From NCBI RefSeq assembly GCF_000372725.1, contig NW_005202428.1:1845331-1909330 (forward strand): DNA of 64,000 nucleotides, read 5' to 3'. This DNA comes from Emiliania huxleyi CCMP1516. Its lineage: Eukaryota. Below are positions 1-64,000 of the stretch, piece by piece; positions within the stretch are counted from its first letter, which is position 1; the number at the start of each line of letters is the position of its first letter. A program made the position numbers and the translations under genes. Below the pieces are notes generated by a model. It was not told where the DNA came from. It saw only the letters and a program-made list of their open reading frames with translations, and made no database searches.

Positions 1-533
1 GGCGGCGTTCCCGAACCATTCGTAGGCGCCGCGCGGCATTGCCAATGCTCCATCGACGCGGTGCAGGCGGCCCCAAGCCAAAGGGGTGGACACGTGCCGC
101 CAAGAACGCCTTCCTAATCCACTTTGGTGTGCGCACGGGCGGTACTCCAGTGGACGCCACTGCCGACGGCGCCGCCGCCGAACCGCCCGCCGCCGACCCT
201 CCCACCGAGGAGGTCGACGGAGCTGCAGACCCAGCGATGCAGTCCGAGGCCGCCGCTCCGGCGGCAGAGGCTGACGTCCCGATGGCGCAAGCGCTGAGCG
301 ATGCCGAGCTTTCATCAGATCACGAGCACGAGGAGCAGCCGCTGCTCCATGAGCAGCGGCTTGCGACAGTCAACCAGGAGCAGGCACGGCTTGAGGCGCT
401 GCGTTGGACCGAGGAAGAGGTGGCTTTGTGGGTGAGTTGGGGGGGTGTGAAGGAGGACTTGATCTAGGCTGGAGATTGCACGTGGAGCACTTGGAGGCGC
501 TAGAAGGAGTTCGAGGAGGAGCGTGCGGGCTAC

Positions 534-866
534 ATGGAGGAGACCTCGTGCGACGAGTCCGAGGACGAGGACGAGGACGAGGGCGACGGCGAGGCACCCG
601 CACCCGCACCCGCACCCGCACCCGCACATGCACATGCACCCGCGCAGCGTGCAGGGAAGCGTAAGGCTGCACCGCCTCGAGCACCGCCGACGCGCCCGCC
701 AGACAGCAGTGATGACGATGGCCCATCATTGCATGCGCCAGCACCGGCGCGGGCAGGGCGGGGGGCCAAGCCGGCAGCCAAGGGGTCCGCACGGCGCAAG
801 CCGCCAGCAGCCAAGCCAGCAGCCAAGGCAGTAGCGGCCATGTCGAAGCGTCAGCGACGGAAGTGA
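534..866 (+). CDS. Low-complexity acidic/Pro-Ala/basic ORF; probable 3' exon of a gene or transposon ORF starting upstream
   Basis: Acidic tract EDEDEDEG, (PA)n and a basic NLS-like end (SKRQRRK), followed by a (GT)n tract. No recognisable domain. Confidence 0.25.
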   Translation: MEETSCDESEDEDEDEGDGEAPAPAPAPAPAHAHAPAQRAGKRKAAPPRAPPTRPPDSSDDDGPSLHAPAPARAGRGAKPAAKGSARRKPPAAKPAAKAVAAMSKRQRRK

Positions 867-891
867 TCTGTACACACTGCATGAGTATGAA

Positions 892-893
<2 letters not shown>

Positions 894-961
<68 letters not shown>
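894..961. repeat. (GT)n microsatellite
   Basis: Direct reading: about 30 GT units grading into GTAT units. Confidence 0.95.
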
Positions 962-962
<1 letters not shown>

Positions 963-1228
963 CTATTGTACGAGATTTGTACATTGCGCTCTAGACGGGG
1001 GCTCTCGGGCTCTTGGGCAGCAGCTCACAGCCTATTTTTGGTCGGTTTTTGGCGCTAAAAAAATGCAAAATTTTCTTCGCGGGGCTCTGCCCCGCACCCC
1101 GCTGGGGCTGCCAGCCCCAGACCCCAGGCTGGGGCTCCGCCCCAGACCCCGAGTTAGGCGCTGTCGGCGGCCAGAGGCCGAGTTACGTCTGCAGGCAAAA
1201 GTCGCTCGCTGCCGTCTGAGCTCGAAAA

Positions 1229-4045
1229 AAATCGCCAGGTCATGCAAAATAAATCTGAGAAATATTCGCGGGCGTATCGTCGATGTCCCAAAGTCAGCGT
1301 TGCGGAGTTGCGAGAAGCGATGGGCGCCCCTCTAAACGCCCATAGCGCCACCGCCTCGCTCGCCCGAGCCGCTCCGACTGGAGGGCGCTGCGCTCGCCCG
1401 GCATCGAGCCGGTGCACCACCCGCCCCCAGACGCGGGTCCGGACCCCCCTCGTCGCCAGCGGCAGCCGCTGGCTCGACGACCAGCACCCTCTCGGCCGCC
1501 TCCTTGGCCCGGCCGCCGCTGTCGCGGCTGTCGGGCTCCGCGACAGCCGTCGACCACCGACCAGAGGTAGCTGTGCCGCTATGGATGCGGAGAGTGCAAA
1601 AATGCATACGCGCTTTTGCGACCCCGCAGCATGGTTTGATAAAAGCCACCGTTCTCGAGTCGGCGAACTCACCATTTTATTTTCGAGTTTAGGTCTCGTG
1701 ACGGCTATCTCGACCCTGCGCGCGCGATCTGAAGCTACGAGGCCTGGGTCGGGGCTATGAGTGGGCTACATGCCGCTTGCCGCGGCTCCTAGGTCGACGA
1801 AACGCTCGCGCTTCACCCTCCCCCCCTCTGACGATAGGTCGTCTGCGTCGTGCGCTCACCGGCAAGAATCTAACGGCGGGCGATGGCGGCGCGCGGCGAC
1901 GCTTCTGACTCAATGGAAGGTCGCCCACACACCCACCCTCACCACAACGCCGTAGGCGGGTCGAGGCTGCCCTCCACCCGCTCGCGTTTGCCTCCCCTAC
2001 CCGACCGGGTCGGCTCCCTCTAGATGGCGCCCGAGACACCTTCCCGGCTGCGTTTCTGCCCGCGACAGCGGCGCCTGAGCGCGTGGGCTGCAAGGCCCCT
2101 CGGGGAGGCCCGCGGGGCGGCGGGAGAGAGCTCTCCCGCGGTCGTGGCGCACCATTTCACCCGTAGACGCCTCTTTATAGTCGCCTTTTAGCACCTCCTC
2201 TCTACACGCCGCCGAGTAGACCCCGCCGCACCGCATCACCGCCCCCTTCCCTGCCCCGTCGCCCTCCTGAGCTCCCCCCCCTTCGCTCCAGTCACGCACA
2301 GGACGGCTGGGCCATCGGCCCGCGTGACAGGCGCCCGGGACGGCCGGGGAGCGGCTCCGTCATTTGAGCCCTCTCGGGCCACCCTCGGGCGCGTCCGCCG
2401 GCCGGCAGAGCACCGCTCAGGCGACTCAGACGGCCCGCCCGACCACCGCTTTCGATCGTGCCGCCCCCACGGCATCAGTGGCCGGCTGGGGGGGGCAGAC
2501 GGCGTCCGCGCACCCCTCGTGGGGGTGACCACCGCTCTCCTCTCACCTCTCCCCCCCCGCCCGTGGCACCCCACGCACGCGTCCCTCTCAGGGGCGCAAG
2601 GCGGCACGTTCAACGCTTGCCTCGGCCCACCTCGCCTTCACGCCCGCCGCCGCGACCAAGGAGGTGGCCTCGGCGGCCCAGACGAAGCCCGTGCGGCTCG
2701 TTTGGGAGCCGCGCGCCGTCCCTCTCTCGCCCGCGCTGCTCGCCACGCCGAAGCCCACGTCCCTCCGGCCGCAGGCGCCGCCGGGGAGTGACCAGCGCCC
2801 CTCCCGAGCACCTTCTCGGCGGGCAGCGCCTCCGTAGCGGCGCTGGCGGCCCCTGCGAGCCGGCCGGCGCCACGAGTGAGTATTCGAAGGCGCGCGCGTC
2901 CCCTCTCTCCCCGGCCCGCCGCGTCTCTCTGACCACCCCTCCCCCTCCCGGGTCAGGCGTGCATCGGGCGTACAAAATGGCCGCGGGGCGCACCTCCAGC
3001 GACGCTGTCTCTTTGGCCCGAGCGGTGGGTAACTCCCTGGCCGGGCTCAGGCCCTCTCGGGCTGCTGCGAGCTGCGCGATGCGCGTCCCCTCCGCCGCAC
3101 GGCCGTGCCCCTGCCCCTCACACTCCGACTCCGCCGCAGGACCGGTCTGGCGACCCGGAACGACCGCCTAGAGCAGCAGCATCGACCATCCCGACCCCGT
3201 GGCGGCCGGGGCGGGCCAGCCAGACGTGAGAGCACCCCTCCCCCCCTCTCGCGGCGCGTCCCCTCCTTCCTCCCCGCACCCCGCCACCCGGCTCGCAGCC
3301 CCGTCGCCGTCGTGAGTCAGCCCTCGGTCAGGTACTGCCAAAGGCGGCCGAAGCAACACCATCGCTACCAGCGCCACCGTGCCGGTGCTGGTGAGCTCTG
3401 CGGCCCGTGTAGCGGCCCCTTAGCCCGTCGCCCGGGCACATGGCGCCCTCACACCGCTCCTCGCCCCCGTCTCGCAGGCCAAAATCGTCGACATCGCGTC
3501 GGCACTCTCTACGGCGCGCCTGGGCTCGCAGAGGGCGGCCTGGGCGGTGCAGGGTGGCTGGGCTGCCCCCCTCGCGCGGTGCGCCAAGCCTCGGGGGTCG
3601 GGGAGACCATCTCGGGTCGCCGAGGGGGCGGGTCGGACGCCCGATCCGGCTGCTGGCCGGAGGACGTCGCCGGCTCCGCAATTTTGGGCGCCCCAGTCGC
3701 CTCCAGCCGGGCCGAGCGGCGCCAGCTGGTAGCTGGGGCCGCAGGGCGGTCGGGCCGACACCGTATGCTAGTCGGAGTGGGTTGTCTAGGGGTGTAAAGG
3801 TCGGTAGAGTGTCCGTTTGTGGCCTCCGGACGGGCTCTGGTCGGGAGCCCGCCGGGCCGGCTGAGGCTGTGTGTCCGTCCACTGTGGACCAAGTGATGGC
3901 CTAGGAGCCCTGCACGGACGGTGTTTATGCTATATAACACCTAGGGACCGCCTGGGGTGGGCGGCGAGCCGCGCATCGGCCGACAATGTGCCGGTGTACG
4001 CGTTTCGGTCACACTCAGGGCCCGTTTTGCATGACCTGGCGATTT
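1229..4045. mobile_element. Putative non-autonomous DNA transposon bounded by 21-bp inverted repeats
   Basis: AAATCGCCAGGTCATGCAAAA (1229-1249) is the exact reverse complement of 4025-4045. The interior has no recognisable host gene, and no clear TSD was seen. Confidence 0.5.
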
Positions 4046-4146
4046 ATCACTTTTTCGGACGTGGCCGCGCGGGGTTTCGCTATACACATCATACACGTGC
4101 ACATGCACACATGCGCGGGAAACACAAAAAAGAGGAATTTAAACAC

Positions 4147-4977
4147 TCAAGAAGACCTCGTGAAAGTCAACCGCGACTTGACGACCAGCAGCGGCACCGC
4201 GCCCGCTGGGTCGCCAAAGCCGCTGGCCAGGACGGCGATCTCGACGGCTTCAATTCGCGTGGCTGGCTGCGAAGGCCTTCCCGGCTCCCACTTGTATTTG
4301 GTCTGGACTCGCTGAGCGAGCACGCTGGGCGACGACTTTAGGTCGCCGGCGGAAGTCGCCGCTGTGTACCGTGCAAACTCCGAGACGCCATAGGCGCCGT
4401 CGTACGGCTCCTCGACCAGCCGTTTGATGATCTTGACCTCTCGGACACCGCCCAACCCGTCCGTGAGCGTGAGCACGTTTGGGCTCCCTGCCTCCCACTG
4501 AGCGACCGGCCTGGCAGAGCCCACCTGCGCGGCCGCTCTCTGCTCGGTGTTGAAGCCTCGGTCAGCTCTCACTCTGCCGGCGACGGGCCGCGTGGCGAGC
4601 GACGCGCTGCCCTCACTCTGCAGGATGACGCCGCCACTTCCCTCGGCATTCAAGAAGCGGGCGTCAAAGACGAGCGGAGCCGCCGCCGCGGCAGCGGTGC
4701 GGGCGGCTCTGAGCTGCGCTGCGGGCGCGCTCTCCTCTCCCTGCGGCGTCCTCACGTCGACAACTTGCACGACCACGCGCCATCGGCCTCGGAACGCCGC
4801 TGGGTACAGCGCGTCGGGCGGCCCGTAGCCTGGCAGCAGCGCCGCCGCCCTTTGCGCAGCCTCGGCCCCGCCCTCAAACTTGACCGCCGCATGTGCTCGG
4901 AGGCCGGCTGGAGTGGTGAGGAGTGGCAGTAGAAGGACGGACGATGCAGCGCGGCGTGTGAGGTCTGGGTGCAGCAT
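4147..4977 (-). CDS. DUF6816-like protein, probably plastid/thylakoid-targeted
   Basis: Single 276-aa ORF. TRR plus a hydrophobic stretch (Tat-like), with motifs LPGYGPPDxxYP..F.G.W and ADRGFN typical of this cyanobacterial/algal family. Confidence 0.6.
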   Translation of the reverse strand: MLHPDLTRRAASSVLLLPLLTTPAGLRAHAAVKFEGGAEAAQRAAALLPGYGPPDALYPAAFRGRWRVVVQVVDVRTPQGEESAPAAQLRAARTAAAAAAPLVFDARFLNAEGSGGVILQSEGSASLATRPVAGRVRADRGFNTEQRAAAQVGSARPVAQWEAGSPNVLTLTDGLGGVREVKIIKRLVEEPYDGAYGVSEFARYTAATSAGDLKSSPSVLAQRVQTKYKWEPGRPSQPATRIEAVEIAVLASGFGDPAGAVPLLVVKSRLTFTRSS

Positions 4978-5233
4978 ATCCGGATCCTACCCAGATAGGG
5001 GTTTGTGCGCCCTGACTCGCACCAAAACGCCGTACCTATCCAACCTATCGCACCCGCAGGGCCGCGCAGCCAAGCGAAAAAGATGACTCAAAACCGGACC
5101 AACCTACATCATAGGGTCTAACCGCGCGTAGCATAAAGAAAGAAACAAAGACCCGACCGACCCTACGCTCAGCGCACCTCACGCTGCTGCTCTCTTCGCC
5201 TCCGGCTGCGAGCAACCACGGCTGCGAGCAACC

Positions 5234-7029
5234 ATGGTCGTCGTCGCCGAGGCTCGGTCCATGCGTGTCGCCATCCAAGGCTCCGGCGTTGCTGCCGCCG
5301 CATGCGCCCGGCGGCTGCGAGCGACACACGACGTCACGGTTTTCGAGAGCGGTCGTGGGCCGGGCGGCAGGTGAGCCAGAGTAGGCGGGCACGCAGCGCG
5401 GCAGTGTGGCTGGAACGGGCGCCAGCGTTCAGCGCCTTGTTTTGACGCCACCGTCACTGGCCAGGATGTCGACGCGCCGTTCTGACGGATATCAGTGGGA
5501 CCATGGCGCCCAATACTTTTCGCCAAAGACGGACGCCTTCTCGGTCGCGGTCAGCGAGTGGGTCGAGCAGGGCTGGTGCGACGCGTGGGCCGGAGAGCAT
5601 TGCGTCTGGTCGTCGGAGGGAGGCGTCTCTCCCGACCCAAAGGCAGCTTCGGGCCGTACCGGCTCTTACACCCTTGGCCTGAACTTCTCTTTGTTCGTAG
5701 GCGGCGGCGGCTGTGCGGTACGTGGGCACGCCCGGGATGAATACCATCTGCAGGGCCTTGCTCGATGGCGTCGAAGCGAGGTACGAGACACGTGCTGTGG
5801 CGATGCGACGCGGCGGCGGCGGCGGCGCAGATCGAGGGTGGGTCCTTGAGCACGCAAAGAGTGGCAGCGCGCTTGGCGAGACCGACTCTCCTCGCCTGGG
5901 ACCGACGCATGGCCTCTTCCCTGAGACCCTGCTCCGACCCTCCCCGCAGGCGAGTACGACTTTCTCATCTGCACCGACAAGACGGTGGCGGCGGCATCTG
6001 CGCCTCGTCGCCTCTCCCGAGCCCTCCCCCAGCAGCCTTCTCGGAGCCGCTCCTCTAGGCGGCGGCGCAGCACCGAAAGGACCTCGATCGGGAGCTCCTC
6101 GACGACTTTGTGCAGCCGGCGATCACGGCGCCGTCCGTCCACTCCAACACGCTAACCCTTCCCAGAAGTTTTCCGGAGCCTACCTGCAGGCGCCGACGCC
6201 ACGATCCTTCGCCACGTTTGCCTCCCTCAGCCTTCTCCGAACATTCCTGCAGGCGAGCGCTGTGCCGTCGGTCCCCAGCTTGGCGCTGATGGTTGCAGTG
6301 GAGCAGACACGTTGCGGGTTCGACTCGCTCCTGCTCGAGGGCACCCCGACCGTCTCCTGGCTGCTGTGCATTCCCTGTGCTCTGTCCCTGCATCCTCTCG
6401 GACTGTCCCCATATAGGCCACCCGACATTCTCCTGGCTGGCGCGCGACTCCTCAAAGCCGGGCCGCCGCCAGGTACGCCGCCCAGCTAGCAACAGGGACA
6501 CACACGCCCTCGGCACGTGCCGCACCGCCGATCTCCGCTTGCCCGGCAGGGAGGCGGCGTGGAGTGCTGGGTGGCGCACGCCTCGCCCGACTGCGCCAAG
6601 CGGCTGCTCAAGTCGTCGAGGCGCCGCGGCGGTGGCGGGCCTCGAGGCGTCCGCGAGGAAGTCGCGCGCGGGGCGCTGTACACCTCTCACGAGGGGCCTT
6701 CATCTGAGCGTCTCTACTCAACCTTCCCACAGGCGGTCGTGCGGGAGCTGGTGCCGCCGCTGCAGCGACTGTTGAGCGAGCTGAGCGACGCTGTCGGTGC
6801 CGCTCCTCCAGAGGTGCTCGTCGCGGAGGGCCATCGGTGGGGCGCCGCCTTCCCCGCCTCCAGTTTCGCCGCAGCCGGAAGCGGCGAAGGCCGTTTCTAC
6901 CTCGATGAGCGAAACGCTTTTGCGGCTTGCGGCGACTACTTCTCACCCTTTCCCGGCCGTGTCGAGGGGGCTTGGATCAGCGGCACATTACTGGCTGACG
7001 CGCTCCTCGCCAGGCAAGCAACTTCATGA
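5234..7029 (+). CDS. Renalase-like FAD/NAD(P)-dependent oxidoreductase (multi-exon)
   Basis: RVAIQGSGVAA, VTVFESGRGPGGR|MSTRR, WDHGAQYF, RYVGTPGM, HRWGAAFP and ACGDY...VEGAWISG, joined across several introns. Confidence 0.85.
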
Positions 7030-7377
7030 ACTCTCACGAGTAGAGACCGTACAAAGATTATCAGTCTAGAAGGAGGCGCTCATACCAACGTGTCAGATGA
7101 TATACATAGACAAAACTCAAAAGGGCAAGGGGGGGGGGGGGGGGCGCATACGGCTTTACACCCAGATATACAGGCTTGTGGTTGTGCAGGTTGAGTGATA
7201 GTTCTTAGTTGTGGTGTGCCCCTCGAGGGACGTCTCACAACGATGCCCCCGCTTTTCTCACCCGCACACCTCGACCTCCGCTCTCAAGAGTTCGAATTAG
7301 GTTTTTTGGCCTTTTAGGAGGAGTTTCGACGAGTCGCCCCAATCAATTTCGCCTGGATCCATCCAGATTCCAGTGAC

Positions 7378-8637
7378 TCAGCTCTGTTGATCGAATTTCG
7401 AATGTGCCAGCACAGTGCCTCTCTGAGTCCGGCCGGACGCGTCCATCCCCTGTCCGACTTTTGGGCTCTGCGCGCCATCCACTGCATCGCCTTGCTTGTG
7501 GCAGAATGGCAGCACCCGTCGGGTCAGCACCGTGGCATCCAGCAGGACCTGCACCGCACGCCAGTTGCCCTGCCGCCGGCGTGCCGCTCCCACCCGCGGC
7601 GTCACACCGAAGCGATTCGTTGCCTCTGGATCGGCCCCTCTCGAGAGCAGCGCGAGGGTTGTGTCGACCCGCCCGCAGTGGGCGCTGCTGTGCAGTGGCG
7701 TGTCGCCGCAGTTGTTGCGCCCATGCAGGTCCGCGCCTGCGTCGAGCAGCCACGCAAGAGCAGAGGTGTGGCCCTCCTCGCAGACAAGGTGCATCGCAGT
7801 GGCGCCGTCGACGTCCCTCGCGTCAACATCCGCGCCGCGGCATTTGAGGCGAGCCAGGGCAGCTATGTCCCCGCGCTCCGCCGCCTCGCAAAACTCGCGC
7901 GACAGCAGATGTTGCCACGCCCCGCGCGCATGGGCGGCGCCCTCGGCAGCAGCCATGGGCTGAATCTTTTGCAGCAGCTGCACAATCGAGTCCAGGTACT
8001 TTAACGAGTCGTACTTTAGCCTGGCCCGCCGCGTGCAAGCACAGTTGAAGGCGAGGCGTGCGTATGCCTGCCGATCAACGGCGTCATCCAGAGGGGTGTA
8101 GCCGTCCTTGTCCTGCGCGTGCATATCGGCGCCCTGCGCCAGCAGCGAAGCGACCGCGTCGAGGCGGGCGTTGTAGCAGGCGATGTGGAGCGGAGTGACA
8201 TTGTGCATGGCCCGCGCATTGACGTCGCAGCCTCGCTTGGTCAAGTGCGCAAGCATGTCGGTGTCGCCGCGCAGCGCCGCGCAGTGGATCGCGGACCAGG
8301 GCGACTTCACCCGATCGGTGGCAACAGCCTCGGGGTCGGCCGACCGCTCCAGGAGAAGCTTTACGCCCTTGGTGTTGCCGGCTCGCGCCGCGTACAGCAG
8401 CGGAGTCAGTCCACACACTCTCTCCTCCAGATTGACGGAGGCATCCAGCAGCCGTTGGAGGTCTGAAGGCACGCCGCTGTGGTCTGGCAGTGCCTCAAAC
8501 ATCCCGTTCCACCCGGTGGGGTGCCCGTCCGTCCTCGCAACGGCCGCGTGAAGGCCTGCAGATGGCGGTCCGGCTGTGAGCCTGGGTTGTTGAGGGTGGC
8601 CCTTCACACATCCGCCCTCACGCGACTTGTGACGCAT
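7378..8637 (-). CDS. Ankyrin-repeat protein
   Basis: Repeated ankyrin motifs: GLTPLLYAA, TPLHIAC, GYTPLDDA, GATAMHLVC, GDTPLHSSA. Start codon uncertain. Confidence 0.85.
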   Translation of the reverse strand: MRHKSREGGCVKGHPQQPRLTAGPPSAGLHAAVARTDGHPTGWNGMFEALPDHSGVPSDLQRLLDASVNLEERVCGLTPLLYAARAGNTKGVKLLLERSADPEAVATDRVKSPWSAIHCAALRGDTDMLAHLTKRGCDVNARAMHNVTPLHIACYNARLDAVASLLAQGADMHAQDKDGYTPLDDAVDRQAYARLAFNCACTRRARLKYDSLKYLDSIVQLLQKIQPMAAAEGAAHARGAWQHLLSREFCEAAERGDIAALARLKCRGADVDARDVDGATAMHLVCEEGHTSALAWLLDAGADLHGRNNCGDTPLHSSAHCGRVDTTLALLSRGADPEATNRFGVTPRVGAARRRQGNWRAVQVLLDATVLTRRVLPFCHKQGDAVDGAQSPKVGQGMDASGRTQRGTVLAHSKFDQQS

Positions 8638-10460
8638 CTACCTACATGGCGCGCCGTCTGGTGGCGGTGCGTCGCTGTCGTCGGCGTAGAATGCCCGCGG
8701 TCCGCGTGCATCCTTGGCAGTGCGGGAGCGCAGCGGAATCCCGAGTGCGGAGAGCCTCTCTTCGGGCATACAGAGGTCGGGGGACCGGAAGGACTCGTAC
8801 GTCCTCTCCCGCTGGCGGCAACGCCCCAAAGAGCGGTGGTTGAGGCCGATTGCCTCAACTGTCAACCAGCGGGTTGACAGAGGTCAACCTTCAACCACGC
8901 GGAATGGCTGCTCACACACACCCCGCGCAAAGACTTCTGAAGGCAGTGAACATTCTCTGTGAATTCATGTCGTCTTCTTTAGATGCTGCATTTGACGCGC
9001 CCTTTTTACGAGTACTTGCTTTTGCTACACGTACACGTGCGTGGATGGGAGGGGTGTGATGCCAAGCCCAGACGAGGAGCGCTGACAAGCCATCGAAGGC
9101 CCTCTGTACATGGAAACAGCTTACCGCAGACATTACCGAACTCAAAACTGCTTACCAAAGGCAGATACGAGCTCAGCTCAGTGAGATCTAGCAGCACATA
9201 CCCTCAGTATCCAGAATAGTAAAGTCTGAACACTGACTGACTGACTGAAAAAGTCGGTCCGACCGCGCAGAGCGGTCTGGCTGTCTGCAGAGGCCAGAGC
9301 TTCCGTCCGGGCCCTGATAAATGTCGGAGGCATGTCGGCCCATGTTCGCGATTTTGATGGCGTTGCCCTCATTGCACGTGAAACAGACCGCGCCGGCCAC
9401 GCACCCTTGTTCCCGGAGGCCAACTCGAACAGGTTTGAGCAAAGGCCGCCTTCCATGCTCGATATGCAGCAGGAGCTTAGTTGACAGTGCTCGAAGGCCG
9501 CCCTGCTCTAAGGCCGCCCTGCTCTCGGCATTGCGTTGTTGACTGAGAGCACTGTCTGATCCAACCAGAAAGAGCCGTCGAAGAGCCGTCGAGCTACATG
9601 AGACCCAAGCAAGTCGTCGTGATGCACCAGAAAACGAAACTTAGCGCCAAAATTGAGATCTCAGGATCGACATTAATTTCTCGCGCCTACTTTCGCTGCT
9701 TGAGACTCGCCAAATAGATCCTGCGTCTATGACCGTGTGCAACGTCAAGTCGTGAACCGCGACAAGACCATCGCGCCAAGCGCGACTCTGTTGCTTTATG
9801 CGGCAGCATTCACCGTGACTCTTGCCGTGGATGCAGCGTGGATGGTGAGTGACCGCGGTTGCTTACGCAAAATACTACGCCGTGAGCTGAGCTTCACCAG
9901 CCGTTTCTCTTCCTTCCCTTGCCTTCTCTTGCCGTCCGTTCTCTGTGCGCATTCCACTGCATGCGGCATCACACGCGTCTCGTTCTGCCGGGCGCGCATC
10001 TGAACTCGTACCAGGTAGCCATCGCTTTGCTGAAAGATCAGGTGCCTGAACGGCGACAGTGAGCGTCTCCTATACTTATGGATTGCGCTCGCGGTCCGAG
10101 GAGCGCAAGAGCGCGCCGCAGGCGAAGCGATTTTTTGGCGGCAGGCTCTTCCAGTTTATCTGTGATCACGCTCGAGCCTGTGAATAGGCCCCGGAGGCCT
10201 CAACCCCCAACTAAAGGGTTGACGGGGGGGTCTCAACCGTCAACCAGATGGTTGAGGGGGGGCCTCAACCCTCAACCCCTCAACCACCCCTCTGGGTAGA
10301 CTCCTTGCACGTTAGAGCAAAATACAGGTACGTAGAGCTAAATACACTGGAAAAATCAAAACATATCAGCAGAGTCCTCCGACGGGAATGTAGAGAGCCA
10401 CGCGTCACACCAATCCTCGCTACCCAACGCGGCCAAAGGATATCCACCTCGAGAACCTCG

Positions 10461-10610
10461 AAGAAAGAAAGAAAACAGACAGGCCAAACGAGGGATGGGA
10501 CGAGGACAGGGTCCCCACCTGCACGAGCAGGATTTTGGAAGAACGATCAGGGGGACAGGTGGGGCTCTCCTGCTCCTGACAAGGGACACGACAGGCTCGC
10601 AGCGCGGTGC
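10461..10610 (+). repeat. Dispersed ~150-bp repeat with (AAAG)n end, copy 1
   Basis: Near-identical reverse complement at 48740-48893; partial third copy at ~24798-24839. Confidence 0.9.
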
Positions 10611-10722
10611 ACTACCTCGAGGAGAGCCACGTACGCCAAAAAGAATTCTTCACCTGGGCGCGGCGCGGCACACACACACAAACCGGGAGCAGCACCGGCA
10701 CACCACCGGAGCCGAAAAAGCG

Positions 10723-11412
10723 ATGCGCAAGCTCTCCGTCCTCTGCCTACACGGCTACTCGATGACCGGAGCGTTATTGCAGCAGAGCATGCGCCGAACG
10801 TGTGAGCGGCTGTCGCATCTCGCGCGCTTCCGCTTCGTCGATGGGCCGCACACGGTGGAGCCCAGCCCGCACCTACCGCTCGAGCTACCCGAGGGCACAC
10901 GTCCGCTAGGCTGGTGGAGGCCGGAACGACAGGATGACAGGTCGTGGCACTTTCACGGTGTCGACGACTCGCTCGCGCTGCTATCGCAGGCGGAGGCGTC
11001 AGAGGTTGAGGCGCATGGCCACGGCGTCGACGTGGTGCTTGGCTTCAGCCAGGGCTCCGCCCTCGCGCACCTCGCGACCGCGCTCCGGCAGCACCGCCCG
11101 AGCGCGTCTCCGTTGCCGTCCTTGCGCGGCGCGGTCTTCGTCGGCGGCTTTCCGTTTGCGCCGGCGTCTCCCGCCTTTGCTGAGGCGTCGCTACATCTCT
11201 CCATGCCAACGCTTCACGTCGCCGGTTCGCGCGACAAGATTGTACGGCCCGAGACGAGCGCGCGCCTGCTGCAGCTCTGCGCCGAGGACAACCGGACGTA
11301 CCACGAACACCAAGGTGGGCACGTCGTGCACTCTGGGAGTGCCTCGCTCGCGGTCTACGAGGACTGGTTCGCGCGGCAACACGTGGGCGCGAGCGGTCAA
11401 CTAGCACAATAA
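10723..11412 (+). CDS. FSH1/OVCA2-family serine hydrolase
   Basis: VLCLHGY, nucleophile motif LGFSQGS, PTLHVAGSRD (Asp) and HQGGHVV (His). Single exon. Confidence 0.9.
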   Translation: MRKLSVLCLHGYSMTGALLQQSMRRTCERLSHLARFRFVDGPHTVEPSPHLPLELPEGTRPLGWWRPERQDDRSWHFHGVDDSLALLSQAEASEVEAHGHGVDVVLGFSQGSALAHLATALRQHRPSASPLPSLRGAVFVGGFPFAPASPAFAEASLHLSMPTLHVAGSRDKIVRPETSARLLQLCAEDNRTYHEHQGGHVVHSGSASLAVYEDWFARQHVGASGQLAQ

Positions 11413-11554
11413 TAATGTGAGTGTACACTAGCTCTGATAGTACGCGAGCGAATAATACACGATCGCGCCATGTTTTTGGTCGACAACACGATCTCATCAA
11501 AGATCAATCTCTCCGGGAAACTCCGCTCTCTCCGGGCGCCTCTCTTGCTGTTGC

Positions 11555-14500
11555 TCACCGCCGCTTCTTGGCTCCGGCCTGCTTGGTGGCGGCAGGCTCC
11601 GCCTCCGCGCGGCCGCCCTCCTCCTCTACCTCCTCTTCCTCCTCTTCCTCCGCCGCCGCCGCCGCCACCGCCGATCCGCCCTTGCGCTTGCGGCCAGACA
11701 AGCCAGAGGTCCCGCCGGCGGCACTGCTGCTGGCGGCGCCGGCGCCTCCAGAGAGGGCGTCCTCCAAGTGGTGCGGTGGCTGCTTCGGCCGCGTGCCGCC
11801 GCCGCCGGAAGGGGCCGAAACGGAGGGGCGAATGCCGGCCGCCTCGAGCGCGCTCGCAAGGTCGGCCTCGCACCTTGCGCGGTGGACAAGCCACGACGAA
11901 CGCCAGATGCGGTGGAACGCCCAGCCGGCCGACGCGAGAGCGCGCCCCTCCTTGATCGACTCGGACCACTCGGCGAGCGACGCGGCCGCGCCGCCGTCCA
12001 GGCAGACGCACAGCCGCCGGTCGTGCTGCTCGTCCTCGACGACGGCGGCGGAGCCGGCGACGGCGCAATCGGTGGTGAAGGCGAAGCCCCGCGCGTGCAG
12101 CCAAGCGTGCAGCTCGCCGTCGGCGGTGCCATCTGCAGTACCGCTGCCGCCGCTGCCGCCGCCGCCGCTCAGCGCCGATCGCCCCTCGACCTGCGACGAG
12201 AGGCGGAGCGAGGCGGCGGCGGGCTGGCCGGCGGCGGCGGCGGCGAACCGCTGGATCGTCCATTGCTTGAGGTCGTCGGGGTTGGGCACATCCGACGCGC
12301 GGAGCGAGCGGAACAGCACCATCCGGTCGCGCGCGCGAGAGAGGGCGACGTTGTACCGCTGCTCGTAGGTGCGGCCGAGCTGTGGCGGCGCGGCGCCCTT
12401 TGAGGCGACCATCGAGAGCAGTATCACGTCGCGCTCGTCGCCCTGGAAAGAGGTCGCGTCGCCGACGACCAGCCGGTGGCGCGCGAGCTGCGCGTCGGTA
12501 AGGCGTCCCAGCAGCAGCGAGCGGAGCAGCCGCGCTTGCTCGACGCCCGCGAGCGAGATGATGCCGACCGAGAGCCCCTCGAGCTCCGACGGTGAGCGCG
12601 CCAGCTGCGCCACGAGGTAGTCGACCAGTGCGCTCGCCTCCGCCGGGTTGACCTTCCCCTTCTTGGCGCCGCCCGGGACAAGGATGTCAACCAGCGCCGG
12701 CTCGAGGCGGCGTGAGCGCGGCGGCAGCCGGCGCGGCAGCAGCCGGCCGTGGTAAAAGTGCTCGTTGCTGAAGGCGATGCAGCCAGGCACGCAGCGGAAG
12801 TGCTGCTGCAGCGCGACGCGCGCGTCCGCGTAGCATGTCTGCGCGAGGTCGAAGACGGAGCGCTCCGGCAGCAGCTGCTCTATGTACGGGTGACGAGAGC
12901 GGAGGAGGCCCGCCTTGAGGTCTCCGATACGCGCCTCCGAGACGAAGGCCGCCGTGGGGGAGACCTAGGCGGCGGCGGGGGCGGGTGTGTGTGGGTGGGT
13001 GGGGGGGGGGGGGGGGGGCGAGGCGTGGGGGCGGATGCGCCACGCGACGGGCACGACGACGAACTGCCACGTCTCGTCCGCACTCGTTGCATCTCGGCCG
13101 CATCTCGGCCGCATCTCGGCCGCATCTTGCCTGCTTGCCGTCGCCGACGACGAGCACGCGGGTGGCGCGCAGCAGCGGAAGGACGGCGCCGACGTTGGAC
13201 TGCGACGCCTCGTCGATGACAACGAGGTCGAAAGAGCGCAGCGTGGCGGGCAGGCACTGCGACACGCGCCACGTAGGCATGATCCAACACGGCACCGACG
13301 CGGCGCAATCAGTGAGGGCGGCGGCGAGATCGGAACGGTACCGCGCCGAACGCGCGCCGTCCGGCGCCGCGCTGCTAGACTGCGAGACGGCCTACAGCCC
13401 AGGCAGCGAGACACACGCTTGGGAGAGGAGAGGCGTGGGCAGCGCGAGAGCCGCCGAAGAATGCGGCTGCCGACACGAGCCGCATGAGCCCGGCGCACGT
13501 TTCGGCGCTCATGCCCTCGCGAAGCGCTTGCTTGGCGGCGGCGGCGACCAGCGCACACACCGCCGACTCGCGCTCGAGGGTGAGCCGCCGCGCCGCGCCG
13601 CCCGCTGCGCGCGCCGCGCGGGCGTCCCGCGTCTCTGCCGCCTCGAGCGCGGCCGCGGCCGCCGCCGCCGCCCAGAGCCTGCGTGCGTCCGCCGGACACG
13701 CGTCTAGCACCAGCGGCGGCGCGGCGGCGCGGACGCCGGCACGTCCGCTGGCGCGGCCGTGCTGCGCCGCCGCCGCGGGCGGCGGCGGCGCTGCGGGCGG
13801 CGGGTCGGGGCGCAAGAGGCAGCCGGCCCACGCCGGGGCGTCGAGCGCGCGCGCCAGGACCTTGAGCTTCGCGACGTGGGAGAGGGCGGCGCGGGCGCTG
13901 AGCAGGCGCTCCCGCGCGCGGAGCACCCCCGCAGCGGCAGCGTCGCCAGACACATCGAGCGATCCGAGGGCGGTGACCGCGGCTCGCAGCGCGGCGAGAG
14001 GCGACTCACCAGCCGCCGCCGCCGCCGCCGGCGGGTCCGTCGCGTGAACGCTGAGCGTGCCGCCTCCAGCGCCGCCGCCGGCGGCGGTGCTGCGAGCGAC
14101 ATCGCCCGTGGCGGCGGCGGAGAGCGCTGCGGCGAAGGAGGCTGCAGCGGCGGCGGCGCTCGAGACGGAGGAGGGTGGCACGCCGGCGCCAGCCGCGCTG
14201 CCCGAGGAGGCGGCCGCGCGCTGCAGCTGCTCGAGGATGGCCTTTTGCTCGCGCTCGCACGCCTGAGGGAGGGGGGGGAGGGGGGGGGGGGGAGAGGGGG
14301 GGAGAGGGGGGTTGGGGAAGGGGCAGACTTGCGGCGTGTGTGTGGTGCAGATCTGGCGTGGACTCGGGCAATCTCGGGCAATCTCGGGCAATCTCGGGCG
14401 ATCTCCTGGAGCTCGTCGCTGTGGAGCTCGAGCGCCGTGTCGAGCGAGCTGATCGCGGTCGCGCAGTCGGCGGCCGAGCGCCACGACTGCAGCCGCGCGG

Positions 14501-17500
14501 CGGCGGCGGAGGAGGCGCCGCCCTCGCCCTCGGGGAGCAGCGCGCGGGACCACTGCGCCTAAAGAAATAGGGCGCGAGTCGTACACGGGGAGGGCGTGAG
14601 AGAGCGCAGCGCGCGAGCTCACCGAGACGCCCGCGGCCTTGGCGGCGGCGGCGGCGCACGCGCCGAGCCGCGGCACGTGGACGGCGCGCAGCAGTGCGCC
14701 CAGCCGGAGCGGGTCGGCCTGCAGGGAGGGGAGCGCCGGCAGGGGCGGGACCGAAGCGACGTACGCGTCTAACGCGGACCACTGCTCGCGCAGCGCCGCC
14801 GCCGCCGCCTGCCGCACGAGCCGCGAGATGCCGCCGAGATGCGACCGAGATGCCGCCGAGATGCGACCGAAGTGCGACCGAGATGCGGCCGAGAGATGCC
14901 GCCGAGATGCGACCGAAGTGTGACGGAGGTGTGGCCGAGAATGCCGCCGCCGCCTGCAGCTCGAGTCTCGCCTCGACAAGCCGCCACTCCGCCTCTGTCG
15001 CCGGGGGTCGGCCTCCGACCTGCACGTGCTCCAGCTCGGCGGCGAGCGTCTGGGACGGGCCTCCCTTGGCCGAGCGCCGGAGCCGGTCGAGCATCGATCG
15101 CTTGTGCGGGTGGGCGTGCCACCGCACCTCGAGCGAGATGCAGCCGAGATTCAGGGACAGCCGAGGGGCAGCCGAGGGGCAGCCGAGGTGCAGCCGAAGT
15201 GGCGCGCCTCGAGCGCCACCTCCGAATCGTCCAGCAACGAGGCGGCGTCAGTCACGCCGCCCTCACTCCGCGCGAGGCCTCCTCCTCCTCCTCCTCCTCC
15301 TCCTCCTCCGCGCGTGAGCATGCGGAGCAGCACCTCGGGCACTGTGACCCCCTCCGACGCGTCCACCGTCGCCGCGAGGGTGGAGACGAGGGAGGCGAGC
15401 TGCGCCGCCGACTCGAGCGTCTGGCGCGCCTGAAAAAGAAAACGCGGGCCCGTGCACTCTTCTTTTCTAGGTGCCGCCGCCTCGGGCGTCCGGCGCGCCG
15501 CGGCGTTGTCCGCGTGGCGCAGCATGCTAAGCAGCCACTTCCCGTCGTCCGGCGGCGGGCGGCCATCGGCGGGCGGCGCGGCGGAGACGGCGGCGATACG
15601 CGCCTCGAGGTCGGCGAGCGACACGCGCAGCTCGACTAGCCTCGAGCGGAGGGAGCGCGCCTCCGGGAGCGCCGCGATCTGCGGCACCTCGCCGCGCACC
15701 TAGAAAGGGTCCTAGAGGGTCCCTGGAGGGTCCCCGGAGCAGCGATCTGAGGCACCTCGCCGCGCACCGCCGCGCGCTCGATCTCGGCGCGGCGGCGGAG
15801 GCCGCGCGCGACCTCGTGCAGCCGCGAGGGGGAGAGGACCTCGAGTGCGGGCGAGCCTCCGCGCAACGCCTCGCCCCACAGCAGCGCCTCGCCGCTCGCC
15901 GCCCGCTCGGCGCGGATCTGCGCGAGGAGCGACTCCTGCGGCGGCGGCCGCCTCGCGTCGAGCCGCACGCCGCGGAGAAAGTAGGCGCGGCTGCGGGGCG
16001 CGTCGAGCGGGGCATGCCGCGCGTCCGCCTCGAGCGCCGCCGACACCGCCTCGGCCAGCTGCGTCGTCGTCGCCGCCTCAGGCTGGCTGAGGGAGAGCTC
16101 GGAGACCACCTCGCGGTGGAGGCTCAAGCCGGAGAGCGGACCCTCCCGCCCGTCGCCTCCGCCGCCGCCCGGCCCGCCTGCAGCCTGCGGGGGACATGTC
16201 GCGGACGTGTCAGGCGACATGTCGTGGGCATGCGCTGTCCCCCTCGCGCGCCCCGCCCGCCGCCTCGTGCGCGCGGGCAGCCTCGCCCGCACTCCCCTGC
16301 CGCGGAAAGTGCGGCGAGGCCCACCGCTCCTCGTCGTGACGCATCGACTCGAGCTCGGCAGAGAGAGACGCGACCTGTCACTCGTACCCAACTCTACTTC
16401 CAACGAACGATCCAACCACTTCCTTCAGAGAGAGAGACGCGACCTGCCGCCGCAGCCGAGCCGTCGCCGAGGCGAGCGCCGACGGCTGCGCCGCGGCGAC
16501 ATTGTCCGCCAAGTTCTCGACCGCGGCCTCGAGCCGCCGGAAGGAGGACGCGTCGGCAGAGCCGAGCGAGACGCACAGCTCGCGCACGCCTGCGGGCAGC
16601 TTCTGGCGCAGCACCTCCAGCGCCGGCTCGCCCTTTGAGGTGACGAGCACGCGCCGGCCCGTCGCGAGGTAGTGGCAAATCACGTTCGCGATCGTCTGCG
16701 ACTTGCCTGTCCCCGGGGGCCCGACCAGCACTGCGCAGCCCTTCTCCTCGAGCGTAGCCACCACCGCCTCCTGCTGCGCGTTGGACGGCAGCCCGAAGTA
16801 CAGAAACGGCCGCTGCTCGATGCCGCCGCCGCCGCCGCCTCCGCCGAGAGGCGTCGAGATTGCGCGGCGAAGGCGGGAGAAGATCGGCCACCGGTCCTCG
16901 GCGGCGGCGCCGGGCAGCGGCGGGGCGGGCGGGAGGCCGTACACGCCGACGAGCCGGCCCAAGGCGGCGGGGAGCGCCGCGGGCGGCAGAGCGCGGAGGG
17001 CGTCAGCGAGGGCGGTGGCGTCGTCGGCTACGCCGCGGTCCTGCGTCACGAACGCACCAGAGTCAGGGCGAAATGCGGCATCGGGCAGTGTACTCGGAGC
17101 AGCGCGTGAACACAGGAGCTACACGTGTAGTGAACACAGCTGACGACAGCCGGACACAGCCGAGAGCGTGTCCCGTGCCCCGCATCTAGGACCGCAGTCC
17201 GCCGCGTCGGCGCGCGTGAAGACGACAAATCCGTTGTACACGCGCGGGGAGGACTCGGGGGCGCCGTGCAGCGCTCCTGCAACCGCACAACGGACGGGGC
17301 GTGTGCGCACGGCGCCGTGCAGTGGACTCGCTCGCATCGCGTGGGCACAAGGGGCGATAGGCAGCTGCGAACGGCACCGCGGCGGCTGCTGCGAGTGTCT
17401 TGTCGCAGCGGCAGCGGCAGCGGTGGGGTGCAGGGGGGGTTCAAGTCCGGGTGGGGGCAGGAGGGTGAGCGTGCAGCAGTCTGCTTCTAGGGCAGCGCTC

Positions 17501-18439
17501 CCTTGGCGGTCGTGCGCGGCGGGCCGTCGACGTAGACGCCGTCGGCCGCGAGTGTCTGCGCCGCGCGCTGCAGAAGCGGCTCCCACGCCCGCCTACCAGG
17601 CGGGACCCGCTGTACTCGACTCGTCTCTCTGCTCACGGCGGGCGGCTGCGAGCTGCGCGCTTTGCGGTCGGCGGCGGCGGAGACGAGCCGAGCAAGCCGT
17701 AGGCGCGCGCGCACTCGTCGAGCAGCTTGAGCGCCGCGGCGACGCGCGGCACCTAGACAGGAAGGGCGTGCGCCCCTAGGGAGCGGAGGCTGTGAACCGG
17801 AGCACCTCTTGCGACGCGCGGCCGCACCCCTGGGAATGTCCACAGGGCGGGGGCGGAGGCGTCGGCCATGCGGACGCAATACGCGCCGGTGGCGTCGAGT
17901 TGCAGCTCCGCCGGCATCATCACCAGCGGGTGGTCAATCACGGTCGACGCGTCCACACGCCAGCGCACGAGGCCGACGCCGACGGTGAGCTGCGCGCCTC
18001 GCCCCTCGCGCAACGCCTCCTGGTGGGAGGAGAAGAGGGAGGCGTAGGCCGCACACGCCGCCTGGGCGGCCGGCGAGCGGTCGTCGTGGTCCGGCCGATG
18101 CAGCGACACCCAGCCATGCCGGGACGGCTCGGCAGCCGCGGGCACGTCATCCTCATCCGCCATCATCGCGACGACAGGCCGCTGCGCCTTGAGCTGCTTG
18201 CCGGTGGTGGGGTCGCGCGATGCGACGGTCCGCTTCGCCTCCTTCAGCTTGTCCAGGAAGCCCTCGTGCAGCATCACTCCGATGTCGTCACCAGCAGCCT
18301 TTGCGGCATCAGCAGGGCCGCGCAAGGCCAGGCGCGGCTCGAGGTCGCGGCGCGAGACCTCGTTGAGCTCCTTGGTGTACTCGACGAGCGCGATCAGCCG
18401 GCGAGCCGCCTCCTCCTGGTCCTGCGCGAGATCGCCCAT
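11555..18439 (-). CDS. Large superfamily-1 (UPF1-like, AAA_11/AAA_12) helicase with C-terminal Vsr/restriction-endonuclease-like domain (multi-exon)
   Basis: Walker A GPPGTGKSQTIAN, FDLVVIDEASQ, VVGDGKQ, QHFRC, FQGDERDVI and YNVALSRARD, followed by a CLDGG...AGWAFHRIWRSSW domain. N-terminus MGDLAQDQEEAARRLIALVEY. Confidence 0.85.
17041..17199 (-). mobile_element. Introner-like intron, family 1 copy A (GA-AG)
   Basis: GACTGCGGT-CCTAGA...GTGACGCAG|GACCGCGGC. Removal restores FTRADAA|DRGVADD. The body is similar to copies D and E. Confidence 0.75.
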
Positions 18440-18877
18440 CCAGGACACGGCTGAGCCAAAGTGGTTTTTCGAACCGCACCGCCCAAAACCTGCTGGAGAG
18501 CTGAATCAGGTTCCGCTGAGCTGCTGTGAGGCTCTAGGACTGCCTCTGCAAGGGGCCCCTCCAATCTCCTGCCCCACCGCTTGGTAGCAGGTAGCATCGA
18601 CGGGTGGCCTTGCCTCCCACATCGATGTGGGCGTAGGGGTTGAGTTGAGTAGTGCGTCATCTTGATTGAGGGAGGGCGCGCCGGTCAGGTTTTGGTTCCA
18701 GAATTTCATCAATGAGTGGAGAGTGCCGCCCAAGCAAGAAGTACACACACCTGGGGTGGGTGGAAAATTCCGAAGAGCGGGCGCGCATGGCACTAACAGC
18801 AGGCCGCTAATATTCTTATTGTTAGAGAACAGAAATTGGCCTACTCGGCCGAACTGCTGCAAAGCTTGCAGGTCCCC

Positions 18878-20033
18878 TCATACGTAGTGCTCCGCTCGAG
18901 CCGCGCCCTCGGTGCCGGCGGCGAGCGCGCGCGCCAGCGCCACGTGCAGGCGGTGCGACGCCTTGTGCGCCACCACGTGCGCGAGCGGCAGCTCGCCGAG
19001 CAGCGCCAGATCTCCGAGCAGGTCGAGCGTCTTGTGGCGCGCGGGCTCGTCCGGGAAGCGGAGCCCCTCCGCGTTGAGCCACCGCCGCTCGTCGCACACG
19101 AGGGCGTTCTCGAGCGAGCCCCCGAGGGCCAAGCCGGCCGCACGCGCCTACGGGCCGCGCCGCGGACGTGTCGGGGACGCGTCTGGCCAGCTGAGGCCCC
19201 AGGCCCGGCCGGCCGCGCCGCGTGCACGCCCTGCGTCGTCGCAAACGTGCGAGCGGGAGCGAGCTCCGCCTCGAAACGGTCGATCGCCGCAGTCGAGCGC
19301 CGCGCAGGCAGCGCGCCCTACGGGGCGTGTCCCGGTGTGTCCCGAGGCGCGCGCCCCCCTCGACGTGCCGCCGCTAAATCAGCGCGTCTGCCGCGGGTCC
19401 TACCCCCGCTCGGCTGTCGGTGTGCGCCGCGCCGACCGACCGGCCCGTCGGGGGCGGCCCGTGCACGCAGAAGGAGAAGCTCTGCCGCCCGATGGGCGCG
19501 AAGGCGCCAAAGTCGATCGTGTACGTCAGCCGTGGCGCGGCGGCGGGCATGGCGACGACCCACGCGTCGCCGTGGGCGGCCCAGACGGGCGCGCGCGGCG
19601 CGAGCGCCTCTGGCGCCGACGCGGTCGGCGCGAGTCCCGCCGCGCGGATCAGTTTTAGCCACGGCGCCGACGAGCCGTCGAGGATGGGCAGCTCTTGCGC
19701 ATCGAGTGCGACAGTGCAGGAGGAGACGCCGGCGCCGCAAAGCGCGGCGAGCAGGTGCTCGACGGTGCGAACGCCGCCGCCGCCGCCGCCGCCGCCGCCG
19801 AGCTCGGTGCTCAGCTCGGTCCCAGAGACGTCCGCCGGCGAGGCGCGCACTCTCGTCCCGGGCAGATCCGTCCGCACAAACGTGACGCCGCCTCCAGGAA
19901 AGCCCGGTCCGAGCCTCACGCGCACGAAGCGGCCGCTGTGGAGCCCGACGCCGCTCACGTCCGCAGTGCCGGCTAGCGTGAACGCGTGGCGGCGGCAGCG
20001 CCTGGGAGCGGCGGAGGGTCGGGGTCCGCGCAT
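18878..20033 (-). CDS. lpxC: UDP-3-O-acyl-N-acetylglucosamine deacetylase (lipid A pathway)
   Basis: [51 protein letters not shown] and KASHRLH, with introns. Start uncertain. Confidence 0.92.
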
Positions 20034-20277
20034 AAGGGGAAAATGTACTCGTCGCCCTGAATGGTTGGTTGCCCAGGTTACTCAGGACACGATCGCGCCG
20101 TGAACACAACTAACTGACGGATCCGCTCCTGACAGTCGCACGCGCCGTGCTGTGGCGCGTGCGACTGTCTTTGTTTGAAGTCAAAAGTCGAATCAGAGCG
20201 GTGTCGGCGTTGTCCTGAGTTTTCTCCCCCGGACCGCCCGTCCGGCACCGCTCCGGGACGCACGCCGGCGAAGCACC

Positions 20278-20527
20278 ATCAAGCTGCTGTACGGCCCCGG
20301 CATCGCCTTCCCAGGCTTAGTTAGACTGAGAGGTATTGTGCACATGGTTAGTCTCTACAATATATACACTGACACTGAACCTCCCAGAGCTCGTCCCGGT
20401 CCGTCACGGCCATCCTCGGCCTCCGGAGGGCCCCCGGCCGCGGCGCGGTGCGGCGGCGTCACAAATCCGACCACAGAGCACCGGGACGCGGTCGGGCGAT
20501 CTAAGGCCCAACTAGGCGTATGCATTG
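20278..20527 (+). repeat. Dispersed ~250-bp repeat, copy 1
   Basis: High-identity direct copy at 52530-52799 with the same left (ATCAAGCTG) and right (TATGCATTG) limits. Confidence 0.9.
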
Positions 20528-21364
20528 CCCGGAACTTGATTTCGCTGAGGTCGGCTGCCTACTTCTTTGCTCGGGGCAACCTCATGATGTCTCACCTCGG
20601 CACCGTTGGCGCTAGCTGGTCGGCGCTCTTCGTGACCGTGAGCATCCTTGGTGCTAGCACTGTCGTGCATGTGCGCAGCGTGGGTGGCCCTTCTCCAGTG
20701 CTCCTGCTGATGGCTTCCGCTCTTGCGGCTGTCTCCCTCAACTGCGGGGTGTGGCTGCATGCCTCGGTGAGCGTCCACCTAAGTGGGTGGATGCAACGTG
20801 GCGTTCCCCACTGCCCTGGACTAGCAGGAGTGCGCAAGACAGTCGACGCACCGTCTGAGCGGTTGCACGCGTGCCCTTGCCCTTAGTGGTGAGCGAGCCC
20901 AGCACCGTTGAAGTCAGAGTGCATCGGCTTCGGCACCATACCACTGAGAGAGATTTCAACACTGCAATCCCCGCACCCGTGTCACCCATCCGCATCCCCG
21001 CACACGCTGTGGACTCGCTGTACTATACTAAAGTCTATAGTCATATCTGTGGAGGCATGCGCGGGATTATTACCCGCTTCCGACGGGTCTCGACGACATC
21101 TTTTTCAAACACTAACCGCGTACGACAGTGTGTTGAAATGAAAAACTCTGGTACAATATGCACGAGCGAGCGCGACCGCGAGCGGATGTGTCCCAATGTG
21201 TCCCAGTGTCGAACGCTCCGGCGCACGCGCAGCTCTCTCGCGCGGTGTCGAGCGGTGTGCGTCCGTGTGGCCTATGGCTTTGGCGCGGGGGTGTGGTGTG
21301 GGGGCGTACACCTCGCTCGCTCTCCCTCGAGATGTCTCTCTGTGTAGGATCGCCGCACGCAAAA

Positions 21365-23514
21365 TCATCGCCTGCTCGTGCTGCCGGGCGTGAAGGTTTG
21401 CCGAATCGCGTCGAACCGCGTGATATTCCAGACGTCGGTCTGCGCGACCACGAGCCCCGTCACTGGTGAGACGTCGTACGAGATCTTGCCCGACCACGGA
21501 GAGATCTTTGGCCTCCACGGTAGCTTGAGCTCGCCCGACGCCACGTAAGTTGCCTCGATGGTCGCCCTCCCACTGCCCGCGGCCACCACACGCACGTGCA
21601 CGTTGTCGAGTTGCGACCGCGTGGGCTCAAAGAGGAAGCCCAGCGCCTGGCGGTATCTCGAAAGGCCGTCGACCGCGTTGTTTGGGTCGACAAAGCGGCA
21701 ATCGTCCGCGAAGAGGCTCGACGTCAGGTTGCCCGTCAAAATGTACCTCCCCTCGGAGAGGTCGCGCGCCTATTGGAAGATTCCGAGAAGGCTCCGGGGT
21801 TTCGTCGCCCTGCCCCGCGTCTCCTCTCCGTCGCGCGCCAGGGCGGCGGCGAGGTCGGCGGGTGCGAGCCCGATGCTCTTGGGCGCGGGATCGGCGGGTG
21901 CGCCGCCCCAGAGGAAGCCCCACTCGAACGGGCTGCGCCACGGCGCTCCCTCGCTCGGGTCCTGCAGCAGCGGCCAGTCGAGCTCCTCCCAGTCGGCGGT
22001 GAACTGGAACCAGAGGGCGGGCGTGCGGGCGAACTGGCGCAGCGTAAAGCGAGGAGCCTGCGAGACGCGTGGTGGCGCGTGAGGCAAGGCGAGCAGAGGT
22101 GAGGCGGCACCGCGGCCGCCTCTCGGCCGCACTTCGGGCCGCACCTCGGCCGCACCTCGGCCGCATCATCTCGCCCCGCCTCTCGACTACGGCCTCACGG
22201 AAATGAAGGGGAAGAACTCCTCGGCGACCGGGTCGCCCTGCCACGGCTCACCCCGCACCGCCGCCCAATGCCTCGCCAAGAAGTGCACCTGCCGCAGCCA
22301 GCACGGTGGGACGCGGCCGAGAGAGCCGAGAGAGCGCGGCCGAGAGAGCTGGCCGAAATGCCTGCCGCAGCCCGACGACCACGTCGAGCGGCGGCGGCAG
22401 CAGCGCCCACCACGCGTAGACTGGGAGGGTGGGAGGGAGGCAGCGGTGGAGACGACGCGGCGATGGGGGCGTAAGCAGTGGAGAGAGGCGGCGGGGGCGG
22501 AGGAGGGAGGCAGAGGTAGCAGTGGGACCTAGCCCCTCCGAGGGGCTAGGTCCCACTGCTGTCGGGAGATCTGACCTGGCGGCTCGAGCAGCGCCTCGTC
22601 CTTCGTCCAGAGCGGCCCGCTCTCCCCGTGCAGCTCGTTCACGCGGCGGTAGAGGTTGACCTGTGTCGCGGACGCGCCGTCAAAGCGCTGTCAAAGCACC
22701 GAGCGGCTTAAGCGCTGTCAAAGCAGGATCCAGCACATGGTGTATATGGCGCGGCAAATGCCACAGCAGGAGATACAGCGCGGCACCTGCCCCAGCAGGA
22801 TCCAGAGCGCACCGGCGTCGACCAGCAAGTCGGCGCCCGGCAGGCCGGCGAGCAGCCCTACGCCGCCGATCAGGAAGCTCCATACCTAGTGACATGGAGG
22901 CGCCTGGCTGTGATTGCCATGCGACGTCCGAGCGGCATGAGCCGCCTCCCACCGCCGCCGGCGAATACTCGCAGAGTGTGCAGACGCATCTAGGCGGCCC
23001 AACGAACGGGAAGAGCGTGCCGTAGCCACCGCAGCCAGTGGCGCGGCCGGAGCGGCGGAGCTCGTCGTGGAAGAGCTCCTGTGCACGACGCAGGAGGAGG
23101 TCTCTGGTGAGCGAGGCGAGCGGCAGAGGACGCGCGTGTCTCGCAAGTGCCACTCGCCTCCTCGACGGAAAACTTGTAGTACCCATACCAGCCCAGCGCT
23201 GTCGGCACGGACGCTGCGATGACGAGCCACACTGGCCGGGACAGCCCGGGCGTGCACGGTGGAGAGGTCAGCCGCTCCCACAGCGCTCGCCGCACTTCGG
23301 CGCTCTGCAGCGCATCGGAGGCGCACGGAAGAAGTGGTTGTGGACCGTCCTCCTCGCGAAGGCGGACATACTCGGCCACGGCCGGGATGAAGTTTGTCCG
23401 TGCGAAGAGGCCGTTGGCACCGCGGCAGAGTCGGTCGATGTAGTCAGAGCCCTTCGGAGGCGGGTAGCTGCCTATACGGGTAGCTGCAGCTATCGTCGCC
23501 TCGCCTTCCGACGC
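21365..23514 (-). CDS. Membrane protein of unknown function with C-terminal SnoaL/NTF2-like (DUF2358-like) domain (multi-exon; 5' end not resolved)
   Basis: Exons read GWYGYYKFSVEE|ELF..GCGGYGTLFPFV, WILLGQ|VNLYRRVNEL and AWWALLPPPLDVVVGLRQ|VHFLA, then TGNLTSSLFADDCRFVDP...LKLPWRP...QTDVW. Confidence 0.6.
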
Positions 23515-24282
23515 CTAGGGCACGCTTGCCCGCAGTGCCGCCGCCGGAGCCTCCACGCGCACACGAGGTGGTTGAGTCGGCAGTGAGCGGCTGTCGACGA
23601 GTGGTAGGCGGAGCAGCTGTCGTCCGCCGGCAGTTGACCGGCAAGATGAAGTCCACCGCGCTCGCAATCGGGATGTCCGGAACCGCCTCGCCGAGGCGCA
23701 CAATAGTCCTCAGTCTGGCGAAGGCCAATTCTGTCATCCTGGAAAGCCCAGAGCGGGACGTCAAGAGGCCATTCGGCCGAAAAGCAGCACTGTTTTGGGC
23801 GGTACTTCGTGCGGTACCGGCGAGCGGTACCTTGTCTTGTTTAGGGGGTCAAGACGAGAGTGCGTGGAAGCTTCAGGCAGGCTCGGTATGAACGGAGTTC
23901 AGCCCGCAAGACCGAGGCCCCTCGGTGTTCACAGCGGAGTGGCTGGGGCTATCCAGACAGCCTTCACGGCCTTCACATTGTTATTGAGAAGAAATACGAA
24001 CCACACTGTACCGTCCTGGGCTGTGCGCTGGTCTGTGAGTTGGTGAGCCCTGGAAGCCCTGGGGATGGGGGGAGAATCACAATTCTGCCCGAAATCGCAG
24101 AGGGACAGTTAGACATGCAAGGGGCCCAGGAAAATTTTCACACAAAAAGCTCGTATTTTTTATTTCGCAGCCCCAAGATCGCCGGCAAGGTGAGGAGGAA
24201 CAGTCAGGCTCGGACTGGACACCAGCGTAGTGAGAAAAGTGCTGGTCGAGACCGTGATACGGATCGATTTCGCCGGGTCAAA

Positions 24283-24540
24283 GGTGGAGATTGGAGATGG
24301 AGAACACAGATCGTAGATCCTCGCGCCGGGCATCCACCGCTGGAGCGGAGATTGGAGATCGAGATTGGAGATTGGAGATCGCAGCTGGCGGCGGCAGGAG
24401 ATTGGAGATTGGAGGAGGAGATCGGAGATGTGTCGACGCTGGAAGATTGGAGATGACGCCGCTGTCGTGACCTTTTTTTTTTGATAAAAAGGTTACTGGT
24501 TCGCGGACGGCCCGGGGAGCCTGCGGCGCCATTCTAATCT
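24283..24540 (+). repeat. GGAGATT-rich repeat element
   Basis: GGAGATT/GGAGATC heptamers ending in CGCGGACGGCCCGGGGAGCCTGCGGCGCCATTYTAATCT, shared with ~58554-58592. Confidence 0.75.
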
Positions 24541-24891
24541 ACTCCACCGCCGCCGCCAGTGCCGCCTCCGGCTCCGCCGCTGCCGCCGCAGCTGCCGCCG
24601 CTGCCTCCGGGCCCGCCACCATCCCCGCTCGCGCCTCCCTCGGCCCTCGCCGCCGCCGCCCAAAATTTGCTCATACCCGAGCATTGAGGCGGGACGACAA
24701 TACTGTGGCGACGGCGGTGCCGCGGCCCTTGCTGCCGGCTTCGCGCCCGACCTCGCCACGTGCCAGCAGCGGTGTGAGAGTAGCAGCGGGTGCAGCTAAA
24801 GAAAGAAAGAAAGAAAACAGACAACCCAAACGAGGGATGCAGCTTTGTCACCTACTTCACGCGCCAGCGAAATTTCTTCGAGCATGTGAGC

Positions 24892-25160
24892 CGTTGAAGA
24901 TGAGCGCGCGCGTCACAGCGCAGGCCAGGTCTACACTGGCCGCGGCACCAGCTCCCGCGGTCTGCACGCTAGGAGTGGTCCGCCCTCGCAATGAATGCGG
25001 AATACTATTACGAAAAGTACAACTAGTGCGACACACTAGTCAGTCTCGTAATCGCGCCAAGAGCGCGGATACACACACAAACAACAGGCGCGGCTATGAA
25101 TAGCTGCGCATATACAGATAACGACTGTTCACAGTTGGGAGAGAGAGAGTCGTCTCTAAC
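24892..25160 (-). mobile_element. Putative degenerate 3' LTR of the Copia remnant
   Basis: Follows a minus-strand polypurine tract (AGGGGGGAGCGG, ~25162-25173). Ends GGTTAGAG...CTTCAACG only approximate TG...CA, and no second LTR is present to confirm. Confidence 0.35.
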
Positions 25161-25230
25161 CCCGCTCCCCCCTAGTTGCATCGGCAACTATCTCGGACGA
25201 CTCGCGCGTCTTCGGCGAAGGGGTGATGAC

Positions 25231-26730
25231 TCACGCCTTGCCGACGGTCGCGACGAGCTTGCTCCACAGCCGGGCAGCCTGCCCCTGGAGCGTCACAGCA
25301 AAGCCGGGGCCGTTGCTGGCGTTGAGCATGTAGTCGCGACAGGTGAAGAACATAGCTCGCGTCGCCTGCGTCTTGGTGAAGACGTCGGCGATCATATAAG
25401 CAGTGCCGACGAGGTACGGCGCGACGTGGCGGAGCATGAAGAGGCGCTTGACAAACATGGTGGCACGTTCGTAGTAGCGCGTGCGAGCAGTAGAGCCGGG
25501 CTTGACGATGATGTCAAAGACGGCTTTGCAGTCACCGAGCTGGGGCGTGGGTCCTGCGACAGCTCGGCCAGCGTCCTCGAGCATGAGCCGGCAGGAGACG
25601 ACTTTCTTGGCGGCGACGGAGGCGGTGGCGGTCTCCTCTTCGGCGACGCTGAGAGCCTCGATCTTGGACTTGTTGGCGCTCCAGTCGATGGCGCCGTTGT
25701 TGAACATCACGACGCATCCGCCGTAGTGTGGCGCCTTGCCGAAGGAGGCGTCATGGTAGGCGTGGAGGCCACGAGACTCGATGAAGCCTGGCGGGAAAGT
25801 GTCGAGTCCGTAGGGGATCTTGAGCTTTCCGCCGTAGGTGATGCCGAGGTGCTTTGTGGCGTTGAGATAGTTGATGACGGTCATGATGGCGTCACGATGG
25901 ACGGCGCCGCAAGCCTGAGAGAAAGAGCCGAGCTTCGAGAAGAAGTACTTGATGTCGGGGCGCGTCATCTCGGCAGGCCACCCGATGGTTCCTAGCGGCT
26001 TCAGGAACTCGGTGACGGGGATGCGGTCGCACTCGGCAGCAGGCTCGAGCTTATCGAAGAGGGCGCGCTGGACGTCGGTCGAGCCGGCTGGGGTGGACTG
26101 AGCACGAGCGCCAATCTCGTTGCCGTAGAGGGCGGCAATCCGCTCGATGTACCGGGTCTGCCGAATAGTGAGCGTGCGGTTGGCTCGGTCGCGGAGTACC
26201 TCGATTCCGGTGAAGACGGAGATGGGGACGATATCGAGCGTCGCAATCTTGATGTACGTTCCATATTCCTCTTTGAACCGGACGTACTGGTCGGTGGCGG
26301 AAGCGGCAAAGCCGTTTGCGACGTCGTCTGCAAAAACAACGATGATTAGGCGAAAGGCTGGGTGGCTGTAGAAGTTTGGCTCGGTGAGCGAGGCGACGCA
26401 GCCAAGCTTGACGAGGGCGTCCTGGTTGAGTTTGAACCAAAGGTAGGAGCCCTGTTTGATGCCCTCGAGCGCTTTGAGAAGCATGAGCACAAAGCCCTTC
26501 TTGACGAACCCGGGTGGCATCTGGGTGTAGATCTCGGCATCGACGTCAGCCTGAGTAAACGCCTTGACGCCGTCGGCCGTGTCAGTCTCGAGGTCTTCGT
26601 CAGCGACTATGGCACACCATAGGCGGAAGGCTGTTGCGCTCAGAGTGCGCGCAAAACACTCGTGGTACTCCTTGCCTTCACGTTGTCCAAAGCCTTTCCC
26701 AACGAGACGAGCCTTGACCTTCGCTCTTGT
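25231..26730 (-). mobile_element. Ty1/Copia retrotransposon remnant: reverse transcriptase + RNase H
   Basis: KARLVGKGFGQ, DGVKAF, EIYTQMPPGF, LLKALEGIKQG, FADD and TRPDI; RNase H YHDASF, EEET, LGDCKA and ADVFTK. No gag, protease or integrase. Confidence 0.92.
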
Positions 26731-26764
26731 CTCGTGGCGTCTCTGCGGCTCCGCGGCCGAGCAG

Positions 26765-29302
26765 ATGGTGAGGTTGCTCTGCGTGGCGTCTCTGCTCGGG
26801 TACGCCAGCGCTGGGTGGACGGGAGCCCTCGGCTTGACGTTCGAGTCGAACAAGCCCGTCGAGGCCAAGTCGCTCTTCTGCCCGAGCGGCTTCATCACTG
26901 GCATCCGCGTCAAGTACGGCCGCACGAGGGACGAAGATAGGGACTTGTACGACTTCAAGCTCAAGTGCGGCCAGCGCTGGACGAGCTGGTCGGGGCTGTG
27001 GTTCAAGAACGAGTTGGAGGACAAGACGTACGAGTGCCCGGCAAAGATGTACGTCACGGGGATCGAGGTGTGCTAGCTGTGAGATGCCCTGCGGCCGCCG
27101 CCGCTCAAGGCTTCGCCCCGGCTCGGCCGTCGTCGCTGCCCGCCGCCGTCGCGTGCCGCCGCTGCTAGTCGCTCGGTTGGTCGGGACACCGACACACCAC
27201 ACCAAAAGCCGCTAGCATTGAGTCTTTGAGTCCGCCGGCTTGGCTGCTGCACAGGTCAAGCGGGGGCGGCGTGAGTGGGGCGACAAGGACACGTACGACT
27301 TCAAGCTGCAGTGCTCGGGCGTGTGGCAGGACTTCATGGGCATGAAGTTCGGGGGGCAGCAGGAGCAGGCGGGCACCGAGTGCCCCAGCGGCGAGGGCAC
27401 CTCGGGGCTCAAGGTGATGCTTCTAGAGAGGAGAGAGGCGGCGAGTGGGCGGCCGAAACGCCCCTCCAGGCGGAGAGACCCAGCAGTGGGCAACCCGACA
27501 CCACCACCTTCCGGCGACGCACCCGCCTCGCCGCCGCCTTCACCGCCCACGCCACCGCCGCCCTCGCCGCCGCCCTCGCCGCCGCCCTCGCCGCCGCCAC
27601 CCTCGCCGCCGCCGCCGCCGCCGCCGCCCTCGCCGCGGCCGCCCTCTCCTCCGCCCCCACTGCCTGCCTCTGCCCCTCACCTCACGCCAGCGCTCCAATG
27701 CCGGGCGGCCGCACCGATGGCCGTCCGGTCAAAAGCGAACTGTACTCTCTGGCACACCACTGCCCGCGGGTTAGCTGGCGACCTCCGCCCCTGCACTGCG
27801 GAGCTCCCTTACCGACCCGCCGACACTGGCTCCCCCCCCCCCCCCCCAAGGACACCCCTCCACGGCGCTATTCGCCTCCCTCACTCACACACACCTCCCG
27901 CGCACTGCTCCACCCCTCAACACGCCCTGCACGCCCACTGTGTCCGTGTGCGGTCCTCGCCCATAGGTGTTTCGCGGCTTTGTCGACTGGGGCGACAAGG
28001 ACCTGTACGAGGTGACTTCCGAGACCCCCCCCCCCACACACACACCGCACACGCACACACACTTGCCTAGCCAGTACCCGGCGCTCGCTCGCTGCCTCTG
28101 CTGCCGCCGACGCGCCCCTCGCGTGCCTTGCCCGCCTCACCTCAACCCCCCCCCCCCCCGCCCCCGCCAGTTCGAGCTCAACTGCAAGTCGATCGCGGCC
28201 AACTTGGCGTCGATCCGCGGCCTGCCCGATCTCAAGATGCTGGGGCTGCAGCGAAACGTGCGCTCCCACCTGCAGCTCCGCTCCGCCACCGCCACATGCC
28301 AGCCTGCCTGCGGCAGCGGCCAGCGACCATACCGGGGACCAGCGGGGGCCGCAGCGCCGGAAAGGTCGCGCGGCTCAGCCGGCATCCATCGCGCCACGTT
28401 AGCGGCGGGGGGAGGCCGCTGCGAGGGCGGGGCGTTCGGGGGCGGGGGGAGGGGCGTTTGCGCACACGCAGTCCTTGACACTCACGCTGGCGCGCGGCGG
28501 TGTGCATGAGTGCCGCCCCGACGCCGCTTCCCAGGTGCTGGTGTGGGACGGGGAGCAGCTCGGCGCGTGGCTAGAGGCGCTCGGGTTGGGCGACCTCGCC
28601 CCCTCCTTCCTCCACCACAACGTCAACGGCGGCACCGTCTTCTTGCTGACCGAGGAACACTTGCGCGACCTCGGCTTCAGCGTCGTCGGCGACCGGCTCT
28701 ACTTTATCGAGCTGCTCACCCAGCTGTGCGGGATAGCCGAGACGCCCCGCCACGGGCCGAGACGAGCCGGAGACGAGATGAGCGAGCCCGCCTCTCCGCG
28801 TGACGGCGGTGCACATGGCACAGGTACGACGACATCGTCGCGTGGTCGAGCAAGATCGGCGTGCAGCTCGCGACGCACCCGGTGCCGCCGCTTCGGCAGA
28901 TCGGCCTCACGCTGCAGCCGACGACGTGGAGCGTCAAGGACGTGTGCAAGGTGCTCAAGGCTGTGGGGCTCGAGGCGAGCGCCGCCCGCCCGCACGTCCG
29001 CCACCCCACCGCCCAAGCCATCCCACCGCCCAAGCCATCCCACCGCCCAAGCCACCCCGAGCCCTCGACATCCGCGCCACGCCGCCGCGGCGCAGGAGTA
29101 CGTTGAGCTGTTCGTCGAGCACCGGATCCAGGGCGACGTGCTGTTCAACCTGACCGAGGAGAACCTCAAGGAGATGGGCATCGAGAAGATTGGCGACCGC
29201 CTCCTCATCACCGACATCGTCCAGACGCTCTACGAGCAGGTGACGGGGTGGCAGCAGCAGCAAGTCAACCCGCAGTCCCTGCTGCAGCTGGGCGCGGCCT
29301 GA
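26765..29302 (+). CDS. Signal-peptide protein with three Cys-containing repeats (VMO-I/beta-prism-I-like) and two SAM domains (multi-exon)
   Basis: MVRLLCVASLLGYASA; 3x CP...(I/V)TG(I/L).V..G....D.D.Y(D/E)F.L.C; SAM-like W....LGAWLEALGL...LTEEHLRDLGF..VGDR and WSVKDVCKVLKAVGL...LTEENLKEMGIEKIGDR. Confidence 0.75.
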
Positions 29303-29745
29303 CACGGTACGGCACGGCCGCTGGGGAAGCGGCGCCCGCGCTCTCCGCGCCGTGAGAGCGGCGGATGGCTGCCCTAGAGGCCGGTGACGAGGCGCCCGCG
29401 TTGCGCACATATTTGAGCCGAAAGGGGGGGGGGGGGGCGCCGGTCCGCGGAGTACCGCCCAGCATGATGCGCGCCTAGTCGTTTACAAACGTACATATAG
29501 CTTGCGAGGGGGCTCTTTGCGGGCGCCTAGATCTAACTTCCCATCCTAAAAGCTCCGCCCGGTCCACACCCCACCTCGCCACCACCGGCCGCTATTGGTT
29601 GGCCGCGAACACGGCGGTCTTCCCCCCCCCCCCTCTGATTTCCCAAAACTCAAACACGGTCAGCCATTGCGCGGCGCGCACATTGCGGAGGGCGGAGAGC
29701 TCTGCCGCAGATAGTCGTAATCGTATACGAGGTCGATGGAGGTGG

Positions 29746-30665
29746 CTACTTGTGGAGCACAGGCGCCTCGCGCATGTGTGCCACACCAAAGTTGGAATCA
29801 AGTTGCGAGCAAACGCCACACGAGGCCGGGCATTTGCTCAGCATGAAGGAATGATGCACCTCCGCGTCGGGGGCGCAGTGGCCCGCCTCCGCCCATGCCG
29901 CGCAGCTCTCGTGCTGGTCCATGCAGATCAGGGTGCACGCGCCACATGAGTACGGGCAGCTCTTGATGACCGCTGCAGGGTTGTGCTCGCATTCGCCACT
30001 GTCATGCCACACATGGCACTGCGTACTATTGCTGTCCTCGCACTTGAGGTTATGGTTGAGCCCGTCGCCACAGACGCCACAGGACGCAGGACAGCGCTGC
30101 GGCGCGCGAGGCGGGACGCGGTTGGTGGATGCAATAGGCGTCTAGAGATGAAGCTAGAGCTAGTGAGGCATGCGCAGGCTGCAGAACTGTGGGCAGCGAG
30201 GAGAGGCACCTCGAACATGAACTGCGAGTTCCTGCCGCACTCTCCGGTGCGAACCCAGTGGCCGCATTGCCAGTCCTTGTCGCGGCACGCGTGCATGCAC
30301 GTGCCACACGACCTTGGGCAGTACAGCGTCATGAAGACTGGATTCTCGCGGCACTTGCCTGCGTCAGCCCATCCGGCACACTGATACTTGGTGTCCCGGC
30401 ACTCGGGCGTACAGATCCCGCAGTGGATCGGGCACTCTCGCATCATCGAAAGGACATTCTTCTCGCATTCGTTCTGTCGAGCCCAGCCAGCACAGTGCTC
30501 GTTGGTCTCCGTGCACTCAAACTCACACACCCGGCATGTCAGAGGGCAATGGATGGCCATGAATTCGGCGTTGGAGGAGCACTCGCCCGCGTCACCCCAG
30601 TTCGAGCAGTCAGGGTGCCTGTCGGTACAGATGCCGCCCAACTCCAAAACTGTAAAGGCAAGCAT
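29746..30665 (-). CDS. ShKT-domain repeat protein (6 domains, one intron)
   Basis: Six units of C.D....C..W...G.C..N...M...CP.SCG.C. Confidence 0.88.
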
Positions 30666-31304
30666 GGCGATGGCACAACGAGGTTCTCGAGGTTCTCGAG
30701 GTGGATATCCTTTGGCCGTGTTGGGTAGGTACAACGAGGAGGGGACGGCCGTCGCTGATTTTGATGAGGGTTCGTCCGTCTCGATGAGCCTGCGGCGCGG
30801 CGCCGATGGCACCAGGAGTAAGGCGGTCGCAGAGATGTGGACGGCCGACGCTGATTTTCAGTGTACGTACTGTAGCTCTTACGAACATACCCGTATTTTG
30901 TGTGAATAACTTCAGCGGAGCTGCGGGCGGTGCACGGACGGAGCTAAAAGTGCCTCGCCGCCCTCCACGGAGTAAGGATGAGGAATTCTTCCTAGGGCGG
31001 CTGCCGTGGTCCTGTGTTTGTGCCAGTGCGTGCCAGTCCCTTCACGTGAATGGCGAGTTGCTGTCTTTCCCCCTTCTCGACTGTCTGTGCTTGTGCGTCT
31101 TGGGTCCGGAGTTGTGCGTTTATGTGAATGGCGAGAGTCCTGTTGTCGATCCTCCTGTTGTCGATCCTCTTGCTCGACATCTGCCAGGCCCTCAGCGTCG
31201 GACCCACCGCGACCGTGCGGGTGCGACTCTGAGTCCCCTCAGCGTCAGATCCGCCGCTGCGGCAGTGCGGGTGCGAGCGCCAAGCCCACGGCTGAGCATC
31301 CTTG

Positions 31305-32000
31305 AACGCCCCGACACGCCGCTCTTTTGTCTCAACGTATGCCTCCGCATCAAGCCGTCCTGCCGCGAAGAGTTCCTTGAGTGCATCCGGCAGAATCAGA
31401 AGGGCACGCTGTCAAGCGAGCCGCTGGCCGTCACGTACGCCTACGGTGAGGACGAAACGACGCCAGACACCTGGCACTTTTTCGAGCAGTACGTCGGCCG
31501 CGAAGGCTTCGAGGCACACACCCAGACGCCGCACTTTGCGGCGTGGGAGGCGTTTGCCGCATCCGATCCGTTCAGCGCACCGCCGGAGGTCAAGTTCTTC
31601 GTCGAGGACTCGGCGTCAACCGTGTGCAGCGGCGCCGCGGCCGTGCGCGCCGTCCTGGCCGCTGGTGACTGGACCAAGCTCTTCTGCCTCGACGTCGAGA
31701 TGGCCGTCAAGCCAGAGGCCCGCGAGGGCTTCCTCGAGGCACTCCGGGCCGATCAGAGCGGCGCGCTCTCCTCCGAGCCGCTGGCGGTCTCGTACCTCTT
31801 TGGACAACGAGAGGCCCAACGTCTTCCACATGTTTGAGGCATACTCTGGCGGCCGCGAGGGCTTTGCCCAGCACGCAAAGACACCGCACTATGCTAAGTG
31901 GGCCGAGTTCAAGGGCACCGAGCCCTTTGCGGCGCCCGCCAAGGTGGGCTACTACGTGGTGGACCTCGACGGGCACCAAGAGCGGTTGCAAACGGGGTGA
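31305..32000 (+). pseudogene. Tandem ABM (antibiotic biosynthesis monooxygenase/LsrG-like) domain gene with a frameshift
   Basis: Two repeats of LFCL.V...KP..RE.FLE..R..Q.G.LSSEPLAV.Y..G...F.AH..TPH. The second repeat changes frame at ~31802, and no convincing nearby ATG is present. Confidence 0.65.
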
Positions 32001-32135
32001 GGAGTCACGAGTACTGTCCGCGTATCGTGCGAGGGAGTTTGGTCTTACATCTTTTTTCTAACCTAAAAAGAAAGAAATAATACGGGCATTTCGCGCCTAA
32101 AACGGTGCGCAACCAACAACGCCGTTGCAGCACCG

Positions 32136-40212
<8,077 letters not shown>

Positions 40213-40904
40213 TGCCGCGGCCGACGTCGCGGCGGGCATCGCTCGGCGAGGCGACCCCCGGCGCGAGCGAGATGGAGTCGATCCCTTCGTCGTGCACGCC
40301 TCCCGACGAGCTAGCCGGCCTTCCACGGCCCCCGGCGGTGCGACAGCGTGGTGCGCGCGCGTGTCGAACGAGCGGGCGACGGCGGGGGTGCACGGGGTCG
40401 GAAGGGCGGGCGCGCGGGGGGGGAGGGGGGGGGGGATCGATGCGGGCGGCGCGGCGGCTGAAGAGTTCGCCGCGTCCGACATTGCCGCCGCTGGGGAGAG
40501 GTGGGGTAGTGTGGGGTGCTCATGCGCCTGGCTCGCCCATGCCCGGGGCAGGCAGCTGTCGCGTGGCGGGGTCGACCGAGGCGCGGTCTCAGAGTAAAGT
40601 CTGTGAACTCTGTCCGTTCTCGACTCTGACTGTCCACGCGTGTGACCTTCCTAGGGTGATCTTGGGCCCGGGGCTGTGCTTTTGTGTCTACTATCAGAGT
40701 GGACAGTTTTATCTGGAATCTGCGCCATTCCCCCCCACTCCACCTAAAGTACTCAAGCGCTAGGCAACACGCCAAGAGAGTGAAGATGCGGCCCTGATCG
40801 TAGATGCGGCCCGGGCGCGAGCCGCGACACACGCAATCCAGCTGGAGAGGACGGGCAACCGCCCTCACAGGCAGCAAGCACCACCCTCGCGCGCCCGTCT
40901 CGGC

Positions 40905-42695
40905 TCACCTTCGTGGAGTCGGTGGCTTGTAGTCGCCGCCCGAGGAAGTGCCCCCTTGCGACGGCGTCTGCGGCGTGTTTGTCTCGCACTCGACCGGCCA
41001 CCGCTCTGCATTCCACCGCCCCGCGCGGAAGTCCTGTTTGCCACGCGCGACCCTCTTCAGCTCATCCACCGTCGGCCAGCGGAAAACATTAATCCGGCGG
41101 CGGGGGCTGTACAGCGAGAAGGGTTGGTCGCTGTCCTGTGGCGGGGCGTCTCGTGATCGTGACGTATCGTCGAGGCGCGCACTGCCAAGATGTTGGGTGC
41201 TCGCAAAGACCCCGCCCGTGCTGCGTCGGTGAAATGTTAGCGTGGCAGGCGGAGGGGCAATGTCGAGGTCGAGCGACGTCTCCACCTTTCGCTCCTGCTC
41301 GAGCACCGAAGGCGCATAGGAGAGCTGCGTGAGTAGGGGCTTGGCCACCATCGTGAGCAGCAACTGGCCGCATGGCGCCATAAGAGCGAGGGTTGCCTGC
41401 GCGAGTGTCTGCAGTAGCCCGTCCTTCCCCGCGAACTCGTAGCTCCCCACCATCACGCCGGGATACAGGCCCTCGGCCGCAGGCCGCGCGGCTAGCACAC
41501 CCTGGATGGTTGCACGCGGCAGCGACGCGGCCACGCAGAAGGTCGCCTCGATGACCACGTGCCTCACGCTCAGCGGGCCTCGCACCAAGCGCTTACGGGC
41601 CGTTGCGCCGCAAACGACGAGGCAGGCGACGAAGCGGCCAGCGAGGCCGCACGCCAGCGCAGGGAGAAGCTTGGGGAGCAGCTCGATTTTTCGGGGCACG
41701 TCTGTGATGCCGGCGCCGATGGCCGCAAAGAGAAACAGGGCACCAAAGACCCACAGGCCCTCGAAGAGCGTCTCGGCGTAGTGGGCTACGCGCGGCGAGA
41801 AGTAGGCACAGAAGAAGGTGGTGCAGATGAGCGCGAGCTCTGGAAGCATGAGCCCTTCGGGCTTGTGGCCCGGCGGCGTGGGCACAACAAGTGGCATGCC
41901 GTTTGACACGATTGGCTCACCCGCGGCGTCTTCCCCAGCGAGGCCAAAGACGAAGAGGGACGCGCCGAGTAGCACGAGGAACTCCTCCACCTCGGTGGAC
42001 GAGAAGACCCGCCGGTCGGCTATGTGGAACCATTCTGCGTTGTTGCAAAATGCACTGATCCCAAACCCGACAACTAAGCCCAGGCCGATGGAGGCGGCCA
42101 GCTTGAGGACGACGCCGAAGGCCAGCCGCGCCCACAGCGGTGCAGGCGACTGCGCACCGGAGGAGGCGAGGAATGCGTACATGAAGAGCGCAAACGTGGC
42201 CTCGAGAGGAGCGACACAGGCCATTATCCGAGGCAGCGGCCCCAAGTCGCTCGCGCGGAGCTGCTGCATGATTGGGATGACGAGGCCGTCGCCCAGCGCG
42301 GAGAGCATCGAGCCAGCGAGCAACCCCTGCTGGAAGGTTACCTCGAGCGACCAGGACAGGACGAGGCCGATGCAGCACGTCTCGGTGAGTATTGGCACCG
42401 TCGCGAGCAGCAAGACCGTGAGGGTGAGGTCGTCGACATGGATCTCGCACCCGGCACGACAGAGCACGAGCACAAAGGCCAGCGTCTGCAGCGACGGCAG
42501 AGCCGTCTTCATCGTCTCACCCGCAAACTGACGGGCAAGGCAGCCGGCCAGCAGGACGCCGACTGCGCCGGGCATGCGCATTGCGCCAAAGACGCGGAAA
42601 ATGACGTAGCCCGGCAGGATGATGAAGGAGAGATTGAGGAAGAATGCGTCGCTAGGGACCCATTCTGTCAGCGACAATGCTGCCGCGTAAGACAT
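40905..42695 (-). CDS. Cation/proton (Na+/H+) antiporter, NHA/SLC9B-like
   Basis: About 12 hydrophobic segments; GVLLAG, VLCRAG, GLVIPIM, LFLFAAIGA and LPRATIQG. Confidence 0.75.
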   Translation of the reverse strand: MSYAAALSLTEWVPSDAFFLNLSFIILPGYVIFRVFGAMRMPGAVGVLLAGCLARQFAGETMKTALPSLQTLAFVLVLCRAGCEIHVDDLTLTVLLLATVPILTETCCIGLVLSWSLEVTFQQGLLAGSMLSALGDGLVIPIMQQLRASDLGPLPRIMACVAPLEATFALFMYAFLASSGAQSPAPLWARLAFGVVLKLAASIGLGLVVGFGISAFCNNAEWFHIADRRVFSSTEVEEFLVLLGASLFVFGLAGEDAAGEPIVSNGMPLVVPTPPGHKPEGLMLPELALICTTFFCAYFSPRVAHYAETLFEGLWVFGALFLFAAIGAGITDVPRKIELLPKLLPALACGLAGRFVACLVVCGATARKRLVRGPLSVRHVVIEATFCVAASLPRATIQGVLAARPAAEGLYPGVMVGSYEFAGKDGLLQTLAQATLALMAPCGQLLLTMVAKPLLTQLSYAPSVLEQERKVETSLDLDIAPPPATLTFHRRSTGGVFASTQHLGSARLDDTSRSRDAPPQDSDQPFSLYSPRRRINVFRWPTVDELKRVARGKQDFRAGRWNAERWPVECETNTPQTPSQGGTSSGGDYKPPTPRR

Positions 42696-43029
42696 GAGCT
42701 CCTGGGGGTGGGGGTAGGCCGCGCAACGATCCGGACGCACGACTGCAGCAGGATAATCGGTACTCTAAGGGAACGGGAATTTCTTCATCTTGGTTTTTAA
42801 ATTCATGCATAAACAGGATCAACACTGGGGGGGGCACGGGACTGGCGATAGGCACACCGGGCCAGGACAACAGTTGGGTGGATCCGTTTCGTTCGGGATT
42901 CTCGTATCGATGGCCCCCAACCAAAGATAAATCGATGGCCCCCAAAGAAAATTTTAAACAAGCGCGAACTCCGCGCACGCACATTCGCACGTGCACGTAT
43001 CGGGTCATGTCCCTCCCTTGGTACAGCCG

Positions 43030-43524
43030 CGGCGGATTGCACATAATGGAGCCTTCCCATGGCCTCAATCCTTGTCGTGGTGCACATACTCATACAGCTC
43101 CATGCTCGAACTGCTCGGTGGCTTCACGTCCTGGGGTTGGTGGCACAGTGCTTACATCGGCGGCATCATCACAGCCCCATGATGATCACAACGTGAGGAG
43201 CTGTCCGTGTGACTCTCAGCCCCAACCCTCTTCTTCGAGTGCCTCAACCACTTCTTGCTTTGGGTGGGCGTCCTGTGCGGCGAGGGCACACACGCGCACC
43301 ACCACGCGTTTGGTAGTCTCGCACACCGCCCGGGCATCGACCTGCCCTTCCACATCTTCCTCCGGCCGCTGCTCGCTCTCGGGCTCGTGTCACGTGTGTG
43401 TGGGATGCAAAGCTGGCTGGCAGGGAGAGCCCGACGCCCACTTGTCCGCACTCAAAGTAGCAGTAGGACTCCGCCGATCCGAGCATCCGGCAGCCGCCAA
43501 CCGCACTCTTTGACGGCTCCGTGA
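43030..43524 (+). pseudogene. Fragment resembling the C-terminal part of a membrane fatty-acid desaturase
   Basis: GEGTHAHHHAF...RPGIDLPFHIFLRPLLALGLV resembles the third His box of delta-9-type desaturases. The upstream frame is interrupted and the first two His boxes are not seen. Confidence 0.4.
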
Positions 43525-43771
43525 GAGCGCTCGGCTGGCACGATAGTCGCGCGGGAGCCTGGGGACCCTGGTGTCATCGCGTGTCCGCTCTCTGAGCTCG
43601 GTTATAGTCACTTAGCTCTGTCTGTCCACTCTGTTCAACAAGATTGGTGTGGGTGTCGGTAAAATAGGTATTTTCTTCTCAATAACACATAACGAGCAAG
43701 GCGTGGGAAATCACACATACAGCTATAGGCACGCACAGCAAAATACCAGACATCAAAAGATAAAATTCACT

Positions 43772-45249
43772 TCACGCATCGGAGCTTCCGAGTTCCACTG
43801 TCGTGTGCGGTGCGCCCGCCGAATTGGGCTGACTAGGGCCAGGCGTCGATATCGACTCGTCAGTGAGAAGTTTTGACGGCGCATCCGCATCCTGAAGCTG
43901 CTGCCGTCTAGTCCGACGACCGGACCGCTTGCGCTTGGCGGCCGGCGGTGGCGCTCTGCATAGTAATAGAGCGCACAGGGCGGTAGCGAGGGCGATCGCC
44001 ACTGCGAAGAACGCCGCCTGAATCCCTGTTTTCTCTGCAGCAGCCCGCGCCGTTGCCGATTCATGCGGTGGGGGTAGCGTGGGCTCGGCATTGCCCGTGG
44101 GCAAGCGATGTAACCAAGCCACGAGACTCTCGAACGAGTTGTCCTTAGCTACTCGCAGATGGAGCGCTTGGTAGGCGTCGCGGAGCGGGTGCGCCGGGTC
44201 ATTCACAGCCCAAAACAAGCCGCCGCGGAAGCCTTGGCCAACTGCGCAGCCGAGGAGGCCATCTGCGGAGCGGTTAGCGAGCGAGTCTGGCATCTCAGCC
44301 ACCTAAGGAGGTGGAGGGTGGTAAGAGAGCGGCGGTCTCGCAACGTGGGCCAGTGGGTTCGGTGCGGCGCTCACCACGATTGGCTTCTCGGCGCCCCAGT
44401 AGGCAGCTGGCGCCCGGCAGGGGTCGTAGCCCCACACAGGATCCACCATCCATTCCCACAAGTGAACATTGACCAGGTCGAGACGCGCGAGTGCCGGAGG
44501 GTCCTTACCGCCGGCCGCCGCATCAAACAGAGCTCTGTCCGACCACCAGTTGCCCTCTGCCGAGCTGTTGTCTGAGCCACTCCACTTTAGCGAAGCAGAG
44601 CCGACAGTGACTGGCAGCGGGGAGGCAGCGTGCACGCCCGCCGCCAGCAGCCCGACAAAGCGCTGCATGGCCGCAAGCGGGATGCACCACTCGGTCGTGC
44701 AGGAGTCGACAACACACCACTCGGGCTCGTTGATCAGCTCCAACACGACGTGGTCACTGCCACCTGGCGCGCCAGCCAGCGCGGCAAGCATTGGCTCGAG
44801 AGCGCGGGCAATGTAGCCCTCGACCAGGGTCGAGTTGCTGATCAGATCTGCGCCGAAGGAGCGCTTGCACAAGTCGAATGACCAGAGTACGAGCTGCAGA
44901 ACCAGCCGGTGGGACCGCGCCAGCACGACCAGCTCCAACCTGCACGGGTCGCCGTGGGCAATGTGTGGTGGCTTGCTGGGTTCTTCGGGCGGCGGGAGGG
45001 GGGGTGGAGGGGCGCGCACAGCTCAGGGAGGAAAGCTCCCGGCAAGCCAGTCACTTGGTGCGTTGCGTTATCGTAGGACGGAGTCGCCCGAGCGTCGGCG
45101 TGGAGGAAGACACGGACGGCATTGGCCGATGCGTTTGACGCAAGGCTGAACACATTGTCGAACCAGCCAGCATCCCATTCCCCACCACCAATGTCGTAGC
45201 CGAAGCGGTTCCATGGCACGTTGAGTCCCAGGAAGACGGGTCCGCTCAT
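43772..45249 (-). CDS. Glycoside hydrolase family 5 (beta-mannanase-like) with C-terminal transmembrane helix
   Basis: GLNVPWNRFGYDIG, VLWSFD, acid/base INEPE, VTVGSASLKW, nucleophile KPIV|VAE and GGLFW; TM segment AAFFAVAIALATALCALLL. Confidence 0.8.
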
Positions 45250-45568
45250 CGATCGCGACAAGTGCCCCCACCCCCGCTGCGTCGCGACGAGCGCGCAACC
45301 CTCGCTCGCTCGGCCCCGCCCGAAGAGTGAATTCTCGCGCCACCTAGGTACGCCTACGTAGGACTCCCCGCACGCCTAAATCCCTCGTGGTGGCTGCTTG
45401 GGTGACTTGTTCTCCCATCCTTCCCTGGCTTTACGTGTTTTCTTTTTTACGGAGGCGCCAGGTGGCTTCGCGCCGATGCCCGCTGCGCTCAAGCAAGCTG
45501 CGACCGAGCAGCTCTCGAGTATCACATGTGCGTGGGGTCATCAAAACGTGCATGTCAAAACCTACACC

Positions 45569-47230
45569 TCAGTTAGCAGCCGCGCCAAGCTCGCTTCGCT
45601 CTCCTGGCTCCTCGCTCACGCGCCCACTGCGGCCGTGGCCGGGCTCAGCGGGCACCTCAAGGTCCGCAATGGGCGCGACGGTCGGCGTGAGGCAGGCGGG
45701 GTTGACGCCCGCCTTGTGCGCTGCGAGGAGCCCAATGGCCTCCATGTACGAGCGCACGCGCACCACGCCGCCGCCCAGCCGCTCGGGGGACACAGCCATG
45801 GCGCACGTGTTCTCCTCGACGCCGACGACGAGCGTGTCCGAGGCGGCGAGCGCGAGGACGGCGGCGCCGCCGCACGCGTCCGCGGGCACGACGAGGGCGT
45901 CGAGGGAGTCGCGCCTGAGTACACCAGAGTGAGTACACCAGAGTCGGGGAGGGAGTGCGGCGTCGTGCGATGTATTCGCAGCTTCGCGTGAAGGAGGGGG
46001 GGGGCGACGAGTACAGTGGGCCGACTACGTGTCTGCTCGGGGAGATGTGTTTTGCATCGGGGGCGTCGCGCCACAAGTCGCCCGGGAGAGGCCTCTCGGA
46101 GCCGTCGAGCAAGCTCGGTGCGCGCGCGAGGTTGGCGAGGACACACGGCAAGAAGGTGTGGCCGAGCTCCTCGGCGCACGCCCGCGGCGCGAGGCCAGGC
46201 TCGAGACCGAGCGCCGGAAGCGCAGGCGCGTGCGCGCACGGCAGCCTCAGCTCCTTGGTGATAAGGTGGGAGATGATCGCCTCGGCGCCTCCGATCGCGT
46301 CGACGCCATCGCCTGCGCGGTAGGCGGCAAGCATCTCCTGCGGCGGGCAGGGCAGGGCAGGAGATGCGAGGCAGGGCAGGAGATGCGGGGCAGGGCAGGA
46401 GATGCGGGGCAGGGGCGGCGCGCAAGTGAGCTGCGAGAGAGGGGCGCGTCCCGCGCGCAGCGACGAGGGGAGGGAGGGAGGGAGGAAGGTAGGGAGGGAG
46501 GGAGGGAGAGGGAGAGGGAGAGAGGGAGGGAGGGAGGGAGGGAGAGAAAGAGAGGAGGCCGGACCTCGTCCTCGTCGTCCGGGAAGCGCGCGACGACGGC
46601 GATCGCGGTGCACCCCGCCGCCTGCAGCCGCCGCGCCGCCGCGAGCAGCGCGTCCGGCCGCCTATTGTACGGCGATGCGTCCCGTGAGCAGGCACTGCCA
46701 CCGCCAGACGAGGCCGTCCTCTAGTCTGGCCGCCGCAGCGCCCCCCACGAAGCTCCAGACGGTGACATCTGCAGCTCCACCCCGAGCGGTGCGTCTGTCG
46801 TGGCGTGCGCCGCCACGCAGAGGCCGAGTGTCGCCCGGGCCGCGTCCGCCGCCTGCAGGTGGCGCAGGCGCAGCTCTGGCTCGATGGCCGCGTCGAGCAA
46901 CAGCCCCACCTTTTGTGCGCTCGCTGGCCGGAGGCCCCAGCGGCCGGCGGCAAACTCGTCGAGTGCAAAGCCCTCGACGTACTGGAACGCGTCGTGCGAC
47001 CAGTACATCTGCGCGCCATTGAGCACGTTCGGGTGCGTCACCACCGTGTCGGCGACAGCTGTGAGGGCGCGCGCCACCGGCATCGCATCGCCAGCATAGC
47101 CACCGATCGCGGCGCCCACGCCGGTCGGCACAATGAGTCCGGCGGTGTACGGCCGCCGAGAGCCACGAGCCGCCGCACACTCGTATGTGCGCGTGGGTGC
47201 GTGGAGGGCGATTACGCACTGCAGCACCAT
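45569..47230 (-). CDS. DUF3326 family protein (cyanobacterial/plastid type)
   Basis: IVPTGVGAAIGGYAGDA, THPNVLNGA, YVEGFALDEF, GAEAIISHL, PCAHAP and EELGHTFLPCVL. Confidence 0.85.
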
Positions 47231-47521
47231 GTGTACACACCCGTGTGGGGGCGATCACACACACTTCTGCCGCCCGGCCGCCCGGGCTGCGACAGGGCTG
47301 CGAAGACACTGGACGACAAAAAGCGCGGATCGGAACCCACACCCAAAAGAATTTGACATGCCGATGACAGTCAGACATGTCAAGGGCGAGGACACGCACA
47401 GGCCGCACCTCTAGTGAGGCCCGCATAGTATGTGGGAGACTCGTGCCGCCGCCCCTGCCACCACTGTGTCAGTGTGCCTGTAGGTAGGTAGGTAGGTAGA
47501 AAGCCTGTGGTAGGAGAGACT

Positions 47522-48665
47522 GAGGGCCCAACTTCAGAAGCGAGCTTTTTTGGGTTAGGGACGAGCGCGAAGGACCGATTGCGGTGAAGGACCGCAGGTT
47601 AGGGACCGATCGCCGCCGCTCACGCCAGCGGACGGTCGTCGTCAGTGATGTTAGCTACGCCACCGTCTACCTCGTGCGCGATGCGCTCGCCGGCATCGAG
47701 CGAGCAACGTGTTCGACCGAGCGGCTTGCTGTGCGGACGCCTTCTTGTGGCTCTCGTCGAGAGCGTTTTGCGGCCCGGCGGGTGGGAGAGCATGTGTCGT
47801 CTGATGTGTCACTGTGTACGTCATATCAGTCTGGATAACAAGTACGTTCGATCCGTCAAAGCGATACACTCGTCACGATCACGTTGGACGGCTTGCACAG
47901 AGCTCTGTGCCGGCACGCATCAGGAAGACCGCCGTACGGCAAGAAGAGCTCGATGGGGAGCGAGAACCGTCAGAGGTGCTCACGGAGGTTTCGGAACTCC
48001 GCCATGATGCGGTCAGTTCCCCCAGGTTTGACTGCGTAGGTCGCGGAACTCGTTGAGTACTCGCAGCCTTTCTGCGCCTCCGTCTGGGCATATCGGCTGC
48101 TCGGCAAGAGCAGTCTTTCCGGAAGATATCGACGATTTTCGAGAGCCACCCGCTTGGGAGCGATTGAGCGCGTCACGGAGGACTTCAGGTTACCCTTGAA
48201 GCTCCTCTGACGGTTCTCGCTCCCCATCGAGCTCTTCTTGCCGTACGGCTCTTCCTGTTGCCGGCACAGAGCTCCGTGCCAGCCGTCCAACGTGATAGGA
48301 ACGAGTGTATCGCTTCGACGGATCGATCGACCGTGCTTGTTATCAAGACCGATGTGACGTACACAGTGACACATCAGACGACACATATTCTCCCACCCGC
48401 CGGGTCGCAAAACGCTCTCGACGAGAGCCACAAGAAGGCGTCCGCACAGCAAGCCGCTCGTCGGACAGGCGTGCTCGCTTGATGTCGGCGAGCGCATTGC
48501 GCACGCTTTGAACGGTGGCGAAGCCAAAAACACCGATGGTGGCCGTTCGCCGGCGTATGCGGCGGCGATCGGTCCCTAACCTGTCGCCCGCGGTCCCTAA
48601 CCCAAAAGTGGTCCTTCGCGCTTTGGTCCCTAACCAAAAAAGCACGATTCTGAAGTTGGGCCCTC
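47522..48665. mobile_element. Fold-back/MITE-like element with ~455-bp terminal inverted repeats and 5-bp TSD (AGACT)
   Basis: GAGGGCCCAACTTCAGAA...TTCTGAAGTTGGGCCCTC. Arms ~47522-47975 and ~48205-48665; AGACT at 47517-47521 and 48666-48670. Confidence 0.9.
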
Positions 48666-48739
48666 AGACTGCCAGCGACAAGCTGGAGGCAGGTCGCTAG
48701 ACTGAGATGAGACCGCCAGTGGATGTGGGAGTCCACCGC

Positions 48740-48893
48740 GCACCGCGCTGCGAGCCTGTCGTGTCCCTTGTCAGGAGCAGGAGAGCCCCACCTGTCCCCC
48801 TGATCGTTCTTCCAAAATCCTGCTCGTGCAGGTGGGGACCCTGTCCTCGTCCCATCCCTCGTTTGGCGTGTCTGTTTTCTTTCTTTCTTTCTT
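48740..48893 (-). repeat. Dispersed ~150-bp repeat, copy 2
   Basis: Reverse complement of 10461-10610. Confidence 0.9.
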
Positions 48894-49469
48894 ATGTCGG
48901 AATTGTCGGAGAATAGCGACTAGCACACCTCTGTCGAGTCCCAGAAACCCGAGGAGTCACACAGTCCACCTGTGTGATGCACGCCCTGCGAGCGGGGCGG
49001 GGTGCGCACTGTCATCCCTCTGTGTTCGTGTGCGTCGCCCATCTCTCCCTGGAGATGACTGCTCTATTTATTTAAAAAAACTGGGAAAGAACTTTTTTTC
49101 GGAAAGAACCGTGTTTAATTTTTGGCCCTTTCCAAGGCACCCCCCAGGGCTAGGGCTCCTGCAACGGACCATCGGTGCTTGCAGAGCGAGGGCCGAGGCA
49201 TCTTGGTTCAAGAGGCGCTCCGGACACACCTGAACAAACAGATGTGCCTGCAACCATCTGGCCCGCTGGGTGCGCTAGGACTTAGCTCCCCGGCCCTAAA
49301 TGTGCGGCTACTGACTGTGCACTCCAAGTGCTCCAAGTGCCCCCCGATTGGTGTCCAGTCCGAGCCTGGCTGTTCTTTTCGCCTTCCTACTTACTTACTT
49401 CCGTACCTCGCTAGTTAGTTGCCACGCAAATGGCATTGCGCGCCCGCCCTGGCGTGGGAGGAGCGCTCT

Positions 49470-50838
49470 TCAGCGGACCACCACGCCATCCGTGGTCACC
49501 GTCTCTGTGTTGGCCCCCGAGGTCAGTACGCTGCGGTCCTTGTCCACGTCAGTGGGCCAGATCCACTGCGTCAAGATGAACTTCTCGTCCACTGCCGGGA
49601 TCGACGCGTGCGTCATCTCGTCGCAAAGGAAGGTCTGGCGGGCGTCGCGCCGCGGAAAGCCTCTCCAAACCGGCTGGCCATCGGCCGGGGGGCGGATCGT
49701 AGGGAAGAAGACCACGGCCATGCCCGAACGCGGCTGAAAGCGCACGTACTCGCCTACGCGCGGGGAGGCGTCCATTGGCGCGGCAGCCTCCGGCCACGAT
49801 CGGAGGGCCGTGTCCACCTGTTGGATTCTTGAGGGATGATCCCCATCGGCTCCTGTTCGTGTTCATGGGCCTGTGCTTGTAGAAGGCGGTGCCCCCGCCA
49901 TCGCCAACGTTGTTGAGGTAGACAAACACCTGCTCGAGCACGTCCGATTCGCGCCACAGATACAAGAAACGGGTCGGGGAGATGGGAAATTGCTATGGGC
50001 GCCGTCAGCTCGCGATTGGGAGCTGATGGTTGCTTGCCGCTAAACGTGACGACGTGCTCGGCCTTTGCCCCGTACATCGCCTAGGACTCTTGCGTGTTGG
50101 ATCGGTGCACGACGTCGCCGGGGGGGCAGGCAAGGCTGTGCCTGGTAGTCGTTGTGTGGAGCAAAGTAGTCTCCTTTTCGATACCGGATGATCTTGATCG
50201 ATTCCATGTTTTCAACGCGATGGTGAGTGAGTCGTGCCATCTTCTCCTACCATTCAAAGGCGCCGCTCCGCGCTACAAGTCACTGAGTGAACCACGACCC
50301 TGGCGCTGCGCCTGGAGCGGCCGCGTCTCCACCTAATGCACGGTTGGCTTGAGGTCTTGCAGAAGAGGCAGGGCTGCACGAGAGGGGCGGAGGTCCAACC
50401 TTGCTGACTCGCACGTGCTGCGATTGGCGCCCAAACGTTGGCCTCGCAAAGCCGGACCGCGAGGCGCGCAGCTCGCGCTTCGCCTGAAGAAGAGATGAAG
50501 GGTGCTGGGAGGCGTGCCAGTGCGTGCCGCCTGCGGGGTTGCAGCATGCCTTGGCCATCAGTTTGGAGCACTCGTCGGGCGAAAGGAAATCGCGGACCAC
50601 AAAGAGAGGCCTACACGTGCACGCGTTGGGCCTGTGCTTTCGGGGCGCCTGGCAATAGTACGCCGTGTGTAGCGCACCCGCCCGATTTTGACAGGTGGAC
50701 CAGCTGCAATCCCGGGTAATCGAGGTTGATCATAGCCGACACGTGGCGTGAGAAGGGTGTGGCATTCACAAGCGGCAGGCTTGGATACTCATGTACTGGC
50801 CCTCGACCTCGGGTAGCCCAGCTCTCCATCGGGATCAT
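49470..50838 (-). CDS. Prolyl 4-hydroxylase-like 2OG-Fe(II) dioxygenase (multi-exon; start uncertain)
   Basis: INLDYPGL, FVVRDFLSPDEC, IIRYRKGDYFAPHND (HxD), VFVYLN..DGGGTAF, QPRSGMAVVFFP and THASIP..EKFILTQWIW. Confidence 0.78.
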
Positions 50839-52359
50839 ATCGGGTCTTTCACACGGCTGGTGGGAGAGGGATCGCGACCTGCAGCACCGGCACGAACGAG
50901 TGCTGCGAGGGCAAACTACTTCTTCGTGCGTCCTGGTAAAATAACGCTTTGCGCTCCAAGTGCTCCTCAGCGGAGCTGGGAATAGGACCGCCGCAAGCGG
51001 CGTGGCGTGGAGCGGTTGAGCATCCCTCCGGGGGCCCCTCTGCGCCGGGGAGGCGTTGTTGGAGGCTAGGACGCAAGCGCCCGTCGCCCTTTTCAATCAA
51101 ACTCGGGGCCCACTCACTCCGTCCGCTGTATGTATGTATATACGCTCCGACCCGAATTTGGAGGGCCTAAAAGTTTAAGGTGTTGCTGCGCAAAAGGGGT
51201 CGGACACAGGGCGCAGCTCATGCTAAGAGCCAAATAGGGGAGCTAGACAGAACGACTACCCTGTCCCGTTATTGCGTACACCAACACCACAAAAGCTCTC
51301 TCTCTCCTGTCCTCACTCAGGGGGTCACAACTACCGAGTCCCTCGACTAGCTCGTAGCTGCCACGTTGCCCCGACCGAGAGCGGATCTCCTCCTGCATCG
51401 CAAGGAGGGTGGCCAAGGCTAAAGTCTTGCCGGAGCCGCCGGGTTGACGCTTGGAGAAGGTCGCCCTTGCACTTGTACTTGTAGAGATGCTCGAGGGGGT
51501 GCTTTGTGGGGCGGTGCGCAGCCAGGCCAGCAGTGAGGGGAGGCGCACCCTCACTCTCCTCGGTCGCAGAGCTCGTCGGAGGCTGCGGCACGACGGGAGG
51601 GTCGCGACAGCAGTCCTCGGGCGAGCCGACGCGCATGTCCAACCAGCGCTGGGACTCGTTGTGACGGCAGACGCCGGCTGCCTCTCCAACCGCTTCTGCA
51701 GCGTCCTTCTTTGCCCGGTGCATGGGCTCGATCCGATTCCGCAGCGTGTCGGTCCCCAGCGGCGGTGCTGCGCGGGAGGCGGCCGCGAGCACGCTGGGCT
51801 CGATCAGCGGCTTTCCCTCAGTTGCGCCGAAAGCGCGGATTTGGCGGACGTTCTTGGTTTCAATTTTACGGATGTCTGTTCACCAGCTGAAGCGTGAAGG
51901 CTTGCACCCGTCCACGGCCGACATCGTCGGATTTGCGCACGGTATTCGGATTTTCTATTTGCTCGTGTGGGGGTTTATCCGAGATTTGTCAATGGCACAT
52001 GCACATGCACATGCACATGTCCATGTATGTTGTACATGTACCGCGTCTGCGTGCAACGCGGGCGCCTTGCGGGCAGAGCCCACCCTTTTGCCTTTTTTTT
52101 GCGCGGTCAAAATTGGAAACCCCACGACACGGTGACATAGTGACAGGAGCAGCACCAGCCGCAGAGGCGCCTAACAGCCCCGGTCGCGCAAAACCGGAGG
52201 ACCCCCTCCGCAGAGAGAGAAGGAGCGAAAAAGCCAGGCAGCGCGCCCGAAAAAGAAAACGCGGGAGGCGGCGCCCAGCGGCAGCGCCGAGGGGGCGCGA
52301 AGCGTGGACGAGGGCAGAGGTTGCCGCCCTCCCGATCCGCGCAAAAAAGAGAAGGGTGT

Positions 52360-52529
52360 GGGAGGCGGTCGGCTCGGACCTACTCGACGGATACTTCCTG
52401 CGCATAGGCGCATAGCAACGGAGGACATTCAAAAAGACTACTGGCGCCTGCTGACAGACACAGAAGCGTATCCGCGGGAATGGAATGACTGGATTGCGAT
52501 GCTAGCGATGAAGCCGGGGGAGGACCCGA
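52360..52529 (+). mobile_element. Short fragment resembling the N-terminal RT region of a non-LTR (LINE) retrotransposon
   Basis: After removing an 8-nt duplication (GCGCATAG) it reads AVGSDLLDGYFLRIATEDIQKDYWRLL...YPREWNDWIAMLAMKPGEDP, like the LINE pattern KA.G.D...P..W.....I.KPGKDP. Confidence 0.45.
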
Positions 52530-52799
52530 ATCAAGCTGCTGTACGACGGCCCCGGCATCGCCTTCCCAGGCTTAGCTAGACTGACTGAGAGATATTGTGC
52601 ACATGGTTGGTCTCTACAATATATACACTGACACTGAACCTCCCAGAGCTCGTCCCGGTCCGTCACGGCCATCCTCGGCCTCCGGAGGGCCCCCGGCCGC
52701 GGCGCGGTGCGGCGGCGTCACAAATCCGACCACAGTGCACAGAGCAACCGGGACGCGGTCGGGCGATCCGAGGGCGAGGCCCAACAGGCGTATGCATTG
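52530..52799 (+). repeat. Dispersed ~250-bp repeat, copy 2
   Basis: Direct copy of 20278-20527 with small insertions. Confidence 0.9.
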
Positions 52800-52977
52800 T
52801 CTATCCACCTATCAACAGGCGCCTGCGGCACCGTGCTCAGGAGCTGCTGCTCCAACCTGTCCACACTTTCGTACAGCTAAGTACTCGAGTTTGAGAGCGT
52901 GCAAGAAGAAAGAAAAACGCCGGGCCCCTGCTCTCCCTGCCCTGGGGCGCGAACTCCAAAGGCACCCGCCGTTGCCG

Positions 52978-54817
52978 ATGGAGGCGTTCGCATTCGACGG
53001 CGGCAGGTCGCGAGCGGCGCGCACGGCGGCGGTGCCGCCCGCCGCCTCGCTGCCGTCGCCTCGCCGCGAGGCCGCCCCCGCCGCCGCCGCCGTCGCCACC
53101 GCCCCCGCCGCCGCAGCCGCCGCTGCGACTGCAGCCGCGCCCGCGGCCGATGGCGCCTCGAAGATCCGCCAAATGGGCGGGAACGCCGCGCTGCGGATCT
53201 GCTCCGACCAGGTGGTCGTCGACCTGCGCTCGGCGCTCAAGGAGCTCGTTGAGAACGCCCTCGATGCGGGGGCGACAAAGCTGGAGGTGCGCCTCAAGGA
53301 GCACGGCGCCGAGATGCTGGAGGTGACCGACAACGGGCGCGGCATCTCGTGCGAGAACCTGGACGGGGTGGCCCGCCGCCACCACACCTCCAAGCTGCGC
53401 GAGTTTGACGACCTCGGCCGCCTGCGATCCTTTGGCTTTCGCGGCGAGGCCCTCTCGTCGCTCGCGGCGCTCTCGAGCCTCTCCGTCGCCACGCGGACCG
53501 AAGACGACGCGGTCGGCACCTCGCTCTCGTTTGGTCGGGACGGCGAGATCAGCGCGAGGTCGAAGGTGGCGCGCGACGTCGGCACGACGGTCTGCGTCGC
53601 CCGCCTCTTTGAGCCCTTTGCTGTCCGGCGGCGCGAGGCGAGCGGGGACCTGCCACGCGCACAGAGAGACCTACACGCACGGACACGCACGCGCAGACGC
53701 GCGCAGACAACGACGTACTCGCCCCTCCCCACACCACACACACTTCTCGTGGGACGGCTGCTTGTTCACACCCCTCCTGTTTTGCATTCACAGCTCGTGC
53801 GGACGGCGCAGCTCGAGATGCGGAAGATGCTCGCGGCACTGCAGGCCTCCCTCCCTCCCTCCCTCCCTCCCTCCCTCCCTCCCTCCCTCCCTCCCTCCCT
53901 CCCTCCCTCCCTCCCTCTACCACTCACTCACTCACTCACTCGGAGGATGCTCGCGGCCCTGCAGGCGTACGCGCTCGTCTGCACGGCTGTCCGCTTCTCG
54001 TGCGTCAGCCTCTCGGCGAAGACGGGCCGCCAGTCGCTGCTGCAGACCGAGGGCGGAGCCGCGGGGATGCGAGNNNNNNNNNNNNNNNNNNNNNNNNNNN
54101 NNNNNNNNNNNNNNNNNNNNNNNNNNNNNNNNNNNNNNNNNNNNNNNNNNNNNNNNNNNNNNNNNNNNNNNNNGTGAGCGAGCTCATCCCGCTGAGCGGC
54201 TCGACGGATCGCGTGACCATCCACGGCTTCGTCTCGCGCCCCCGCGCCGGCCACGGGCGCCGCGCCTCCGACCGGCAGTACACCTTTGTTAACAGCCGCC
54301 CCGTCGACTTTCCTCGCCTCGCGCGCGTCGTCAACGACGCGTTTCGCGCCTCGACGGCCAAGTCGGAGTGCTTCCCCTTCCTGCTGCTCAACCTCGAGGC
54401 CGTCGCCCGACGCCGCATCGGCCGTGCAACCAGTCCCTTCTCCTTGATGTCTCCCCTCGCCAACAGGCGCCGCCGGACGCGTACGACGTCAACGTGACGC
54501 CCGACAAGAGGACGGTCTTCTTCGTCGACGAGGTGGACACCCCTCGGCCGCCTCCCGCCCTCCCCCCGACCCAAGTCCCCCTCCGTTCCGATGCACCTCT
54601 CCTGCCTTCTCGCGCACCTCCCTGTCGCCTCCCCACTCTCGCCCGGCGCCTGCCTGCACCCGGCCGCCCTCCCCGCGCCCTCACCCTGGGACCCAGGCGG
54701 CGCTGCTTGGCTGCATCGGAGAGATGGTGGCGAAGCTATTCGCCGCCGAGTCCTGCACTTTCGCCGTCCATACGCCCGACACGCTGCCCCTCGCACCGCG
54801 CCCAGCCGCCGCCGCAG

Positions 54818-54855
<38 letters not shown>

Positions 54856-54926
54856 CGGGTTGGCGGGGATGGTGGCGACGGCGGCGATGGTGGCGGCGGC
54901 GGCGGCGGCGATGGTGGCGACGGCGA

Positions 54927-54959
<33 letters not shown>

Positions 54960-57757
54960 TGACGGCGGTGACGGCAGTGGCGGCGGCCACGCTGGAAGCG
55001 GCTCAGCCGCCGGCGGTGGCCGCAGCGAGGAGGCGGCGTCGCGCTCGGAGGCGCCCCGCGGGACCAAGCGCAGCCGGGCCGTCCCGCACGGGGGAGTGCC
55101 GCGGGAGGGAGCAGCGAAGGCGCGGGCTCTGGCCGGACGGGGGAAGGGGGATGCGGCGGCGGAGTCAGAGACGGAGGAGGAGGAGGAGGAGGCAGAGGTG
55201 GGGCAAGAGGAGCAGCGGTCGCTTCCTCCGCAAGCGACTGCAAAGCGGGTGACGGCGCCGGCGCCGGAGTCCGCCGCAGCGACCGCCGCAGACGTGGCGG
55301 GGGAGGCGGAGGGTGCGGGAGGAGAGGTGGCGGCAGAGGCGGCCGCCGACGCCGTCATGGAGGACGTGGGCCAGCGCGAGGGCGAAGCGGCGGAGGAGGG
55401 CGAGGCGGCGGAGGCGGCGGACGGGGACAGCGGCGGCGGCGACGGGCGGGAGGCGGGCGGGCGGGGAGCTTCCTCCAGCGACGCGCCCGGAGGCGGCAGG
55501 TCGATCGCCGACGGGCCAGGCAGTGGGGGTGCGGGCACTGCGGGGGCGCCGGACGGCTCTCGCCCGTCGCGCAGGGAAGCGTCGCGAAGCAGGTCGCCGT
55601 CAGGGGACTGCTCGGCTGCCCCTGCCCGGCGCTCCCCGCCGCCGGCAACGGCGCTGGCGCCGACAACGGCTCCGGCGCCGCGCGAGCCGAGTACCACCAA
55701 GCCTCGCGCGGAGGGAAGGGGGCGTCGACAGGCGAGGGAGAGGGAGGAGGGGTCGGCGGAGCCGGAGTGCTCAGAGGCAGCGCCGGAGGCGGGGGCGGCG
55801 GCGGACGAAGAGGCGGCGCCAGAGACGGACGGGTTGCTCGAAGCTTCGCTGGTCGAGGCGCTCTTCACGCAGCTGCGCGAGCTGCAAGAGGCGTCCGCCG
55901 AGGAGGAGCGCTCGCCGCTGCAGACGCTGCAGACGGCCTGCACCATCTTTTCGCAGCAGATAGCGGCGTGCGGCTCGGCGGAGCCTCCCGCGGCGGCGGC
56001 AGCGGCGCCGGGGGAGGGCGCTGATGAGGGGGGCGTCGTGCCAACCGTGGTGAGGTGCGCGTCGCGCTACATCAAGGGCTGGCTGAGCCGTCACGGCGGC
56101 GACGAGGCGACGGTCTATGAGCCGGAGATTGAGGCGCCCCTCGCGGCTTGCGGCTTCGACTGGCAGCGCGAGGCGTTCGAGACGCCTCCGGACGCCGCCG
56201 CGGTGAGCGACGCCTTCGCAGACCTCGCCCGCACGCTGCTCTCGCGGGTCCCGGCGCCGCCGGCGGAGGGAGCCGCGCCCCAGCCCGCTGGCACCGGCCG
56301 CTTTGGCGGCCGAGGCGCCGCCGGGCGTGGCAGGCGCCGCCCGCCCGCCCCTCCCGCTCCCGCCGCCCGGCCGGCGGCGGCGGCCGACGCGGAGACGGCC
56401 TTGCCGCCGCTCTCGATCGCGCGTGACATTGGCGTCGCTTTCGACATGGAGTCCTTCAGCGCGCAGTATGCGCTCGCTTGCTGTGCCGCCGGCGGCGGAG
56501 GCGACGCGGCGGGTGCGGGTGCGAGCCTCGGCCCCGGCGGGCGGCTCGACTCTGGCCCGGCTGGCGGCGCGAGCCCGAGCGTGCCGAGCTCGAGCGTGCC
56601 GAGCTCGAGCGTGCCGAGCGCAGGGAGCCTCGAGGCCGCGACCCGGGCGGCGGGCCGCGCGGCGGCGGAGAGCGAGGTGGAGGGCGAGCTGCGCCGCGTG
56701 CTGCCGAAGGCTGACTTTCGCACGATGGAGGCCGCGAGCCAGCAGAGAGTCGCAGAGAGTCGCAGAGAGTCGCAGAAGTCCGTGCGAGGGCTCTTGCTCC
56801 ACTTCCAAGCGCTTCCCACAGCCTGCCAACCTCCCCCTCCCCAAAACCCACCCACTCGCCGCCACCACCGCCACCACCACCCACAGCCTGACCCCCACCC
56901 CCCGCCAATCGCAGGTGCTCGGCCAGTTCAACTTGGGCTTCCTGATCACGCGCCGCGGCGACGACCTCTTCATCGTCGGCCAGCCTAGACCTTTGCATTC
57001 CGACGGGCACTCGAGACGACACGTACTCGTACTCTCGGTCGTATTCGTAGCCCCATCACTCACGCGATGCTCCGAGTGCACTGCACGGGACCGTGTTCGC
57101 GCCCCGACTCTGGCGCGTTCATGACGCAGGTCGACCAGCACGCCGCCGACGAGAAGTTCCGGTTCGAGAACCTGCAGCGCTCGACCAAGCTGCACACGCA
57201 GCGGCTCATCCGGCCGCTGCCTCTCCACCTTACCGCCGTGGACGAGCTCACGGTACGAGATCGCCCGAGATCGCCCGAGATCGCCGATGACGAGCTCGCG
57301 GCGCCCGCGCCAGCCCCCCCCCCCCCCTCCCCCTTTCCCTCAGGTGATCGAGCACCTGCACATCTTCAAGGACAACGGCTTCGAGGTGCAGGTCGTGCAA
57401 GACGCGCGGCCGACCGAGCGGCTGCGTCTCCTCACCCTCCCCTTCTCCAAGCACACCGTCTTTGGCGTGGCCGACGTGCACGAGCTCATCGCGCTCCTCA
57501 CCGAGGCGCCCGGCGCCCACGCGCGCCTCCCGAAGCTGCGCGACATGTTCGCCTCGCGCGCCTGCCGCGGCGCCGTCATGATTGGCACCGCGCTCGAGCC
57601 GCAACGGATGCGCACCATCGTCTCCAACCTCGCCGGCCTCGACCAGCCGTGGAACTGCCCGCACGGGCGGCCCACGCTGCGCCACCTGATCGACCTGTCA
57701 AGCCTGGGTGGCACGGCCGCGGCGAGGTCGTTCCGCTCTTTCGAGCCAACAGGTTAG
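52978..57757 (+). CDS. PMS2: Mismatch-repair endonuclease PMS2 (yeast/plant PMS1), MutL family (multi-exon, spans a gap)
   Basis: KELVENALDAGA, DNGRGI, HHTSKL and SFGFRGEALSSL; C-terminal GQFNLGF, DQHAADEK, ASRACR and WNCPHGRP. Confidence 0.93.
54074..54173. other. Assembly gap (100 N)
   Basis: Run of N. Confidence 1.
56975..57129 (+). mobile_element. Introner-like intron, family 1 copy D (GT-AG)
   Basis: GTCGGCCAG-CCTAGA...ATGACGCAG|GTCGACCAG. Removal restores the conserved DLFI|VDQHA. Confidence 0.82.
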
Positions 57758-57831
57758 GAATCGTGATCGGGACCCCGGAGCTTCTGGTCTTGCTAAACCT
57801 GTCTTTGAAGGGGGCTTGAGACGATGTCCAA

Positions 57832-57937
57832 AGAGTAATGGAAATCTCTGCGCAAGACCAGTAGATCGTTGGGGTAGAGATAGTAGAGTAATGGAAATCT
57901 CTGCGCAAGACCAGTAGATCGTTGGGGTAGAGATAGT
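57832..57937 (+). repeat. Tandem repeat, 2 x 53 bp
   Basis: AGAGTAATGGAAATCTCTGCGCAAGACCAGTAGATCGTTGGGGTAGAGATAGT occurs twice. Confidence 0.95.
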
Positions 57938-58246
57938 AGATTAAGACTGGAGATCCTAGCGGATCTCTCACACGGACACGCCCAAGTCTCGCCAGTAGAT
58001 CCGTCCTGTCCGGTTCCCCATTCAAGACTAAAGATCGAAGATTGAGATTGTGGATTGCAGATCGCTCTGAGCAGCAACAGGGCCAAAATGTGGAGATAGG
58101 AGATGGAGAATGCAGATTGTAGATCCTAGCGCCCAGCCATCCGCCCCAGATGTGAGATCGAAGATTGAAAATGGAGGTCGTAGATTGCTGCCGGCGGCGA
58201 CAGTGGCCAAGTAGAAGATTGGAGATTGGAGATGAGAGATGGTCAG

Positions 58247-59741
58247 TGTGAATGAATCCAAATTGCATCTCCTTGAAGGTTTGAGCCCCCCTCCTCCCCC
58301 CGGGCCCCCGAATCGAGATTGGAGATTGGAGATTGGAGATTGAGATCGGAGATCTGATCCGGCCTAAGATGACGACGTTGGAGATTGGAGATTGAAGATG
58401 GAGATCGGAGATCTGACTGGATCCCCGGCCTAAGATGACGACGCTGTGGATTAGAGAATATTGGAGATGGGGAGATCGGAGCCCACCCACCCCCTAGAGC
58501 CTAGTGGTGTTGATAGATGTTTTATAGATTTTTGTTTTTTCCTGTGGTCTGTGCGCGGACGGCCCGGGGAGCCTGCGGCGCCATTTTAATCTGCGCTCCT
58601 CTTTATGGCCTGCGGCGCCTGGCTTGAGCTTGGAAGTGTAAACGAGTCCGCCAGGGCGGTCTGCAAACGGAGCGCGCTGCGCGCGCGGTCTATGTACGCG
58701 GCCTATGCCGCACTAGACCATTTGCCCAGTTGGCACCCTGAACCCTGATTCCGCCCCCCGTTCGCCGTCCAAACCTTCGCACCACCTCCCCTTCTCGGTT
58801 CTCTGTCACCTATCCCTCCCCTCCCACTCTCTTTCCCCCCTTCCTTACCTTCCCTTCCATCCCCCATCTTCATTCCTTCCTCTCCTTCTTCTTACCTTCC
58901 CTCCTCCCCCACCTCTCCACCTTCGTCTCTTCTCCTCTCTCCCCCCCCTCTCTTTCACCTTTCCCTTNNNNNNNNNNNNNNNNNNNNNNNNNNNNNNNNN
59001 NNNNNNNNNNNNNNNNNNNNNNNNNNNNNNNNNNNNNNNNNNNNNNNNNNNNNNNNNNNNNNNNNNNTGCTGTCTGGCCAGTGGGTGGTCGCGTCCTCCT
59101 GGCTCCGCGCTTCCTCGGCGCGGCCCGGCTGGGTGGCGGAGGAGGAGCACGAGGTACGGGCCTCTCGGCTAGCCTCGGCTAGCTTCGGCCTCACTTCGCC
59201 TAGCCTCGGCCAGCCTCGGGCTCACCTCGGGCTCTTCTCGCGAGGTGCACGGCGACAACTCGTCCATCTCCGCCGTCAGCGGCCTCGGCGCCGGAGGCCC
59301 TCGCAGGGGAAGGCGAGAGGCAGCCGAGAGGCAGCCGAGAGGCAGCCGAGGCACCGGAGGCCCCCCCTGGGGAATACCCCCAGGGGAAGAGGATGCCAGC
59401 GAGGGGGCGGCGCCACGCCGCTCTGTTCTTGCCGTCCGCGCACAGACCTTTATCTAAAAACAAAACAAAAAAATCGATGAGACACCACTAGGGGCTGGGG
59501 GGCTCCGATCTCCATCTCTCCAGTACTCTCCAATCTCCAGCGTCGCTATATCTTAGGCCGGATCCAGTCAGATCTCCGATCTCCATCTTCAATCTCCAAT
59601 CTCCAACGTCGTCATCTTAGGCCGGATTCAGTCAGATCTCCGATCTCCATCTCCAATCTCCAATCTCCACTGTCGATTCGGGGGCCCGGGGGAGGAGGGG
59701 GGCTCAAACCTTCAAGGAGATGCGCTATGGACTCATTCACA
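58247..59741. repeat. Large inverted repeat of GGAGATT-rich element (arms ~58247-58563 and ~59431-59741)
   Basis: The arms align as reverse complements over ~310 bp; the spacer contains a pyrimidine tract and a gap. Confidence 0.85.
58968..59067. other. Assembly gap (100 N)
   Basis: Run of N. Confidence 1.
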
Positions 59742-60621
59742 ATGCAAAAGGATCTCCACCCTCTTTTCGCGCCATTTTGCAATCTCCAGTCGGCCCACAC
59801 GATCTCTAGGCGCCTTTGGCGCGAAGTCAGAATCTCCACCTCTGTTGCAAGATCTCAAGCGACTGCACGCACCAAACGCGAGATCTCAGACTCCTCTCGA
59901 GCTTGGCCTAAGCACAATATTCTCGAATATCTCCGAGAATATAGATGGTCCCGCGCACTTTCGTATTCGAGAATATTCTCGAGAATATAGATGCCCCGGC
60001 GCGGCTTTTTCTCAAGAATCTATGAGTTTTCTTCAGCCCTTGACCTTGGTTGACCTCGAGTCTCAAGATATTCTTGAATATTCTCGCCGTTACATCGCGG
60101 CGTCTAGAACGGTCTTGACTAGAGCTTCTCGAAACAGCTCTTTTGCCCCCTCAAAAGTAGGTTTTGGGTCGATGCAGACGGAAATCTTTAAGTTTTGGAC
60201 GTTCCTGAGCGGTTTGGGAGCACAAACCTCTACTTTAGAGCGATTTTTGGCGTCCGCTGACCTCTCGCGTGGTGAAAATATTCTCAATATTCGAGAATAT
60301 TCTCGAGAATATAGATGGTCTGGCGAGAATATAAGCAAAAGAATATAGATAGTACTTGGCGAGAAAAACGTGCTTAGGCTAATCTCGATCGAGCATCTAC
60401 ACCGGAGAAGATTTGCCTCCAGCAGTTCTTCAATCTACTGCAGCTCTTGGCAGGAGATTTGCCACTTAAGAGATCTCTAAAAGGCATCTACGATCTACAG
60501 TCCAAGGATCTTCCGATGTTGCGCAGAGATTTCCATGTATGTGTCCAAAAAAGAAAAACTCGGCCATCAGCCCAAGATGCGCTGATTGCGAAGTGAAGGG
60601 CGACTGTCTCGCTACTAGCTG

Positions 60622-63568
60622 ATGGTCCTCATCCCTACCAGCCGCTCCACGCACTCTCCGCCGCCCGCCCGCCCTCCCGTCCGCCGGCCCGTCTCCCACC
60701 TCGACCTCGAGCCGCCTGAGCCGCGCCCCGCCGAGGACGAGTGCGAGGTGGTCCCAGAGGAGCCGCTGCTCGTCTCACAGCTGCGCTGCGAGCTGCGCTG
60801 CTGGGAGCGCGGCGTGGGATTCCGGCGGCGTCTCTTCGGGCGGCAGATTCGCAACACCGTGCGCCGGCTCCCCGACTGGTTTGTCGCCCTCGCGATCACG
60901 ACGCACCTGCTGGTCGTCCCGGTTGCCATCCGCGGCGTCGAGCTGCTGAAGCCGACGGTCGAGGTGCGGCTGGCGGACCGCGCGGTCCGCGACGTCCGGC
61001 AGAGCACCTTTGAGGCCATCTGGGGGCTCGTCGAGGCGATGCACTACTCCCCGACCTCGGCTTCGGGAGATGAGAGGTGGGAGAGGTGGGGGGACCGGCT
61101 CGGGGAGGCGATCGGCGGGGAGGAGCCTTCGATGCGGTCGGCGGTGCGGTCGGAGGTTGCCTTCGGCTCGCTCGCCTCGAGGCTCCTCACCGCGCTCGAC
61201 GACCCGTATTCGCTCTACGCCGGCCCCGACACGCTCGCCGCGCTACCGCCCGCACTGCCCGCTCGAAGCAGCGCTTCGCTGCCCGCGGGGCTGTCGGTGA
61301 GGCCGCACTCGGCGGATGGAGCGGGCGAGCGGCTGTACGCAGTGGGCCACTATAGTGGGTCTCTTCACCACGCGCCTCCTCCCCCCTCGACTCCTCCCCC
61401 CTCGCGGGAGGCGGCCTCCGCCGTCCTGNNNNNNNNNNNNNNNNNNNNNNNNNNNNNNNNNNNNNNNNNNNNNNNNNNNNNNNNNNNNNNNNNNNNNNNN
61501 NNNNNNNNNNNNNNNNNNNNNNNNNNNNGTTGCAACGTCCGAATAGTGGTGTGTCTAAGCTCTGCCGGCAGAGGCGCTGCGCTCGGCCCTCGAGGTGCCT
61601 TGTAGGCGTCAGTAGAGGGGAGAAGGAGCGCTCTCCCTCGGAAGGGAGAGTCCCTCGGGAGAGGTCGCGCGAGCCGCGCGGCGTGCGCGTGCCGGCTGGA
61701 GCGACAGCCGGGGCACTCCCCCGCAACTGTGATTCCGTCATGGAGACGCGCCGGCGCCCTGCCCCTCTGCAACAGTCAGCTGCGAGCCGGTCGCCTCAGG
61801 CATATACAGATATCGCACCCGCCGGACGCGTCCTCTCGTGCAGGTGCGCGCCTCGGGCAGCGAGCTGCGGCTGCTGCGAGAGCGGGACGCCGCCGCCTCC
61901 TCCTCCTCCTCCTCCTCCTCCGCCTCCTCCGCCTCCTCCGCCTCCTCCTCGAGTGCCGAGTGGGTCTCTCTGCGCCACCCGTCAGCCGGCGAGGAGGCGG
62001 GGGAGGAGGCGGCGGCGGGGTGGGTCCGCTCGCGTGCGCTCGGCGGCGGGCGCGCTCCTAGCCACATCTCTCCAGCCACCGGCTAGCATCCGTGGGGGCC
62101 CTCTCACCCGCCGTCGGAGCAGGCCGAGGGGCGAGGGGCGAGGGGTGGGACACACGAGGTGGGCGACGTGCAGGTCCGCCCCCTCCGGCCGGCTCACCCC
62201 ACTCCTCGACTCACCACGCAGGCGCGTGGGCTACGTCAGGATCGGCCAGTTCACAGAGCGAGGCACCGCCGAGCTCACCGCCGAGTTGCAGCGCTTGCGA
62301 TCGTCGGGTGCACGACTCTTCCCGCCTCGACACCCCTCCCCAGCAGACGCGCCGCTCATCCACACCTCCCCCGCCCGCCGACGCGTCCATGACACGTCCA
62401 CGACGTGCGCCCCTCAGGGGCCGACCGCCTCGTCCTCGACTTGCGCAACAATCCCGGTGCGCTTGCCCTGCCCCTGCCCCCTTCTCCGCCTCGGAAGCCG
62501 TCTTCCGACCGGTCCCCAACCCCCTCCCCCCCGGCGCATGCAGGCGGGCAAGTCACCGAGGCGCTCGCGCAGGCGTCGCTGCTGCTGCTCGACTCGGACG
62601 CGGGCGCCGACGCGACGGTCGCGTACACAGTCGACGCGGCCGGTCGCGTCGAGAGGCACAGTGTCTGGCGCCGTGCTCCGTGCCGAGACCCTTCCCTGAA
62701 GCCGACCGCAACCTCCCTGCAGGCACACCGCGGGCGCCATCCTGCACGCTGCCGCCAACGACGCCGCCGCAGACGGGCGCGCGATTGCTGACGGGCGCGC
62801 GGCTGCCGACGCGGCTGCCGACGCGGCTGCCGACGCGGCTGCCGACGCGGCGGGCGACCGCGGCGGTGCGGTGGGCGACGCGGAGGCGACCCTGTTTGGG
62901 GCGCCACTCGTCGTGTTGATTGACCGCGGGAGAGCAGAGCCTAGATGCGGAAGACATCTCTTCGCGTTCGAGCTAGCGCTCAAGCCGACACGGATCCGGC
63001 TCCTTTCCACTCTATGCTCGAGCCGAATTCAGCTGTATCTGTAGCGCCTCGTATTCACGCAGTGCTCCGAGTCCACTGGACGAGGCCGTACTCCCGCCCC
63101 GGCGCTGGTCTGTTGATGGGCTCTGGCCTGTTCGTGCCGTAGGACAGCGAGCGCGGCGGAGCTCTTCGCCGCAGCGCTGCATGACAACGGGCGCGTGATG
63201 TGTCGTCGGGGAGGCCGCGTGTCTGGAGCCGTGCCCGAGCCTCGCCGGAGCCTCTCTGTAGGCGCGGCGTGCTCGTTGGGGAGCACACCTTCGGCAAGGG
63301 GCTCATCCAGCGCGTCTTTCCGATGCCAAACGGCGGCGCGCTCAAGCTGACCGTCGGCGAGTACATGCGCCCCACTCTGGCGCCGATCGAGCCGGGCGTG
63401 GGACTCGAGCCCGACCTGCCCTGCCTCGACACCCCACGCGGCGCCGCGGAGCCGGTCGATGCTTGCGTTGATATGGCGGTGAGCGTGGTTCGGGGACGCG
63501 CCCTAAAGGCGGTGCGGCCGCTGGCGAGGCTCCCGCTGCTCAGGACGGTGCGGCCGCTCGCCGAGTAG
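60622..63568 (+). CDS. ctpA: C-terminal processing peptidase, S41 family (multi-exon, spans a gap)
   Basis: LDDPYS, VGYVRIGQF, LVLDLRNNPG, PLVVLIDRG|TASAAE (catalytic Ser), TFGKGLIQ (Lys) and GLEPD. Confidence 0.88.
61429..61528. other. Assembly gap (100 N)
   Basis: Run of N. Confidence 1.
62930..63142 (+). mobile_element. Introner-like intron, family 1 copy E (GA-AG)
   Basis: GAGAGCAGAG-CCTAGA...GTGCCGTAG|GACAGCGAG. Removal restores the catalytic motif DRG|TASAAE. Confidence 0.78.
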
Positions 63569-64000
63569 GGGGTGCGGGTGGCGCGTGAGGGAGCGATTGT
63601 GCGTCGCCATGTCATGGCGAGCCCATAGACGTTGCGAGTGAGCGATGCTCGCTCGCTTTTGAGTTAACTTTTGTATACTTTGGCGTAGCAGCAAACAATA
63701 AAAAACGTGTTCTATTACCGCGAGGTCGCTGCGCCGTGCGCGGCTATCGCGGCTTGTACATGCATCCTTGACGAGGTGGTCGCTGAGGCGCGCGTGCGAC
63801 AACGCAAGATGGACAACATCCTTGTTCGCACTGTGTTCGGTTGTTGAATGTTGTTGTTCCATCTTCAGCACGCACAAGGGGGCGAGGGCCGAGCCGCCGC
63901 CCCGCAGCTTCTGATCTCTCCAGCATGTGGATCTAGCGACTACTGGTATCAGTGGCGGGGGCGCGCGGTAAGCACTAAGCTGCCCATTGACAGGCCCGGG

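What the first reader, a model, noticed from the sequence alone, without database searches (positions are those of the whole stretch)
11555..18439. Bacterial-type SF1 helicase + Vsr-like nuclease gene domesticated with introns: candidate antiviral gene
Seen: the order is N-terminal YASLF...QLTVGVGLVRW....IDHPLV, then LYFGLPSNAQQ...GPPGTGKSQTIANVICHYLATGRRVLVTS...ALEVLRQKLP, a long helical insert, PCWIMP..VSQ.LP..FDLVVIDEASQS, AAA_12 motifs and a C-terminal AGW.F.RIW domain. Established: this split-helicase plus Vsr/MTES_1575-type endonuclease layout is typical of large bacterial proteins, and a DUF4011-helicase-Vsr protein (Hhe) is a described antiphage system. It lacks the Cys/His domain of eukaryotic UPF1. 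Inference: a horizontally acquired gene, now intron-rich and GC-adapted, possibly acting against the giant DNA viruses that infect such algae.
Basis: partly seen in the sequence, partly recalled or inferred. Interest (0 to 1): 0.8.

Follow-up and report, generated by a model that had tools for sequence, protein, structure and literature searches.

The report
Algal helicase with disarmed bacterial nuclease
This is an intact, spliced algal gene for a large DNA/RNA-unwinding enzyme, likely taken long ago from a mobile bacterial defence-type family and shared with diatoms and other marine algae; its nuclease end has lost the residues needed to cut, so it likely unwinds rather than cuts nucleic acids in the nucleus, and an antiviral role is untested.

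Summary
The gene is real: minus strand 18439-11555, 15 exons, an open 1798-aa frame, and spliced in RNA contigs from five studies. It encodes a UPF1-like SF1B helicase with intact motifs, split by a ~750-aa insert, followed by a Vsr-fold domain. Its closest prokaryotic kin are an unnamed, patchy, mobile-element-associated ~1500-1700-aa family related to, but not within, Hhe/ProA. Orthologues occur in haptophytes, pelagophytes, diatoms and a Picozoa-like clade, so the acquisition is old and not special to this alga. The main correction is that the 'nuclease' is a pseudo-nuclease. Of 288 bacterial-type relatives, 267 keep all four core Vsr/EDxHD catalytic residues. None of 140 eukaryotic copies keeps more than one, and this protein keeps none. 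Eukaryotic copies gained basic NLS-like tails, and strain variation is purifying (pN/pS 0.18). Best reading: an exapted, likely nuclear helicase for genome or R-loop upkeep (0.5). A non-cutting antiviral role stays open (0.28). The trees place the eukaryotes beside, not inside, the sampled bacteria.

The parts
11555..18439 (-). CDS, 15 exons, 1798 aa. Exons: 18439-17828, 17752-17661, 17592-17501, 17276-17200, 17040-16444, 16374-16264, 16184-15768, 15699-15499, 15429-15208, 15127-14954, 14808-14623, 14558-14406, 14262-13471, 13391-13131, 12964-11555
   Evidence: RNA contig joints and pieces; splice sites placed within the equivalent slides; open frame. Intron 15207-15128 is inferred.
17897..18046 (-). 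N-terminal domain core (aa 132-181), a divergent DUF4011-like motif
   Evidence: Lead only. hhalign to three DUF4011-type sets hits the same motif at E 0.006-0.09, probability under 7%. Atlas nearest clusters for the Prymnesium orthologue are DUF4011 at score 0.84. No Pfam DUF4011 hit.
16444..16812 (-). N-terminal part of the first RecA domain, with Walker A GPPGTGKS (aa 398-405, 16722-16699)
   Evidence: Pfam AAA_30/AAA_11/AAA_19; position
13338..16347 (-). Long Ala-rich insert (about aa 500-1260) that splits the helicase; poorly conserved; helical character is inferred, not modelled
   Evidence: 24-31% identity to three of the four orthologues compared over aa 500-1200, 57% to the closest; same layout in bacterial relatives
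12329..13214 (-). Helicase motifs II-VI (DEASQ aa 1302, GDGKQ, HFRC, FQGDERD, RYNVALSRAR aa 1532), all intact
   Evidence: fold matches SETX/UPF1/IGHMBP2/Sen1/Dna2 at Z 17-19 with 18-21% identity
11837..12124 (-). Vsr/EDxHD-fold pseudo-nuclease (aa 1610-1705). A1635, C1650, A1655-57 and S1665 stand where bacterial relatives have D, E, H and D
   Evidence: AlphaFold model pLDDT about 90 in this part; matches I-Bth0305I 3r3p Z 11.2, Vsr 1cw0 Z 9.1, 3hrl Z 9.0; residue counts
11558..11836 (-). Low-complexity tail with a poly-Glu run and basic NLS-like motifs (RKRK, terminal KKRR)
   Evidence: Sequence; tails of this kind in 129 of 139 eukaryotic rows against 8 of 288 bacterial-type rows

Best explanation
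The gene encodes a large UPF1-like (SF1B) helicase with intact motor motifs and a Vsr-fold domain that has lost its catalytic residues; it likely descends from a mobile bacterial helicase-nuclease family and likely works in the algal nucleus as an ATP-driven unwinder of DNA or RNA:DNA structures, with the dead nuclease fold predicted to bind rather than cut. Shown: gene structure, splicing, motifs, fold, residue loss, distribution, purifying selection. Inferred steps: (1) an early marine eukaryote took the gene from bacteria, once or a few times; (2) haptophytes and pelagophytes share one copy through eukaryote-to-eukaryote transfer; (3) cutting was lost and a basic tail gained, so the protein could sit in the nucleus without damaging host DNA; (4) the motor tracks 5'-3' along single-stranded nucleic acid (from the SF1B family, established knowledge) and clears R-loops, stalled forks or bound proteins, a Senataxin/IGHMBP2-like upkeep role.
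For: Intact motifs I-VI in eukaryotic and bacterial rows. Core nuclease residues: all 4 kept in 267 of 288 bacterial-type rows and 11 of 11 DUF4011-type rows; 133 of 140 eukaryotic rows keep none, 7 keep one. The residue roles come from passages of PMC3239194: Vsr Asp51 binds Mg, His69 is the presumed general base, Asp97, and an acid at the Phe62 position. The domain is still constrained: 54% identity to Prymnesium against 31% for the insert, but it drifts faster than in bacteria (0.43-0.45 against 0.64 at helicase identity 0.6-0.7). NLS-like tails: 31/33, 92/98 and 6/8 against 8/288, with internal-window controls of 0.15, 0.46, 0.04 and 0.03. Strain differences are 22 synonymous and 10 non-synonymous, pN/pS 0.175, with none changing a helicase motif. 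Each named alga shows one hit, except Fistulifera with two, so there is no expansion of the kind seen in immune families. Bacterial relatives are patchy across phyla, lie on 42 plasmid records, and sit beside mobile or defence genes in 15 of 33 loci against 2 of 20 control stretches (Fisher p 0.014).
Against: No biochemical, localisation or knockout data. The upkeep role is inferred from family and conservation pattern. The trees do not nest the eukaryotes inside bacteria: they are sister or paraphyletic to the sampled bacterial clade, and the root sits on a long branch, so the donor and even the direction are not established. The distribution looks patchy (no Phaeodactylum, brown alga, oomycete or green alga named among the listed hits, though lists were cut at 120-150), which fits an accessory gene better than a core one. 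An acid in helix 1 (D1611) and the Asp of the DG motif (D1652) are kept, so residual or non-canonical activity is not excluded. The catalytic mapping rests on alignment to bacterial relatives and motif matching to Vsr, not on a residue-level structural superposition. The NLS regex is crude, and diatom internal windows hit it 46% of the time.
Confidence: 0.5

Rival explanations
1. Antiviral or anti-mobile-element factor without cutting: the helicase recognises viral DNA, transcripts or R-loops in the nucleus and blocks them, or signals cell death through a partner, in the way MOV10- and ZNFX1-type helicases act in animals (recalled).
For: Ancestry in a defence-type superfamily: best profiles are ProA, Hhe, PDC-S37 and Mokosh. 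Bacterial relatives lie beside restriction, toxin-antitoxin or HNH genes in 7 of 33 loci against 0 of 20 (p 0.037). The carriers are bloom-forming algae with large DNA viruses (recalled). [quoted passage not shown]
Against: Purifying polymorphism, one hit per named genome, no expansion. The same passages say all ProA domains are essential for defence, and the nuclease here is dead. The direct bacterial family has no tested anti-phage activity. No infection data were accessible.
Confidence: 0.28
2. One reading: an active helicase-nuclease that shreds giant-virus DNA, like Hhe or ProA in bacteria.
For: The domain layout and Vsr fold are kept; two acidic positions remain.
Against: 0 of 4 core residues in this protein; none of 140 eukaryotic rows keeps more than one; far below the Hhe and ProA cut-offs.
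Confidence: 0.06
3. RNA-side role (mRNA surveillance, transcription termination, small-RNA silencing) as a functional analogue of UPF1, Sen1 or MOV10.
For: The helicase fold is closest to UPF1/SETX/IGHMBP2; SF1B UPF1-like helicases often act on RNA (established knowledge).
Against: The appended fold is a DNA-binding Vsr fold; there is no Cys/His or other RNA-surveillance domain.
Confidence: 0.12
4. Not a lateral acquisition: an ancient eukaryotic gene (organelle-derived or ancestral) lost from most lineages, or even a donor to bacteria.
For: Eukaryotic clades branch outside the sampled bacterial clade (SH-aLRT 97-100 for the bacterial clade); eukaryote monophyly is not rejected (p-AU 0.218).
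Against: All outgroups with this layout are prokaryotic (Hhe, ProA, PDC-S37). An intact active site in both the bacterial family and the outgroups makes the eukaryotic state derived. Named eukaryotic carriers are confined to a few marine lineages. Pelagophytes plus diatoms are rejected as a clade (p-AU 8e-53), which is against plain vertical descent.
Confidence: 0.12

Closest known systems
Unnamed prokaryotic family of ~1500-1700-aa 'AAA domain-containing protein / very-short-patch-repair endonuclease' (e.g. P0022 Methylocystis, P0030 Desulfobacter, loci L001-L080)
   Same: Same N-terminal domain, split SF1B helicase with long insert, C-terminal MTES_1575 domain; 34-40% identity over the last exon; one clade with the algal proteins (SH-aLRT 98-100).
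   Different: Bacterial members keep the nuclease active site, often end in a GreA/GreB domain (PF01272) and lack the basic tail. No function has been tested for them as far as my searches show.
Prometheus ProA (NF058533; van den Berg 2024, known to me only through passages of PMC13700489)
   Same: Best NCBIfam match; DNA2/NAM7-like helicase with insertion plus REase.
   Different: About 200 of 1500 bits for the full-length Prymnesium orthologue; no Pfam DUF4011 or DUF3320; separate clade; nuclease dead.
Hhe (NF042953, PDLC02194; Gao 2020, recalled) and PDC-S37 (PDLC05009)
   Same: Helicase plus Vsr-type domain in one gene.
   Different: About 120 of 2000 bits; PDC-S37 175 bits against 1700-1870 for true members; separate clades.
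Eukaryotic UPF1 / SETX-Sen1 / IGHMBP2 / Dna2 / ZNFX1
   Same: Same SF1B helicase fold (Z 15-19).
   Different: 18-23% identity; phmmer of the last exon finds 0 PDB sequences at E 0.01 while bacterial relatives score about 200 bits; no Cys/His domain. They were not placed in a tree.
Vsr / EDxHD endonucleases (Vsr 1cw0, I-Bth0305I 3r3p; passages of PMC3239194)
   Same: C-terminal fold.
   Different: Mg-binding Asp, general-base His, second Asp and the Phe62-position acid are all replaced.

Membership tests
UPF1-like SF1B helicases (superfamily) | Motifs I, II (DEASQ), III-VI and two RecA folds | tested here: met
UPF1-like SF1B helicases (superfamily) | ATP-dependent 5'-3' unwinding | not testable with these tools
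   Needs biochemistry
UPF1 / SETX / IGHMBP2 / ZNFX1 orthologue | Closest sequence relatives are these proteins; their accessory domains are present | tested here: not met
   0 PDB sequence hits at E 0.01 for the last exon; profile best E 1e-20; no Cys/His domain; TIGR00376 73-97 of 349 bits
UPF1 / SETX / IGHMBP2 / ZNFX1 orthologue | Placement in a tree holding those eukaryotic proteins | not tested
   No tool returned their sequences
Hhe | NF042953 score over 2000 bits | tested here: not met
   120-146 bits for the five full-length algal orthologues; 31-49 per exon here
Hhe / ProA | N-terminal DUF4011 | tested here: inconclusive
   No Pfam hit; weak hhalign and atlas lead suggest a divergent remnant
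Prometheus ProA | NF058533 over 1500 bits; C-terminal DUF3320 | tested here: not met
   158-207 bits for the algal orthologues; no DUF3320
Hhe / ProA | Tree placement inside the DUF4011 clade | tested here: not met
   Separate starred clades
Hhe / ProA | Anti-viral activity | not testable with these tools
   No infection data accessible
Vsr / EDxHD / MTES_1575 REase | Fold | tested here: met
   Z 11.2 (rmsd 2.2, 89 aligned) to 3r3p and Z 9.1 (rmsd 2.3, 92 aligned) to 1cw0
Vsr / EDxHD / MTES_1575 REase | Catalytic Asp, Glu, His, Asp | tested here: not met
   0 of 4; roles from PMC3239194
Unnamed prokaryotic split-helicase-REase family (P0022 type) | Full-length colinear homology and shared clade | tested here: met

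The most novel reading that the evidence does not exclude
Haptophytes, pelagophytes, diatoms and Picozoa share a nuclear antiviral helicase descended from a bacterial anti-phage family. It was disarmed as a nuclease, perhaps more than once in parallel, turned into a sensor or blocker of viral nucleic acid, and passed between algal lineages with the pelagophyte-to-haptophyte gene flow. It would be a first conserved innate-immunity gene across the dominant marine bloom algae.
Probability: 0.25. Interest if true: 0.85.

Novelty: new variant of a known kind. Interest (0 to 1): 0.55.

Why it matters
It gives a clean case of a bacterial conflict-type enzyme domesticated across major marine algae, with one clear molecular signature: the motor is kept, the nuclease is disarmed and a nuclear-type tail is added. 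That is directly testable in transformable diatoms. If it proved antiviral, it would name a host factor in algal bloom-virus dynamics, where few are known (recalled). The untested bacterial parent family is itself a candidate defence system.

Tried and rejected
No whole genome is held, so copy number and synteny in the host could not be checked. A single-sequence fold was useless (pLDDT 38) and was replaced by an alignment fold. Foldseek was filled by the helicase domain; the Vsr match came from VIA-align. Viral vector: IMG/VR gave 15 loci, of which one (L149) nests among bacteria, six (L150-L155) form a distant prokaryote-like branch with intact active sites, and six of the other eight fall among the outgroups (L158 and L162 were not placed); none is near the algal clade. 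The phage collection gave one weak hit. Recent transfer from a named bacterial clade is not supported by the trees. Pelagophyte-plus-diatom monophyly is rejected. A TIGR00376 search for outgroups gave one partial locus. Contig depths cannot rank expression, and three small same-study runs with no words (X18-X20) were not interpreted. An atlas search of the pseudo-nuclease alone did not complete. Seven literature searches found no paper on eukaryotic members, and a search on GA-AG introns found nothing. The Prometheus paper is not held; it or its supplements may already show eukaryotic homologues.
Full report
Observation. The window reads as ordinary GC-rich eukaryotic chromosome: GC 0.55-0.75, with a copia-type RT, SNF2, MBD, SAM and ankyrin genes among 95 frames scanned. 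The nearest named relative of the protein is from the haptophyte Prymnesium parvum (47% over aa 7-1715). A coccolithophore-type host is my inference from composition and recalled intron habits, not a tool result.

Gene structure. Seventeen of 20 listed runs hold the stretch. Five laid runs from five studies (X1, X3, X9, X10, X12; only X10 is on record as RNA) give spliced contigs, while X15 runs through the introns. Thirteen introns are read from joints or adjoining pieces. One (15207-15128) is inferred from piece ends, lengths and homology. The 15 exons give an open frame of 1798 aa. Donors are GT in 4, GC in 7 and GA in 3; all acceptors are AG. The runs were picked because they hold the gene, so they show that it is transcribed, not when or how much.

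Anatomy. The order is: an N-terminal domain with a weak DUF4011-like motif (lead only); Walker A at aa 398; an insert of about 750 aa; motifs II-VI at aa 1302-1541; a Vsr-fold domain at aa 1610-1705; and an acidic/basic tail. A model of the last 373 coding residues before the tail (pLDDT 86.7, 73 sequences) matches SETX, UPF1, IGHMBP2, Sen1 and Dna2 in the helicase (Z 17.7-19.3) and I-Bth0305I, Vsr and ngo0050 in the last domain (Z 11.2, 9.1, 9.0).

The nuclease is disarmed. Passages of PMC3239194 name the Vsr/EDxHD site: Glu25, Asp51, His64, His69, Asp97 and an acid at the Phe62 position. The bacterial relatives show the matching FE, ID, IE-DG, YH and D pattern (mapping by motif, my inference). 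I counted four core sites, anchored so that gaps do not matter. Bacterial-type rows: 267 of 288 keep all four. Haptophyte plus pelagophyte: 32 of 33 keep none. Diatom: 94 of 98 keep none. Picozoa-like: 7 of 8 keep none. P0327 keeps one. No eukaryotic row keeps two. Rows with under 75 residues of the domain were dropped (7 of 40, 3 of 101, 0 of 8 and 1 of 289). The rows are redundant: 18, 55, 2 and 78 clusters at 70%. Most unnamed rows are assigned to a group by tree position only. This protein keeps an acid in helix 1 and the Asp of DG but none of the four. The 11 DUF4011-type outgroup rows keep all four, so the loss is derived. The domain remains more conserved than the insert, and helicase motifs are intact in all groups.

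Relatives and distribution. Eukaryotic hits: Prymnesium, an MMETSP transcript, four named pelagophytes; many diatoms, including Seminavis, Nitzschia, Cylindrotheca, Amphora, Pseudo-nitzschia, Thalassiosira, Fistulifera, Extubocellulus and Attheya, plus Entomoneis and Minutocellus; a clade with one 121-aa member labelled Picomonas judraskeda (its record name suggests a single-cell assembly, so the label is soft); and one unnamed eukaryote-like protein, P0327, whose best hits are bacterial. Lists were cut (120 of 397, 120 of 3902, 120 of 2775 and 150 of 6393), so more distant eukaryotic clades cannot be excluded. Prokaryotic relatives at 34-38% occur patchily in many phyla (564 of 600 candidate stretches confirmed, 80 kept) and on plasmids (42 records). 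For the 35 loci over 20 kb (2 dropped because the gene was not called), the two nearest ORFs on each side include a transposase, integrase, relaxase, restriction, toxin-antitoxin or HNH gene in 15 of 33. The same holds for 2 of 20 blind control stretches (Fisher p 0.014). Caveats: I assigned the categories after seeing the hits, the controls come from five genomes only, several loci are related Microvirga, and a Sir2 hit in one control was not counted. Full-length algal and bacterial members score far below the ProA and Hhe cut-offs.

Phylogeny. Five trees were built: FastTree on 108 and 464 rows, and IQ-TREE quick LG+C20 on 55, 72 and 50 rows with helicase columns only. All join the algal proteins and the unnamed bacterial family to the exclusion of ProA, Hhe and, where included, PDC-S37. 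Haptophytes group with pelagophytes (94-100), not pelagophytes with diatoms (p-AU 8e-53). This fits the pelagophyte/dictyochophyte-to-haptophyte gene flow reported for plastid-targeted proteins in PMC5462543 (abstract and part 1 of section 18 read), although this protein shows no sign of plastid targeting. Against the simple HGT story: in four trees the sampled bacteria form their own clade and the eukaryotes lie outside it (95-100; the large FastTree was inspected only around the eukaryote clades), and eukaryote monophyly is neither found consistently nor rejected (p-AU 0.218). The root hangs on a long branch. Bacterial rows were chosen as top hits, and 22 rows were left out of the 50-row tree (long branches and redundant rows). 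The donor, the number of acquisitions and the direction are therefore inferred from distribution and from the ancestral intact active site, not shown by nesting.

Function. Eukaryotic copies carry longer tails with K[KR]x[KR]-type motifs (129 of 139 against 8 of 288). The 32 listed coding differences between the window and six runs are 22 synonymous and 10 non-synonymous (pN/pS 0.175; one search hid four rows). Named genomes give one hit each, except Fistulifera with two. These points favour a stable, likely nuclear upkeep helicase (0.5) over a non-cutting antiviral factor (0.28), an RNA-surveillance role (0.12) or an active antiviral nuclease (0.06); the origin rival (0.12) is a separate axis. 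Similar open questions are raised for Tiamat homologues (abstract of 10.64898/2026.09.30.754977).

Literature. Read: passages of PMC13700489, PMC3710099, PMC3239194 and PMC13276650; abstract and part of one section of PMC5462543; abstract of the Tiamat preprint. Not read: van den Berg 2024 (not held) and Gao 2020 (recalled). No supplements were read. Searches found no description of eukaryotic members. An earlier AI note on a diatom genome (e1-7530960) reached a like reading; I saw it only after my counts, and it is not independent evidence.

Verdict. New variant of a known kind; interest 0.55.

Noticed in passing
window 17500-17277, 17199-17041, 14405-14263 (-): Three RNA-supported introns have GA donors; no GT/GC..AG placement fits within the equivalent slides. 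Seven more are GC..AG and only four GT..AG.
   Followed up: partly
window 16443-16375, 15767-15700, 14953-14809, 17500-17277, 15207-15128, 15498-15430: Six of 14 introns are bracketed by direct repeats of 8-18 nt across the junction, as expected from intron gain by duplication of a splice-site-bearing stretch or a target-site duplication; several introns also hold short tandem repeats.
   Followed up: no
window 10692-12959: Single RNA contigs run from the helicase's last exon through the convergent intronless FSH1 serine hydrolase gene (10723-11412, +), suggesting overlapping 3' ends; contigs are unstranded.
   Followed up: no
window 18881-20081 (-): Spliced LpxC (lipid A pathway deacetylase) gene directly upstream on the same strand; its transcript ends near 18593-18750.
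   Followed up: no
window 52585-56985 (+): Large gene with a GHKL ATPase domain (HATPase_c_3, E 1.8e-13) followed by long unannotated frames; possibly MORC/Sacsin/Tiamat-like.
   Followed up: no
window 10193-10276 and 10300-10633: Three 19-nt repeats with an inverted pair, beside a stretch with very high summed contig depth in RNA runs: probably a dispersed repeat element.
   Followed up: partly
L025:2321-6135, L049:2352-6154, L060:2423-6297: An SbcCD-like metallophosphoesterase plus SMC ATPase pair lies directly upstream of the bacterial helicase-nuclease in 3 of 33 loci; possible multi-gene system.
   Followed up: no
P0292 (and about 17 other bacterial-type rows): A minority of bacterial-type members also have degenerate nuclease sites (17 of 288 keep two or fewer core residues); many bacterial members end in a GreA/GreB C-terminal domain (PF01272).
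   Followed up: partly
window 25234-27072 (-): Copia-type reverse transcriptase (RVT_2) frame.
   Followed up: no

Follow-up and report, generated by a model that had tools for sequence, protein, structure and literature searches.

Introners that Huff et al. reportedly described in 2016 from Aureococcus anophagefferens have inverted ends, carry one splice site and obtain the other from the target duplication. In the preprint account of Polarella glacialis, the class 1 element in its alternative orientation ends in TAGG, classes 6, 8 and 10 make 8-nt GHN6 duplications, and GA donors are given as common in recent intron gains of Symbiodinium (Roy et al., bioRxiv 10.1101/2020.10.14.339549). For Emiliania huxleyi itself, Table S6 of an earlier survey lists five introner families of 37 or 70 nt, with no GA donors and with duplications scored '?' or 'N' (Gozashti 2022; PMC9860276), and file 8 of a later study gives three short families, one of them noted with '10bp terminal direct repeats' (Gozashti 2025; PMC12130899).

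The stretch of DNA analysed here (64,000 nucleotides of contig NW_005202428.1 of E. huxleyi CCMP1516, positions 1,845,331 to 1,909,330; hereafter the window), one protein of which shares a 90%-identity cluster with E. huxleyi EMIHUDRAFT_194478, contains seven related introns. We consider it probable (ca. 0.8) that all seven introns derive from a single short, non-coding element, which likely invaded E. huxleyi genes long ago by cut-and-paste DNA transposition, i.e., as an introner. An earlier note on this sequence had arrived at an introner interpretation, which is supported by the geometry of the copies, the fixed register of the duplication, the inverted ends and two junctions in RNA. The copies in the window are as follows.

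Copy A, 17041-17199, minus strand: intron of 159 nt with a GA donor and a repeat matching at 7/9 positions, in a superfamily-1 helicase gene (AAA_11/AAA_30).
Copy F, 17277-17500, minus strand: intron of 224 nt with a GA donor, a perfect 9-nt repeat and a diverged body, in the helicase gene also hosting A.
Copy B, 35457-35575, plus strand: intron of 119 nt with a GC donor, a 9/9 repeat and an internally deleted 3' block, in an SNF2 helicase gene.
Copy C, 38707-38905, plus strand: intron of 199 nt with a GA donor and an 8/9 repeat, in the C-terminal part of the SNF2/MBD gene hosting B.
Copy G, 45915-46071, minus strand: intron of 157 nt with a GC donor and a degenerate 5' end starting with CCCCGA, in a DUF3326 gene.
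Copy D, 56975-57129, plus strand: intron of 155 nt with a GT donor and an 8/9 repeat, in a MutL/PMS2-type gene.
Copy E, 62930-63142, plus strand: intron of 213 nt with a GA donor and a 10-nt repeat (1-nt insertion), in an S41 (CtpA-like) protease gene.

Re-reading of the letters bore out the positions and layout previously claimed for A–E, each of which opens with a copy of the start of the next exon (9 nt, but 10 nt in E), continues with CCTAGA and closes with CGYAG. Their assignment to four host genes also held, B and C sharing one SNF2/MBD gene according to Pfam. All five introns were real, but the count was low: a profile search with A–E, as the note had proposed, returned two overlooked copies in the window (nhmmer; G, E 1.1e-11; F, E 3.6e-4). 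A layout look-alike at 18422-18549 on the minus strand, with CCTAGA near its start, a CGCAG end and no clear duplication, was dropped because its body is unrelated to all seven copies (z at most 1.4); it is possibly a very decayed copy. A near-perfect inverted repeat at 22504-22559 with CCTAG in both arms was also unrelated to the family by profile, and a Copia-type reverse transcriptase lies at 25231-27072 on the minus strand (RVT_2, E 2e-23, Pfam). The helicase gene hosting A and F (13000-18500, minus strand) has homologs in haptophytes, pelagophytes and then bacteria, the nearest named one being that of the haptophyte Prymnesium parvum; many of the bacterial homologs are named very-short-patch-repair endonuclease/AAA proteins. 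This patchy spread may be a trace of gene transfer.

When the layout was defined strictly (G plus 8 nt, CCTAG, a YAG 90–300 nt further on, and a repeat with at most two mismatches), the window yielded five instances, namely A, B, C, D and F, whereas 200 dinucleotide shuffles of it averaged 0.35 and never exceeded 3. The bodies of A–E, claimed earlier to be related, were indeed similar in nine of the ten pairs (z 8.9–26, 200 shuffles), and the low score of the pair A–B (z 2.4) reflects the absence of the 3' block from B and of most of the 5' block from A. In a genome whose genes are rich in introns and repeats, ordinary repeats could have landed in older introns, with the flank match arising by chance. 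We regard this as extremely unlikely, given that the element meets the acceptor exactly and, with few exceptions, has its start 9 nt from the donor, that the flank match is copy-specific, and that the layout is found well above its chance frequency.

Further copies were obtained with an exact 24-base pattern, which matched 13 marine metagenome stretches: three alleles of window loci, one duplicate and nine new loci. The alleles (L004, L007 and L013) and the duplicate (L005, of L010) were set aside as redundant. The nine new loci (33 kb) carry 15 copies, bringing the distinct copies to 22, and four of these lie in the alpha-mannosidase gene (GH38) at L011. Both ends were readable in 20 of the 22, L001 and L008 being too decayed; these two, with their degenerate ends, and L010a, which was added afterwards, were left out of the first end-count. 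Across all loci, the host genes encode SF1 helicase, SNF2, DUF3326, MutL, S41 protease, GH38, LRR, XRN, CYFIP, FIBP and HA-domain proteins. By the definition of introners as at least four introns that are alike up to near both boundaries and lie in non-paralogous genes (Gozashti et al. 2022), 20/22 copies show the required similarity and their host genes are non-paralogous.

The consensus element is 181 bp long and non-coding, starts with CCTAGA and ends with YAGG; intron length across the family ranges from 119 to 340 nt. The first 16 bases of the consensus pair at 12/16 positions with the reverse-complemented last 16 (P 3.6e-5), provided that the G following the acceptor AG is counted in; six other registers (offsets -3 to +3) give at most 5/16. 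Within single copies the inverted ends are weak (4–13 of 17 positions), and the motif forming much of them recurs within the body. GTATTC-like hexamers occur ten times in the consensus, partly 10 bp apart, and might, as a guess, be transposase sites. Two copies folded no better than shuffles (z -0.16 and -0.41), and nothing in the window matched Rfam.

At each of the intron positions +2 to +9, the base equals that of the copy's own next exon in 11–15 of 17 copies, versus 0.29–0.43 for cross pairs, and the match is at background from +10 onward. These 17 copies share the 9-nt register; E and L010c, whose repeat is 10 nt, were excluded. Overall, the repeat spans 9 nt (G plus 8) in 18/20 copies and 10 nt in 2/20, and the duplications now carry 0–4 mismatches. 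In these 20 copies, the acceptor lies at the element's end and the donor 9–10 nt ahead of its start. Because the ends pair only when the final G is counted, the sequences are best read as an element CCTA...YAGG between 8-bp duplications after a target G. This reading had been offered as an equivalent one in the note and is favoured by the register of the end pairing. Conceivably, the duplication is instead 9 bp long with a single C left unpaired, which would yield an identical mRNA. The element shares with MITEs a duplication of fixed length and terminal inverted repeats, albeit imperfect. The 8-bp duplication that the inverted ends point to is also a trait of hAT elements. The termini of hAT elements begin with (C/T)A, whereas the element begins with CC, and it was assigned to no superfamily.

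A second class of introns, ca. 67–93 nt in length and mostly near 70, opens by repeating 5–30 nt of the next exon, then runs on into simple-repeat filler, and uses GT, GC and GA donors. The following examples in the window were picked partly by eye.

34425-34492, plus strand: second-class intron.
36985-37051, plus strand: second-class intron.
38588-38660, plus strand: second-class intron.
15430-15498, minus strand: second-class intron.
15700-15767, minus strand: second-class intron.
16375-16443, minus strand: second-class intron.
21770-21838, minus strand: second-class intron.
46662-46733, minus strand: second-class intron.

In total, 12 candidates of this class were found in the window, against a shuffle mean of 2.5 and a maximum of 8. 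From their sequences they appear to be introns born by duplication and the addition of filler, and they may in part coincide with the 70-nt families already published for E. huxleyi. A further intron of this kind in the metagenome (L011:941-1074, minus strand, approximate) consists of a perfect repeat of ca. 26 nt around pure (TAT)n filler with a TAG end, and is apparently very recent. Because the ca. 70-nt introns also start with an exon copy, such a start alone is no proof of transposition, and the case for transposition rests on the fixed length of the duplication, the shared body and the inverted ends. Duplication plus filler was moreover found at the 5' end of five of the 22 element copies, which suggests a hot spot near donors.

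L011:694-917, minus strand: element copy with its 5' end duplicated plus filler.
L006:133-387, minus strand: element copy with its 5' end duplicated plus filler.
L010:1565-1815, plus strand: element copy with its 5' end duplicated plus filler.
L010:3933-4272, plus strand: element copy with its 5' end duplicated plus filler.
L012:1790-1942, plus strand: element copy with its 5' end duplicated plus filler.

These observations lend some weight to an origin of the whole family in which no transposase took part and the body is repeated filler captured during the repair of staggered breaks, as for the ca. 70-nt introns, many of which occur in this very window. The two classes differ, however, in the decisive features: repeat length is variable and bodies are unrelated among the ca. 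70-nt introns, whereas the element family has a fixed register, constant ends, a shared 180-bp body and inverted ends. Capture of filler is therefore a very unlikely source of the family, and transposition of a defined element is preferred.

Exact excision is supported by RNA contigs for G and D and by protein alignments for A, F and E. In RNA run X11, one contig passes directly from 45907 to 46065 and leaves out 157 bases, which is the length of G, and DNA run X6 reads through the site. A contig of the same RNA run has 184 letters between its mapped pieces, equal to the sum of the exons without D, where retention of D would give 339. The RNA check that the note had called for, made here with contigs of this one run of one study, thus supports precise removal of a GC-donor (G) and a GT-donor (D) intron, and no GA junction was seen in it. 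Read mapping between 38500 and 58400 was swamped by repeats, and the joint tables displayed none of the introns. Highly repeated DNA with very high contig depth and GGAGATT-type arrays occupies 47100-53100 and 57900-59900.

With F and A removed, the translation aligns without gaps to the homologous protein P0001 over both junctions and agrees closely with other homologs. Likewise, removal of E restores the S41 motif, as had been proposed, with a gap-free match of LIDRG|TASAAELFAAALHDNG to P0123, P0125 and P0127, and translation after removal of B leaves the predicted open frame RLTG|STNR. Removal of C leaves an open frame (YNEG|SLSAV; frame only); a search for homologs of the region after C returned just two MBD-domain matches, which stop short of its junction. 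The protein alignments thus suggest that GA donors are used for splicing in A, E and F.

The donor consists of the target G and the first duplicated base, and the element brings the acceptor, in agreement with the claim that the donor is taken from the target duplication. Among 19 donors, eight are GC, six GA, five GT and none GG. The absence of GG is significant (P 5.7e-4), and the other three track the base composition of exons (chi-square P 0.50). G is found at +5 in 13/19 donors (P 0.0014) and at -1 in 14/19 (P 0.0003), against a background of 0.325, and this enrichment supports a spliceosomal donor at that position. Differences between the intron and exon copies of the repeat (two A to G changes at +5, two from GA to GC or GT, and one in the opposite direction, in C) are too few for a trend.

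For 17 of the 22 copies, Pfam or homologs identify a gene at the locus and the copy shares its strand; the remaining five read as sense-exonic from open frames. No antisense or intergenic copy was found among the 22 in the 64-kb window and the 33 kb of metagenome loci, a small and possibly gene-biased sample. The sense orientation claimed earlier therefore holds; the random orientation and mostly intergenic placement that the note had named as evidence against its interpretation were not observed. MITEs also occur outside exons and in both orientations, a trait that none of the 22 copies shows in this small, possibly gene-biased sample. The absence of antisense and intergenic copies is the chief point against a simple model of an untargeted transposon. 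Such a pattern could also result from an RNA- or transcription-linked route (reverse splicing, or insertion into transcribed exons), in which the sense-exonic placement would be directed rather than filtered by selection. The clustering of copies, four being in the mannosidase gene of L011, two in the helicase gene and two in the SNF2 gene, is in line with this route. However, copies in the same gene are not significantly closer together (P 0.12–0.15), which likewise lends no support to local hopping, and genic copies may be over-sampled by the metagenome contigs and by the search pattern. The fixed 8–9-nt duplication and the inverted ends also do not fit reverse splicing, which is not expected to give either. 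Furthermore, enrichment in genes is general to introners, including those of DNA type, and was given for 161 of 175 genomes in the published survey (Gozashti 2022; PMC9860276). We consequently judge RNA- or transcription-linked spread unlikely and favour a DNA transposon whose surviving copies were filtered by selection.

The family looks old and fixed rather than recent. Mean pairwise identity is 66% (range 47–90%, 19 copies), and copies are 56–87% identical to the consensus. The intron is present in every field allele that the metagenome supplied for A, D, E and F; these differ by 0–1 substitutions and, in A, by one additional 7-base gap (A and F in L013; D identical in L007; E 212/213 in L004), and no empty, intron-free allele was found among them. 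It is this combination of low identity, eroded duplications and near-identical field alleles carrying the introns that indicates an old, apparently fixed family. Homologous proteins, which may derive from DNA or from RNA, run through the insertion sites.

Seven copies in 64 kb would correspond to ca. 18,000 (7,400–38,000) per 168 Mb, in a window that was chosen for its copies, and a rough count from the pattern matches gives 330–830, or somewhat more when the copies that defined the pattern are discounted. The large genome-wide family foreseen in the note is thus borne out as to the existence of many more copies, but its size is uncertain ca. 50-fold; the copy number lies between hundreds and about 10^4, with clustering. 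No transposase or long copy was detected in the Pfam scan of the window (30 of 207 ORFs), and no partner with the same ends in the metagenome loci. Three scans of viral collections gave 0, 4 and 2 matches, all six attributable to chance and without the element body, and two scans of prokaryote genomes gave none.

Taken together, the copies suggest the following course. A transposase encoded elsewhere would make a cut staggered by 8 bases behind a G of the target, and the element would insert between two copies of the 8-bp target sequence. Splicing would then start at the target G, the first duplicated base deciding whether the donor reads GT, GC or GA, and would end at the AG just inside the element's right end. 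The element's last G would replace the G lost to the intron, and because this G and the second target copy remain, the geometry shows that the mRNA equals the sequence before insertion. Survivors would be sense insertions after a G with no G following, G being favoured at -1 and +5, and insertions with GC or GA donors could survive because the host spliceosome tolerates such donors. Thereafter, the family decayed.

In E. huxleyi, 56% of donors have been reported as GC and 4% as GA, one GA donor having been confirmed by Sanger sequencing; this report ascribes the non-GT donors to GC content and describes gene models as under-calling them (Feldmesser 2014; PMC4028052). In the present family, GA donors are over-represented (6/19, compared with 11/241 in a manually curated E. 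huxleyi set; Fisher P 5e-4), and this excess offers a testable origin for donors published as an effect of high GC content. A tentative and rather doubtful extension is that the non-GT majority is largely a fossil of intron invasion rather than a direct effect of GC content on old donors, in which the element and the ca. 70-nt introns would have made thousands of introns, the donor being set by the exon base after G, and would account for much of the GA class. If this were true, the complete absence of copies outside exons would also imply that insertion was aimed at exons. The family adds an introner to a globally important alga and gives a simple rule for mending its gene models. An old, diverged introner of this type is likely missed by surveys built on annotated, near-identical introns, and the 2022 survey describes annotated introns as its starting point (PMC9860276).

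No publication describing a CCTA...YAGG family was found in the literature, where Repbase/Dfam and subscription papers could hold one, and the family is real and apparently uncatalogued. It shares with the catalogued E. huxleyi families the character of gene-enriched, repeated introns of the same species; judged by the published descriptions rather than by sequences, its length of 119–340 nt, its GA donors and its CCTA...YAGG ends fit none of them. The IE1 introner of Micromonas pusilla is also MITE-like and occurs in an alga with many GC donors, but as described its duplication is 3 nt long and it brings its own donor and borrows the acceptor, which is the reverse of the present arrangement (PMC11282704, PMC4815162). 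The ILEs of Symbiodinium are alike in having inverted ends, a carried acceptor and a co-opted donor, whereas their duplication is given as 4 nt (GHNN) instead of 8 nt after G (10.1101/2020.10.14.339549). The closest likeness, drawn by geometry and not by sequence, is to P. glacialis class 1, in whose description the donor is likewise formed by the base before the duplication and the first duplicated base, the acceptor by the second- and third-to-last bases of the element, and GT, GC and GA donors all occur (10.1101/2020.10.14.339549). The P. glacialis families differ in their dinoflagellate host and their youth (terminal branches of 0.9–3.8% in two classes), and several intronize in both orientations, whereas in E. 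huxleyi the copies are diverged and a single orientation was seen. Since the mechanism is already known from dinoflagellates, the surprise is limited, and the value of the E. huxleyi family lies in its host and in the testable link to the non-canonical donors of this alga.
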